Positions 1 through 64,000 of a stretch of DNA of 64,000 bases are shown in pieces; within the stretch, counting starts at the first letter, position 1, and each line of letters opens with the position of its first letter. The translations under genes were made by a program, and so were the position numbers. The notes under the pieces are model-generated. The model was not told the origin of the DNA. It did not search any database and saw only the letters and a program-made list of their open reading frames with translations. Source of the stretch: Malacoraja senta (Eukaryota). The stretch is from positions 6,760,001-6,824,000 of the forward strand of contig CM075995.1 of assembly GCA_038087875.1 (NCBI GenBank). Direction: 5' to 3'.

Positions 1-286
1 TTGATTGAGGCAGCCAGATCCTTAACTAAGTGATGAGATAAGTCTGTTAACAATAGTATGAGTTATTTCACAGTGCAATGTGCCAGGAATCTTATAATTT
101 GATGCATCTGCTGCATAATTCACTCCTTCCGTTCTCAGTTACTGAAGTGTCCCACATGACCAGTTACTACTAGCCCCACCGATATGGTGACACCCCTTCC
201 CGCTAATCCCACTAGGGGGCGGCACGGTGGCGCAGCGGTAGAGTTGCTGCCTTTTATGGGCCTCTCCCACTTAGGCGACTTTTTAG

Positions 287-754
287 CCAGACCGGCTGCA
301 GGTCTCCGGGGCGGCGGCGCTGAACTTCAACAATGGGAGCCTGGGATCTCTCGCCGAGATCGCCAGTGGTGGAGCTCCATCCAGCGCGGCCTGTTGGCTT
401 CGGAAGCCGCGGTCTCGAGTAAGGAGGCGGCCGTTCCAGGTGTCCCAAGCCGCTGAGAGGGTTCTCCCGACGCCAGAGCACCATCACCCGGCGAGAACGG
501 CCTGGATCATCGGGCCTCCGTGTGGGCGACTGTGGAGGCCTCAATAGGCCCGACTATGGGTGGACATGGGGATGGGGACTGGACTTTGTGCCTTCCCCCA
601 CAGTGGGAACCATTGTGGGGGGATGTTTTTATGTCTTATGTTAAATTTCTTTAATGTTGTGTCTAATTTGTGCTGCATGGCAAGAACAAATTTCACTACA
701 CCATTTTATTGTATGTGACAATAAATGTCCTTTGTCCTTTGTCCTTTGTCCTTG
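287..754 (+). mobile_element. GC-rich non-coding retroposon (unnamed family) nested in the MITE
   Basis: Interrupts the MITE and is absent from the 9955 copy. Has a CCTT-hairpin motif at 591-621, ends TGACAATAAA + (TGTCCTT)n, and has TAG on both sides. Confidence 0.7.
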
Positions 755-1354
755 TAGGCGACTGCAGGAGACTATGCAGTCGCCACATGTTCGCGGGTGG
801 TTGCCGGGGAGTCGCCTTCGTGGTCGTGAGGAGTTCCCGCATTCTGGGAACTAGTCGCGGCCTCTTTATGGTCACCGTGAATTTTACAACATGTTGAAAA
901 ATTAGCGGCGACCAGAATGAAGCCGCCATGGAGAGTAGCGAGAATTCTCGTGCCGTAGGTGGGTCGCCAGGAGGTCCGAGTTGGTCGCCAGGAGGTCGAA
1001 GGTTCTCGTAGGTTCTCGTAGGTTGTAGCCGGTGCTGACCGGTGAATTTCATTGGCTCATTGAGGAAAGAAAAGGAGAATAACCGACCGGTCATGTTAAA
1101 TGTCCGCCGAGCTTCACAGCCGTATATCTCTGGCTTCTTAAAAGTTGTCTCCACTCCTTCTCCCCCCCCTCCCCCCACCCTCTCCACCCTCTTACCGTTC
1201 ACTGTGCTTTAGCCGTCTTTTTACAGCGCCAACCTTTCTGTTCATCACGGTGTGTGTCTGTACCACCTTGGCTTTGCACCGTGTGAATTTTTTAGACAGG
1301 GCAAGCGGGGGGAGCGCTGTCTAAAAAATTCACAGGGGCTGGTGAAGGAAGCAA

Positions 1355-1672
<318 letters not shown>

Positions 1673-2619
1673 TCCACTCTGACAGTCGCCGTTCCAGTTC
1701 CCGGGTTTTTCAGGCTTCTGCCGGCAACTTGACAGTCACCGGCAGTCCGCTGAAAAATCGCCTAACTGGGACAGGCCCGTTACAGCGCCAGAGACCCGGG
1801 TTCGATCCCGACTACGGGTGCTGTCTGTACGGAGTTTGTACGTTCTCCCCGTGGGTATTTTGCGTGGGTTTTCACCGGGTGCTCCAGTTTCCTCCCACAC
1901 TCCAAAGACACACAGGCTTGTAGTTTAACTGGCTTTGGTTAAAGAAAAAGTAATTTGTCCCTGGTGTGTAGAATACTATGTATAGAACGGGTGTCAGGGG
2001 TTATGGGGAGATGGCAGGAGAATGGCGTTGAGAGGGAAGATAGACCAGCCATGATTGAATGGCGAAGTAGATGAACCGAATGGCCTAATTCTGCTCCTAT
2101 CACTTATGAACGTATGAAGTTATAATGGTGCGGGGAGATCTCTGGTTGGTGCGGACTCGGTGGGCTGAAAGGTGTATTGATGCACTGTATCTCTAAACAA
2201 ACCTAAACTAATCCCTTTGGTCGCTGCTGAATAGATGCAGAGTCTTACTACTATTCTTCATCTTAATTTTTAAAGGGGGTTTGACTGGTTCTTTGTTAGT
2301 GAGGGCGTCAAAGGCTATGGGGAGAAGGCAGGAGAATGACTTTAGAGAGACAGCGTTCTTTCTTATCACACATGTACCGAGGTACAGTGAAAGGCCTGGG
2401 TAGGGTGGATGTGGAGAGGATGCTTCCACTAGTGAGAGAATCTAGGACCAGAGGGCACAGCCTCAGAATAAAAGGACGTAAAAGGTGGAAGGTAAGGCCC
2501 CGAGCCCACGTAACGACCCTTTGCTTTTGCATCTGTTGTCGCCGACTCATGACTTCATAAGTTCTCGGACCAGAATTAGGCCGTTCGGCCCATCAAGTTT
2601 CTGTTTTATATTCCCTTTT

Positions 2620-2937
2620 CCTTGTTCCATGTTCCATGTTCCATTTTCCCTGTTCCATGTTCTATGTTGCCTGTTCTGTGTTCCCTGTTCCCTGTTCCCT
2701 GTTCCCTGTTCCATGTTCCATGTTCCGTGTTCCCTGTTCCGTGTTCCCTGTTCCCTGTTCCATGTTCCATGTTCTAAGTCCTATGTTCCATGTTCCATGT
2801 TCCCTGTTCTATGTTCTAAGTCCTATGTTCCATGTTCCATGTTCCATGTTCCGTGTTCCGTGTTCCGTGTTCCGTGTTCCGTGTTCCATGTTTCCTGTTC
2901 CATGTTCCCCGTTCCATGTTCCCTGTTCCATGTTCCA
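2620..2937. repeat. 7-bp tandem repeat (CCATGTT/CCCTGTT/CCGTGTT)n
   Basis: Read directly. The same unit resumes at ~3480-3555 on the other side of a CR1 fragment. Confidence 0.95.
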
Positions 2938-3478
2938 ATAGACAATAGACAATAGGTGCAGGAGTAGGCCATTCGGCCCTTCGAGCCAGCACCGCCATTC
3001 AATGTGATCATGGCTGATCATCCCCAATCAGTACCCCGTTCCTGCCTTCTCCCCATATCCCCTGACTCCGCTATTTTTATGAGCCCTATCTAGCTCGCTC
3101 TTGAAAGCATCCAGAGAACCTGCCACCACCACCCTCTGAGGCAGAGAATTCCACACTCACCACTCTCTGTGAGAAAAAGTGTTTGCTCATCTCCGTTCTA
3201 AATGCCTTACGCCTTATTCTTAAACTGTGGCCCCTGGTTCTGGACTCCCCCAACATCGGGAACATGTTTCCTGCCTCTAGCGTGTCCAAGCCCTTAACAA
3301 TCTTATATGTTTCAATGAGATCGCCCTCTCATCCTTCTAAACTCCAGAGTGTACAAGCCCAGCTGCTCCATTCTCTCAGCATATGACAGTCCCGCCATCC
3401 CTGGAATTAACCTTGTGAACCTATGCTGCACTCCCTCAATAGCAAGAATGTCCTTCCTCAAATTAGGGGACCAAAACT
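2937..3478 (-). mobile_element. CR1 LINE 3' fragment, (CTATTGT)n-tail subfamily
   Basis: Minus-strand peptides [28 protein letters not shown] and GESRTRGHSLRI match the CR1 ORF2 C-terminus. Tail reads (ACAATAG)n on the + strand. Confidence 0.92.
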
Positions 3479-4002
3479 GCTCCATGCTCCATGCTCCATG
3501 TTCCATGCTCCCTGTTCCCTGTTCCATGTTCCCTGTTTAATGTTCCCTGTTCTATGCTTGGTTCAGTTCAATTTAGCTTAGTTTAGTTTAGAAGCACCCG
3601 TAGTCGTGATGGAACCCGGGTCTTTAGCGCTGTAAGGCGGCAACTCTACCGCTGCGCCACCGTGGCGCCCATGTTCTATGCTCTATGTCTCTACGACGTG
3701 AGTCTTTCCACTGGACTTCTCCTATAGCTTCTGAAACATATTGCTTGACCATTGTCATGCAAGATTTCTTGCCTTGTTTCCCACATCACAACTTTGAATC
3801 CCAAAGACATAATTACTTGCAGCACATCCTAAAGCTCTAAGTAATAGGAATTTTCTCTTTATAAATATAATATTTCAATCTGAAATTGATTTGAATTAAT
3901 ACCAAATGTTTCAGCTGGGTTTCATATTTTGAAAATTACCTCACAGGGGAACGCGCGCAAGAATGAAGCAAGATGTTGTCAAACTCTAGTCTTTGATTAC
4001 AG

Positions 4003-4525
4003 TTTTAGTTCAGTTTAGTTTATTGTCACGTGTACCGAGGTACAGTGAAAAGCTTCTGCTCTGCGTGCTATCCAGCCAGCAGAAAGACAATACATGATTG
4101 TAATCATGCCATCCTTAGACTACTGATACATAATAAAGGGAATGACATTTTGTGCAAGATAGAGTCCACTAAAGTCCGATTAAAGATAGTCCGAGGGTCT
4201 CCAGTTAGGTAGCTAGTAGTTCAGGACCGCTCTCTAGTTGGTGATAGGATGGTTCAGTTGCCTGATAACAGCTGGGAAGAAACTGTCCCTGAATCTGGAG
4301 GTGTGCGTTTTCACACTTCTGTACCTTTTGCCTGATGGGAGAGGGGAGAAGAGGGAGTGGCCAGGGTGCGACTGGTCCTTGATTATGCTGCTGGCCTTGC
4401 CGAGGCAGCGTGAGGTGTAGATGGAGTCAATGGAAGGGAGGTTGGTTTGTGCGATGGTCTGGGCTGCTGCGTCCACAATTCTCTGCAATTTCTTATGGTC
4501 TTGGATGGAGCTGTTCCCAAACCCT
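4003..4525 (-). mobile_element. Rex1/Babar LINE 3' fragment
   Basis: Peptide LPSIDSIYTSRCLGKASSIIKDQSHPGHSLFSPLPSGKRYRS...SFFPAVIRQLN. Tail is TGACAATAAA(CTAAA)n. Confidence 0.88.
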
Positions 4526-4534
4526 GATAATACC

Positions 4535-4735
4535 AGAAGGCGTAGCTTTAAGGTGACAGGGGCATAGTTTAAAGGGGATGTGCGTGGCAAGTTTTTTTTG
4601 CACAGAGAGTGGTGAGTACCTGGAATGTGCTGCAGGGGATAATGGTGAAGGCAGGTAAGATGGTGGCGTTTTAAAGACCTTTCTACAGGCACATGGATAT
4701 GTAAGGAATGGAGGGATTTATGTATGGGTGGATAA
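4535..4735 (+). mobile_element. Degenerate CR1 (HER1-type) 3' fragment
   Basis: TTTAAGGTG...TTTAAAGGGGATGTGCGTGGCAAGTTTTTT...CAGAGAGTGGTG resembles the other CR1 ends in the window. Confidence 0.75.
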
Positions 4736-4881
4736 GAGTTGGACACAACATGCTGGAGTAACTCAGCAGGACAGGCAGCATCTCTGGAGAGAAGGAATCG
4801 GTGATGTTTCAGGTCGAGACCCTTCTTCAGAATGATAAGCGTTGGAATTGGCACCATTGTGGATCAAAGAGCCTGTCTTAT

Positions 4882-5184
4882 TTTTAGAGATACAGCGCGG
4901 AAACAGGCTCTTCGGCCTACCGAGTCCACACGGACCAGCGATCCCCGCACACCGACACTATCCTACACACACAATTTACATTTATTACATTTATACCAAG
5001 CCAATTAACCTACAAACCTGCACATCTTTGGAGTGTGAGAGGAAACCGGAGACCACGGAGAAAATCCACGCAGGTCACGGGGAGAACGTGCAAATCCCTT
5101 ACGGACAAGCCCCCGTGGCCAGGATGGAACCCGGGTCTCTGGCGCCGTAAGGCAGCAACTCTACCGCTGCGCCACCGTGCCGCC
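4882..5184 (-). mobile_element. HE1-like V-SINE, full length
   Basis: Reverse complement contains tRNA head, V-domain and HER1-type tail. Confidence 0.92.
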
Positions 5185-5879
5185 TGTCCATGAGGTGACC
5201 TGTCCTATGTTCCATGTTTTGTGACTATGACTCTTTCTCTGGGTCAGCATTACCACAGCCCCCCTGTCTTCTGCTTTCAATAACACCGAGCGATCACAAA
5301 GGTTCAGCGTCCTGCACCACATTTCCTGGCTCCTTGACTCTCCATTGACACCTGCTCGACTCACACTCAGAACAACCTCCCACCCCAAACCTCCCACCGT
5401 TCTGCGACTCAGCTAGTTTATTAAAAAAAAAAAAAAATCCCAAAATAAAGTTTTTACAATAATATGAAACAATACAAAACAATATGATCATAAGATTATA
5501 AGGTCATAAGTTTATAGGAGCAGAATTAGGCCATTCGGCCCATCAAGTCTACTCCGCCATTCAATCATGGCTGATCTATCTCTCCCTCCTAACCCCATTC
5601 TCCTGCCTTCTCCCCGTAACCTCTGACATCCGTATCCCAATAACCATAATGCAAGTAAAACAAGTATTCTTAAGTAAGTAAGTAAGTAAGTTTATTGGCC
5701 AAGTATTCACATACAAGGAATTTGCCTTGGTGCTCCGCCCACAAGTAACAACATGACATACAGTGACAGCTACGAATGACTCAGAAAACACTAAACATTG
5801 ATAATAATAAAACATTAATGATAAAACACCATTGATCAAGCACGTGAACCAACTAAATACCAGATCAAAGGGAGGCCTT

Positions 5880-6142
5880 CGAATATTAATATAATATAAA
5901 TACCGAATATTAACCAACACTCCTTGTCCAGGATGTATTCCACCCCCCCGCGGTGCCCAGCGGTCCAGGAAATCCCCCAGGGCGCCCGTGGACAGCGCGT
6001 AGTCCCCTCTCTAGTACCACCCGGGTGCGGACGTAACTCCGGAAAAGGGGAAGGCAGCCGGCTCGGGCAGAGCCCTCTTCCGCCTGGCGCCGTGACTCGC
6101 GGATGGCCAGCTTGGCCAGGCCCAGGAGCAACCCAACCAGGC
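5880..6142 (-). mobile_element. Tx1/L1-clade LINE 3' fragment
   Basis: Peptide LVGLLLGLAKLAIRESRRQAEEG...YVRTRVVLE. Inverted homologue of 7365-7600. Confidence 0.75.
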
Positions 6143-6176
6143 AGGCGAGTCTGTGAACCGCGAGAGAAACAGGTTG

Positions 6177-6612
6177 TGCTGGAAGGAACTGCAGATGCTG
6201 GTTTACACCGAAGATGAGACACGTGTTGCTGGAGTAACTCCGCGGGACAGGCAGCGTCTCTGGAGAGAGAAGGAATGGGCGACGTTTCGGGCCGAGACCC
6301 TTCTTCAGACTGAGCGTCAGGGGAGAGGGAGACACAGAGATAAGGAAGGGTAAGGTGTGAAAACGAGAGATCAAAAGAGATGGGGTTCGAGGAAAATGTA
6401 GAATAGACCATTGTTAGCTTGGGGAAGATGACAACAAATCAAACAGAGATCCAATGTAGTCGGAGACAGTCAGACTGGGGTGGGGGAGGGATGGAGAGAG
6501 AGGGAAAGCAAGAGTTACTTGAAGTTAGAGAAGTCAATGTTCATACCGCTGGAGTGTAAGCTGCCCAAGCGAAATATGAGGTGCTGTTCCTCCAATTTGC
6601 ACTGGGCCTCAC
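6177..6612 (-). mobile_element. Penelope-like element 3' fragment (GIY-YIG C-terminus + 3' region with hammerhead motif)
   Basis: 6610-6515 (-) translates EAQCKLEEQHLIFRLGSLHSSGMNIDFSNFK*, a typical PLE endonuclease end. Hammerhead-like core at 6308-6281. 10-bp TSD AAACAGGTTG at 6167-6176 and 6613-6622. Confidence 0.85.
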
Positions 6613-6625
6613 AAACAGGTTGCAT

Positions 6626-7683
6626 GATGGGACTTTTGCGGGCTGGATGAGTCCGTGTGTCATGTATGTACGGAGTGCGTGAGGTTGCAGCCCCTGTTCC
6701 AATATCTACAGGGGCTGCTCCTCGCCTTCTGGCTGCACTTCACACCCACCACCCTCATCTTTGGACAACCTGCGCGTAGGGGAGAGGGTAGATCTGAAGA
6801 CGTCCTGGTTGGGTTGCTCCTAGGGTTTCCAACTTTCTCACACTCCCAATTAAGGGACAAAAAGTCAAAATACGGAACAAATTCCCGACGGCAATTCGTT
6901 AACCGACTCGGCCGTGGCTGGGTGAATGATGAGTTGGCCCGGGTGCTGGACTGCACACAAAGCCCAGCCGGTGGGGCCAGCTGAGGAGTTTTGGCCCGGG
7001 CCGCGTGACGTCGCGCCCAAAGTCCGGCACCCCGTCCAACTCATGAACCGATGATCGTCCATGAGAAGGAGGGGTGGTGGTGGTGTCGGCGGTAAGCGAA
7101 GGTCCGAAAGTCGGACAGCTGGCTGGGCTGCCGACCGACGGGGCCACGGGCGAGGAGGCGCTGCTGCTGCTGCTGCACTCCATGGGCTTCACCACGTCGG
7201 GACGGGTGAGGCGGGGCCGGACACGGCGCTCCGACCCGGCAGTCCCCTCGACCCGAGTAGTAGCAGTCAAATACCGGACAAAGGCGGTCCCGTATGGGAC
7301 AAACCAATTTAGCCCAATATACGGGATGTCCCGGCTAATACGGGACAGTTGGCTTACAACCCTAGTTGCTCCTGGGCCTGGCCAAGCTGACCCTCCGCGA
7401 GTCATGACGCCCGGCAGAAGAGGGCTGTGCCCGCGCCGGCTGTTGTGTCCGTGCCCGGGTCATTTTAGAGAGGGACCACGCGCTGGCCACGGGTGCCCTG
7501 GGGGATTTCCGGGACGGCTGGGCACCGCGGGGAGGTGGAATGAATCCTCAATAATGATGGGGGAATGGTAATTTAATATTCAATATTTAAGAATATTTTG
7601 TATTAGGGTGGTGGGTGGTTTGTATTTTTGCACTGCATGTATCATTTTGGTAAATAGTTGATTAAAACCATTTTTGACAAAAT
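6626..7683 (+). mobile_element. Tx1/L1-clade LINE 3' fragment (zf-RVT region), split by a hAT MITE
   Basis: Peptide CGLDESVCHVCTECVRLQPLFQYLQGLLLAFWLHFTPTTLIFG...LVGLLL|GLAKL. 12-bp TSD AACAGGTTGCAT at 6614-6625 and 7684-7695. Confidence 0.8.
6821..7364. mobile_element. Non-autonomous hAT element (MITE)
   Basis: TIRs TAGGGTTTCCAAC / GTTGGCTTACAACCCTA. Perfect 8-bp TSD GTTGCTCC (6813-6820, 7365-7372). Subterminal GGGACA repeats. Confidence 0.9.
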
Positions 7684-7989
7684 AACAGGTTGCATTGGAC
7701 TCCTTGGTGAAGCACCACCTTCTTGAACCACAGTCTCACCCAACCTCCCAACGCAAACCCCCCCCCCCCGCTGTTCGGTGACTCAGTTCGTGATCCAGAT
7801 CAGCCTCAGCTCAGCGGTGGCAGCCTTACCTCTGAGTCAGAAGGCTATGGTTTCACACCCACTTGTGGAGAGTGAGTTCTGACTGTGGTGAGAGAATCCC
7901 ATCTGCACCGTCTTGTGGAAGGAAATATCCTAAGGTTCTACTTAATGAACAGACCACAGCGCAGTGCAGGAAGGAACTGCCGATGCTGG

Positions 7990-8556
7990 TTTGTCGGTAT
8001 GTCAAGGAGGACTCTCTCTAACTTCTACAGGTGCACAGTAGAGAGCATGCTGACCGGTTGCATCGTGGCTTGGTTCGGCAACTTGAGCGCCCAGGAGCGG
8101 AAAAGACTACAAAAAGTAGTAAACACTGCCCAGTCCATCATCGGCTCTGACCTCCCTTCCCTCGAGGGGATCTATCGCAGTCGCTGCCTCAAAAAGGTTG
8201 GCAGCATCATCAAGGACCCACACCATCCTGGCCACACACTCATCTCCCTGCTACCTTCAGGTAGAAGGTACAGGAGCCTGAAGACTGCATCGTCCAAGTT
8301 CAGAAATAGCTACTTCCCCACAGCCATCAGGCTATTAAACTCCTGAGACGAATCTCTGAACATTAATAGACCATTATCTGTTTATTTGCACTTTATCTGC
8401 TTATTTATTGATGTGTGTATATATTTATATAATGGTACATGGACACACTGATCTGTTCTGTATTCATGCCTACTATGTTCTGTTGTGCTGAAGCAAAGCA
8501 AGAATCTCATTGTCCTATCTGGGACACATGACAATAAACTCTCTTGACTTGACTTG
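7990..8556 (+). mobile_element. Rex1/Babar LINE 3' fragment
   Basis: Peptide [21 protein letters not shown]...[22 protein letters not shown]. Tail is TGACAATAAA + (CTTGA)n. Confidence 0.9.
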
Positions 8557-8731
8557 ACGAAATGCTGGAGTAACTCAGCGGGACGGGCAGCATCTCTGGA
8601 GAGAAGCAATGGGTGACATTTCGGCTCGAGACTTTTCTTCAAGCTTCAGACTTCTGAAGGAGGGTCTCGACCCGAAACGTCACCCATTCCTTCTCTCCAG
8701 AAATGCTGCCTGTCCCGCTGTGCTACTCCAG
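8557..8731. mobile_element. Palindromic (inverted-pair) Penelope-derived element
   Basis: Two inverted arms of the PLE terminal sequence. Hammerhead-like core variant at 8654-8681. Confidence 0.8.
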
Positions 8732-8739
8732 TATATACA

Positions 8740-9030
8740 ACAGTACAGCATAGGAACAGACCCTTCAGCCCAACTTGCCCACACCGACCAACATCTCCCA
8801 CCCATACCAGCCCCACCTGCCTGTGTTTGGCCCATAGCCCTGTCTAAATGTTTCTTACACGTTGCGATGGTACCTGCTTCAACTACCTCCTCTGTCAGTT
8901 CCTTCCATACACCCACCACCCTTTGTGTAAGGAAGTTACCCCTCGGGTTCCTATAAATCTTTCCAATCTCACCGTAAAACGATGTCCTCTGGTTCTCGAT
9001 TCCTCTACTCTTGACAAGATTCTGGGCATT
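8740..9030 (-). mobile_element. CR1 (HER1-type) 3' fragment
   Basis: Peptide RNPRGNFLTQRVVGVWKEL. The tail is shared with the SINE (GGGCTGAAGGGTCTGTT). Confidence 0.82.
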
Positions 9031-9042
9031 TGCCCAATTCAT

Positions 9043-9353
9043 TTAGTTTAGTTCAGAGATACAGCGTGTAAACAGGCCCTTGGTCCCCCCGAATCCGCGC
9101 CAACCAGCGATCACCCCGTACACTAGCACTAACCTACACACAAGGGACAATTTACAATTTTACCGCAGCCAGTGAACATACAAACCTGTACGTCTTTGGA
9201 GTGTGGGAGGAAACTGAAGCTCCCAGAGAAAAACCACGCAGGTCACGGGGAGAACATACAAACTCCGTACAGACAGCACCCGTAGTCAGGATCGAACCCA
9301 GGTCTCTGGCGCTGTGAGGCAGCCAACTCTACCGCTGCACCACCGTGCCGCCC
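9043..9353 (-). mobile_element. HE1-like V-SINE, full length
   Basis: Head, V-domain and (CTAAA)n tail on the minus strand. Confidence 0.92.
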
Positions 9354-9449
9354 TAATCTTTGACATTTGCACCCTGGGAGAAAGGTTCTGACTGTCTATC
9401 CCATCTATGCCTCTCAGAATGTTATATACTTCAAACGGATCTCCCTTCA

Positions 9450-9860
9450 TCGCGGAGTCCTGGGACCCTTTGCCGGGGGTCGCAAGCACGAATCTCCGCC
9501 CAGCGCGGCCTGTGGACATCGGGCGGAGGTGGCCAATTCAGAGGTCCAGGCCGCTGAGGATGTTCTCCCGTTCGACGTCAGGGTTCATCGTTCCCGGCGA
9601 CTGCGGTTGGCTCGGGAGGCCCCGACCACGGGTGAACATTGGGGAACATCAGTGAGGAGGTTGACTGGACGTTGGTTCCTTCCCTCACAGTGGGGAACTT
9701 TGGTGCCGCTGTGGGGATGTTTGTGTTGTGGACTATTGTTCTGTGTTTTGTGTGTTTTTTTTAAATTATTTGTATGACTGTATGGGAAATAGCAATTTTG
9801 TTGTCTCTTAATTGAAGACAATGACAATAAATTAAATCATATCAAAATCAAATCAAATTC
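9450..9860 (+). mobile_element. GC-rich non-coding retroposon (unnamed family)
   Basis: CCTT-hairpin at 9678-9717. Ends ATGACAATAAA + (AAATC)n. Confidence 0.6.
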
Positions 9861-9887
9861 AGCTCCGACGTTCTGGCGAAACTGGCC

Positions 9888-10828
9888 AGCACGGTGGCGC
9901 AGCGGTAGAGTTGTTGCATCTCAGCGCCAGAGACCCAGGTTCGATCCCGACTAATGGGCCTGTCCCACTTAGGCAACTTTTCAGTCGCCACATGGTCGCC
10001 ACATGTTCGCAGGTGGTTGCCGGGGAGTCGCCTTCATGGTCGTGAGGTGTTCCTGCATTCTGGAACTAATCACAACCTCATTATGGTCGCGTGAATTTTT
10101 TAACATGTTGAAAAATTAGCGGTGACCAGAATGAAGCCGTCATGGAGAGTAGCGAGCATTCTCGTGCCGTAGGTGGGTCGCCAGGAGGGTCCTAGTGGGT
10201 TGCCAGGAGGTCGAAGGTTCTCTTAGGTTGTAGCTGGTGCTGACCGGTGAATTTCATTGGCTCATTGGAAACAAAACGTAAGCAGTAGTTTTCAGGACCA
10301 AGGATACCGACCGGTAATGTTAAATGTCCGCCGAGCTCGCAGCCGTGTATCTCTGGCTTCTTAAAAGTTGTCTCCACTCCTTCTCCCCCAACTCCTTCTC
10401 CCCCCACTCCTCCCCCCTCATTTAAAGGACTTTAGCTGTCTTAATTACACCGGCAACCTTCCTGTTCATCGCGGTGTGCGTCTGTATCACCTTGGCTTTG
10501 CACCGTGTGAATTTAACTCAGACAGCGCTCCCCCGCTTGCCCTGTCCCCCGCCTGCCTGACAGTTGCCGGCAGTCGCCTGAAAAAACGCCTAAGTGGGAC
10601 AGGCCCATTAGGCAGCTAGCTGTCTGTACGGAATTTGTACGTTCTCCCCGTGGCCACGTGTGTTTTCTCCGGGTGCTCCGGTTTCTTTCCACATTCCAAA
10701 GGCGCATTGGTTAATTGGCTTCTGTAAATTGTCCCCAGTCTGTAGGACTAGATATAGTGTGAAAGGGTCGGCGTGGACTCGTTGGGCCGAAGGGCCTGTT
10801 CCCACGCTGTATCTTTCAACTGACTAAA
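9888..10828 (+). mobile_element. HE1-like V-SINE split by a MITE
   Basis: Head to ...TCGATCCCGACTA at 9953. Resumes with GCTGTCTGTACGG at ~10619. Confidence 0.88.
9955..10607. mobile_element. MITE, PIF/Harbinger-like (uninterrupted copy of the 257-1779 family)
   Basis: TIRs TGGGCCTGTCCCACTTAGGC / GCCTAAGTGGGACAGGCCCA. TAA on the left, TTA on the right. Confidence 0.88.
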
Positions 10829-10967
10829 CATTTAATCTTCTTTAACATGGGTGCAATAGAGAATGGCCTGGCAGGCAGGCATCCATTTCAAAGTAACTCA
10901 ACGGGTCGAGACCCTTCTCGAATAAATGAATATTTTTTTGTCACTTGGAACAAGTCACAGTGAAATT

Positions 10968-11600
10968 CTCCACAGTCAAAAAGGCACAACAGAGGATGTA
11001 CTTCCTATGGCAACTGAGGAAGCACAATCTGCCACAGGCCAATGATGGTCCAATTCTACACGGCCATCGTAGAGTCTGTTCTCACCTTCTCCGTCATGGT
11101 CTGGTTTGGCTCAGCCACCAAGCACGACACCTGGAGGCTGCAGCGAATCGTCCGATCAGCAGAGAAGGTTATTGGCTGCAACCTTCCCTCCATTGATGAA
11201 CTGTACACTGCAAGGGCCAGGAAGCGAGCGGGCAAGATTCATCTCTGACCCCTCTCACCCTGGCCACAAACTCTTCGAATCACTTCCCTCTGGAAGGCGA
11301 CTCCGGATTGTGAAAGCTGCCACAGCCAGACATAAAAACAGTTTTTATCCACGAGTAGTTGCTCTACTCAACAACCAAAAATCTGTAACCTCCCTTTGAT
11401 CTGGTATTTTGTTGGTTCACTGCTTGATCAATGGTCTTTTGACATTAATGTCTTATTATTAATATTAATGTTTAGTGTTTTCTGAGTCATTCGTAACTGT
11501 CACTGTATGTCATGTTGTTACTTGTGGGCGGAGCACCAAGGCAAATTCCTTGTATGTGAATACTTGGCCAATAAACTTACTTACTTACTTACTTACTTAC
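10968..11600 (+). mobile_element. Rex1/Babar LINE 3' fragment, (CTTA)n-tail subfamily
   Basis: Frameshifted peptides KKAQQRMYFL, FYTAIVESVLTFSVMVWFG and DPSHPGHKLFESLPSGRR. Confidence 0.88.
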
Positions 11601-11865
11601 TTTGCTTGTGTACCAAGGTATGCAAATGGTCAACCATAAAGGGTGCTGACCAAGTTACAAAGTGCCCCCGCGCCAGGTACCCCATTCCCCCCCTCCCCCC
11701 TCACAGCGGTCCCCCCACGCCGGATCCTTCTTTGTTCCTTCCCCCAGCTTCCACGTGTTCGTCCTCGTCCGTCGGTCGGCGCCCATCATCGACCGCCGCA
11801 CCAACCTCTCCACAATCGGCGGCGGACGTCTCCGGGTCCCTGCCGCGGACTCCGCAGACCCAGGG

Positions 11866-12169
11866 GCCGATGGCCGAGGTCTCCCGTCGACCCGCGAGGC
11901 TCCGACCCGCAACCCGCGAGGTTTCAGACGGGACCCAAAACGTCACCTATGCCTTCTCTCCAGAGATGCTGTCTGACCCGCCGAGTTACTCCAGCAAGGA
12001 ACTGCAGATGCCGGTTTACACCAAAGGTAGACACAAAATGCTGGAGTAACTCGGCGGGACAGGCAGCATCTCTGGAGAGAAGGCATAGGTGATGTTTTGG
12101 GTCCCGTCTGAAACCTCGCGGGTTGCGGGTCGGAGCCTCGCGGGTCGACGGGAGACCTTGGCCATCGGC
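11866..12169. repeat. 131-bp near-perfect inverted repeat (PLE end plus flanking sequence)
   Basis: Arms 11866-11996 and 12039-12169 with a 42-nt spacer. Confidence 0.9.
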
Positions 12170-13186
12170 GCAGAATTAGGCCAATTGCACCATCAAGTCT
12201 ACTCCGCCATTCAATCATGGCTGATCTGTCTCTCCCTCCTAACCCCATTCTCCTGCCTTCTCCCCATAACCCCTGACACCCGCACTAATCAAGAATCTAT
12301 CTCACTCTGCCTTAAATATATCCACTGACCTGGCCTCCACGCAAAGAATTCCGCAGATATGGGTGACGTTTCGGGTCGAGACCCTTCTTCAGACTGAGAG
12401 TCCGGGGGGAGGGAGACACGGAGATATGGAAGGGTAAGGTGTGAAAACGGGACATCAAAGGGGACGAGGCTCAATGAAAATGTGTCTACCTTCGGTTTAA
12501 ACCAGCATCTGCAGTTCCTTGGAGAGAACGAATGGTCATAAGGTCATAGGTGATAGGAGCAGAATTAGGCCATTCGGCCCATCAAGTCCACTCCGCCATT
12601 CAATCATGGCTGATCTATCTTTCTCTCTTGAAGACCCGAAACATCAGCCATTCCTTCTCAATAGACAATAGACAACAGACAATAGGTGCAGGAGTAGGCC
12701 ATTTGGCCCTTCGAGCCAGCACCGCCATTCAATGTGATCACGGTTGATCATCCCCAATCAGTACCCCTAGAGATGCTGCCTGTCCCGCTGAGTTACTCCA
12801 GCATTTTGTGTCTATCTGCAGTTCCTTCCGACAGGTCTATTTGCAAAGCTCTGTCTCAGTGTCAGAGCATGCGTGGGGTGAGAGAGAGTCTTGGATTCAC
12901 TTCTCCGCAGTCCCACAACTGAATATCCCACCTCCCGTCTGCTGAGCAGTTGCATCTATAATTAGTGCCTCGGCCAGATGGTCCCGCGGTGCCTAAGAAC
13001 TCGGTGTGAGGGGAGATGGGGGACATTGCCATGAGTCTTAACACCTTGTATACTGCACGCCCGCACAAAGTCTCACTCCACCGCCAGCCCTCCGTGCCGC
13101 ACAGCTCACCCTCTCCGTGACACGCTGGTCAACCTGAGGAGCACCTTCAGCAACAGACTAGTTCCACCAAGATGCAGTACAGTCCA

Positions 13187-13589
13187 GGGGCGGTCACGGT
13201 GGTGCAGAGGTAGAGTTGCTGCCTTGCAGCGAATGCAGCACCGGAGACCCGGGTTCGATCCCGACTAAGGGTGCTGTCTGTACGGAGTTTGTACGTTCTC
13301 CCCGTGACCTGCGTGGGTTTGCTCTGAGATCTTCGGTTTCCTCCCACACAATCCCAATTCTGAATAAAAGTTTGTTTTTTGGAGATTTTTTAATTTTTCT
13401 GTTTTAAAACAAGAGTCCTGGTCAATATTGGGAGTGTGGGAGGAATATTGTGGGTGAATCGCCTTGCTGTGAATGTAAAGATTGTCCCTAGTGTGAGTAG
13501 GATAGTGTTAGTGTGGATAGGGATCGCTGGTCGGCGCGGAAACGGGCCGAGGGCCTGTTTCTGCACTGTATCTCTAAACTAAACTAAAC
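13187..13589 (+). mobile_element. HE1-like V-SINE (CAGCGAATG-insertion variant) with an internal foreign segment
   Basis: Head, V-domain and tail are present. ~13350-13470 is not SINE-like. Confidence 0.85.
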
Positions 13590-13729
13590 TGGGTGCTGCA
13601 GGAAGGAACTGCAGATGCTGGTTTACACGTAGCTTGAAGGTGAGGGACAAAGTTTAAAGGAGATGCAAGTTTTTTTATACAGAGCGTGGTGAGTGCCTGG
13701 AATACTATGTAGGGGGTGATTGTTGAAGT

Positions 13730-14310
13730 CCGATACGATACAATACGACAGAACTTCATTTATCCCAGGATGCCACCAGTCATAAAACGCAACAAGATAC
13801 ATGAAACATGAAATTAAAGTGACGAGTGGAAAGTCCAGGATTGGGGATGTGCAAAGATTGGGGAGGGGAGGGGGGTGGGGGAAGGGTTGTCAGTCGACCC
13901 CACCACAGAAGGGGGAGGAGTTGTACAGTTTGATAGCCACAGGGAAGAAGGATCTCCTGTGGCGTTCCTGTGTTGCATCTTGGTGGAACCAGTCTTCTGC
14001 TGAAGATGCTCCTCAGGTTGACCAGTGTGTCATTTGAGGGGGTGAGCTGTGTTGTCCAAGATGCTCTGCAGTTTGAGGAGCATCCTCCCTTCCAAGACCA
14101 TCTCCAGTGGATCCAACTCCAACTCCGCCCCCAGGACGGAGCCAGCGTTCCTGGATGAGTTTGTTAATCCTGTTGGCGAAGGCAGCCTTCGTTCTGCTGC
14201 CCCAGCACACGGCAGCAGAACGAAGGCTTCGTTCTGCTGCCCCACCCATTGATAGAACATCTGCAGCATCTTACTGCAGATGTTGAAAGAGAGGAGCCTC
14301 CTCAGAAAGT
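13730..14310 (-). mobile_element. Rex1/Babar-like LINE 3' fragment
   Basis: Peptides YFLRRLLSFNICSKMLQMFYQ and LQSILDNTAHPL, with a (TCGTA)n tail. Homologue at ~32620-33020 (+). Confidence 0.8.
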
Positions 14311-14407
14311 ATTGAATTGGCATTGGCATGGAAGAGACTTTTGGACTGGCTGATGGATATGCAGGGAATGGGGAGATATGGATTATGTACGGGTAGATGA
14401 GAGTTGG

Positions 14408-14880
14408 GCACAAAAAGCTGGAGTAACTCAGCGGGACAGGCTGCATCTCTGGAGAGAAGGAATGGGTGACGTTTCGAGTCGAGACCCTTCTTCAGACTGA
14501 GAGTCAGGGGAAAGAGAAATGAGAGAGAGAGATATAGACGGTGATGTCGAGAGATATGGAACAAATGAATGAAGGATAGACAATAGACAACAGGTGCAGG
14601 AGCAGGCCATTCGGCCCTTCGAGCCAGCACCGCCATTCAATGTGATCATAGCTAATCATCCACAATCAGTACCCCGTTCCTGCAAAAATAGTTACGATGA
14701 TAAACAGGCTGTGGGCTAGGTGAAAACGAGTTTCAGACAATGAGACTCAACAAGACGACTTTGAAGCTGGTACGACTTGGGTGGGAGAGTGATGGAGAGA
14801 GTGGGGGATGCAAGGGCTGCTTGAAGTTAGAGAAACCTATTCTCACACTGCTGAGCTGTAAGCTGCCCAAGCGAAATATG
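14408..14880 (-). mobile_element. Penelope-like 3' fragment interrupted by a CR1 tail (~14577-14682)
   Basis: Hammerhead-like core at 14468-14495. 14820-14880 encodes the degenerate HIFRLGSL...N terminus. Confidence 0.75.
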
Positions 14881-15046
14881 GGTAATTTGCAGAATACAAT
14901 CAGTCCTTTGGTAAAGAAATCTGATGATTTAGTTTAGAGATACAGCATGGCATCAGGCCCTTCGGCCCACCGGGTCCGCGCCGACCATCGATCACGCGTT
15001 CACACTGGTTCTATGTTATCCCACTTTCTCATCCACTCCCTACTCT

Positions 15047-15695
15047 GCAGTTGTACAGGGCTCTGGTGAGACCACATCTGGAGTTAAGCGACTTTGAGTC
15101 CTGAAAAGCGCTATATAAATAAAATCTATTCTTATTATTATTATTGTGTACAGTTTTGGTCTCCTAATTTGAGGAAGGACATCCTTGTGATTGAGGCAGT
15201 GCAGCGTAGGTTCACGAGATTGATCCCTGGGATGGCGGGACTGTCATATGAGGAAAGATTGAAAAGACTAGGCTTGTATTCACTGGAGTTTAGAAGGATG
15301 AGGGGATATCTTATAGAAACATAGAACATTATAAAAGGACTGGACAAGCAAGATGCAGGAAAATTGTTCCCAATGTTGGGCGAGTCCAGAACCAGGGGCC
15401 ACAGTCTTAGAATAAAGGGGAGGTCATTTAAGACTGAGGTGAGAAAAAACTTTTTCACCCAGAGAGTTGTGAATTTATGGAATTCCCTGCCACAGAGGGC
15501 AGTGGAGGCCAAGTCACTGGATGGATTTAAGAGAGAGTTAGATAGAGCTCTAGGGGCTAGTAGAGTCAAGGGAAATGAGGAGAAAGCAGGCACGGGTTAT
15601 TGATAGGGGACGATCAGCCATGGTCACAATGAATGGCGGTGCAGGCTCGAAGGGCTGAATGGCCTCCTCCTGCACCTTTTTTCTACGTTTCTATG
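15047..15695 (+). mobile_element. CR1 LINE 3' fragment, (TTCTATG)n-tail subfamily
   Basis: Peptide [15 protein letters not shown]...[13 protein letters not shown]...NFFTQRVVNLWNSLP. Contains a short L2-type tail insertion at ~15085-15141. Confidence 0.93.
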
Positions 15696-15879
15696 TTTCT
15701 CTCCCACTTTCTCATCCATCCCTACACACGAGGGGGCAATTTGTAGAGGCCAATTAACCCTTACAAACCCGCGTGTCTTTGTGATAGAGGTGCACAAGGT
15801 CACGTGAGGAATGGATCGGGTAAGTGTGCAGAGTCTTTTGCCCAGAGTTGTGGAGTCGAGAGTCAAGGACATAGGTCTA

Positions 15880-16180
15880 ATTAGTTTAGTTTACTTTAGA
15901 GACGAAGCGTGGAAACAGGCCATTCGGCCCACCGGGCCTGCGCTGACCAGCGATCACCCGCACACTCGCACTATCCGACGTACTGGGGACAATTTACCGA
16001 AGCCAATTAACTTACAAACCTGTACGTCTTCGGAGCGTGGGAGGAAACCGGAGCACCTGGGGAAAACCCACGCAGGTCATGGGGAGAACGTACAAACTCC
16101 GCACAGACGGCACCCGTGGTCGGGATCGAACCCGGGTCTCTGGCGCTGTGAGGCAGCAACTCTACCCGCTGCGCCACCCT
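15880..16180 (-). mobile_element. HE1-like V-SINE
   Basis: Head, V-domain and tail on the minus strand. Confidence 0.9.
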
Positions 16181-16559
16181 GCCTGCCGTCTGTGTGTAGT
16201 GTACTTACACAATAGATTACACCTTTTCTTTTACCTCCCTTTAAATAGTTTGGATATCATGCCACATTTCCTTGCCTGAGTGTTGAATTAATGGCAGGTA
16301 CTTATGCTGAAATTCACCCAGACCTTTATTCCATTGACTCCAGGCAGATTCTGTTGCGCGGATCGATGCAAATATTTAATTCAATTACCTCAAAATAATT
16401 GATTTTGAAGCCGGCAATTATTCTTCCCCTTCCGTACGTGTGGGGAAATAGCTCCCTTTGCATTACTCGTGTTCCTTGTTTGACAAAGGCATTCAATTCT
16501 CATCCACGAGTTGATCGAGCGTAACACCATTTGCAGTATGTAGGACACAACTGCAGATA

Positions 16560-17055
16560 TAACATATAACCATATAACAATTACAGCACGGAAACAGGCC
16601 ATCTCGGCCCTTCTAGTCCGTGCCGAACACTTCCTCTCACCTAGTCCCATCTACCTGCACTCAGACCATAACCCTCCATCCCTTTCCCGTCCATATACCT
16701 ATCCAATTTATTTTTAAATGATAAAATAGAACCTGCCTCCACCACTTCCACTGGAAGCTCATTCCACACAGCTACCACTCTCTGAGTAAAGAAGTTCCCC
16801 CTCATGTTACCCCAAAACTTTTGTCCCTTAATTCTCAAATCATGTCCTCTTGTTTGAATCTTCCCTGCTCTCAATGGAAAAAGCTTATCCACGTCAACTC
16901 TGTCTATCCCTCTGATCATTTTAAAGGCCTCTATCAAGTCCCCCCTTAACCTTCTGCGCTCCAAAGAATAAAGACCTATCTTGTTCAACCTTTCTCTGTA
17001 ACTTAGGTGCTGAAACCCAGGCAACATTCTAGTAAATCTCCTCCGTACTCTCTCT
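16560..17055 (-). mobile_element. CR1 (HER1-type) 3' fragment
   Basis: Open peptide RRFTRMLPG...GLYSLERRRLRGDLIE...NFFTQRVVAVWNELP. Confidence 0.92.
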
Positions 17056-17221
17056 CTATTTTTCATATGCTGCTTTACACTGCAGATAGACACAAAATGC
17101 TGGAGTAACTCACCGGGACGGGCAGCATCCCTGGAGGGAAGGAATGGGTAACGTTTCGGGGTCTAGACCCTTCTTCAGACAGAATCCGAAGAAGGGTCTC
17201 GACCTGAATCGTCACCCTTTC

Positions 17222-17612
17222 CTAGAAGGATGAGAGGGGATCTTATTGAAACATATAAGATTATTAAGGGTTTGGACACGCTAGAGGCAGGAAACATGTT
17301 CCCGATTGTTGGGGGGGAGTCCAGAACCAGGGGCCACAGTTTAAGAATAAGGGGCAAGCCATTTAGAACGGAGAAGAGGAAACACTTTTTCTCACAGAGA
17401 GTGGTGAGTCTGTGGAATTCTCTGCCTCAGAGGCCGCTTCTCTGGATACTTTCAAGAGAGAGCTAGATAGGGCTCTTAAAGATATCAGGGGATATGGGGT
17501 GAAGGCAGGAACGGGGTATTGATTGTGGATGATCAGCCATGATCACATTGAATGGCGGTGCTGCCTTGAAGGGCTGTATGGCATACTCCTGCACCTATTG
17601 TCTATTGTCTAT
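17222..17612 (+). mobile_element. CR1 3' fragment, (CTATTGT)n tail
   Basis: Peptide MRGDLIETYKIIKGLD...HFFSQRVVSLWNSLP. Confidence 0.9.
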
Positions 17613-17754
17613 TGCCTGAGTTACTCCGGCATTTTGTGTCACATCATTTGCAATGTTTTATGTGTTCATTGATGTTACAAATCAGGCCTTTTCTTCACCA
17701 GGAGAGTGCACTGGCTGCAGGACAATGGTTGACCTTGGCTGGTCATTAGCATTG

Positions 17755-18230
17755 TTCTCCATCATGGTCTGGTTTGGCTCAGCCACCAAGCACGGCACCT
17801 GGAGGCGGCAGCGAATCGTCCGATCAGCTGAGAAGGTTATTGGCTGCAACCTTCCCTCCATTGACGAACTGTACACTGCAAGGGCCAGGAAGCGAGCGGG
17901 CAAGATCATCTCTGGCCCCTCTCAGCCTGGCCACAAACTCTTTGAATCACTTCCCTCTGGAAGGCGACTCCGGACTGTCAAAGCTGCCACAGCCAGACAT
18001 AAAAACAGCTTTTTTTCCACGAGTAGTTGCTCTACTCAATAACCAAATGTCTGTAGCCTCCTTTTGGTCTGGTATTTTCTTTCATTTACATGTTTAAACT
18101 GTAATGTTTCATTATTAATGTTTTATGTGTCATTCTTAATTGTTTACGGTATATACGTGTTGTTACTTGCGAGCGGAGCACCAAGGCAAATTCCTTGTAT
18201 GTGTACATACTTGGCCAATAAACGTATTAA
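17755..18230 (+). mobile_element. Rex1/Babar 3' fragment
   Basis: Closely matches 11090-11370. Confidence 0.87.
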
Positions 18231-18414
18231 GTCCTCTATTTAGAGGGATGTGGGCCAAACGCAGGCTGGTGGGACTAGTGTAGTTGGGGCATGTTGGTCG
18301 GTATGGGGCAAGTTGGGCTGAAGGGCCTGTTTCCACGCTGTATCACTAAACTGAAGCCTGTTTTATTTATGACTCTTTGACAAGCGCCAAACAGCAGAAT
18401 GATAGTCATTGACC

Positions 18415-18997
18415 GTGGAAACAGGCCCTTCGGCCCAACTTACCCACGCCGGCCAACATGTCCCAGCTTCACTAGTCCCACCTGCTCACAATTTGGTCCA
18501 TATCCCTCCCAATCTGTCCTATCATGTACCAGTCCTGACTGTTTCTTAAATGTAGGGATAGTCCCAGCCTCAACTACCGCCTTTGGCCGCTTGTAACATA
18601 CACCCGCCACCCTCTGTGTGAAAAAGTTACCCTTCAGATTCCTATTAAATCTTTTCCCCTTCACCATTATCCTATGCCCTCTGGTACTCGATTCCCCTAC
18701 TCCGGGCAAGAGACTCTGTGCATCTACCCGATCTATTCTTCTCATGATTTATACACCTCTATAAGATTACCCCTCATCCTCCTGCGCTCGGGTCCCAGCC
18801 TACTCAACCCCTCCCTATAGCTCAGACCCTTTAGACCTGGCAACATCCTCGTAAATCTTCTCTGCACCCTTTCCAGCTTGACAACATCTTTCTATAATAC
18901 GGTGCCCAGAACTGAACACAATACTCTAAATGCGGTCTCACCGACGCCTTATACAACTGCAACATGACCTCCCAACTTCTATACTCAATGCCCTGAC
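18415..18997 (-). mobile_element. CR1 (HER1-type) 3' fragment
   Basis: Peptide [22 protein letters not shown]...NFFTQRV. Confidence 0.9.
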
Positions 18998-19097
18998 TGA
19001 TGAACACACACGTGTGCATTAGTGTAACAAATCAGGGGAGTGCTCTGTGTGACGGTCAGTGATGGACCTTGGACTCATTCATAATATATGTAGTTAA

Positions 19098-19703
19098 ACA
19101 TAGAAACATAGAAACATAGAACATAGGTGCAGGAGGAGGCCATTTGGCCCTTCGAGCCAGCACTGGCATTCATTGTGATCATGGCTGATCGTCCCCTATC
19201 AATAACCCATGCCTGCCTTCTCCCCATATCCCTTGACTCCACTAGCCCCTAGAGCTCTATCTAACTCTCTCTTAAATCCATCCAGTGAATTGGCCTCCAC
19301 TGCCCTCTGTGGCAGGGAATTCCATAAATTCACAACTCTCTGGGTGAAAAAGCTTTTTCTCACCTCAGTCTTAAATGACCTCCCCTTTATTCTAAGACTG
19401 TGGCTCCTGGTTCTGGACTCGCCCAACATTGGGAACATTTTTCCTGCATCTAGCTTGTCCAGTCCTTTTATAATTTTATATGTTTCTATAAGATCCCCCC
19501 CTCATCCTTCTAAACTCCAGTGAATACAAGCCATGTCTTTTCAATCTTTCCTCATACGACAGTCCCGCCATCCCAGGGATCAATCACGTGAACCTACGCT
19601 GCACTGCCTCAATAGCAAGAATGTCCTTCCTCAAATTAGGAGACCAAAACTGTACACAATACTCCAGATGTGGTCTCACCAGAGCCCTATACAACTGCAG
19701 AAG
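19098..19703 (-). mobile_element. CR1 3' fragment, near-identical inverted copy of 15047-15695
   Basis: Direct comparison. (AGAAACAT)n tail on the + strand. Confidence 0.92.
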
Positions 19704-19800
19704 AACACACCACCACAATCAGAGATAGCCTCAACGCCCAGTGTCTATTGTGGGTAAGCAGTGGAATATTGCATTGTGGGAGGGGGAGTCTGTTTTATAT

Positions 19801-20215
19801 CCTGGGTGGCAAACTACCCGCGAGGGGTCCAATCCGGCCCGCGGGATGATTTTGAAAAAAAAAAGGAGTGCCCGTTTCTCCGGGCCCGGGGGGGGGGCTG
19901 CGGTGTCTGCCACCGGGGGGGGGGGGGGGCTGCGGTGTCTGCCCGCCTGGTCCATTGCCTCCATTCGCGGCGTCAGAGCCTCACCGCTGGACAGGAGGTG
20001 GGAGCGGGAAGGACTGAATGTGAACCCAGTCTGGCAGCGGCCGTAACCCAGACACCAGACGCCGCTCCGGCTGGGCCCACGCCACCTTCACCCACCGCCG
20101 CTGGGCCCACGCAACCTTTCGCCCATGCCGCCCCCCCCCCCCTGCTGGGCCCACGCCACCTTCCAACCCCGCCGGGCCCTCACCTCCCCCCCTTGCCGTG
20201 GGGCCCACGCCTTGG
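19801..20215. mobile_element. Possible hAT-Charlie-like MITE left end with GC-rich internal repeats
   Basis: CCTGGGTGGCAAACTAC...AATCCGGCCCGC resembles MER58/Charlie-type termini. GGGCCCACGC recurs at 20070-20210. No right TIR found. Confidence 0.35.
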
Positions 20216-20447
20216 GTTTAGACTCTCTGTTACCTCCTGCGAGAGGCAAGAAGAGTGTTTAATTGTATATGCACCTAAACACGCTACAATGAAATCATTA
20301 CTTGCTGCAGCATAACAAGTCAGCAAGCACAGTATTCACAGATAACACAATATCCATTCATATGACCATTATTTATTCATAGATAGATCTATTCATAGAT
20401 AACACAATAAACAAAAAACACAGTAATACGTTAAAAAACACTATTTG

Positions 20448-20735
20448 GAGCGGCACGGTGGCGCAGTGGTGGAGTTGCTGCCTCACAGCGCCAAAGACCT
20501 GGGTTCGATCCTGATTACGGGTGCCGTCTGTGTGGAGTTTGTACGTTGTCCCTGGGACCGCGTGGATTTTCTCCGGGTGCTCCGGTTTCCTCCCACACTC
20601 CAAAGACTTGCAGGTTAATTGTCTTCGGTAAGTTGTAAAATTGTCCCCAGTGTGTAGGATAGTGCGGGGCGATCGCTGGTCGGCGCGGACTCGGTGGGCC
20701 GAAGGGCCTGTTTCCGCGCTGTATCTCTAAATTCT
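20448..20735 (+). mobile_element. HE1-like V-SINE, full length
   Basis: Head, V-domain and tail. Confidence 0.92.
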
Positions 20736-21140
20736 AAAAAGCCCCAAAGTCCTTAGTGCAACCAAGACGGTTCTTAGTTCTTAATTTAGTTGGTGTTTGT
20801 AGTGTTCAAGAGGTCGATGGCGGCTGGGTAGGAGCTGAAGAAGGGCCTCGACCCGAAACGTCACCCATTCCTTCTCTTCAGACGTGCTGCCTGTCCCGCT
20901 GAGTTACTCCAGCATTTTATGTCTACCTTCGAGTTTAAAAACCCCCCAGCATCTGCAGTTCTTTCCTACAGAGCTTATTTAGTTTAGTTAAGAGATACAA
21001 CGTTGAATCAGGCCCTTCGGCCCACCAAGTCCGCGCCGACCAGCGACCCCTGCCCACTACCACTATCCCACACACACCAGGGACAATTTACAATTATACC
21101 AAGCCAATTAACCTACGTCTTTCGAGTGTGGGAGGAAACT

Positions 21141-21400
21141 GGGGGGGAGAGGGGAGAGAGGCCAGGGGGGAGAGAGAGGAGGGGGGAGAAAGGAGGGGGG
21201 AGAAAGGAGGGGGAGAGAGGAGGGGGAGAGGGGAGGGGGGGAAGAAGAGAAGGGGAGAGGAGGGGGGAGAGGGGAGGAGGAGGTGGGGGAGAGGAGGAGG
21301 GGGTGAGGAGGGGGGAGAGGAGGAGGGGAGGGGAGCCGGGAACAGCAGGGGGGGGGGAGCAGCATGTAGTGAGCAGCGGGGGGGGGGAGCAGGGGGGAGC
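21141..21400. repeat. G/A-rich low-complexity tract
   Basis: Nearly pure purine sequence with many G runs. Confidence 0.95.
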
Positions 21401-21630
21401 GGCGTCACTCGCAGCGCGAGCAAGATGATGCCGACCCATTGTGACGTCATCAGTGAAAGAGTCGATTTTATTTCAAAGTTTTGTCGGAATCTTGAACATT
21501 TTCATTAATAACTCGAGAAATAAAGCGAGCAATTTTTATATAAGGCGATTTCGGACTCCATGGAAAAAATCTCTACCGGAATATGTAAAAATGTTACCGT
21601 TGCCTCGTCGTGTTTTCGAGAAGATGTGAA

Positions 21631-21661
<31 letters not shown>

Positions 21662-21677
21662 GCGCGTGCACACACAC

Positions 21678-21713
<36 letters not shown>

Positions 21714-21776
21714 GCACGCACGCACGCACGCATGCACACACACACACACATCCAAGATCAGTTTTATGTATAGAGA
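21400..21776 (-). mobile_element. Helitron 5' fragment with a (CA)/(CGCA) microsatellite
   Basis: Minus strand starts A|TCTCTATACATAAAACTGATCTTG, similar to the 5' end of the 34705-35959 Helitron (A|TCTATATTACTAATAGTCTGATCTTG). No CTAG end seen. Confidence 0.6.
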
Positions 21777-21777
21777 T

Positions 21778-22816
21778 GTTATTATATATTTTTATATGTT
21801 TTTGAATCAAAATCAAGAATTATAAATTCACATTTTAAAAATGGTTTCACAATTCAGTAGTACTGATTTTCAGTATTCCTTAATGATATTTGATATATTT
21901 CATGATATAATGAGGTTGCATGCAAAATACTGATTTTCAAAAATCCAGTTTCTGTGTAGTACATTCTATTGCATTTACGTGAGAAATACCGATTTCCCCA
22001 AGGAAATACGATTTTCAGCCATCAAAATATGGAAATGCTCGGTGAAACTTGGCTGCTCTGCAATTATTCACAATCACATTGTGTTTGAGAATTCAAAATG
22101 TGATTTGTGATCTTGTTTATGAGTCAACATGGAACTAGAATTTGTTATAATGGTATGACAGTAAAATAGGTCAGTTTGAAAGCGATCATAGTACGATAAT
22201 GTAAATGCACTATTTAGTTTGACTTCAATTTTCATGATGGAAATTGAAGTCGAACTAAATGTTGTATTCACATCACTGTTCCATGTTGAAATAGATGTGA
22301 TGGGAAGTTGTTAGGTCATGAGGACCATTAAAGGTGTACTGCACACACTAACACAGTCTAACAGTAACAGGCAATCTAATCAACACACGAAACATTTTCT
22401 AAAAAAAGGTTTTCTTTACTGCAAAAACGTACAGTATTTTATTTGCAGTTCTTGCATGCTCCTTTATAACATTTTACATAACATTTTACAACAGTACAAC
22501 TTGATTATTAAAACAAGGACAACTTCAATTCTTGATTAAAAAAAATGTATACAACAATGATCCCATTCCACCCACTCATTACTCTTGACTCAACCAAAGT
22601 TATTTCTGAAATATTGGTCATAACTTTGGTGTTAAAATGCTCCAAAATAAGGCTCAGACTGCACCCGAGAGGATCTAAAACCCCAGAGCGGGCCCTGGAT
22701 CCCGACCGCGAGGGACTTCGCGCTCGTGATGTGTGCTGCGCGCACATTATTTCACATAACATTTTTGTAATCCTGTCATGCCACCCCCCTTTTTTGAAAA
22801 GCTTCGTACGGGCCTG
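21778..22816. mobile_element. AT-rich island ending in a candidate DNA-transposon TIR
   Basis: SINE/LINE-free AT-rich kilobase with a GC-rich subterminal part, ending CGTACGGGCCTG (rc CAGGCCCGTACG, hAT-like). No partner TIR. Confidence 0.35.
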
Positions 22817-22829
22817 CCATGGTGCACAG

Positions 22830-23225
22830 GAGGATGAGGGGAGATATTATAGAGGTATACAAAATCATGAGAGGAATAGGTCGGATAGATGCACAGAGTC
22901 TTTTACCCAGAGTAGGGGAATCGAGGACCAGAGGACATAGGTTCAAGGTGAAGGGGGAAAAGATTTAATAGGAATCCGAGGGGTAACTTTTTCACGAAGA
23001 GGGTGGTGGGTGTTTGGAACAAGCTGCCAGAGGAGGTAGTTGAGCCTGGGACTATCTCATTGTTTAAGAAACAGTTGGACAGGTACATGGATAGGACAGA
23101 TTTGGAGGGTTATGGAACAAGTGCAGGCAAGTGGGACTAGGGTAGCTGGGACATTGATGGCTGGTGTGGGCGAGTTGGGCCGAAGGGGCCCATTTCAACA
23201 CTGTGTCACTCCATGACTCTAAGAT
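22830..23225 (+). mobile_element. CR1 (HER1-type) 3' fragment
   Basis: AGGATGAGGGGAGAT...GGGTAACTTTTTCACG...GTTGGGCCGAAGGG tail. Confidence 0.85.
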
Positions 23226-24004
23226 TCTAAACATAAGTAATATTTTCTTATTCCAGTAGCAAACACATTAAGGATTAAAAGAAAATAATACATTCTTTAA
23301 CTTTTTGAACATCTCATAATTGCAGATTAATGAACCGAACTGGAACTGGGAATGTGTAAGTAATGTGAGAACAGCAGAACAAGAAAGGAAGCTATGGAAG
23401 TTGACAGAATTCCAGATTAATTCATTGGTAGAATAGTTAACAATGTATACACAGTTTAAAATGTATACACAGCCAGCACTTCGTTCGCTTTATCTTTATC
23501 ACAAATGACCTTTGACAAATCCCATGATTCCTTGCGTTTTTCGGAATACCGAACTCGCGTATTAAAGGACGTTCAGTTAGGAAGATGAGGAGGAATTTCT
23601 TTTGTCAGAGGGCGGTGAATCTGTGGAATTCGTTGCCACAGAAGGCTGTGGAGGCCAAGTCAGTGGATATGTTTAAGGCAGAGATAGATAGATTATTGAT
23701 TAGTGCGGGTGTCAGAGGTTATGGGGATACTTAATGCTCTGACTGATGAAGGTTGCTTTTTTTTAGCGATAGTCCCTCTGGAGGAGCTGAGATACACTGA
23801 ACACCATCAATCACAATGGCACAATTCCGCGCGGATGTAATGTTTCAACGTTCCCGTTGTTCGCTTCAACAGAAAAGTCATATGGAGATTGAATCAATTT
23901 TTGGGGGAAAAGGTAGAACTTTAAAACCTCACAGTAAAGCATTTTGCAGACGTTATATTTTGGGGTCCTGGCATTCTTGACAACTGAACCATCCTAACAA
24001 CAAA

Positions 24005-24455
24005 AGTCAAAAGTCAAGTCAAGTATCCTTTATTGTCATTCAGACCTTTCGGTCTGAACGAGATTTCGTGCCTTGCAGTCATACATATAATAAAAATAAA
24101 AAAAACACGCAATAAACACAAATTTAACATCCACCACAGTGAGTTCACCAGGCACCTCCTCACTGTGATGGAAGGCAAAAGTCTTAAAGTCTCTGTCTCT
24201 TCCCTCCTTGTTCTCCCTCTGCGCTGAGGCGATCCAGGCTTCCGATGTTGTGACCCCGCTGGGTGATGGTAAGTAAGTCAGTCCCGCGGCTGAATCCGAG
24301 CTCCGCGAAGTAACGGGCCGGTTCAAACTCCGCGGCCCGGGGCGGTCGAAGCTGCCGAAGCTGCCGCCCTCCAGTCCAGCGGACGAAGCTGTTGTTGCAG
24401 GAGCTGCGGAAAAACAGGTCACCAACCTGGGACCTGCGAGCTCCCGACAATGTCG
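24005..24455 (-). mobile_element. GC-rich non-coding retroposon (unnamed family)
   Basis: CCTT-hairpin at 24131-24175, tail stem-loop at 24039-24058, then TGACAATAAA and (CTTGA)n on the minus strand. Confidence 0.65.
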
Positions 24456-25049
24456 TCCGACATATCCACTGACTTGGCCTCCACAACTAGAGAGTGGTCC
24501 CGAACTACTACCCACCCTCAGTGGAGACCCTCGGACTATCTTTGTTCGTCCTTTACTGGACTTTATCTTGCACTAAATGTCATTCACATTTTTTTCCACT
24601 TCATCATGTATCTGTACACTGTGGACGGCTCGATTGTAACCATGTATTGTCTTTCTGCTGACTGGTTAGCACGCGACAAAAAGCTTTCCATTGTTCCACA
24701 CGTGACAATAAACTAAAGTAAGCCAAACTAAAGTAAACTAAACTAAAGTAAATAAACTAAAAGAAACTAAACACTAATGCCGCGTGAAAGCTTCTTGCAG
24801 TCTCTTAATTGTAAGGTAAGGACAGATAGCGAGTCGTTTTGCCTTTGGCATTGGGGCCTAGTCATCTGCCAGTGTGCAAGGGCTGCCAAATAATTACTTC
24901 CTGCCTTCTGTCAGGGTTTAATTTTATGTTTCTACTCCCTAATAAAATTGTCCTAATTAATGGATGGATTAACATTGATGCTTGTGGACTGAATGTTTTT
25001 TCACAAACCACGCACTTCAAATTCTCTGCACTGCTGCTTCTTCCAGCTA

Positions 25050-25785
25050 TTGGAGTAGCTGCCTCACAGCGCCAGAGACCCTGCCTACGGGTGCTGTCTG
25101 TACGGTTTTTGTACCTTCTCCCCGTGACCTGGCGTGGGGTTTCTCTGGGTGCTCGGGGAGACTGCAAAAAGGTTGTGACCACTGCCCAGTCCATCACCGG
25201 CTCTGACCTCCCCACCATCGAAGGGATCTATCGCAGTCGCTGCCTCAAAAAGGCGGCCAACCTCATCAGAGACCCACACCGCCCTGGTCACACACTCATT
25301 TCCCCGCTGCCATCGGGAAGACGGTACAGGAGCCTGAAAACTGTAACATCCAGGTTCAGGAACAGCTGCTTCCCTACAGCCATCAGGCTATTAAACACAA
25401 CAGCAAATAAGCTCTGAACTACAACAGACTATTATTATTATTGCACTATATTTCTTTATTTATTAAGTATGTGTGTATGTATATATACACACACTGGACT
25501 TTTTTTCTCTCCCGTTATGTACGATGTTTACATATTCTGTTGTGCTGCAGCAAGCAAGAATTTCATTGTCCTATCTGGGACATATGACAATAAAACACTC
25601 TTGACTCTCTTTCCTCCCACACTCCAAAGACATACAGGTTTTTTAGGTTAATTGGCTTCGGTAAAATTGTAAATTGTCCCTAGCGTGTGTAGGATAGGGC
25701 CTGTGTACGGGGCGATCGCTGGTCGGCACGGACGCGGTGGGCCGAAGGACCTGTTTCTGCGCTGTATCTCTAAACCAAACTACAC
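25050..25785 (+). mobile_element. HE1-like V-SINE split by a Rex1 3' fragment (~25158-25605)
   Basis: SINE breaks at GGGTGCTC and resumes at TTTCCTCCCACACTCC. The insert encodes [17 protein letters not shown]...PSGRRYRS. Confidence 0.87.
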
Positions 25786-25816
25786 TAAAAAAATAGGTGG
25801 ACACAAAAAGCTGGAG

Positions 25817-27305
25817 CCTGTGCTGCGCAGCTGACAGACGTCTGGACTGACATCTTCAACCTGTCACTTGCCCAAGCAGTTGTGCCCACGTGCCTTAAAT
25901 CCACCTCCATCGTGCCGGTGCCAAAACACTCCACTGCGGCGAGCCTCAACGACTTCCGCCCAGTTGCACTTACTCCCATCATCGCCAAGTGCTTCGAGAG
26001 GCTGGTCCTGGCACACCTCAAAGGCTGCCTACCCCCCACACTGGACCCCTATCAGTTTGCCTACCGCAAGAACAGGAGTACGGAGGATGCCATCTCAACG
26101 GCACTTCACTCCGCCCTCTCCCACCTCGATAACAGAGACACTTACGTAAGAATGCTGTTCATCGATTACAGCTCAGCATTCAACACCATCATACCCTCTA
26201 AACTGATCACCAAACTCGGTGACCTGGGCATCGACCCCTCCCTCTGCAACTGGATACTGGACTTTCTAACCAACAGACCCCAGTCTGTTAGGTTAGACAA
26301 GCACACCTCTTCAACCCTCACCCTGAACACCGGCGTTCCACAGGGCTGTGTGCTGAGCCTCCTCCTCTACTCCCTCTTCACCTGTACACCTGAACACCGG
26401 TACTAACACCATCATCAATTATGCAGATGATACAACGGTGATTGGCCTCAACAGCAACAACGATGAGTCGGCCTATAGGGAGGAGGTCCAGCTCCTAGCA
26501 GCATGGTGCGCTGACAACAACCTGGCCCTTAACTCCAAGAAGACCAAGGAGCTCATTGTAGACTTCAGGAAGTCTAGGGGCGGCACGCACACCCCCATCC
26601 ATATTAACGGGACGGAGGTGGAACGTGTTTCCAGCTTCAGGTTTCTGGGGTCAACATCTCTGATGACCTCTCTTGGACCCACAATACCTCAACTCTGGTC
26701 AAGAAGGCTCACCAGCATCTCTTCTTCCTGAGGAGACTAAAGAAGGTCCATCTGTCTCCTCAGATTCTGGTGAACTTCTACCGCTGCACCATCGAGAGCA
26801 TCCTTACCGACTGTATCACAGTATGGTACGGCAACTGCTCTGTCTCCGACCGGAAATGAACTGCAGAGGGTGGTGTAAACTGCCCAACGCATCACCGGTT
26901 CCTCACTCCCCACCATTGAGTCTGTCCAAAGCAAGCGATGTCTGCGAAGGGCGCTCAGCATCGCCAAGGACAGCTCTCACCCCAACCACAGACTGTTTAC
27001 CCTCCTACCATCCGGGAGGCGCTACAGGTCTCTCCGTTGCCGGACCAGCAGGTCCAGGAACAGCTTCTTCCCTGCGGCTGTTACACTACTGAACACTGTA
27101 CCTCGGTGACTGCCAATCACCCCCCCCTCCCCCCGGACACTCCTCCCACCAGGAACAAATACTATGACTGTATGCAAGTAAATAGATTTATTTACTGCTC
27201 ATATTTATGTCGCTCTTCAAGGGAGATGCTAACTGCATTTCGTTGCCTCTGTACTGTACACTGCACAATGACAATAAAGTTGAATCTGGATCTGGAATCT
27301 GGATC
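25817..27305 (+). pseudogene. Rex1/Babar LINE, 5'-truncated, disrupted reverse transcriptase
   Basis: Motifs [27 protein letters not shown] and NYADD (~26418-26432). Frameshifts and stops downstream. Ends TGACAATAAA + (GAATCT)-like tail. Confidence 0.93.
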
Positions 27306-28454
27306 TAACTCAGTCTGAAGAAAGGTCTTGACCCAAAACGTCACCTATTCCTTTTCTCCAGAGATGCTGCCTGACCCGCTGAGTTACTCCAGCTTTTTGT
27401 GTCTATCTTCGGTTGAAACATAAAAGCTCCTTCCAACATAAAAATAGGCTCATTTATTTAACCCTAAATAAACAGGGCCTCTGTACGTTAAGGATCATGT
27501 TTAACATTGTTTAGTAACCAAACAGGTCCTTTGTCTCCTATTCTGGAGCTTGGTGATTAATTGTCAGGTTAGAATGTGCCTCAGGTTTTTAAAATTTCTG
27601 TTTCCAAATCACTCCTTGTTCTCTTCCTCACTATCTCCGTATTCTGCTCCGCCCCAAAACAACCCACTGAGATAAGTAGGAAGGAACTGCAGATGCTGGT
27701 TTACACCGAAGATAGCCACGTAACTCAGCGGGACAGACGGCATCTCTGGAGAGGAGGAATGGCTCACGTTTCGGGTCGAGACCCACCTGAAGAGACGTCA
27801 CCCATTCCTTCTATCCAGAGATGCTGCCTGACCCATTGAGTTGCAATAGGCAATAGGTGCAGGAGTAGGCCATTGGGCCCTTCGAGCCAACACTGCCACT
27901 CAATGTGATCATGGCTGAATCAGTACCCCGTTCCTGCCATCTCCCCATACCCCCTGACACCAGCATTTTGTGTCTATCTTCGGTATGAATATTGATTTCT
28001 CTAACTACAAGTAACCCTTGTTTTCCCTCTCTCTTCATCCCTCCCCCATCCTAGTTCTCCGACTAGTTTCACTGTCCTCCTGATTAATTTTACTGCTTGT
28101 ATCCCTCCTTGTCACCTTCCCCTCAGCCAACGATGAACCATTTTACATTTCCTTGCGTGAGGGAAGGAAACTGCGGACGCTGGTAGCTCACGGACAGTTC
28201 TGACCTCTTGGTGGTTCTGTTTAGTGTAGAGATACAGCATGATAACAGGCCCTTCGGCCCACCGAGTCCATTCCGAACAGCGATCCCCGCACACTGGCAC
28301 TATCCCACACACTCAGAAGAATTTTACAACTTCACCAAAGCCAATTAACCTATAAACCTGAAAAAGCCAAATTACTTTTTGACCACCCTAACCACTTGTG
28401 ACACGACTTTCAAGGAACTATGTACTGGCGCTGCTAGAGTCCTCTGCTCGACAA

Positions 28455-28937
28455 CACTTCCCAGAGCCCTGCCATTCACAAGGTTAATTCCCGGGATGGC
28501 GGGACCGTCATATGCTGAGAGAACGGAGCGACTAGGCTTGTACACTCTGGAATTTAGGATGAGAGGATATCTTATTGAAACATATAAGATTATTAAGGGT
28601 AGAGGCAGGAAACATGTTCCCGATGTTGGGGGAGTCCAGAACCAGGGGCCACAGTTTAAGAACAAGGGGTAAGCCATTTAGAACAGAGATGAGAAAACAC
28701 TTTTTCACACAGAGAGTGGTGAGTCTGTGGAATTCTCTGCCTCAGAGGCCGGTTCTCTGGATACTTTCAAGAGAGAGCTAGATAGGGCTCTTAAAGGTAG
28801 CAGAGTCAGGGGATAAGGGGAGAAGGCAGGAACGGAGTACTGATTGTGGATGATCAGCCATGATCACATTGAATGGCGGTGCTGGCTTGAAGGGCCAAAT
28901 GGCCTACTCCTGCACCTATTGTCTATTGTCTATTGTC
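28455..28937 (+). mobile_element. CR1 3' fragment, (CTATTGT)n tail, preceded by a short inverted CR1 piece (~28372-28455)
   Basis: Peptide [10 protein letters not shown]...HFFTQRVVSLWNSLP. Confidence 0.88.
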
Positions 28938-29061
28938 TATTCACTGTGTAGGTCCTGCCCATGTTAGACTTTCCAAAATGCAACACCTCACATTTCTCTG
29001 TATAAATATCTGTGCAAATACTTTGCCATCTCCTCCTTGTACATTCTCACCACAAGACTCA

Positions 29062-29865
29062 GGCTGCACGGTGGTTGGCGCAGCGGTAGAGATGCTTCCT
29101 CACAGCGCCAGAGACCCGGGTTCGATTCTGACTACGGGTGCTGTCTGTACAGAGTTTGTACGTTATACCCATGACCTGCGTGGGTTTTCTCCGGGTGCTT
29201 CGGTTTCCTCCCACACTCCAAAGACGTGCGGGTTTGCAAGTTAATCAGCTTTGTAAAATTATAAATTGTCGCCAATGTGTGTAGGATAGTGTTAGCGTGC
29301 GGGGACAGTAGACAATAGGTGCAGGAGTAGGCCATTCGGCCCTTCGAGCCAGCACCGCCATTCAATGTGATCATGGCTGATCATCCCCAATCAGTACCCC
29401 GTTCCTGCCTTCTCCCCATATCCCCTGACTTCGCTATCTTTAAGAGCCCTATCTAGCTCTCTCTTGAAAGCATCCAGAGAACCTGCCTCCACCGCCCTCT
29501 GAGGCAGAGAATCCCACAGACTCACAACTCTCTGTTAGAAAAAGTGTTTCCTCGTCTCCGTTCTAAATGGCTTACCCCTTATTCTTAAACTGTGGCCCCT
29601 GGTTCTGGACTCCCCCAACATCGGGAACATGTTTCCTGCCTCTAGCGTGTCCAAACCCTTAATAATCTTATATGTTTCAATAAGATACCCTCTCATCCTT
29701 CTAAACTCCAGAGTGTACAAGCCCAGCCGCTCCATTCTCTCAGCATATGACAGTCTCGCCATCCCGGGAATTAACCGGGGATCGCTGGTCGGCGCGGACT
29801 CGGAGGGTCGAAGGTCCTGTTTCCGCGCTGTATCTCTAAACTAAACTGAACTAAACTAAACTAAG
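29062..29865 (+). mobile_element. HE1-like V-SINE split by a minus-strand CR1 fragment (~29307-29775)
   Basis: SINE breaks at GTGCGGGGA and resumes at CGGGGATCGCTGG; CGGGGA is duplicated. Confidence 0.88.
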
Positions 29866-30199
29866 ACTCCTCTTTGGAAATCGGAACAAAGCGTTGATTC
29901 AGTATCACTGTCATTTTGCCATCCTCGATAAAAAAAGGCATTTAATTACTTTAATTAGCTCCAGGCTGCAGAAGATAGTGGCGACTCTTAGCATGCTGGT
30001 ACCAAAAGAGCTCTACTATGATTCAAAATACAATCGACCCACTCTTTTAAATCTCCATTGTACTTGTGAATGGCTTGACTGTATTCATGTGTAATATTAT
30101 AAGTTATAGAAATAGAATTAGGCCATTCGGCCCATCAAGTCTACTCCAACATCTGATTTTCTGATTTAATTGGCTAGCACGCAAACAAAAACGTTCCGC

Positions 30200-30517
30200 A
30201 GTTTAGTTTGGAGGTACAGCGCGGAAACAGGCCCTTTCGGCCCACCGGGTCCGCGCCAACCAGTGAACCTCACACATTAACACTATCCTACACCCACTAG
30301 GGATAATTTTTACATTTACCAAACCAATTGACCGACAAACCTCTACGTCTTTGGAGTGCGGGAGGAAACCGAAGATCTCGGAGAAAACCCACGCGGGTCA
30401 CGGGGAGAACGTACAAACTCCGTACAGACAGCGCCCGTAGTCGGGATGGAACCCGGGTCTCCGGCGCTGCATTCGCTGAAAGGCAGCAACTCTACCGCTG
30501 CGCCACCGTGACCGCCC
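30200..30517 (-). mobile_element. HE1-like V-SINE, full length
   Basis: Head, V-domain and tail. Confidence 0.92.
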
Positions 30518-31229
30518 TAAAATCTCGATGTATCTCGGTACAAGTGACAACAATGAATGATGACCAAGCAGTCATCTCTCTGGAGAGAAGGAATAGGTGA
30601 CGTTTCGGGTCGAGACCCTTCTTCAGACTGAGAGTCATGGGAGAGGGAAATGCGAGATGTAGACGGGGATGTAGAGCGATGCAGAACAAATGTATGATTC
30701 ACTAACTTCAAATAACCCTGGTATCCCCTCTCTCTCCCTCCCTCCACCAGCCAAGGCGTTGTACTAGCTTCAAAGTGGTCCTGTTGAGTTTCATTGTCCT
30801 TAACTCGTTTTCACCTAGTCCACAGTTAACAATGGCCTGTTTCGTTTGTCATCGTGACTTTTTTGCACATCTTTCATTCAGTTCTTCTAAACGTTATTCC
30901 CTTACACTGTAAATGGCTTGATTGTAATTATGCATTGTCCTTCCGCTGACTGGTTAGCACGCAACAAAACCTTTTCACTACGTTCATGTTTTTTGCAATG
31001 GATCTGTCTATATTGAATAAGCAATGTTAAAATGTTTTGCTGCCCATTTACAAAAAGAACGTCCCTCCTTACACTGCCTGATTATTTTTGGTCAAACATC
31101 TCAATATTTATGTCTCTCGTGAAAATGCCTTGCTAATGGACTATAATTAGAGGGTTTGTTTCATAAATAAATAATAATTTCCTCCCAAGCTTTTAGGACT
31201 GCCTCTGGTCAATACATCTACTTAATGTT

Positions 31230-31435
31230 CTTGACACAAAATGCTGGAGTACCTCATCGGGACAGGCAGCATCTCTGGATGAACAAGGGTCTCAGACTGG
31301 AGAAGGGTCTCGACCCGTAGCGTCACCCATTCCTTCTCTCCAGAGATGGTGCCTGTTCCGCTGAGTTAGTTCAGCATTTTGTGTCTATCGTAGCTGATCG
31401 TGTAAATCAGCATCTGCAGTTCCTTCCCCAACATT
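31230..31435. mobile_element. Palindromic Penelope-derived element
   Basis: Inverted arms. 9-bp TSD CTTAATGTT (31221-31229, 31436-31444). Confidence 0.8.
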
Positions 31436-32186
31436 CTTAATGTTTTTCTTTTTTGTGTGTTCTGGAAAGAACTTGCCGAATACAGAGGTTATTCATCTTT
31501 GACTGTGTTCTCATGATCTTACAGTTTAGTTTAGTTTAGTTTAGAGAAAGAGAGTGGGAACCAGGCCCTTCGGCCCACCGGGTCCGCACCAACCAGCGAT
31601 CTCTGCACACTAACACTACCCTACACACACTCGGGACAATTTATACTTACACCAAACCAATTGACCTACAAACCTGTACGTCTTTGGAGTGTGGGAGGAA
31701 ACCGAAGATCTTGGAAAAAACCCACGTGGTCATGGGGAGAACGTGCAAACTCTGCACAAACAGCACCCACAGTCAGGATCGAACCCGGGCTCTCTGGCGC
31801 TGTAAGCGCTGTAAGGCAGCAACTCTACCTGTAACGGGTTTGATCTGGTTTGTGTATCCGGTGAATTTATACAGCAGGATAGACACACAAAATGTTGGAG
31901 TAACTCTGCGGGACTTGCAGCGTCTCTGGAGAAAAGGAATAGGAGACATTTTGGGTGGGGACCCCAAATGTCATCTATTCCTCTTCAGTGATGCTGCCTG
32001 ACCCGCTGAGTTACTCCAGCATTTTGTGTCTATCTTCGGTGTAAACCAGCATCTGCAGTCCCTTCCTACACAAATGTACAGCAGGAGAAGCTTCTGAAAA
32101 CACATCAGAAAAAAAAGTTTTCTTGACCATTTTGTCTGTTTCAGGCTACAGTAGAACTCCCTCAAGAGTCATTTTAGTTTAGTTTA

Positions 32187-32491
32187 ATGGCCTGTCCAAC
32201 TTGGCGATTTTTTCGGCGACTGCCGGCATCATTGACTGACGTTTCAGGTCACCGGAAAAGTTGCGGCGTGACGCGGCGTGATATGGCGTGATGCGGCATT
32301 ATATGGCGTGATGCGGCGTGACACGCCAGTGACGCGGCGTGCTGACATATTGACACGCGGTGTCTCCTCAAGTATCGCAACATTTTATTTGTCGCCGCTG
32401 GATTTTGAAATGTTCAAAATCTTTTGGTGATCCTGATACGTCAGTCAATGAAAAAAAATGCCGAAAAAAATCGGCAAGTGTGACAGGCCCT
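32187..32491. mobile_element. MITE with GGCCTGTCC TIRs (second internal type)
   Basis: ATGGCCTGTCCAACTTG / CAAGTGTGACAGGCCCT. Inserted in a Rex1 tail at TTA. Internal GCGGCGTGA repeats. Confidence 0.8.
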
Positions 32492-33214
32492 TTATTGTCG
32501 CATGTACCGAGGTAGACCAGTGCAAAACAGAGGACAGCACAGTGGTGCAGCGGTAGGTGTGAATGGACCCTGATTATGGAGGTGGCCTTGCCAAGGCAGC
32601 ATGAAGTGTAGATTTAACAAGCTCTTCAGTAAAGGCTGGCTCTGTCCTGGGGGCAGAGTTGGATTCACGGGAGGTGTTCTTGGAGGGGAGGATGCTCCTC
32701 AAACTGCGGAGCATCTTGGACAACGCAGCTCACCCCCTCCATGACACACTGGTCAACCTGAGGAGCACCTTCAGCAACGGACTGGTTCCACCAAAATGCT
32801 ATACAGAACGCCACAGGAGATCCTTCTTCCCTGTGGCTATTAAAGTGTACAACTCCTTCCCCTTCTGTCATGGGGTAGACTGACTCCCCCACCCCCCCAT
32901 CCCCAAATCTTTGCACATCCCCAAATCCTGGACTTTCCACTCGTCACTTTAATTTTATGTTGTGCTTTATGACTGTTTGCAGACCAATTTCCCTCCTGGG
33001 AAAAATATTGTATCGTATCGTAGATGGAGTCAATGGAAGGGAGGTTGGTTTGTGTGATGGTCTGGGCTGCGTCCAGAATTCTCCGCGAGTCTCTGAAGGG
33101 AGGTTAGTTTGTGTGATGGACATTGTGGGCCGAAGGGCCTGTTCTTGTGCTGTACTCACTTCGGCGTTCAATGTTGTGTGTCTACTCAGCAAGTAGATGG
33201 GTCAAATGGTCAAG

Positions 33215-33985
33215 AGAGAGTCAAGAGTGTTTTATTGTCATGTGTCCCAGATAGGACAATGAAATTCTTACTTGCAGCAGCACAACAGAATATGTAAACA
33301 TAGTACATAACGGGAGAAAAATAAGTCCAGTGTGTATATATACACATGCACACATACTCAATCAATAAACAAATATAGTGCAATAATAATAATAGTCTGT
33401 TGTGGTTCAGAGCTTATTTGTTGTCATGTTTAATAGCCTGATGGCTGCAGAGAAGATGTTGTTCCTGAAGGTAGACAGAAATGCTGGAGAAACTCAGCGG
33501 GTGCAGCAGCATCTATGGAGCGAAGGAAATAGGAAATGTTTCTGGCCGAAACGCCCGAAACATCGCCTATTTCCTTCGCTCCATAGATGCTGCTGCACCC
33601 GCTGAGTTTCCCCAGCATTTTTGTCTACCTTCGATTTTCCAGCATCTGCAGTTCCTTCTTAAACAAGTTGTTCCTGAACCTGGACGTTACAGTTTTCGGG
33701 CTCCTGTACCTTCTTCCCGATGGCAGTGGCGAAATGAGTGTGCGGCCAGGATGGTGAGGGTCTCTGATGATGTTGGCTGCCTTTTTGAGGCAGCTACTTC
33801 GATAGATCCCTTCGATGGTGGGGAGGTCAGAGCCGGTGATGGACTGGGCAGTGGTCACAACTTTCTGCAGTCTTTTCCGCTCCTGGACGTTCAAATTGTC
33901 GAACCAGGCCACGATGCAGCCAGTCAGTATGCTCTCTGCTGTGCACCTGTAGAAGTTCAGGAGAATCCTCTTTGACATGCCGAAT
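33215..33985 (-). mobile_element. Rex1/Babar 3' fragment split by a PLE palindrome
   Basis: Peptide [19 protein letters not shown]...TSRFRNN. Confidence 0.88.
33470..33666. mobile_element. Palindromic Penelope-derived element
   Basis: Inverted arms. 12-bp TSD GTTGTTCCTGAA (33458-33469, 33667-33678). Confidence 0.85.
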
Positions 33986-34704
33986 CAGCCACTAATCTAG
34001 ATGCTGTGTTTCCAACACATCTGCCCCCTGCTGTCATGTTTGCGTGGTACCTGGAAGCACTACCGTGCAATAACTTGATATTACACCAAGTCAGTATCAA
34101 TCTAGGATACAACATAAGAAGACCGACACAAAAAGCTGGAGTAACTCTGCGGGTCAGGCACCATCTCTGGAGACAAGGAACGGGTGACGTTCCGGGTCAA
34201 GATCTTCTCTGGAGAGGGTCCAGAGGAGGTTCACAAGAATGATTCCAGGATGACATGTTTAAGAAAGAACTGCAGATGCTGGAAAAATCGAAGGTAGACA
34301 AAAATGCTGGAGAAACTCAGCGGGTGAGGCAGCATCTATGCTGCCTCACCCGCTGACTTTCTCCAGCATTTTTGTCTACCAGGAATGAGTTGGTTCGCAA
34401 ATGATGAACGTATGCGGCACTGGGCCTGTACTCGCTGGAGTTTAGAAGGTTGAGGGGGGGGGAGGACCTCATTGAAACTTACAGAATGATGAAAGGCAAA
34501 GATAGAGTGGATGTGGAGAGGATGTTTCCACTGGTGGGAGAGTCCAGGACCAGAGGTCACAGCCTCAGAATTAAAGCACGCTCTTTTAGAAAGAAGATGA
34601 GGAGGAACTTCCTTAGTCAGAGGGTAGTTAATCTGTGGAACTCAAGGGGGTGGAGGCCAAGTCAGTGGATATTTTTAATGCACATTGTTCTTTTATTAAA
34701 CAAA

Positions 34705-35959
34705 CTAGACTAAGTGGGACCCATTGGGTCCCAGCATCACACGGGAGGGCTGGTCCCCCAATGCAATATTCCACCTCTCCACCAATTCCAATATTGGTGG
34801 CCAGTGGGGGGGGGGGGGGGCTTTCTGGAGTGCCAGTATGGGTGTTGTGGGCTGAAAGGACTGGTTTCCAGAGGGCTAGTATGGACATTGTGGGCCGAAT
34901 GAATTCTTGGGCTGGCAGCTCAGTCACTCAAGCCTGTTGTGCTGGCAGCTCACTCACTCACGGCTGGTGGGCTGGCAGTTGACACGGCTATTCCTTGAAA
35001 TTCCATTTCAAGCAGGGTGCAAGGCCACCAAATTCAAGTGCAGTTTCTTTCCACTTCAAGCAGGGTGCAAGGCCACCAAATTCAAGTGCAGTTTCATACC
35101 ATTTCAAGCAGGGTGCAAGGCCACAAAAGACAGCGAGTTGTGACCTCTCCCTCCTCCATCTTGCAGAGACTGAGCCACGCCCACACTTCTGGGTTTTATA
35201 GTCCCTCCCCCCCCTCCCACCAGAAGGGGTGTGGCCTTCATGGCATGATTGACAGGAGAGAGAATCTCAACATTTTTAAAACACTAATAACTCTTTGATT
35301 TTTCATCGATGGGAAAAATCCTCGGCACCTGATGAGCGGAGGGGGACTGAGTAAGATGGCCAAAAATCACAGCCGTACGTGGTAGCGTTTTTTCTAAAAT
35401 CAATATAAAGTGCAAGCAGGAAGTGGTCAAGATTAGACTTTTAATTATATAGAAGGCAAGGCAACTTTAATTAGGCAAGGCAACTTTAATTAGGCAAGGC
35501 AACTTTAATTAGGCAACACAGCTTTAGCATTTCCAAACCAAAGGCATCACAGCTTTAGCATTTCCAAACTATATTTTCAAACCACATTAAGGACACTGAC
35601 AGGTCAGTAAAAACACTCACAGTTTAGTAGACATGTGTACAGTGTTATTCACAGCTCACACTGAGAGAAGTGACCCTCTCGCTCCCCCATCTTGCAGAGA
35701 CTGACTGAGGCACTCAACACTTCCGGGTTTTATAGTCCCTCCGGAAGGGGCGTGGCCTTCAGGAGAGAGAATCTCAAAAAATTTTAAACGCTAATAACTC
35801 TTTTATTTTTCATCGATGGGAAAAATCCTCTCATCCTGCGCAGCGGAGGGGGACTGAGCAAGATGGCCAAAAATCACAGCCGTATGTGGCAGCGTTTTTT
35901 CTAAAATCAATATACAGAACAACAGGAAGTGGTCAAGATCAGACTATTAGTAATATAGA
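34705..35959 (-). mobile_element. Non-autonomous Helitron
   Basis: Minus strand reads A|TC ... CTAG|T. Palindrome TGGGACCCA-T-TGGGTCCCA (34715-34733) lies about 10 nt from the CTAG end. No TSD. Internal tandem repeats. Confidence 0.88.
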
Positions 35960-36582
35960 TAACAGTCACATTTCTTTGAGTTGAAGATAGGCACTAACTG
36001 CTGGAGTAACTCAGCGGGACAGGTAGCATCTCTGGAGACCCGGGTTCGATCCTGATCACGGGTGCTATCTGTACGGAGTTTGTACGTTCTCCCCGTGGCC
36101 GCGTGGGTTTTCTCCGGGTGCTCCGGTTTCCCCCCACACTCCAGGTTTGTAGGGTAATTGGCTTAGTTAAAAAACGTAAATTGTTCCTAGTGTGTGTGTG
36201 TGTGTGTGTAGGATAGTGCTAGTTTACGGGATGACCGCTGGTCGGCGCGGACTCGGTGGGCCGAAAGGGGTTGTTTCCGTGCTGTATCTCTAAACTAAAC
36301 TAAACTAAACTAAACGGTGTCTAAGAGTATTGGATGCAGAATCCTTGGATTTTGAAGGCTATAATATAAATGAAATCCTTGCTTAACATATTTCTATATG
36401 CCAGAGGCAACAAATTGTAAACTTTTGATGCTGCATGCTTATTTAAATACTTGAACAGTAGAAATCATTAGGGTTGAGCATTATGCACTAAATTAACATA
36501 CAACAACCTCAGTCTGACGGTAAATATGTATTCTACATTCCGGTGGAGATTTTTGAAGTGCTTTTCTCACCATGAGAGAGGA

Positions 36583-36950
36583 GTAAGTAGAGTAAGTAAG
36601 TAAGTTTTATTTACATAGCACGTTTAAATCAACTCGCGTTGAAACCAAAGTGCTTTACATAAAATAAATAATTAAGTTTCCGTACATCCATAGAAAGAAT
36701 TTAAAAAGAAAACTGACACAACACCTTATAGAATTGAACACAAACGTCCCCCCCCCACAACAGAATCAAAATTTTCCACTGTGGGGAAAGGCACCAAGAA
36801 AGTTTAGTCCTCTTCCTCTGTGGCCTCCGCAGCCAGTCCGATGTTTTCAGGCCCTTCTTGCTGGGAAGCTGGAACTCCGGAGTCGGGTGAACACTCCTCA
36901 GCGGCTCGGAATATCTGGAGCGGCCGCTTCCTGCCTGGAGACCCTCAGGG
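36583..36950 (-). mobile_element. GC-rich retroposon with an L2-type tail
   Basis: CCTT-hairpin at 36753-36792. Minus-strand tail TGTAAAGCACTTTG...GTGCTATGTAAATAAAA(CTTA)n. Confidence 0.55.
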
Positions 36951-38019
36951 GAGGCACCTCTACACCAGAGAGGACATTGGACTTTATCTAAGGTAAAGCA
37001 TCAAGGGCAGCACAGTGGCGCAGCGGTAGAGTGGCTGCCTTACAGCGCCAGAGACCCCCCGGTTCGATCCTGACCACGGGTGCTGTCTGTACGGAGTTTG
37101 TACGTTCTGCCCGTGATCTCTGGGTGCTGCGGTTTCCTCCCACACTTCAAAGGCACGCAGGCTTGCAGGTTTATTGGTTTCGGTAAACAATCAACCTTTA
37201 CGCGGTGACCTTTTTTTTTGTATTGGTGTATTGTATGGAAAACGAAGAATTTCACTGTGCCACGTGCACGTGTCCCAAAGTATCGAAACTAGACACAAAA
37301 ATTAACTGGAGTAGCAGGAGTAACTCAGCGGGACAGGCAGCATCTCTGGGGAGAAGGGATGGGTGTTGTTTCGGGCTGAGGCCCTTCTTCAGACGGAAAG
37401 TCACGGGTGATGGAAACGAGAGATAGAGACGGTGATGCAGAGATACAAAGAACAAATTGAATGAAATATATGCGAGAAGGTAACAATGATAAAGGAAACA
37501 GGCCATTGTTAGCTGTTTGCTAGGTGAGAACGAGAAGCTGGTGCGACTTGGGTGGTGTAGGGATGGAAAGAAAGAGGGAATGCAGGGTTTACTTGAAGTT
37601 AGAGAAATTAATATTCTCATCCACTCCCTATATACTCGGGACAATTTACAGAGGCCAATTATCCTTCAAACCTGCGAATGAATATTGATTTCTCGAACAT
37701 TAAGTAACCACTGCGCTCCCTCTCTCTCCATCCTTCCCCCACGGTGTGCAGAGATCGCTGGTCAGCACGGACTTGGTGGGCCGAAGGGCCTGTTTCCGCG
37801 CTGTATCTCCAAAGTCTAAAGTCTAAAAACCTGGAGTCTAAAGTACTGACGAACGACAATGCATTACAATGCAGAGAACTATATTCTGCACAGTGTATCA
37901 TTGCTCAAAAGCAACGTGCAGGTTAGCTGGATAACTGGCCTCTGTAAAAATGCCCCAAGTGTGTAGGGAGTGGATGAGAAAGTGGGATGACATAGACCAT
38001 AAGATCATCAGCGATTGCA

Positions 38020-38435
38020 GCAGAATTAGGCCATTCGGCCCATCAAGTCTACTCCGCCATTCAATCATGGCTGATCTATCTCTCCCTCCAAACCCCATTT
38101 TCCTGCCTTCTCCCCATAACCCGTGACACCTGTACTAATCAAGAATCTATCTATCTCTGCCTTAAAAATATCCACCGACTTGGCCTCCACAGCCTTCTGT
38201 GGCAAAGAATTCCACAGATTCACCACCCTCTGACTGAAGAAATTCCTCCTCGCCTCCTTCCTAAAAGAACGTCCTTTAATTCTGATGCTACGAATTCCAG
38301 TCCTGGACTCTCCCACTGGTGGAAACATCCTCTCCACATCCACTCTATCCAAACCTTTCACTATTCTGTAAGTTTCAATGAGGTCCCCCCTCATTCTTCT
38401 AAACCCCAGCGAGTACAGGCCCAGTGCCGACAAGC
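38020..38435 (-). mobile_element. CR1 3' fragment
   Basis: Peptide LGLYSLGFRRMRGDLIETY...NFFSQRVVNLWNSLP. Confidence 0.9.
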
Positions 38436-38909
38436 GTTCTAACCCACAATGAGCCAGGATACATTCAGGCATATTTTTACGTGGCTGAATTCGACAGTGC
38501 TGCAGCCCCAAAAGGTTCAAGTGTTGGTGACAGTGTTAGTGGCATATGCCCATACTACAGGTGGGTGGAGTTATATTACAGAACAGCTATGATCTCAACA
38601 CAGAGTCGAACAGCTTGCAAGGCAAATCAAACCTTCCTTGGTATGGTTTAGTTTAGTTTGGAGAAAGCCATAGAATCATACAGCGTGGAAACAGGCCCTT
38701 CGGCCCAACTCGTCCATGCTGACCAAGGTGCCCCACCTACGCTAGTCCCATTTCCTCTTTAGTTTATAGACACAGCATGGCAACATGGTTAGCACGCAAT
38801 AAAACGCTTTTCACTGTACCTCGGTACAGGCGACAATAAACTGAACTGAACTGAAACAGACTCTTCGGACCAGCGACTCGACACCAACTATCGATCGCTC
38901 ATTCACACT

Positions 38910-39303
38910 TGATGAACTGTACACTGCAAGGGCCAGGAAGCGAGCGGGCAAGATCATCTCTGACCCCTCTCACCCTGGCCACAAAGGCTTTGGATCACTT
39001 CCCTCTGGAAGGCGACTCCGGACTGTCAAAGCTGCCACAGCCAGACATAAAAACAGCTTTTTTCCACGAGTAGTTGCTCTACTCAACAGCCAAAAATCTG
39101 TAGCCTCCCTTTGATCTTTGATCTGGTATTTTGTTGGTTCACATGCTTGATCAATGGTGTTTTATCATTAATGTTTTATTATTATTAATGTTTAGTGTTT
39201 TCTGAGTCATTCGTAACTGTCACCGTATGTCATGTTGTTACTTGTGGGCGGAGCACCAAGGCAAATTCCTTGTATGTGAATACTTGGCCAATAAACCTAC
39301 TTA
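38910..39303 (+). mobile_element. Rex1/Babar 3' fragment
   Basis: Nearly identical to 11195-11585. Confidence 0.87.
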
Positions 39304-40628
39304 CAGTAGATCACTGTTATCCTTAGGGAGGCACGGTGGCGCAGCGGTAGAGTTGTTGCCAGAGACCCGGGTTCGATCCTGACTATGGGTGCTGTCTGTA
39401 CGGAGTTTGTACAATCTCCCCGTGACCTGCGTGGGATTTCTCGGAGATCTTTAGTTTCCTCCCACACTCCAAAGACGTGCAGGTTTGCAGGTTAATTGGC
39501 TTTGGTAAAAATTATAAATTGCCCCTAGTGTGTAGGATAGTGCGTAGTGATCGCTGGTCGTCGATGGGCCGAAGGGCCGGTTTCAGCGCTGCATCTCTAT
39601 AAAGGCTAAAGCAAAATCACTCTTTCTAATCCAATCCCTACACATGTGGGGCAATTTTTTCCAGAGGCCCATTAGCCTACTAATCGGCACGCCTTTGGGA
39701 TGTGGTAGGAAACCGGAGCACCCGGAGGAAACCCACGCGGTCACTGGGTGAATGTGCACACTCCACACAGACAGCGCCCGAGGTACCAGCTGCGCCACCG
39801 TGCCTTCCATTCCCATGGTCCCTTCCTTTTCTGCTCCCCCTCTGTGATTCCTTCTGCTCGACTGCACAACGACCATGTTTTAACCCAGACTCACTACCAC
39901 AGCCACCCGCGTTTACTTGGAAGACGGACACAAAATGCTGGAGTAACTCAGCGGGACAGGCAGCATCTCCGGAGAGAAGGAACGGGTGACGTTTCGAGGG
40001 TCGAGACCCTTCTTCAGACTGAAAGTCACGGGAAAGGGAAACGAGAGATATAGACGGTGATGTAGAGAGATAAAGAACAATGAATGAAAGATATGCAACA
40101 AGGAACAAGGTAAGAATGATAAGGGAAACGGTGGCACAGCGGTAGAGTTGCTGCTTTGCAGCGAATGCAGTGCCGGAGACCCGGGTTCGATCCCGATTAC
40201 GGGCGCTGTCTTTACGGAGTTTGTACGTTCTCCCCGTGACCTGCGTGGGTTTTCTCAGAGATCTCCGGTTTCCTCCCACACTCCAAAGACGTGCAGGTTT
40301 GTAGGTTAATGTAAAAATTGTTCCTCGTGGGTGTAGGATTGTGTTAATGTGCGGGGATCGCTGGCCGGCGAGGACCCGGTGGGCCGAAGGGCCTGTTCCC
40401 GTGCTGTATCTCTAAACTAAACCAAACTAAAGGTCATTGTTAACTGTTTGCTGGGTGAAAACGAGAAGCTGGTGCGACTTGGGTGGTGGAGGGATGGAGA
40501 GAAAGGGAATGCCGGGTCAAGACCCTTCTTCAGACCGAGAGTCAGGGGAGAGGGAGTCTAGGGATATGGAAGGGTAAGGTGTGAAAACGACAGATCAAAG
40601 GGAACGATGATCAAGGGAATGTAGAATG

Positions 40629-40844
40629 TTTAAGAAGGAACTGCAAAAGCTAGAAAAATCGAAAGTAGATAAAAGTACTGGAGAAACTCAGCGGGTGGGG
40701 CAGCATCTATGGAGCGAAGGAATAGGTGACGTTTCGGGTCGAGACTTCAGTCTGAAGAAGGGTCTCGACCCGAAACGTCACCTATTCCTTCGCTCTATAG
40801 ATGCTGCCTCACCCGCTGAGTTTCTCCAGCATTTTTATCTACAG
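40629..40844. mobile_element. Palindromic Penelope-derived element nested in another PLE
   Basis: 14-bp TSD GGGAATGTAGAATG (40615-40628, 40845-40858). Confidence 0.85.
40752..40779 (+). ncRNA. Minimal type I hammerhead ribozyme-like core (representative copy)
   Basis: CUGAAGA-A-GGGU(CUCG)ACCC-GAAA-CGUC. Identical 28-mers at 41186, 41478, 43419 and 50747 (+) and at 12365 and 30599 (-). Activity unknown. Confidence 0.6.
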
Positions 40845-41869
40845 GGGAATGTAGAATGGTTTATTGTGAGCTGAGGGGAAGGTGACAACGAGGTGTACAA
40901 TCAGTAATATTTAATCAGCAGATCAGTAGAACTAGTCAGAGAACTAGGATGGGGAGGGACGGAGAGAGAGAGGGAATGCAAGGGTTACTTGAAGTTAAAG
41001 AAGTCAATGTTCATACCGCTGGGGTGTAAGCTGCCCAAGCGAAATATGAGGTGCTGTTGCTCCAATTTGCGCTGGGCCTCACTCTAAGGTTTTCTCAGTG
41101 CTTTGCCTGTGCTTTTCACACCTTTCATTCGTTTGTTCTTTGTACCTTTTCATACCAGCCGTTTCCCTCTCCCCTGACTCTCAGTCTGAAGAAGGGTCTC
41201 GACCCGAAACGTCGCCCATTCCTTCTCTCCAGAGACGCTGCTGCCTGTCCCGCTGAGTTACTCCAGCGTTTTGTGTCTATCTTTGGCACAATGACTGTCC
41301 CTCTTGCACTGTGTGGAGCCTGCACAAATTAATCTTCACTGCTGACTCAGCGTTAAAGGGCGCTCTTTTAGAAAGGAGGCGAGGAGGAACTTCTTTAGTC
41401 GGAGGGTTGTTAATCTGTGGAACTCATTGCCACAGAGGGCTGTGGAGGAGGCCACGTCAGTGGATATTTTGAATACCCTGAAGAAGGGTCTCGACCCGAA
41501 ACGTCACCCATTCCTTCTCTCCAGAGATGCTGCTGCCTGTCCCGCTGAGTTACTCCAGCTGTTTGTGTCTATCTTCGGATATTTTTAAGGCAGGGATGGA
41601 CAAGTTCTTGAGTAGAATGGGTGTCAAGGGTTATGTGGGAGAAATCAGGACAATGGGATTAGGAGGCAGAGATCAGCCATGATTGAATGGTGGAGTAGAT
41701 TCGATGGGCCGAATGGCCTAATTCTACTTCTATAACTTGTGAACCTTTGACTTTGCACACTTTATCTTGTAATGACTTATCCAGAGGCACATGTTCACTA
41801 CTCTGTTTGAAATCTGACAACTTCTAAATATAATGTACTGGCAGCATAGAGGTTGCCGGAGGCCCTCAC

Positions 41870-42214
41870 AGGGCCTGTCCCACTAGGCGATTTTTTAGGC
41901 GACTGCCAGTGACTGTCGTAGTCGTAGCAGGTCGCCGAAAAAACAGCGACTGGACTAATGGGCCTGTCCCACTTAGCTGATTTTTTAGGCGACTACGACA
42001 GCACCTACGTCAGGAGAAGACAGGCTACGACAAGCCCACGGTCGACGACTGTCGCCGAAAAGTTTGAACATTTCAAAATCCAGCGGCGACCAGAAAAACG
42101 CCACGACTCTTTGAGCGACTGAGGAGACTACTCACGACCATACAGGCGACACCCCGGGCTACCGTGTGGCAAAAGCCAAGTCGCCTAAAAAATCGCCTAA
42201 GTGGGACATGCCCT
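41870..42214. mobile_element. MITE with two left TIRs and one right TIR
   Basis: AGGGCCTGTCCCACT at 41870, TGGGCCTGTCCCACTT at 41959, and AAGTGGGACATGCCCT ending at 42214. Confidence 0.75.
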
Positions 42215-44231
42215 GTAGGAATCTGAGACATCTAAGCAAGAATGTGCTGGTTGTGGCGAGGGTCCAGAGGAGGTTTGCAGGAATGATCCCAGCAATGAGT
42301 GGGTTAACATATGACGAGCGTTTGACGGCACTGGGCCTGTATTTGCTGGAATTTAGAAGGATGAGGGGGGGGCCTCATTGAAACGTATTGAATAGTGAAA
42401 GGCTTAGTGAATGTGGAGAGGATGTTTCCACTGGTGGGAGAGTCCAGGACTAGAGGACATGGCCTGAGAATTAAAAGACGTTCTTTTAGGAAGGAGATGA
42501 GGAGGAATTTCTGTACGGAGTTTGGACGTTCTCCCCTGCGTGGGCTTTCTCCGGTTTTCTCTCACACTCCAAAGACGTGCAGGTTTGTCATTTAATTGGC
42601 TTGGTAAAATAGACAATAGACAATAGACAATAGGTGCAGGAGTAGGCCATTCAGCCCTTCGAGCCAGTACCGCCATTCAATGTGATCATGGCTGATCATC
42701 CCCAATCAGTACCACATTCCTGCCTTATCCCCATATCCCCTGACTCCGCTATCTTTAATAAAAATTGTAAACCTCTACGTGGCATCTCTTTGTATACCGC
42801 TGTACCTAGTATTTCGCTGTAGCTAGTATCCATCATTAAGTGGTCGCTGCCACACAGCTTCACAGCTACCTCACAACGCCAGAGACCCAGGTTCGATCCT
42901 GACCACGGGTGCTGTCTGTACGGAGTTTGTAAGTTCCCTGCGTAACCTGCGTGGGTTTTCTCTGGGTGCTCCGGTTTCCTCCCAAACTCCACCTTAAAAA
43001 TATCATTGACGGCAATGAATACCTCAGATTCACCACCCTCTGGCCAAAGAAATTTCTCCTCATCTCCTTCCTAAAGAAAAGTCCTTTAATTCTGAGGCTG
43101 CGCCCTCTGGTCCTAGACTCTCTCACTCGTGGAACCATCCTCTCCACATCCACTCTACCCAGGCCTTTAACTATTCTTTAAGTTACAATCAGGTCCCCCC
43201 TCATCCTTGTAAACTATCAGCTATGTTTGAATGGCGGAGTAGACCTGATAGGCCGAATGGCCTCATTCCGCTCCTACTACTTATGAACTTATAAATCCAT
43301 CTAAATAGTTGCATGGACCGGAAAGGTATCACTCATGAGTGATGGCTAGAGGAAAAAAGAGACCATTTATTCTTGCAGTCTCTCAGCTCTCAGATGCTGT
43401 TGGCCTGAAATTGCCAGTCTGAAGAAGGGTCTCGACCCGAAACGTCACCCATTCCTTCTCTCCAGAGATGCTGCCTGTCCCGCTGAGTTACTCCAGCATT
43501 TTGCGTCTATGGTTTAAACCAACATCTGCAGTTCCTTCCTGCACACTGCTTGCCTAAATCTGTTTGGGATTAGCCGGATTCAATAAGATGATGTGTCATT
43601 TCAACCAGCTCTTTTCATCCGCTGACAGGTTTATTTGTCTGTGGTCAGGGCTATAAGAGTCAGGACATTCTAACCCAGCTTCAAAAACCATGCACTAACA
43701 CGGCCAGCCTGACAGCTCCTTGGAGACTGTGCAGCACCACATCCCTTCTTTCAATGCATTTAGTTTTGTTGAAAGTTTTCTCTGCCTCAGAGGGCGGTGG
43801 AGGCCAGTTCTCTGGATGCTTTCAAGAGAGAGCTAGATAGGGCTCTTAAAGATAGCGGAGTCAGGGGATATGGGGAGAAGGCAGGAACGGGGTACTGATT
43901 GGGGATGATCAGCCATGATCACATTGAATGGCGGTGCTGGCTCGAAGGGCCGAATGGCCTACACCTGCACCTATTGTCTATTGTCTAAAGATTCAGCGCA
44001 GAAACAGGCCCATTGGCCGGCCGGGTCCTCACCGTCCAGCGATCACGCATACGCATTATCCAGCACACACAATTACAATTATACCAAGCCCAATAACCTA
44101 CAAACCCCAACGTACAAACTCCGTACAGACAGCGCCCATAGTCAGGATTGAACCCGGGTCTACGGCGCTGTGAGGCAGCAACTCTACTGCGGCGCCGCCG
44201 TGCCGAGCTTCTGTAAAGCTCTCAGCTACTT

Positions 44232-44548
44232 TAGTTCTAGTTTAGAGATACAGCGCGGAAACAGGCCCTTCGGCCCACCGAGTCCGCGCCGGCCAGCGAT
44301 CCCCGCACATTAACACCATCCTACACACACTAGGGACAATTTCTACATTTACACCAAGCCAATTAACCTACATACTTGTACGTCTTTGGAGTGTGGGAGG
44401 AAACCAAAGATCTCGGAGAAAACCAACGCAGGTCACAGGGAGAGCGTACAAACTCCGTACAGACAGCACCCGTAGTCGGGATCGAACCTGGGTCTCTGGC
44501 GCTGCAAGCGCTGTAAGGCAGCAACTCTACCGCTGCGCCACCGTGCCG
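44232..44548 (-). mobile_element. HE1-like V-SINE, full length (second partial copy at ~43990-44205)
   Basis: Head, V-domain and tail. Confidence 0.92.
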
Positions 44549-45014
44549 CTCTTGTTAAAAAAGCTGAACGATTAATTCATATTCAACATAGGAGGGGGGA
44601 GGAGGAGGTGAGATGATGCTGTTATGTTAACCTGTTGTGCTTCCTATTTTCGAAACCTGTCCTATCCCTGTACCCGTCTAACTTTCTTATACCTAGTGAT
44701 AATCCCAGCCCCAACTACCTCCTCTTTCAGCTCGTTCCATACACCCACCACCCTTTGTGTCAAAACGTTACCCCTCAGGTTCATATTAAATCTTTCCCCC
44801 CCCCCCCCCCCTCCCCCCTCTCTTTAAAGCTGTGTCCTCTGGTTCTCGATTCCCCTACTCTGGGCAAGAGACTCTGTGATCTACCCAATCTATTCCTCTC
44901 ATGATTTTAGTTATGTTTAGTCTATGTTTAGTCTAATTTAGACATGCAGCGTGGAAACAGGCCCTTCAGCCCACCGGGTCCGTGCCGACCAGCGATTAAC
45001 ACTACCCTACACAC

Positions 45015-45430
45015 ACAATAGACAATAGACAATAGACAATAGGTGCAAGAGTAGGCCATTCGGCCCCTCGAGCCAGCACCGCCATTCAATGTGATCATGG
45101 CTGATCATCCCCAATCAGTACCCCGTTCCTGCCTTCTCCCGATATACCCTGACTCCGCTATTTTTTAAGAGCCCTATCTAGCTCTCTCTTGAAAGCATCC
45201 AGAGAACCGGCCTCCACCGCCCTCTGAGGCAGAGAATTCCACAGACTCACCACTCTCTGTGAGAAAAAGTGTTTGCTCGTCTCCGTTCTAAATGGCTTAC
45301 TCCTTATTCTTAAACTGTGGCCCCTGGTTCTGGACTCCCCCAACATCGGGAACATGTTTCCTGCCTCTAGCGTGTCCAAACCCTTAACAATCTTATATGT
45401 TTCAATGAGATGCCCTCTCATCCTTCTAAA
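45015..45430 (-). mobile_element. CR1 3' fragment inserted in a SINE (~44930-45638, -)
   Basis: Peptide MRGHLIETYKIVKGLD...FKRELDRAL. SINE halves lie on both sides. Confidence 0.9.
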
Positions 45431-45789
45431 GGAGGGACAATTTCACATTTACACCAAGCCAATCAATCTACAAACCTGCACGTCTTTGGAGTGTGGGAGG
45501 AAACCGAAGATCTCGGAGAAAACTCACACAGGTCACGGGGAGAACGTACAAACTCCGTACAGACAGCGCCCGTAGTGAAAATCGAACCCGGGTCTCTGCC
45601 GCTGTGAGGCAGCAACTCTACCGCTGCGCAACCGTGCCATTTAGTTTATTGTCACGTGTACCGAGGTACAGTGAAAAGCTTTTGTTGTGTGTCAACCAGT
45701 CAGCGGAAAGCCAATACATGAATACAATCGAGCTATTCACAGTGTTCAGATACATGATAAGTACGAATAACGCTATAATGAATAACATT

Positions 45790-46687
45790 TATTTATTTAT
45801 TTTTTCATTTCAAAATAGACTTTATCCAGCAGCGGAAGGACCCTAGACTGTGGCCCTCCCCCACCGTGCCTTGGCGTTGGCTGCACCGAGCTTCAGTGCG
45901 TCCCTCAGCACGTACTCCTGCAGTCTGCAGCGGGCCAGTCGGCAACATTCCCCGACGGACATCCCGCTCCGCTGGGAGGTCAACAAAGCTCGGGCAGACC
46001 AAAGAGCGTCTTTCACCGAGTTGACGACCTTCCAGCAGCACTCGATGTCCGTCTCTGAATGCGTCCCTGGGAACAGTCCGTAAATCACAGAGTCCTCTGT
46101 GACGGAGTTGTTCGGAATAAGCCGGGACAGGGACCCTTGCAAACCTCTCCAGACTGTCTTTGCAAATCCACACTCTGCAAAGAGGTGGGCAACTGTCTCC
46201 TCTCCATAGCAGCCGACCCGAGGGCAGCGTGCGCTGGTTGTGAGGTTCCGACGGTGCAGGAAGGATCTGACTGGGAGGGCTCCCCTCACCGCCAGCCAAG
46301 CCAGGTCTTGGTGCTTGTTGGTGAGTTCTGGCGATGAGGCATTTTGCCAGACAAGCTGGGCAGTCTGCTCCGGGAACCACACCACAGGATCCATCGAGTC
46401 CTTTCCCTGCAGTGCCTGCAGGACGTTCCGTGTTGACCGGTGCCCGATGGACTTGTGGTCAAAGGCGTTGGTCCGGAAGAACCTTTCCACGAGCGACAGA
46501 TGGGGCGGCAATGTCCAGCTGACTGGCACATTGCGTGGCATCTGCGCCAGGCCCATCCTTCGCAACACCGGGGACAGGTAGAACCTCAGCAGGTAGTGAC
46601 ACTTGGTGCCCACGTGCCTTGGCTCTACACTCCGCCTGATGCAGCCACACACAAAGGTGGCCTTCAGGGTGAGGGCGACATTGGGCA
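45790..46687 (-). pseudogene. Tx1-clade LINE ORF2 3' fragment (zf-RVT), inserted in a Rex1 tail
   Basis: About 280 open codons including CPRVGCYGEETVAHLFAEC. 3' end is ATAAAG...(TAAA)n. The Rex1 tail lies at ~45640-45789 and 46688-46805. Confidence 0.85.
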
Positions 46688-47156
46688 GTGCAAGATAGAG
46701 GCAGTAAAGTCCGATCAAGGAGAGTCCGAGGGTCTCCAATGAGGTTGACAGTAGTTCAGGTCAGCTCTCTAGTTGTGGTGGGATGGTTCAGTTGCCTGAT
46801 AACAGATATTCTGTATACCTCTCATGATTTTGATCTCACAATTCAGCTCCCTTTCCGCATAGTTAATTACTTTGCTCTTTAAATCCTACTCTGGGCCTGT
46901 TTCGGTCTTGAGCCTACAGTTTCTTTCATTGTTAACCTGTTCTGCATTAGAACTTCCCCAGTGGTTCAATTGTCAGGAAATGCTGGCAGACCTTCAAGGA
47001 AACTTTCTCCCCTCCACCCCCCTCCCCCTCCGCTCCTGTATTTCACTGTGAGCCTCTCTTCAGTTTGGAAACCGGGAAAAAAAACCAACATTTGGCGGAG
47101 TTCTCGGTCACCTTGCTTTCACACCGTCCTAACCTATTCCAATTGCTTCAAATCGG

Positions 47157-47455
47157 GGGCGGCATGGAGGCGCAGCGGTAGCGTTGCTGCCTTACAGCGC
47201 CGGAGACCCGGGTTCGATCCCGACTACGGGTGCTGTCTGTACGGGGTTTGTACATTCTCCCCGTGACCTGCGTGGGGTTTTCCTCCGGGATCTTCGCTTT
47301 CCTCCCACACTCCAACATCGTACAGGTTTGTAGGTCAATTGGCCTGGTATAAGTGTAAATTGTCCCCAGTGTGTGTGCAGGGTAGCGTTAGTGTGCGCTG
47401 ACTCGGTGGGCCGAAGGGCCTGTTTCAACACTGTATCTCTAAAACGAAACTAAAT
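47157..47455 (+). mobile_element. HE1-like V-SINE
   Basis: Head, V-domain and tail. Confidence 0.9.
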
Positions 47456-47789
47456 TTCAATTTGCAGAGTCATAGAGTCGTGGAATCAACAGCGCCCTGT
47501 ATCTCTAAACTGAACTAAAAATGACTTGAAGACAGAGACTCCTGGAGAGCAGGAGTGCGGAGCAGATGTTTAGCTTCACCATATCACCTCCCTCTTCTTT
47601 CTCTGTATCTCAGAGGAATGAAGGGAGAATGAAGTCCACGTGCAGTTAATAACTTGAGATTGGAAATCGCGTGAACTAATTACTGGCACAACATGGGGAA
47701 TGCAGCGTGAGGCTAATTATTTAACAAACTCCCTCACTGCAAGCAAGATGTCATTTGTGAGAGGAAAAGTTTCGTTTAGTTTCGTTTAA

Positions 47790-48015
47790 AGGGCCTGTCC
47801 CACTTGGCCGTCATTTGCGCGTAATTTACGCGACATCATTTACGCGTCATGACGCATGACCCGCGCGTCGTGACACGCACGTTGTGCGCGCATGGTGCGT
47901 GATGACATAGGCAGTGACGTGCGGCTGCGCGCTTGGAGTCGCAGGATTTTGTGATGTACAAAATCTTCACGCGCCATCTGCGTGATGCGCAAATGACAGC
48001 CGTGGGACAGGCCCT
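47790..48015. mobile_element. MITE with AGGGCCTGTCCCAC TIRs (third internal type, largely palindromic)
   Basis: TAA-AGGGCCTGTCCCAC ... GTGGGACAGGCCCT-TTA. CpG-rich interior. Confidence 0.85.
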
Positions 48016-48129
48016 TTACTTAGTTTAGTTTCGCTTAGTTTAATTTAGTTTAGTTTAGTTTAATAGTTCTATAGTATAACGAATAAGCTATGAGCTCTGA
48101 ACTGCAAAAGACTATATTATTATTTGTTA

Positions 48130-49960
48130 TACAATACAATACAATACAATTTATTTGTCATTTGGACCCCGTTGAGGTCCAAACGAAATGTTGTTTCTGC
48201 AGCCATACAGAAGGAGGAGCCGCCATCTTGGAGGAACGGTTGCTAAACAGCAGCCGTCCGTCAAATTCACTTTTTCTTTAGTTTTAGTGTTTTTTATTTC
48301 TTTGTTTGTTTGGGGAATTTTGACTTTTAATGTGGGGGGTAAAGGGGAAACTATTTCTAGGTCCCTACCTGGTCGGTGAGGCAGCTTTTTCTCCAGGCTG
48401 CCTCGTCGACCCGTCCTCGTGGCCTACCAGCGGGCATGGAGCGGCGTTTTCCTGGCGGGGACCGCCCAGCACCTTCAGCTTCGGTGGCGGCACAGCGCTG
48501 GAGCGCTATCGTGGAGCGTAGCGGGCGATGCCTTGCCTGGGTCGCCGCGCTGGATCGACGCGGTGGAGCTCCGGTATGCGGTGACCGCCGACATCAACAC
48601 CTCCGGGCTGCGGGTCTGCGGAGCGACTTTTACATCGGGAGCCTCGTGGCTCCAACTCGGCGCGGCCCTGTCGGCTTCAGGGCCTTTTCTTTGTCGGGTC
48701 TCCGTTGTCGTTGGGGCTGGGCAACGTGGAGCGGCCTCCAGCAGGAACGACCTGGGACTCTCCCGACGGCCAGGAACATCGGGCCTCCGTAGAGGCAACT
48801 GTGGCGGCCTCGATGGGCCTGACTCTGGGGAGAACTGGGTTGGGGACTGGACATTGTGCCTTCCCCCACAGTGGTGGTCATTGTGGGGGGATGATTTTTG
48901 TGTGCTGTGCCTGTTAGTCCGTGTACAAGATGGCGGTCGGAGGGGAGAGTGGACGCTGGCGCGAATTGGTCGCCGCTGCTCTCTCCTTAAATTGTGTTTC
49001 TTATTTTCTTTTGGTGCTTTTGTACTTGAATTCTGTCCTTGATTTGTGTACTGTGGTGTTTTTATATTTAATTTACTCCGATTATGTGTTTTGTATTTTT
49101 GTGATTCTATGCCTTGTAAGGTGTCCTTGGGTTTTAGAAAGGCGCCAGTAAATAAAATGAATTATTATTATTATTATTACAAAACGAAGAAGACCCGAGA
49201 CACAACACAATTTACACATACATCCATCACAACGCTGTGATGGAAGGCAAAAAAACCGTATCTCTCCACTGCACCCCCCCCCCCCCCCGATGTCAGAGTC
49301 AAAGTCAAAGCCCCCGGCGGGCGATGGTGATTGTCCCGCGGCCATTAAGCCACGCCGGGTGATGCAAGGTCGCGCACCGGGTCTTGGTGTTAGAGCCCCG
49401 GCGCGCGCCCGCCCGCAAAGTCCCGCGGCCATTCCAAGCCGCGCGGGGCGGTGATGTAAAGCCCCGCTCCAGGTGCTCTTCAACCCCGCAACTCGGGCGG
49501 GAGAAGTCGCCGCTGCGGAAGCCCCGAAAAGCGGTCTCCCACCAGGGGACCCGCGGGCTTCCGGTGTTGCCGTCCGCCAGACCCCCGGTTGTAGCCTCCG
49601 AATCTCTGGGGGTCGGGTCGGGTCGGGTCGCAGCAGCGCTCCACCACAGCTCCACCCGCTCCGGACTCGGCCAGCCCCGTGACGGTGAGTAGTCCGCAGC
49701 TCCGCAACTGGAGCCCCAGGTCGTTCCTGCTGGAGGCCGCTCCACGTTGCCCGGCCCCAACGACAACGGAGACCCGACAAAGAAAAGGTCGGGTCTCCCG
49801 TGCAGGGGAAAGATTTTAAAGTCCCCCCACCCCCCCCCACCCCCACACACATACCCCGACAAGAAAAAAAAAAAAAAAACTACATGGAAACGAGACAAAA
49901 ATAATAAAAAGACAGACGGACTGCAGAGGCCGCTGCTGACGAGAGTCGCGCCGCCCACTG
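48130..49960 (-). mobile_element. GC-rich non-coding retroposon, interrupted by an inverted relative
   Basis: The tail (stem-loop 48161-48183, (GTATT)n) is separated from the body (49178-49960, CCTT-hairpin at 49223-49247) by 48210-49177. Confidence 0.65.
48210..49177 (+). mobile_element. GC-rich non-coding retroposon plus a short CAAGATGGCG-headed unit with an L2-type tail
   Basis: GCCGCCATCTTG near the 5' end and a CCTT-hairpin at 48859-48889. Tail TGTAAGGTGTCCTTGGG...AAAGGCGCC...AATAAA(TTA)n. Confidence 0.6.
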
Positions 49961-50250
49961 TGGTACAAATATTTGCACCATATTTGTTATTTATTTAACT
50001 TTTTTCTTTTTTCCCCCCGTTATATACAATGTTTACATAGTCACATATTCTGTTGTGCTGCAGCAAGTAAGAATTTCATTCTCTTCACTCTCTAGTTTAG
50101 TTTAGTTTAGTTTTAGTCGAGCTGCTTTTCCCCGTAAAGAGATGAAAAGTTCAGAGCTAATCAGAGCTGCGTTCTTGCAGGTACGTGGGAGGATTCCATC
50201 ACACTCCTGACGCTGGTATTATAGATGGATGATAGACCTTCATGAAGTTA

Positions 50251-50552
50251 GGGCGGCACGGTGGCGCAGCGGTAGAGTCGCTGCCTCACAGCGCCAGAGA
50301 CCCGGGTTCGATCCTGACTACGGGCGCTGTCTGTACAGAGTTTGTACGTTCTCCCCGTGACCTGCGTGGGTTTTCTCCGGGTGCTCCGGTCACCTCCCCA
50401 CACTCCAACAACGTACAGGTGTGTATGTTAATTGGCTAGGTATAATTGTAAATTGTCCCTAGTGTGCGTTGGATAGCGTTAGATAACGTAGGATCGTTGG
50501 TCGGCGCGGACTCAGTGGGCCAAAGGGCCTGTTTCCGCGCTGTATCTCTAAA
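50251..50552 (+). mobile_element. HE1-like V-SINE, full length
   Basis: Head, V-domain and tail. Confidence 0.93.
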
Positions 50553-50926
50553 TCACACTCTAAGCTCCAAAAACGTATAGGTTGGTGGGTTAATTGGCTT
50601 TGGTAAAACATTGTAGATTTGCTGTGAAGTTGGACACAAAATGCTGGAGTAACTCAGTGGGACAGGCAGCATCTGTGGAGAGACCCTTCTTCAGACTGAG
50701 AGTCAGGGGAGAGGGAGACACAGAGATATGGAATCTAGATATATGTCTGAAGAAGGGTCTCGACCCGAAACGTCACCCATTCCTTCTCTCTAGAAATGCT
50801 GCCTGTCCCGCTGAGGTACTCCAGAATTTGGTGTCTATCTTTGGTTTAAACCAGCATCTGCAATTCCTTCCTACACAGATATATGGAAGGGTAAGGTGTG
50901 AAAACGACAGATCAAAGCAGATGGTG

Positions 50927-51126
50927 NNNNNNNNNNNNNNNNNNNNNNNNNNNNNNNNNNNNNNNNNNNNNNNNNNNNNNNNNNNNNNNNNNNNNNNNNN
51001 NNNNNNNNNNNNNNNNNNNNNNNNNNNNNNNNNNNNNNNNNNNNNNNNNNNNNNNNNNNNNNNNNNNNNNNNNNNNNNNNNNNNNNNNNNNNNNNNNNNN
51101 NNNNNNNNNNNNNNNNNNNNNNNNNN
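50927..51126. other. Assembly gap (200 N)
   Basis: Run of N. A PLE on the left and a CR1 on the right are both cut by it. Confidence 1.
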
Positions 51127-51485
51127 AAGGCCAGGATAGAGTGGATGTGGAGAGGATGTTTCCACTGGTGGGAGAGTCTAGGACTAGAGGTCACAGCCTC
51201 AGAATTAAAGGACGTTCCTTTAGGAAGGAGATGAGGAGGAATTTCTTTAGTCAGAGGGTGGTGAATCTGTGGAATTCATTGGCACAGAAGGCTGTGGAGG
51301 CCAAGTCAGTGGATATTTTTAAGGCAGAGATAGATAGATTCTTGATTAGCATGGGTGTCAGGTGTTATGAGTCGAAGGCAGGAGAATGGGGTTAGGAGGG
51401 AGAGATAGATCAGCCGTGATTGAATGGCGGAGTAGACTTGAAGGGCGGAATGGCCTAATTCTGCTCCTATCACTTATGACCTTGT
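51127..51485 (+). mobile_element. CR1 3' fragment
   Basis: Peptide DRVDVERMFPLVGESRTRGHSLRIKG...WNSL. Confidence 0.9.
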
Positions 51486-52449
51486 GATCTAACTCATTAT
51501 TCCGTGTTCATTCTGACCAGCGCACTTGGGACATCCTTGTGGCACCACCTGGAGGCCAGCCATGGAATTTGCAGACACATTCAGCCTTTCTAATCCGTCA
51601 ACAATTCCAAACATCCGCTTTTGACGGAGCATCTGGGGAAGAAACATAGAAAACATAGAAAATAGGTGCAGGAGTAGCCAAAGGGATCCGAATAAGCCAT
51701 TTAGAACGGGGATGAGGAAAAACCTTTTCTCACAGAGAGTTGTGAGCCTGTGGAATTCTCTGCCTCAGAAGGCTGTGGAGGCAGGTTCGCTGGATGCTTT
51801 CAAGAGAGAGTTAGATAGAGCTCTTAAAGATAGCGGAGTCAGGGGATATGGGGAAAAGGCAGGAACGGGGTACTGATTGTGAATGATCAGCCATGATCAC
51901 ATTGAATGGCGGTGCTGGCTCGAAGGGCCGAATGGCCTACTCCTGCACCTATTGTCTATTGTTGTGTAGGAAGGAACTGCAGATGCTGGTATAAAGCAAA
52001 GATCGACACAAATGCTGGAGTAACTCAGCGGATCAGGCAGCATCTCTGGAGAGAAGGAATGGGTGACGTTTTGGGTTGAGACCCTCAGTCTCCAGTATTT
52101 TGTGTCTATCTTCGGACATTATTGTGTTGTCAAATATCAGAGGGTGGCACGGTGGTACAGCGGTAGAGTTGCTGCCTTTACGGCGCCAGAGACCCCGGTT
52201 CAATTCTGACTACGGGTGCAGTCTTTACGGAGTTTGTACGTTCTCCCCGTGACCCGCATTGGTTTCCTCCAGTTTCATCCCACACTCCAAAGACCTACAG
52301 GTTTGATGTAAATGTAAATTGTCTCTAACATGTGTAGTTTGCTGCTGGTGTACGGGGATCGCTGGTCGGCCCGAACTCGGTGGGGGAAGGGCCTGTTCCC
52401 GCACTGTATCTCTGAACTAAACTAAATTACAATTTACAATTTACAGAGT

Positions 52450-53005
52450 GATCGAGTCATACAGCGTGGAAACAGGCACTTCAGCCCAACTTGCCCACAC
52501 CAACCAACATGTCCCAGTTGCACTAGTCCCACCTGCCTGGGTTTGGCCCATATCCCTCTAAACCTGTTGTATTCATGTACCTGTCTAACTGTTTCTTAAA
52601 CGTTGCGATAGTCCCTGCTTCAACTACCTCCTCTGACAGCTCGTTCCATACACCCACCACCCTTTATGTCAAAGAGTTACCCCTCAGATTCCTATCAAAT
52701 CTTTCATCGTTCACCTTAAACCTATGTCCTCTGGTTCTCGTTTCCCCTACTCTGGGCGAGAGACTCTGTTCGTTTACCTGATCTATTCCTCTCAGGAATT
52801 TTATACAACTCTATAAGATCACCCCTCATCTTCCAGCGCTCCAAGGAAAAGAGTCCTAGCCTGCTCAACCTTTCCCTATAGCTCAGTCCCTCCAGTCCTG
52901 GCAACATCCTCGTAATCTTCTCTGAACCCTTTCCAGCGTGACAACTTCTTTCCTAAAACATGATGAACAAAACGGAACACAATACTCTAAATGTGGCCTC
53001 ACCAA
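52450..53005 (-). mobile_element. CR1 (HER1-type) 3' fragment
   Basis: Peptides [10 protein letters not shown] and LSYRERLSRLGLFSLE. Confidence 0.88.
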
Positions 53006-53012
53006 CGTTCGG

Positions 53013-53328
53013 TTTAGTTTAGTGTAGTTTAGTTTAGAGATACAGCACGGAAACAGGCCCTTCGGCCCACCGGGTCCGCGCCGACCAACGATTCCCTTAC
53101 ACCAGCACTCTCCTACACACACTAAGGACAATTTACAATATTACCAAAGCCAATTAACCAACAAACCTGTACGTCTTTGGAATGTGGGAGGAAACCGGAG
53201 CATCCAGAGAAAAGCCACGCGGTCACACGGAGAACGCACACACTGCGTACAGACAGAACTCGTAGTTCGGATCAAACCCGGGTCCCTGGCGCTGTAAGGC
53301 AGCACCTCTACCGCTGCACCACTGTGCC
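53013..53328 (-). mobile_element. HE1-like V-SINE
   Basis: Head, V-domain and tail. An opposite-orientation copy lies at ~52142-52425. Confidence 0.9.
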
Positions 53329-53904
53329 CCCCCTATGTAACGGGTTATATAACTGTAACATGACCTCCCAACCTCTATAGGCATGGTTCTTGTTTTAGAG
53401 TCAGAGAGTGATACAGCGTGGAAACAGGCCATTCGGCCCAACTTGCCCACACCGGCCAACAATGTCCCATCTACACTAGTCCCACCTGCCAGCGTTTTGG
53501 CCCGTATCCTTCCAAACCTGTTCTATCCGTGTAATATGCGTGTATTTTATACTATTCTGAAGAAGGTTTATTTTTGGAACAAGAAACGTCTTTATTCTTA
53601 TACGAAGCGTTGGAATTAACTCTCCCCTCCTGCGCATCCATTCAATGGGTCTTAAAGCCAGGAAAATTCAATATTTGCAGAAAGGGCCGGTTTATTGTTT
53701 TGGCGAGGCAATAAACACGCACTCAATTACCACGCTTTGAAAAAAAGCAGCAGTCGCTGCACAAAAGCACCTGGATTTCAGACGCTACCAGCTGTGAGAA
53801 ATTAAAACAGCTCTGGTCCGCTGGGAATCATTGAGAGAATGATCTGCCCATGAAAGTGCAGTGTGTTAAAATCATTAGAGGAATAGATCGCACAGTGCCT
53901 TCAT

Positions 53905-54350
53905 AGGACAAATGATGAAAGGATGGATTGACTGGGCTTATATTCACTGGAATTTAGAAGGGTGAGAGGGGATCTTAAGGAAACAGAAAATTCTTAAGGG
54001 ATTGGACAGGGCTAGATGCAGGAAAAATGTACCTCGATGTTGGGGGGAGTCCGAACCAGGGGGGGTCACACAGTTTAAGAATAAGGACTGAGGTGAGGAA
54101 AAACTTTATTCACCCAGAGAGTTGTGAATCTGTGGAACTCTCTGCCAACAGAAGGCAGTGGAGGCCGATTCACGGGATGTTTTCAAGAGAGAGTTAGATT
54201 TAGTGCTTAGGGCTAAAGGAATCAGGGGATATGGGAGAAAAGCAGGAACGGGGTACTGATTGTGGATGATCAGCCATGATCATATTGAATGGTGGTGCTG
54301 GATCGAAGGGCCGAATGGCCTACTCCTGCACCTATTTTCTATGTTTCTAT
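53905..54350 (+). mobile_element. CR1 3' fragment
   Basis: CTGGGCTTATATTCACTGGAATTTAGAAGG...GCACCTATTTTCTATG. Confidence 0.85.
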
Positions 54351-54831
54351 ATTCGTTAGTGTTCAATGGTTCAAATGTGCTTTTATTGTGACGTGCGAAC
54401 AGGAAACGTACAGCGAAATTATTTTCTTATAAACAGTGCGGTAGAGTATTGCCACACCATGCCCGATTAGCAAGTGTACAGAAATAGTCGACTGAGCCCA
54501 CGTGCAAGAGACGCCATATTTAGGCGTCAATTCCCAAGTCCAGTCCGTGCTCCAGCTGTTATGAGCGGTGCCAGATCCAGGCGATCCCCAGGCTGCTGCA
54601 GGGCCTCCAGCCATCGCCTTCCTTGGTCGACCAGTGACCCCACGTCCCTCTCCTCTCCTCGCCCGTCCACCTTTGTTCCCCGGGGGAGTGGGAGCCTCCC
54701 GCAGCCGCGACCTCGAGGGCGTGGTGGGCCAGATCCCGGTTCCCTCTCCACTCCTCCGGCCTCACTCCTCGCCCCTCCCGTCTGTCGCCATCGCCGGCTC
54801 CATCCTCCCACTCCCTGGTCTTCGGGGGACC

Positions 54832-56090
54832 AGCAGGGGCCAACTCGGCGGCACCCCCTGTTGGCCGCGGCTCACCGGGCCCTATGTGCAGGGGCCAGCT
54901 CGGTGGCTCCCCCTGTTGGCCGTGGCTCACCGGGCCCTATGTGCAGGGGCCAGCTCGGCGGCTCCCCTGTTGGCCGCGGCTCACCGGGCCCTATGTGCAG
55001 GGGCCAGCTCGGTGGCTCCCCCTGTTGGCCGCGGCTCACCGGGCCCTATGTGCAGGGGCCAGCTCGGTGGCTCCCCCTGTTGGCCGTGGCTCACCGGGCC
55101 CTATGTGCAGGGGCCAGCTCGGCGGCTCCCCTGTTGGCTGCGGCTCACCGGGCCCTATGTGCAGGGGCCAGCTCGGTGGCTCCCCCTGTTGGCCGCGGCT
55201 CACCGGGCCCTATGTGCAGGGGCCAGCTCGGCGGCACACCCTGCAGGCCGCGGCTCACCGGGCCCTATGTGCAGGGGCCAGCTCGGTGGCTCCCCCTGTT
55301 GGCCGTGGCTCACCGGGCCCTATGTGCAGGGGCCAGCTCGGCGGCTACCCCTGCAGGCCGCGGCTCACCGGGCCCTATGTGCAGGGGCCAGCTCGGCGGC
55401 ACCCCCTGTTGGCCGCGGCTCACCGGGCCCTATGTGCAGGGGCCAGCTCGGTGGCTCCCCTGTTGGCCGCGGCTCACCGGGCCCTATGTGCAGGGGCCAG
55501 CTCGGTGGCTCCCCTGTTGGCCGCGGCTCACCGGGCCCTATGTGCAGGGGCCAGCTCGGTGGCTCCCCTGTTGGCCGCGGCTCACCGGGCCCTATGTGCA
55601 GGGGCCAGCTCGGTGGCTCCCCTGTTGGCCGCGGCTCACCGGGCCCTATGTGCAGGGGCCAGCTCGGTGGCTCCCCCTGTTGGCCGCGGCTCACAGGGCC
55701 CTATGTGCAGGGGCCAGCTCGGCGGCATTCCCTGCAGGCCGCGGCTCACCAGGCCCTATGTGCAGGGGCCAGCTCGGTGGCTCCCCCTGTTGGCAGGGGC
55801 CAGCTCGGTGGCTCCCCTGTTGGCAGGGGCCAGCTCGGTGGCTCCCCCTGTTGGCAGGGGCCAGCTCGGTGGCTCCCCCTGTTGGCAGGGGCCAGCTCGG
55901 TGGCTCCCCCTGTTGGCAGGGGCCAGCTCGGTGACTCCCCCTGTTGGCAGGGGCAGCTCGGTGGCTCCCCCTGTTGGCCGCGGCTCACCGGGCCCTATGT
56001 GCAGGGGTCGGCTCGGCGGCTCCCCCTGCAGGCCACGGCTCGCCAGGCCCTATGTGCAGGTGCCAGCTCGGTGGCTCCCCCTGCAGGCTG
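54832..56090. repeat. GC-rich minisatellite (54-55 bp unit with a block of 30-31 bp deletion units)
   Basis: Unit GGCCGCGGCTCACCGGGCCCTATGTGCAGGGGCCAGCTCGGTGGCTCCCC(C)TGTT. About 17 full units, then 6 short units, then 2 full units. Confidence 0.97.
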
Positions 56091-56218
56091 CGATCCGCCA
56101 GTAGCTTCACCCTTATCCTTATACAAAACACACTTGCCACTCCTGTGGTCCCCTGAGGTAATATCGCTTCCCTTGTTTGAGGGATGTCTCCGCCACACCC
56201 TGCCACCCCCCCCCCCAT

Positions 56219-56978
56219 ATCCAGCAGCGGAAGGACCCTAGACTGTGGTCCTCCCCCACAGAGCCTTGGCGTTGGCTGCACCGAGCTTCAGTGCGTCCCT
56301 CAGCACGTACTCCTGCAGTCTGGAGCTCCATCCAAGCCCCGAGAGATATTGCAGAGTTGTGGACCGTCACACAAACCAACTTCCCTTCCATTGACTCCAT
56401 CTACACCTCACGCTGCCTCGGCAAGGCCAGCAGCGTAATCAAGGACCAGTCGCACCCCGGCCACTCCCCTCTTCTCCCCTCTCCCATTGGGCCAAAAGGT
56501 ACAGAAGTGTGAAAACGCACACCTCCAGATTCGGGGACAGTTTCTTCCCAGCTGTTATCAGGCAACTGAGCCATTCCACCACAACCAGAGAGCAGTCCTG
56601 AACTACTATCTACCTCACTGGAGACCCTTGGACTATCTTTGATCGGACTTTCCTGGACTTTAGCTGGCACTAAATGTTATTCACATTGTTCCCTTATCTG
56701 TGGACGGCTCAATTATAATCATGTGTTGTCTTTCTGCTGACTGGATAGCACGCAACAAAAGCTTTTCACTGTACCTCGGTACACATAGAAAATAGGTGCA
56801 GGAGGAGGCCAGCACCGCCATTCGTTGTGATCATAGTTGATCGTCCCTAATCAATAACCCGTGCCTGCCTTCGCCCCGTATCCCTTGATTCCACGTGACA
56901 ATAAACTAAATTAAACTCAACTCAATCCGCCCCTGCAGTCTGGAATGGGCCAGTTGGCAACATCCCCTGATGGACATC
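56219..56978 (-). mobile_element. Short Tx1 3' fragment split by a Rex1 3' fragment (+, 56325-56931)
   Basis: Both halves match 45825-45965. 13-bp TSD CCTGCAGTCTGGA (56312-56324, 56932-56944). Confidence 0.8.
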
Positions 56979-57357
56979 TGTTTAGTTTAGAGATTCACCC
57001 CAGAAACAGGCCCTTCCTTTAATTTGGAGGCAATTCCAGTGATTCTTGTCAATTCAAAGCGACCAGTTGAGCAAAAGTCGAGCCGCCTCTCATAGTCAAT
57101 ATTTAATACATGAGAAAATGTTACATTCAGAATGGGCGTCACTCAATTCCTGCCCCTTAGGGATATTACACCACAGACAATGGTTCATTGATTCAATGAG
57201 ACTTTATTCTCACCTGTACCTACAGTAGGTACAGGGAAACGCTTTGCATACGACCCGGTAAAATCACACAGCAGACCTCACCTAGTCAACACACAAAGTG
57301 TCGCCACTTTTCTGCTGCTGAAAAGTTGCTGAGAGTTCATCGAACAGCCTTATCTTA

Positions 57358-57905
57358 GAAAACATAGAAAACATGGAAAAATAGGTGCAGGAGTAGGCCA
57401 TTCGGCCCTTTGAGCCAGCACCGCCATTCAATATGATCACGGCTGATCATCCAAAATCAGTACCCCAGTTCCAGCTTTCTCCCCATATCCTTTGATTCCT
57501 TTAGCCCTCAGAGCTAAATCTAACTCTCTCTTGAAAACATCCAGTGAATTGGCCTCCACTGCCTTCTGTGGCAGAGAATTCCACAGATTCACAACTCTCT
57601 GGGCGAAAAGGTTTTTCCTCATCTCAGTCCAAAATGGCCTACCCCCTTGTTCATAAATGGTGTGACCCCTGGTTCTGGACTCCCCCAACATGGGGAACAT
57701 TTTTCCTGCATCTAGTCTGTCCAATCCCTTAAGAATGTAATATATTTCTAGAAGATACCCTCTCATCCTTCTTAATTCCAATGAATACAAGTCCAGTTGA
57801 TCCATTCTTTCATCATATGTCAGTCCTGCCATCCCGGGAATTAACCTGGTGAACCTACGCTGCACTCCCTCAATAGCAAGAATGTCCTTCCTCAAACTAG
57901 GAGAC
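57358..57905 (-). mobile_element. CR1 3' fragment
   Basis: Peptide [22 protein letters not shown]...QRVVNLWNSLP. Confidence 0.9.
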
Positions 57906-58438
57906 CTAGTTTGAGGAAATTTCCCTGAATTTGGAGGAAGAGATGGAAGGTAGGAAAAGAGGGATGAGAGAAGGTAAGAAGTTTCTCCAGAGATGCTGCT
58001 CAACCCGTTGAGTTTCTCCAGCATTCTGTGTCTAACTTAAATATTATTGAAACCACTTTCAATGAGGAAGGAGATGAGGAGGAATTTCTTTAGTCAGAGG
58101 GTGGCGAATCTGTGGAAAACATTGCCACAGAAGGGTGTGGAGGCCAAGTCAATGGGTATTTTGAAAGATAGATTCTTGATTAGTACGGGTGTCAGAGGTT
58201 ATGGGGACAAGGCAGGAGAATGGGGTTAGGAAGGAGAGATAGATCAGCCATAATTCAAGATTCAAGAGAGTCTATTGTCATGTGTCCCAGATAGGACAAT
58301 GAAATTCTTGCTTTGCTTCAACACAACAGAATATAGTTGGCATAAATAAATACAGAACAGATCAGTGTGACCATATACCAATGAATATATTTATATATAT
58401 ATACACACATAAATAAACAGATAAAGTGCAATGGGCTA

Positions 58439-59953
58439 TTAATGATCAGAGTTTTGTTTGAGTAATAGCCTGATGGCTGTGGGGAAGATGCTATTCCTGA
58501 ACCTGGATGTTGCAGATTTCAGGCTCCTGTACCTTCTACCTGAAGGTAGCGGGGAGATGAGTGTGTGGCCAGGGTGGTGTGGGTCCTTGATGATGCTGCC
58601 AGCCTTTTTGAGGCACCGACTGCGATGGATCCCCTCGATGGAAGGGAGGTCAGAGCCGATGATGGACTGGGCAGTGTTGACAACCTTTTTCAGCCTTTTC
58701 CGCTCCTGGGCGCTCAAGTTGCCGAACCAAGCCACGATGCAACCGGTCAGCATGCTCTCTACTGTGCACCTGTAGATGTTCGAGAGAGCCCTCCACGACA
58801 TACCGACTCTCCGTAATCTTCTCAGGAAGTAGAGGCACTGATGTGCTTTATTTATAATTGCATCAGTGTTCTCGGACCAGGAAAGATCTTCAGAGATGTG
58901 CACGCCCAGGAATTTGAAGCTCTTGACCCTCTCCACCATCGACCCGTTGATATAAATGGGACTGTGGGTCCCCATCCTACGCCTTCCAAAGTCCACAATC
59001 AGTTCCTTGGTTTTGCTGGTGTTGAGAGCCAGGTTATTGTGCTGGCACCGTTTGGTCAGTCGGTCGATCTCTCTTCCATACTCTGACTCGTCTCCATCAG
59101 TGATACGTCCCACAACAGTGGTGTCGTCGGCGAACTTGATGATGGAGTTCGCACTATGACCGGCTACACAGTCATGAGTATAGAGTGAGTGCAGCAGGGG
59201 GCTGAGCACGCAGCCTTGAGGTGCTCCCGTGCTGATTGTTATCGACGTTGACACATTTCCACCAATATGAACAGACTGTGGTCTGTGAATGAGGAATGCG
59301 AGGATCCAATTACCCAGTTCTGAGAGTTTGGTCACCAGCTTGGAGGGGTTGATTGTGTTAAATGCCGAGCTGTAGTCAATGAATAACAGCCTGACATATG
59401 AGCTTTTGTTGTCCAAGCAGTCCAGAGCGGAGTGGAGAGCCAGCGAGATCGCATCCACCGTTGATCTGTTGTGGCGGTAAGCGAACTGCAGTGGGTCCAG
59501 GTTTTTGTTGAGGTAGGAGTTGATTTGAGCCATGATCAACCTCTCAAAGCACTTCATCACCACCGACGTTAGTGCCACAGGTCGATAGTCATTGAGGCAC
59601 GTCACCTTGCTCTTCTTGGGCACTGGTATAATTGATGCCCTTTTAAAGCAGGTGGGAACCTCAGACCTCAGAAGTGAGAGGTTGAAAATGTCCGTAAAAA
59701 CTCCAGCCAGTTGGTCCGCACAGGTTTTTAGAACACGACTGGGTATGCCATCAGGACCAGGCGCTTTCCGTGGGTTCACTCCTCTGAAGGATTTCCTGAC
59801 GTCGACCTCTGTGACCGTGACTGATATACCATCACAGCGAATGGAGGCTCGAGAAGGCACATCAGTGTTCTCCCTATCAAAGCGTGCGTAAAACGCATTG
59901 AGCTCGTCAGGGAGTGATGTTTCGCTGACATTCGAGCTACCTCCTGATTGCAT
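58439..59953 (-). pseudogene. Rex1/Babar reverse transcriptase reading frame (504 aa open, not a full-length ORF)
   Basis: Motifs [43 protein letters not shown] and FKFLG. Frameshifted upstream, no endonuclease domain, and a 6-codon in-frame deletion relative to the 25817 copy. Confidence 0.92.
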
Positions 59954-60305
59954 TCAGGCCCCGCCACAGCTGCCGAACATCATTCTCATCCTCCAGCTTG
60001 GAGCAGAAGTCCCCTTCGACCTTTTTGATGACCTCACTAAGGTCGTATCTGGTCTTCTTAGAAACATAGAAAATAGGTGCAGGAGGAGGCCATTCGGCCC
60101 TTCGAGCCAGCACCGCCATTCATTGTGATCATGGCTGATCGTCCCCTATCAATAACCCGTGCCTGCCTTCTCCCCATATCCCTTGACTCCACTAGCCCCT
60201 AGAGCTCTATCTAACTCTCTCTTAAATCCATCCAGTGACTTGGCCTCCACTGCCCTCTGTGGCAGGGAATTCCATAAATGCTGTACTGTTCTATTTACTA
60301 TGTTC

Positions 60306-60308
<3 letters not shown>

Positions 60309-60365
<57 letters not shown>

Positions 60366-60408
60366 TGTGTGAGTGTGTGTGTGTGTGTGTGAGTGTGAGT
60401 GTGTGTGT

Positions 60409-60461
<53 letters not shown>

Positions 60462-60466
60462 TGTGT

Positions 60467-60510
<44 letters not shown>
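60309..60510. repeat. (TG)n/(TGAG) microsatellite within a Rex1 tail
   Basis: Read directly. Confidence 0.98.
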
Positions 60511-60513
<3 letters not shown>

Positions 60514-61483
60514 ATTTAATTTTGTTCTCGTTTATTATATTTACAGTATACTATGTTTACAGATTCTGTTGTGTTGCAGCAAGTAAGAATGTCATTGTTC
60601 TATCTGGGACACATGACAATAAAACACTCTTGTCTCTTGAATTGCTGCTGTCGGAGTGGAGCGATTGCAGATCCATGTCTGTGAACAGCACACACAGAGG
60701 GAGCATAAGTTCATGTGATAGGAGCAGAATTAGACCATTCGGCCCATCAATTCTTCGCTGCCATTCCATCATGGCTGATCTATCTCTCCCTCCTAATCCC
60801 CATTCTCCTGCCTTCTTCCCATAACCCCTGGCACCTCCACTGCCCTCTGTGGCAGAGAATTCCATAAATTCACAACTCACTGGGTGAAAAAGTTTTTTCT
60901 CACCTCAGTCTTAAATGACCCCCCCCTTTATTCTAAGACTGTGGCCCCTGGTTCCGGACTTGCCCAACATTGGGAACATTTTTCCTGCATCTAGCTTCTT
61001 GTAGTCCTCGGTATATTCAGACATGAATGCCCGGTGTCTGGACTTCAGAAGAGTGCGGATCTCATAGTTCATCCAAGGCTTCTGATTGGGAAACACTTGG
61101 AAGGTTTTTGTTGGGCTGCATAATTGACTGGCAGAGGTGACTTGATGGGCTGAATGGCCTAATTCTGATGCTATCACTTATGAAGTTATGAACATGAACC
61201 ACCTGTATCTGTCTGAAGAACGGTCTCGACCTGAGATGTCACCTAATCATTTTCCCCAGAGATGCTGCCTAACCCGCTGAGTTACTCCAGCATTTTGTGT
61301 CCATCTCCCACACAAATGTCTTGTTGCTTCCAGATCCCTTCTTTTCCAAAGCACTAAGCTGCCTTGTGGAAATCTTGGGAATGTTTCCCTTGTAGTGAAC
61401 TTACTGGTCAAGTGCCAGAGGACATAGAGCTGGTTTCCCTTCAGCGTAAACCCTTTCCTATGTTCAGATCAAAGCATCAAGAA

Positions 61484-62010
61484 CGGCACGGTGGCGCAGC
61501 GGTAGAGTTGCTGCCTCACAGCGCCAGAGACCCGGGTTCCATCCCGACTACGGGTGCTGCCTGTACAGAGTTTGCACGTTCTCCCCGTGACCTGCGTGGG
61601 TTTTTCTCCGAGATCTTCGATTCCCTCCCGCACTCCAAAGACGTACAGGTTTGCAGGATAATTGGCTTCGGTAGCAATGTGAAAATTGACCCTAGTGTGT
61701 GTAGGGTAGTGTTAATGTGCGGGGATCGCTGGTCGGTGCGGACTCGGTGGGCTGAAGGGCCTGTTTCCGCGCTGTATCTCTAAAACTTAAAAAAAAACTA
61801 ACACTATCCTACACACACTAGGGACAATTTACATTTTACACCAAGCCAATTAACCTACAAACCTGTACGTCTTTGGAGTGTGGGAGGAAACCGGAGATCC
61901 CGGAGAAAACCCACGCAGGTACAAACTCCGTACAGACAGCACCTGTGGTTAGGATCGAACCCGGGTCTCTGGCGCTGTGAGGCAGCAACTCTACCGCTGC
62001 GCCAGCGTGT
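61484..62010. mobile_element. Tail-to-tail pair of HE1-like SINEs (61484-61785 +, ~61800-62010 -)
   Basis: Two heads face inward and are nearly abutting. Confidence 0.9.
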
Positions 62011-62644
62011 CTGACTTCTGATAAATTCATTAATCAACAGCTGAGAAATATTTAGCTTTGGCATATTGTTAGTTCCATGGACACAGTTGAAGTTAGTTGC
62101 TTTATTTTACTTATGGCATTTTTTGCTTTATGTTAATGATGACATTTAGTTTATACAGGACTCAGAAGAGTTTAAATGGCAATGCCAATCCAGTTCCTGG
62201 AATGGCTGCCAACATCTATTTGAGTAAATGCAAAGTAAATACAGTATTTACTCAGTGGTTAAGGACAGGGTGGACCACAGAAACGGCTTGGTAGGCTGAA
62301 TTCTCAAAAATACCAATCAGCAATCTTTAACATGCCAATTTTAATAAGTGGATTGCATGTTTCAGCGCAGGGAGCCTCTAATGTACAAGGAAGCATCTGC
62401 ACCGAAGTTGGTTTACACCGGATATGGGCACAAAATGCTGGATTAATGCAGCAGATCAGGAAGCATCTCTGGAGAAAAGGAATAGGTGACGTTTCGGGTC
62501 GAGATCCTTCTTCAGACTGATGCAGATACGGGACGCAGGTGGTTACGGGGAGAAGGCAGGAGAATGGGGTGAGATAGATCAGCCACGATTGAATGGTGGA
62601 GTAGACATGATGGGCCGAATGGCCTAATTCTGCTCCTATCACTT

Positions 62645-62955
62645 GACCAGTGGGGTGCCGCAAGGCTCGGTGCTGGGACCCCAGTTGTTTACAATATATA
62701 TTAACGATTTAGACCAGGGAATTAAATGTGACATCTCTAAATTTGCGGATGACACAAAGCTGGGTGGCTGCGTGAGCTGCGAGGAGGATGCTATGAGGCT
62801 GCAGGGAGACTTGGATAGGTTGGATGAGTGGGCAGAAGCGTGGCAGATGCAGTATAATGTGGATAAATGTGAGGTTATCCACTTTGCTGACAAGAACAGG
62901 AAGGCAGATTATTATCTGAATGGTGTCAGATTAGGAAAAGGGGGAGGTGCAACGA
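62645..62955 (+). pseudogene. CR1 reverse transcriptase internal fragment
   Basis: Peptide SGVPQGSVLGPQLFTIYINDL...SKFADDTKLGG...WQMQYNVDKCEVIHF. Confidence 0.93.
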
Positions 62956-63551
62956 GACAGGCCCTTCGGCCCAACTTGCCTACCCCGGCCAACATGTCCC
63001 AGTTTAAACTAGTCCCACCTGCCTGCGCTTGGTCCAGATCCCTCCAAACTTGTCCTATCCATGTACCTGCCTAAAAGTGGGCTTTTGTTTGAGTTTAGCT
63101 CGGCATTCACACCTTTGGGACGTCTTCCCAGTTGACGCATTCCTTCGGGGTGCAGAGTCCCTGAGGACGGGTGGCAACTGCACGCAGCTGGATTCACGGT
63201 ACCTCGGGAAGAAACTCAGCACCTTTCTCAGGTGCTGAGCTCCTGGGGGAAACGTGCTGATCGAGCAACTTCTCCCACAGCTCAACATTTAAAGTGACAA
63301 CTTATTTTTATATTTTTACTTTGCGCAAAGTAAGCATTTTTTTCAAAGCCCATCTTTAATCGTTCGTGAACTGAGCAGCATGCTAGCTAGACACAAAAGG
63401 CTGGAGCAACGACACGATACGATAGAACTTTATTTATCCCAGGTGGGAAATTGATCTGCCAACAGTCTTAAAAAACACAAAATACACGAAACAAACAAAA
63501 TACATGAAACTCAACCGGTCAGCATCTCTGCCTACCTGCATTCCACCCGGG

Positions 63552-63885
63552 TTTAGTTTAGTTTAGTTTAGCGATACGATGCGGAAACAGGCCCTTCGGC
63601 CCACCGGGTCCGCGCCGACCAGCGATCCCCGCACATTAACACTATCCTACACACACTACCAAGCCAATTAACCTACAAACCTGTATGTATTTGGAGTGCG
63701 GGAGGAAACCGAAGATCTCGGAGGAAACCCACGCAGGTCACGGGGAGAACTAAGAAACTCCGTACAGACAGCTCCCGTAGTCGGGATGGAACCCGGGTCT
63801 CCGGCGCTGCTTTTGCTGTAAGGCAGCACCTCTACCGCTGCGCCACCGTGGCCGCCCACTACCGCTGCGCCACCGTGACCGCCCA
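63552..63885 (-). mobile_element. HE1-like V-SINE with a duplicated 27-bp 5' end
   Basis: CTACCGCTGCGCCACCGTG(G/A)CCGCCCA occurs twice (63832-63858, 63859-63885). Confidence 0.9.
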
Positions 63886-64000
63886 CTTTGGTTCTGACAG
63901 TCTCCAATATCGATGCCTCTCATTATTAGTGGGCTGTGAGCATTTCTCAGACATCACTCCACCCTCTTTTCCCTTCCCTCCTCTGTGCCCCCACCTGAAC

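Follow-up and report, generated by a model that had tools for sequence, protein, structure and literature searches.

Minimal type I hammerhead ribozymes (min-HHRs) reside in the pseudo-LTRs of metazoan Penelope-like elements (PLEs) (Cervera and De la Pena 2014, PMC4209133), and the function of PLE hammerheads has been termed unclear (Craig et al. 2021, PMC8557442). In PAc, the Poseidon element of Anolis carolinensis, both DNA strands are extended, and the hammerhead, which is protein-assisted, is dispensable for insertion (Frangieh et al. 2024, PMC11167929). A CX2-5CxxC linker between reverse transcriptase (RT) and endonuclease marks the Neptune and Nematis types and is absent in Penelope and Poseidon (PMC8557442). 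These papers, and those named below, are cited for the passages that treat each point.

What does a vertebrate locus crowded with such motifs record? We analysed a window of 64,000 nucleotides from Malacoraja senta, in which an earlier note had recognised about 20 dispersed, Penelope-derived hammerhead cores. Minimal hammerheads in PLE ends are already published; the window copies are debris of this kind and an ordinary finding.

The motif and its copies in the window

The core C is numbered +1, and the predicted cut falls after +28. Every exact 28-mer (7 of 7) and each of the 12 variants given in the note was verified (Table 1), and additional degenerate cores lie at 8615, 27765, 37365 and 40506. 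Allowing up to 6 mismatches gives 21 sites, whereas none of 100 shuffles gave more than 1; genome-wide, the 28-mer occurs exactly 18,728 times and its reversed pattern 0 times. The family is dispersed and high-copy, as the note had held, and larger than it had stated: element debris occupies 7.8% of the window, in 53 pieces and 30 clusters. Head-to-tail arrays of at least 2 units with a whole hammerhead were not found in the window. One apparent window end at +29 proved to be a diverged core.

Table 1. Copies of the element in the window. Strand "." denotes features with arms in both orientations.
Positions	Strand	Description
4742..4836	-	Solo short copy, from 6 bases 5' of the core to the short 3' end; core 4803, 2 mismatches
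6177..6640	-	Longest copy, with a GIY-YIG C-terminus (6518-6640) and its stop (6515-6517), then a pyrimidine-rich 3' UTR, core 6281-6308 (1 mismatch) and tail
8557..8731	.	Head-to-head pair; cores 8615 (-) and 8654 (+, 1 mismatch)
12359..12479	-	Exact core 12365-12392; tail ends 6 bases past the predicted cut
14409..14541	-	Copy, core 14468-14495, 1 mismatch
17064..17223	.	Head-to-head pair, junction just before the cores; variants at about 17147 (small insertion) and 17186 (3 mismatches)
20835..20970	+	Begins at the first core base, lacking the 5' arm of stem I; core 20835, 1 mismatch
27309..27409	+	Solo short copy; core 27315, 3 mismatches
27676..27842	.	Head-to-head pair, truncation inside the cores
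30577..30667	-	Exact core 30599-30626, shortened tail
31233..31427	.	Head-to-head pair; core 31297 (+), 3 mismatches
31878..32072	.	Head-to-head pair, junction in stem II, short and long 3' ends
33467..33665	.	Head-to-head pair closest to the young family; short and long ends; 12-bp target duplication
39921..40057	-	Copy with a 2-base core insertion (about 39985-40017)
40476..41083	-	Older minus arm, split by the palindromic copy at 40627..40842: GIY-YIG C-terminus 40988-41083 and damaged core 40506-40533
40627..40842	.	Palindromic insertion flanked by a 14-bp target duplication; a long and a short end; exact core on the plus strand at 40752-40779; predicted to fold as a single long hairpin
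41161..41288	+	Plus arm, exact core 41186-41213
41478..41575	+	Exact core 41478, from the first core base, lacking the 5' arm of stem I
43415..43545	+	Typical solo copy with a long 3' end, beginning 4 bases upstream of exact core 43419-43446
50627..50903	.	Head-to-head cluster, exact core 50747-50774 (+)
51963..52085	-	Truncation within the core; long 3' end
61208..61306	+	Solo short copy; core 61213, 4 mismatches
62388..62522	-	Solo copy, core 62488-62515 (1 mismatch), long 3' end

The parse originally proposed was seen again: CUGANGA, an extra A, a 4-bp stem II, GAAA, a loopless ACGU and GUC. Catalytic core, NUH triplet, stem II and palindromic helix III, by which minimal type I hammerheads are recognised, are all present; a helix I of 4-5 bp is not, contiguous stem I being 2 bp in 47/60 intact copies and 3 bp in 1. 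Core and stem II are both intact in 10 of 37 tail-anchored window copies, with a 2-bp stem I in 8 of those 10, and the earlier suspicion that copies may be inactive is supported as likely for most of them. A longer stem I formed across an internal loop is weak (outer pairs just 56-64% paired), and splicing was rejected as its source, the short copies sharing no constant upstream exon. Rfam returned no hammerhead family at gathering score over the window, nor at E up to 10 over 40600-43700; its miRNA matches merely reflect the palindrome. Within this one genome, compensatory base-pair changes did not exceed shuffles (426/500 reach the observed two-sided count), and the pair changes seen were one-sided U-A to U-G only. 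Stem II is paired at 92.5% in 50 distinct rows selected for near-intact cores. As read from its letters, the repeated motif is a predicted minimal hammerhead of the kind known from PLEs, carried in mostly decayed end-fragments of one element.

The parent element and its young sister family

The Penelope origin proposed in the note was borne out by a parent ORF. It contains RT (RVT_1, E 7e-6) and C-terminal GIY-YIG (E 0.0015) matches, both below gathering score, a CX4CxxC linker between RT and endonuclease and, judged by the features given in PMC8557442, a DKG motif and a CCHH finger with two cysteines within the GIY-YIG motif. Its 442 homologues are unnamed or uncharacterised proteins with RT/GIY-YIG domains. 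In single comparisons, the window peptides 6518-6640 and 40988-41083 match the parent C-terminus at 67% and 68% identity (E 3e-12 and 1e-13). The claim that cores lie downstream of a GIY-YIG stop holds for the first, which precedes the near-intact core at 6281; the second is on the minus strand and therefore precedes only the damaged core at 40506-40533, not the plus cores at 40752 and 41186.

A young sister family carries a 3-base variant of the core (19,101 exact cores) together with intact RT and GIY-YIG ORFs. Over about 158 aa it yields at least 150 matches, all of those listed (150/150) being 99-100% identical, and open frames reach 1318 codons. One locus (L081) is a partial tandem with a period of 3996, two motifs and an ORF of 1238 aa; another (L085) is a repeat-ORF-repeat copy with two motifs. 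The marks of pseudo-LTRs of endonuclease-bearing (EN+) PLEs are present: partial tandems, an inverted 5' copy, a one-sided tail and target duplication. Acceptor-like sequence precedes the core and donor-like sequence follows the tail; no spliced copies were noticed. The window copies are very probably 5'-truncated ends of a Neptune/Nematis-type PLE, the clade being read from the linker, rather than a separate retrozyme family.

Does the motif remain under constraint? In 27 older copies picked by ORF only, catalytic bases changed at 11/261 positions (4.2%) versus 611/13547 (4.5%) in the ORF, and core conservation beyond the tail was likewise rejected (3.3% vs 5.9%, P 0.09). When young and old masters are compared, 25/28 core bases are retained, against 122/184 third codon positions and 54/95 UTR bases; the 3 core changes are all fold-tolerated and the catalytic bases unchanged. 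The tail, at 52/61, is conserved as much as the core. This shows that older copies decay neutrally and that constraint is visible between master lineages only. The earlier note would have counted a lack of extra core conservation against a ribozyme; such a lack is found among the copies, as expected of dead insertions.

Ends of copies, the signal at +29 and competing explanations

End statistics refer to 96 unselected young copies unless otherwise given. Two fixed 3' ends lie about 65 and 101 bases beyond the cut (51/96 copies at 63-68, 29/96 at 96-105). Among 100 head-to-head pairs, 65 join a short and a long end, 15 are short+short, 5 long+long and 15 unclassified (P 3e-7). Target duplications of at least 7 bases accompany 25 of 44 short solo young copies. 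The 5' ends are concentrated from -8 to +22, young ones piling up 2-4 bases ahead of the core: 25/96 fall at -9 to -1, 31/96 at +1 to +22 and 3/96 at -49 to -10; 26/96 copies reach 50 or more bases upstream. An extra G precedes 17/27 young ends at -4 to -2 versus 15/83 other ends (P 4e-5), in a set enriched for leader-to-ORF loci. It was not seen in older subfamilies, where the base before GT is A in 39 and G in 4 of 48. The pile-up with its extra G is likely a capped RNA start, and stem I would have only 2 bp because the RNA would begin just 2-4 bases before the core.

Across the young family a smaller peak lies at +29, where 169 copies start, versus 67, 43 and 45 at +28, +30 and +32 and a flat expectation of about 82. 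Cleavage was rejected as the main origin of 5' ends, none of the 96 unselected copies starting at the cut. The older subfamilies, that of the note's own 28-mer among them, showed no such peak: none of 30 inspected loci started at +29, and a hand count of 100 listed places, 53 of them discounted as indels or duplications, gave 11 at +29 versus 11, 6, 12 and 7 nearby. Of six multi-unit arrays taken without selection, two begin at +29 or +28/29 and differ in their 3' joins; a third, at a locus chosen by its +29 pattern, has five successive units each starting at +29, with variable linkers. These arrays contain no core (units of 138, 165 and 61 bp). Peak and arrays are more likely than not fossil traces of cleavage in vivo, affecting about 1% of templates in the young family.

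We place a probability of about 0.8 on the overall reading that the window holds decaying, 5'-truncated insertions of a Neptune/Nematis-type PLE with a minimal hammerhead motif in its terminal repeat, the copies themselves being passengers. RT would begin at either of two fixed sites just 3' of the motif and halt at or near the RNA 5' end, where a capped start at -4 to -2 is suggested by the DNA ends; copying that begins at these sites within the 5' leader would yield the solo copies of 95-135 bases. Both cut DNA strands may prime, one per start site, and palindromes would arise where the two cDNAs join through self-complementary stretches of the motif; the enzyme may also be able to jump from the RNA 5' end to another 3' end. 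The ribozyme would mostly be folded off and cut a small share of RNA (the cut marks the 5' end of about 1% of young insertions), probably aided by the element protein or a second RNA; cutting seems dispensable for insertion, because nearly all copies span the cut site. By a small balance of probability we favour the further view that the hammerhead of an active PLE, with a stem I of only 2 bp, cuts in vivo, its ribozyme-free 3' product being circularised or re-copied into the coreless arrays. With similarly slender preference, we read the young family as also recording the capped start, template jumps from one end to another, priming at two ends and the emergence of retrozyme arrays that share 98-99.7% identity with the master.

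Could the ends have gathered with no cutting at all? RT might stall at structure or cDNAs anneal at palindromes, +29 then marking a stall at the helix III duplex (+23 to +28) or microhomology. Predicted monomer folds are non-hammerhead, pairing in stems I and II having a probability of about 0, and a forced dimer, modelled with one helix I omitted, comes out about 20 kcal/mol above the best cofold. Inverted junctions cluster at +7 to +14, the old subfamily has no +29 peak, and transcript ends at the cut were looked for in the anole element and not found (PMC11167929). About 10 of 40 inspected +29 loci show microhomology or internal deletion. This explanation is nonetheless the less likely one: it sits poorly with the arrays that start at the cut, with the sharp drop in estimated rate from 334 at +29 to 38 at +28, and with catalytic bases that are the same between masters. 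Far less probable, and largely refuted, is an independent non-autonomous retrozyme or SINE whose short copies spread via ribozyme-made circular RNA, the family the note had envisaged. The majority of copies are indeed non-coding and 95-135 bases long, and four young arrays with a whole core per unit (254, 260, 275 and 384 bp) fit the tandem definition of Li et al. (2026, 10.64898/2026.07.22.740005). Yet the window is without arrays, 5' ends are ragged, long copies continue into the PLE ORF, and array units span the cut site rather than begin there. Moreover, the subfamilies find matches in autonomous masters (94-100% for the short copies), and 33,309 tails accompany 406 leader-to-ORF junctions.

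The note had also supposed many cleavage sites in a host pre-mRNA. That dispersed copies cut host transcripts, or act as co-opted regulators, is the most improbable of these explanations, even though the density of near-intact cores (25 per 100 kb) exceeds that in 399 kb of large chromosomes (7.8) and palindromic copies, if transcribed, would yield long double-stranded RNA. Host exons were not found in the window (0 Pfam matches in 121 of 152 candidate frames, the remainder being known repeats or of low complexity), copies divide about evenly between strands (17 plus and 20 minus), monomers are not predicted to fold as hammerheads, catalytic bases decay neutrally, 27/37 copies lack an intact core and many are hairpin palindromes.

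Relation to described systems

The 5' pile-up with extra G and the +29 peak with its arrays appear new: we found no earlier account in the open-access literature, although the motif may be listed in supplementary material to PMC4209133 or to Li et al., who sampled one cartilaginous fish. If true, our reading would provide DNA-level evidence of in vivo PLE-hammerhead cleavage and a way of reading the entire PLE cycle. More than 33,000 near-identical young copies with intact masters in a vertebrate genome give base-exact predictions that are cheap to test: an RNA start at -4 to -2, cleavage just after +28, initiation of copying 65 and 101 bases beyond that point, and circle junctions.

Like the min-HHRs of PMC4209133, the motif has the core, an unpaired base before stem II, a G-C first pair and a palindromic loopless helix III, and occurs mostly as solo truncated copies and opposite-strand pairs with weak activity expected. 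Schistosome min-HHRs have stems II and I of 7-8 and 4-5 bp, compared with 4 and 2 bp here; the D. virilis motif is the published case with a 2-bp helix I, as here. For coelacanth and Xenopus that paper quotes 4,000-9,000 copies, against more than 37,000 exact cores of two variants here. As in PAc, two internal start sites would define the tail, both DNA strands would be extended, and the hammerhead would be protein-assisted and dispensable for insertion. Unlike PAc, the ORF begins downstream of the tail and the linker absent from Poseidon is present; RNA ends at the cut were not found for PAc (PMC11167929), and here genomic copies start there. The head-to-head inverted repeat, one-end tail of 30-40 bases, duplications, partial tandems and initiator-like motif in the repeat are shared with EN+ PLE insertions (Arkhipova et al. 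2013, PMC3846280; PMC8557442); those papers favour antisense-template self-priming or endonuclease resolution, whereas the short+long asymmetry here (65/85) fits two-ended priming. Animal non-LTR retrozymes (Cervera and de la Pena 2020, PMC7229834; Li et al. 2026) share an origin from PLE terminal repeats, and the young arrays fit their tandem definition; in contrast, our window copies are solo or inverted and minimal rather than canonical, and the arrays that start at the cut carry no core.

Hammerhead motifs and their parent element

Positions are numbered from the first C of the core (+1), negative values lie before the core, and the predicted cut falls between +28 and +29. All seven exact 28-mers located by an earlier note are present in the window, as are its twelve variants; 21 sites there match with at most six mismatches, compared to at most one in 100 shuffles, excluding chance. 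The window maps to C19:6,760,001-6,824,000 of a 1.94-Gb genome with 18,728 exact copies. Near-intact cores number 25 per 100 kb in the window; the corresponding densities are 12.5 across 80 kb of flanking sequence and 7.8 across 399 kb taken from large chromosomes, and extrapolation gives roughly 150,000 in the genome. Within the window the family forms 53 pieces in 30 clusters, and repeat content is at least 79%. No exon was found in the window and its hammerhead copies are balanced between strands, leaving the suggestion of an intron unsupported.

The two endonuclease-type peptides noted previously do match the C-terminus of an ORF, that of locus L022, which leads to a very young family (150 of 150 matches listed at 99–100% identity). 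Two of its elements, L081 and L085, encode ORFs of 1250 and 1261 codons, each flanked by two terminal repeats. Each repeat carries a core with 3 of 28 bases unlike the window's 28-mer: a loop II base, stem II U-A changed to U-G, and GUU replacing GUC. Genome-wide, exact matches to this variant number 19,101 for the core and 33,309 for the tail (the part of the repeat 3' of the core). The 28-mer itself comes from older subfamilies, in which long copies deviate ~4.5% from their own majority in the ORF and are often broken; a search for their intact master, an autonomous element, found none. The element is a Penelope-like element (PLE) with a GIY-YIG endonuclease and a minimal hammerhead, and works like one, a kind described in PMC4209133. 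Residues ~160–510 of the L081/L085 ORF form a long proline-rich repetitive insert between N-terminal motif and reverse transcriptase, which varies among young copies and brings the ORF to 1240 aa, versus 700–950 in most homologues.

Core and stem II are both present in the motif, and the 2-bp stem I remarked on earlier recurs in 47 of 60 intact copies. The core is buried in predicted folds, and a stem covariation test within this genome found no compensatory base-pair change. Extra conservation of the core, which the earlier note had looked to, is absent among old copies, in which catalytic bases decay at an ORF-like pace. Between young and old masters the core keeps 25 of 28 bases, against a background of drift at third codon positions and in the UTR; the tail is likewise held.

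Features in the window and at other loci of the genome
Feature	Location	Description
Endonuclease-type peptides	6518-6640 (-), 40988-41083 (-)	
Minisatellite	54833-56083	GC-rich; 55-bp unit, 22.5 copies; 31-bp variant block, long open frames
LINE reverse transcriptase remnants	58439-59953 (-), 25789-26406 (+), 45843-46760 (-)	504-aa RVT_1 frame; zf-RVT frame
AT-rich 1-kb stretch	21789-22816	no match among other fetched loci, no Pfam hit
Assembly gap	~50925-51130	200 N, adjoining inverted cluster 50627-50903
Core-less array	L245-L255, G000:C1:27,817,3xx	11 units x 138 bp, +29..+166; identical joins
Core-less array	L275, C1:381,271,2xx	4 units x 165 bp, +28/29..+193; identical joins
Core-less array	L411, C9:35,222,3xx	five 61-62 bp units, all starting at +29; variable linkers
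Core-bearing arrays	L256-L268, L271, L272, L274	units of 384, 254, 275, 260 bp; whole core per unit
Fused frame	L084:1621-7000	young element in frame within LINE ORF, 1318 codons; ATG in its tail opens remainder of LINE frame
Recurring young tail	G000:C1:3.87-4.03 Mb	~2.44-kb spacing; probably part of larger satellite

Ends of young copies

We assembled 96 young tail-anchored copies from three sources: 30 loci and 40 regions among the first 100 tail places listed, a further 88 regions taken without selection, and the window itself. Of those 100 places, 19 in a cluster of 2.4-kb period and the last six were excluded. Their 5' ends cluster immediately upstream of the core, 25 of 96 lying at -9 to -1 versus 3 at -49 to -10, and copies including the ORF start often begin at -3 to -5 as well. 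Several of the latter consist of two end-to-end RNA copies, some bridged by oligo-A, and in these the second copy starts at -3 or -4. Of the 27 ends at -4 to -2, 17 have an untemplated G directly before them, versus 15 of 83 other ends; the old subfamilies lack this enrichment. Judged from sequence, crowded ends and extra G fit a capped RNA start within a TCAGT motif, which we take to be an initiator, the G presumably being a copied cap. RNA starting just before the core would account for the 2-bp stem I. Other PLEs are reported to have an internal promoter and a motif resembling an initiator. L273, L279, L287, L334, L414 and L417 hold short leader-plus-ORF pieces ending at ~+270–285 or +859, some with oligo-A; their joins to a second copy look like end-to-end template jumps onto transcripts that had ended early.

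Two 3' ends predominate, 63–68 bases (short; 51 of 96) and 96–105 bases (long; 29 of 96) past the cut. An inverted partner accompanies 34 of 96 copies, and 25 of 44 short solo copies show duplications of 7 or more bases. The 100 head-to-head pairs in 942 kb of unselected DNA comprise 65 short+long, 15 short+short, 5 long+long and 15 unclear, and inverted-copy junctions lie at -5 to -1 and +7 to +14. The layout of inverted pairs, tails and duplications is already published (PMC3846280, PMC8557442); for the anole PLE protein, PMC11167929 describes two internal start sites and extension of both DNA strands. Each cut DNA strand would prime at one start site, and the resulting cDNAs may join at self-complementary parts of the motif.

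Copies starting at the predicted cut, and tandem arrays

Do any copies record cutting? We scanned the genome for exact young tails preceded by three required non-matching bases. Starts at +28, +29, +30 and +32 numbered 67, 169, 43 and 45 (~38, 334, 133 and 108 after chance-match correction); a flat rate predicts 82 at +29. Such +29 starts make up ~1% of copies, and ~10 of 40 inspected were deletions or microhomology joins, an inspection confined to +29 loci. The same test gave no +29 peak in the GUC subfamily. The helix III duplex extends to +28, and stalling of reverse transcription there is a fair rival to cutting as the source of these ends. Searches of the main text of open-access articles turned up no report of genomic copies that begin at a PLE hammerhead cut.

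Leader-to-ORF matches (copies running from the core/tail region into the ORF start) number 406, and 56 independent sites were examined among the first 100; six of these hold arrays of at least three units. In two of the six the units begin at the predicted cut and contain no core; their joins are identical, which would fit either a circle or subsequent amplification. L411, outside this unselected sample, was picked by its +29 pattern. The remaining four of the six start at -35, -36, -58 and -129 and keep the core; at 98–99.7% identity to the active master, they are newborn arrays of the retrozyme type. Near -35 to -39 there are three independent joins (L271, L274, L412), with another at L325.

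The interest lies in the young family more than in the window. By the tandem definition of Li et al., the family is not the retrozyme that had been proposed: young arrays elsewhere in the genome qualify, window copies do not. Since nearly all copies span the predicted cut site, insertion does not depend on cutting; PMC11167929 describes the same for the anole element.
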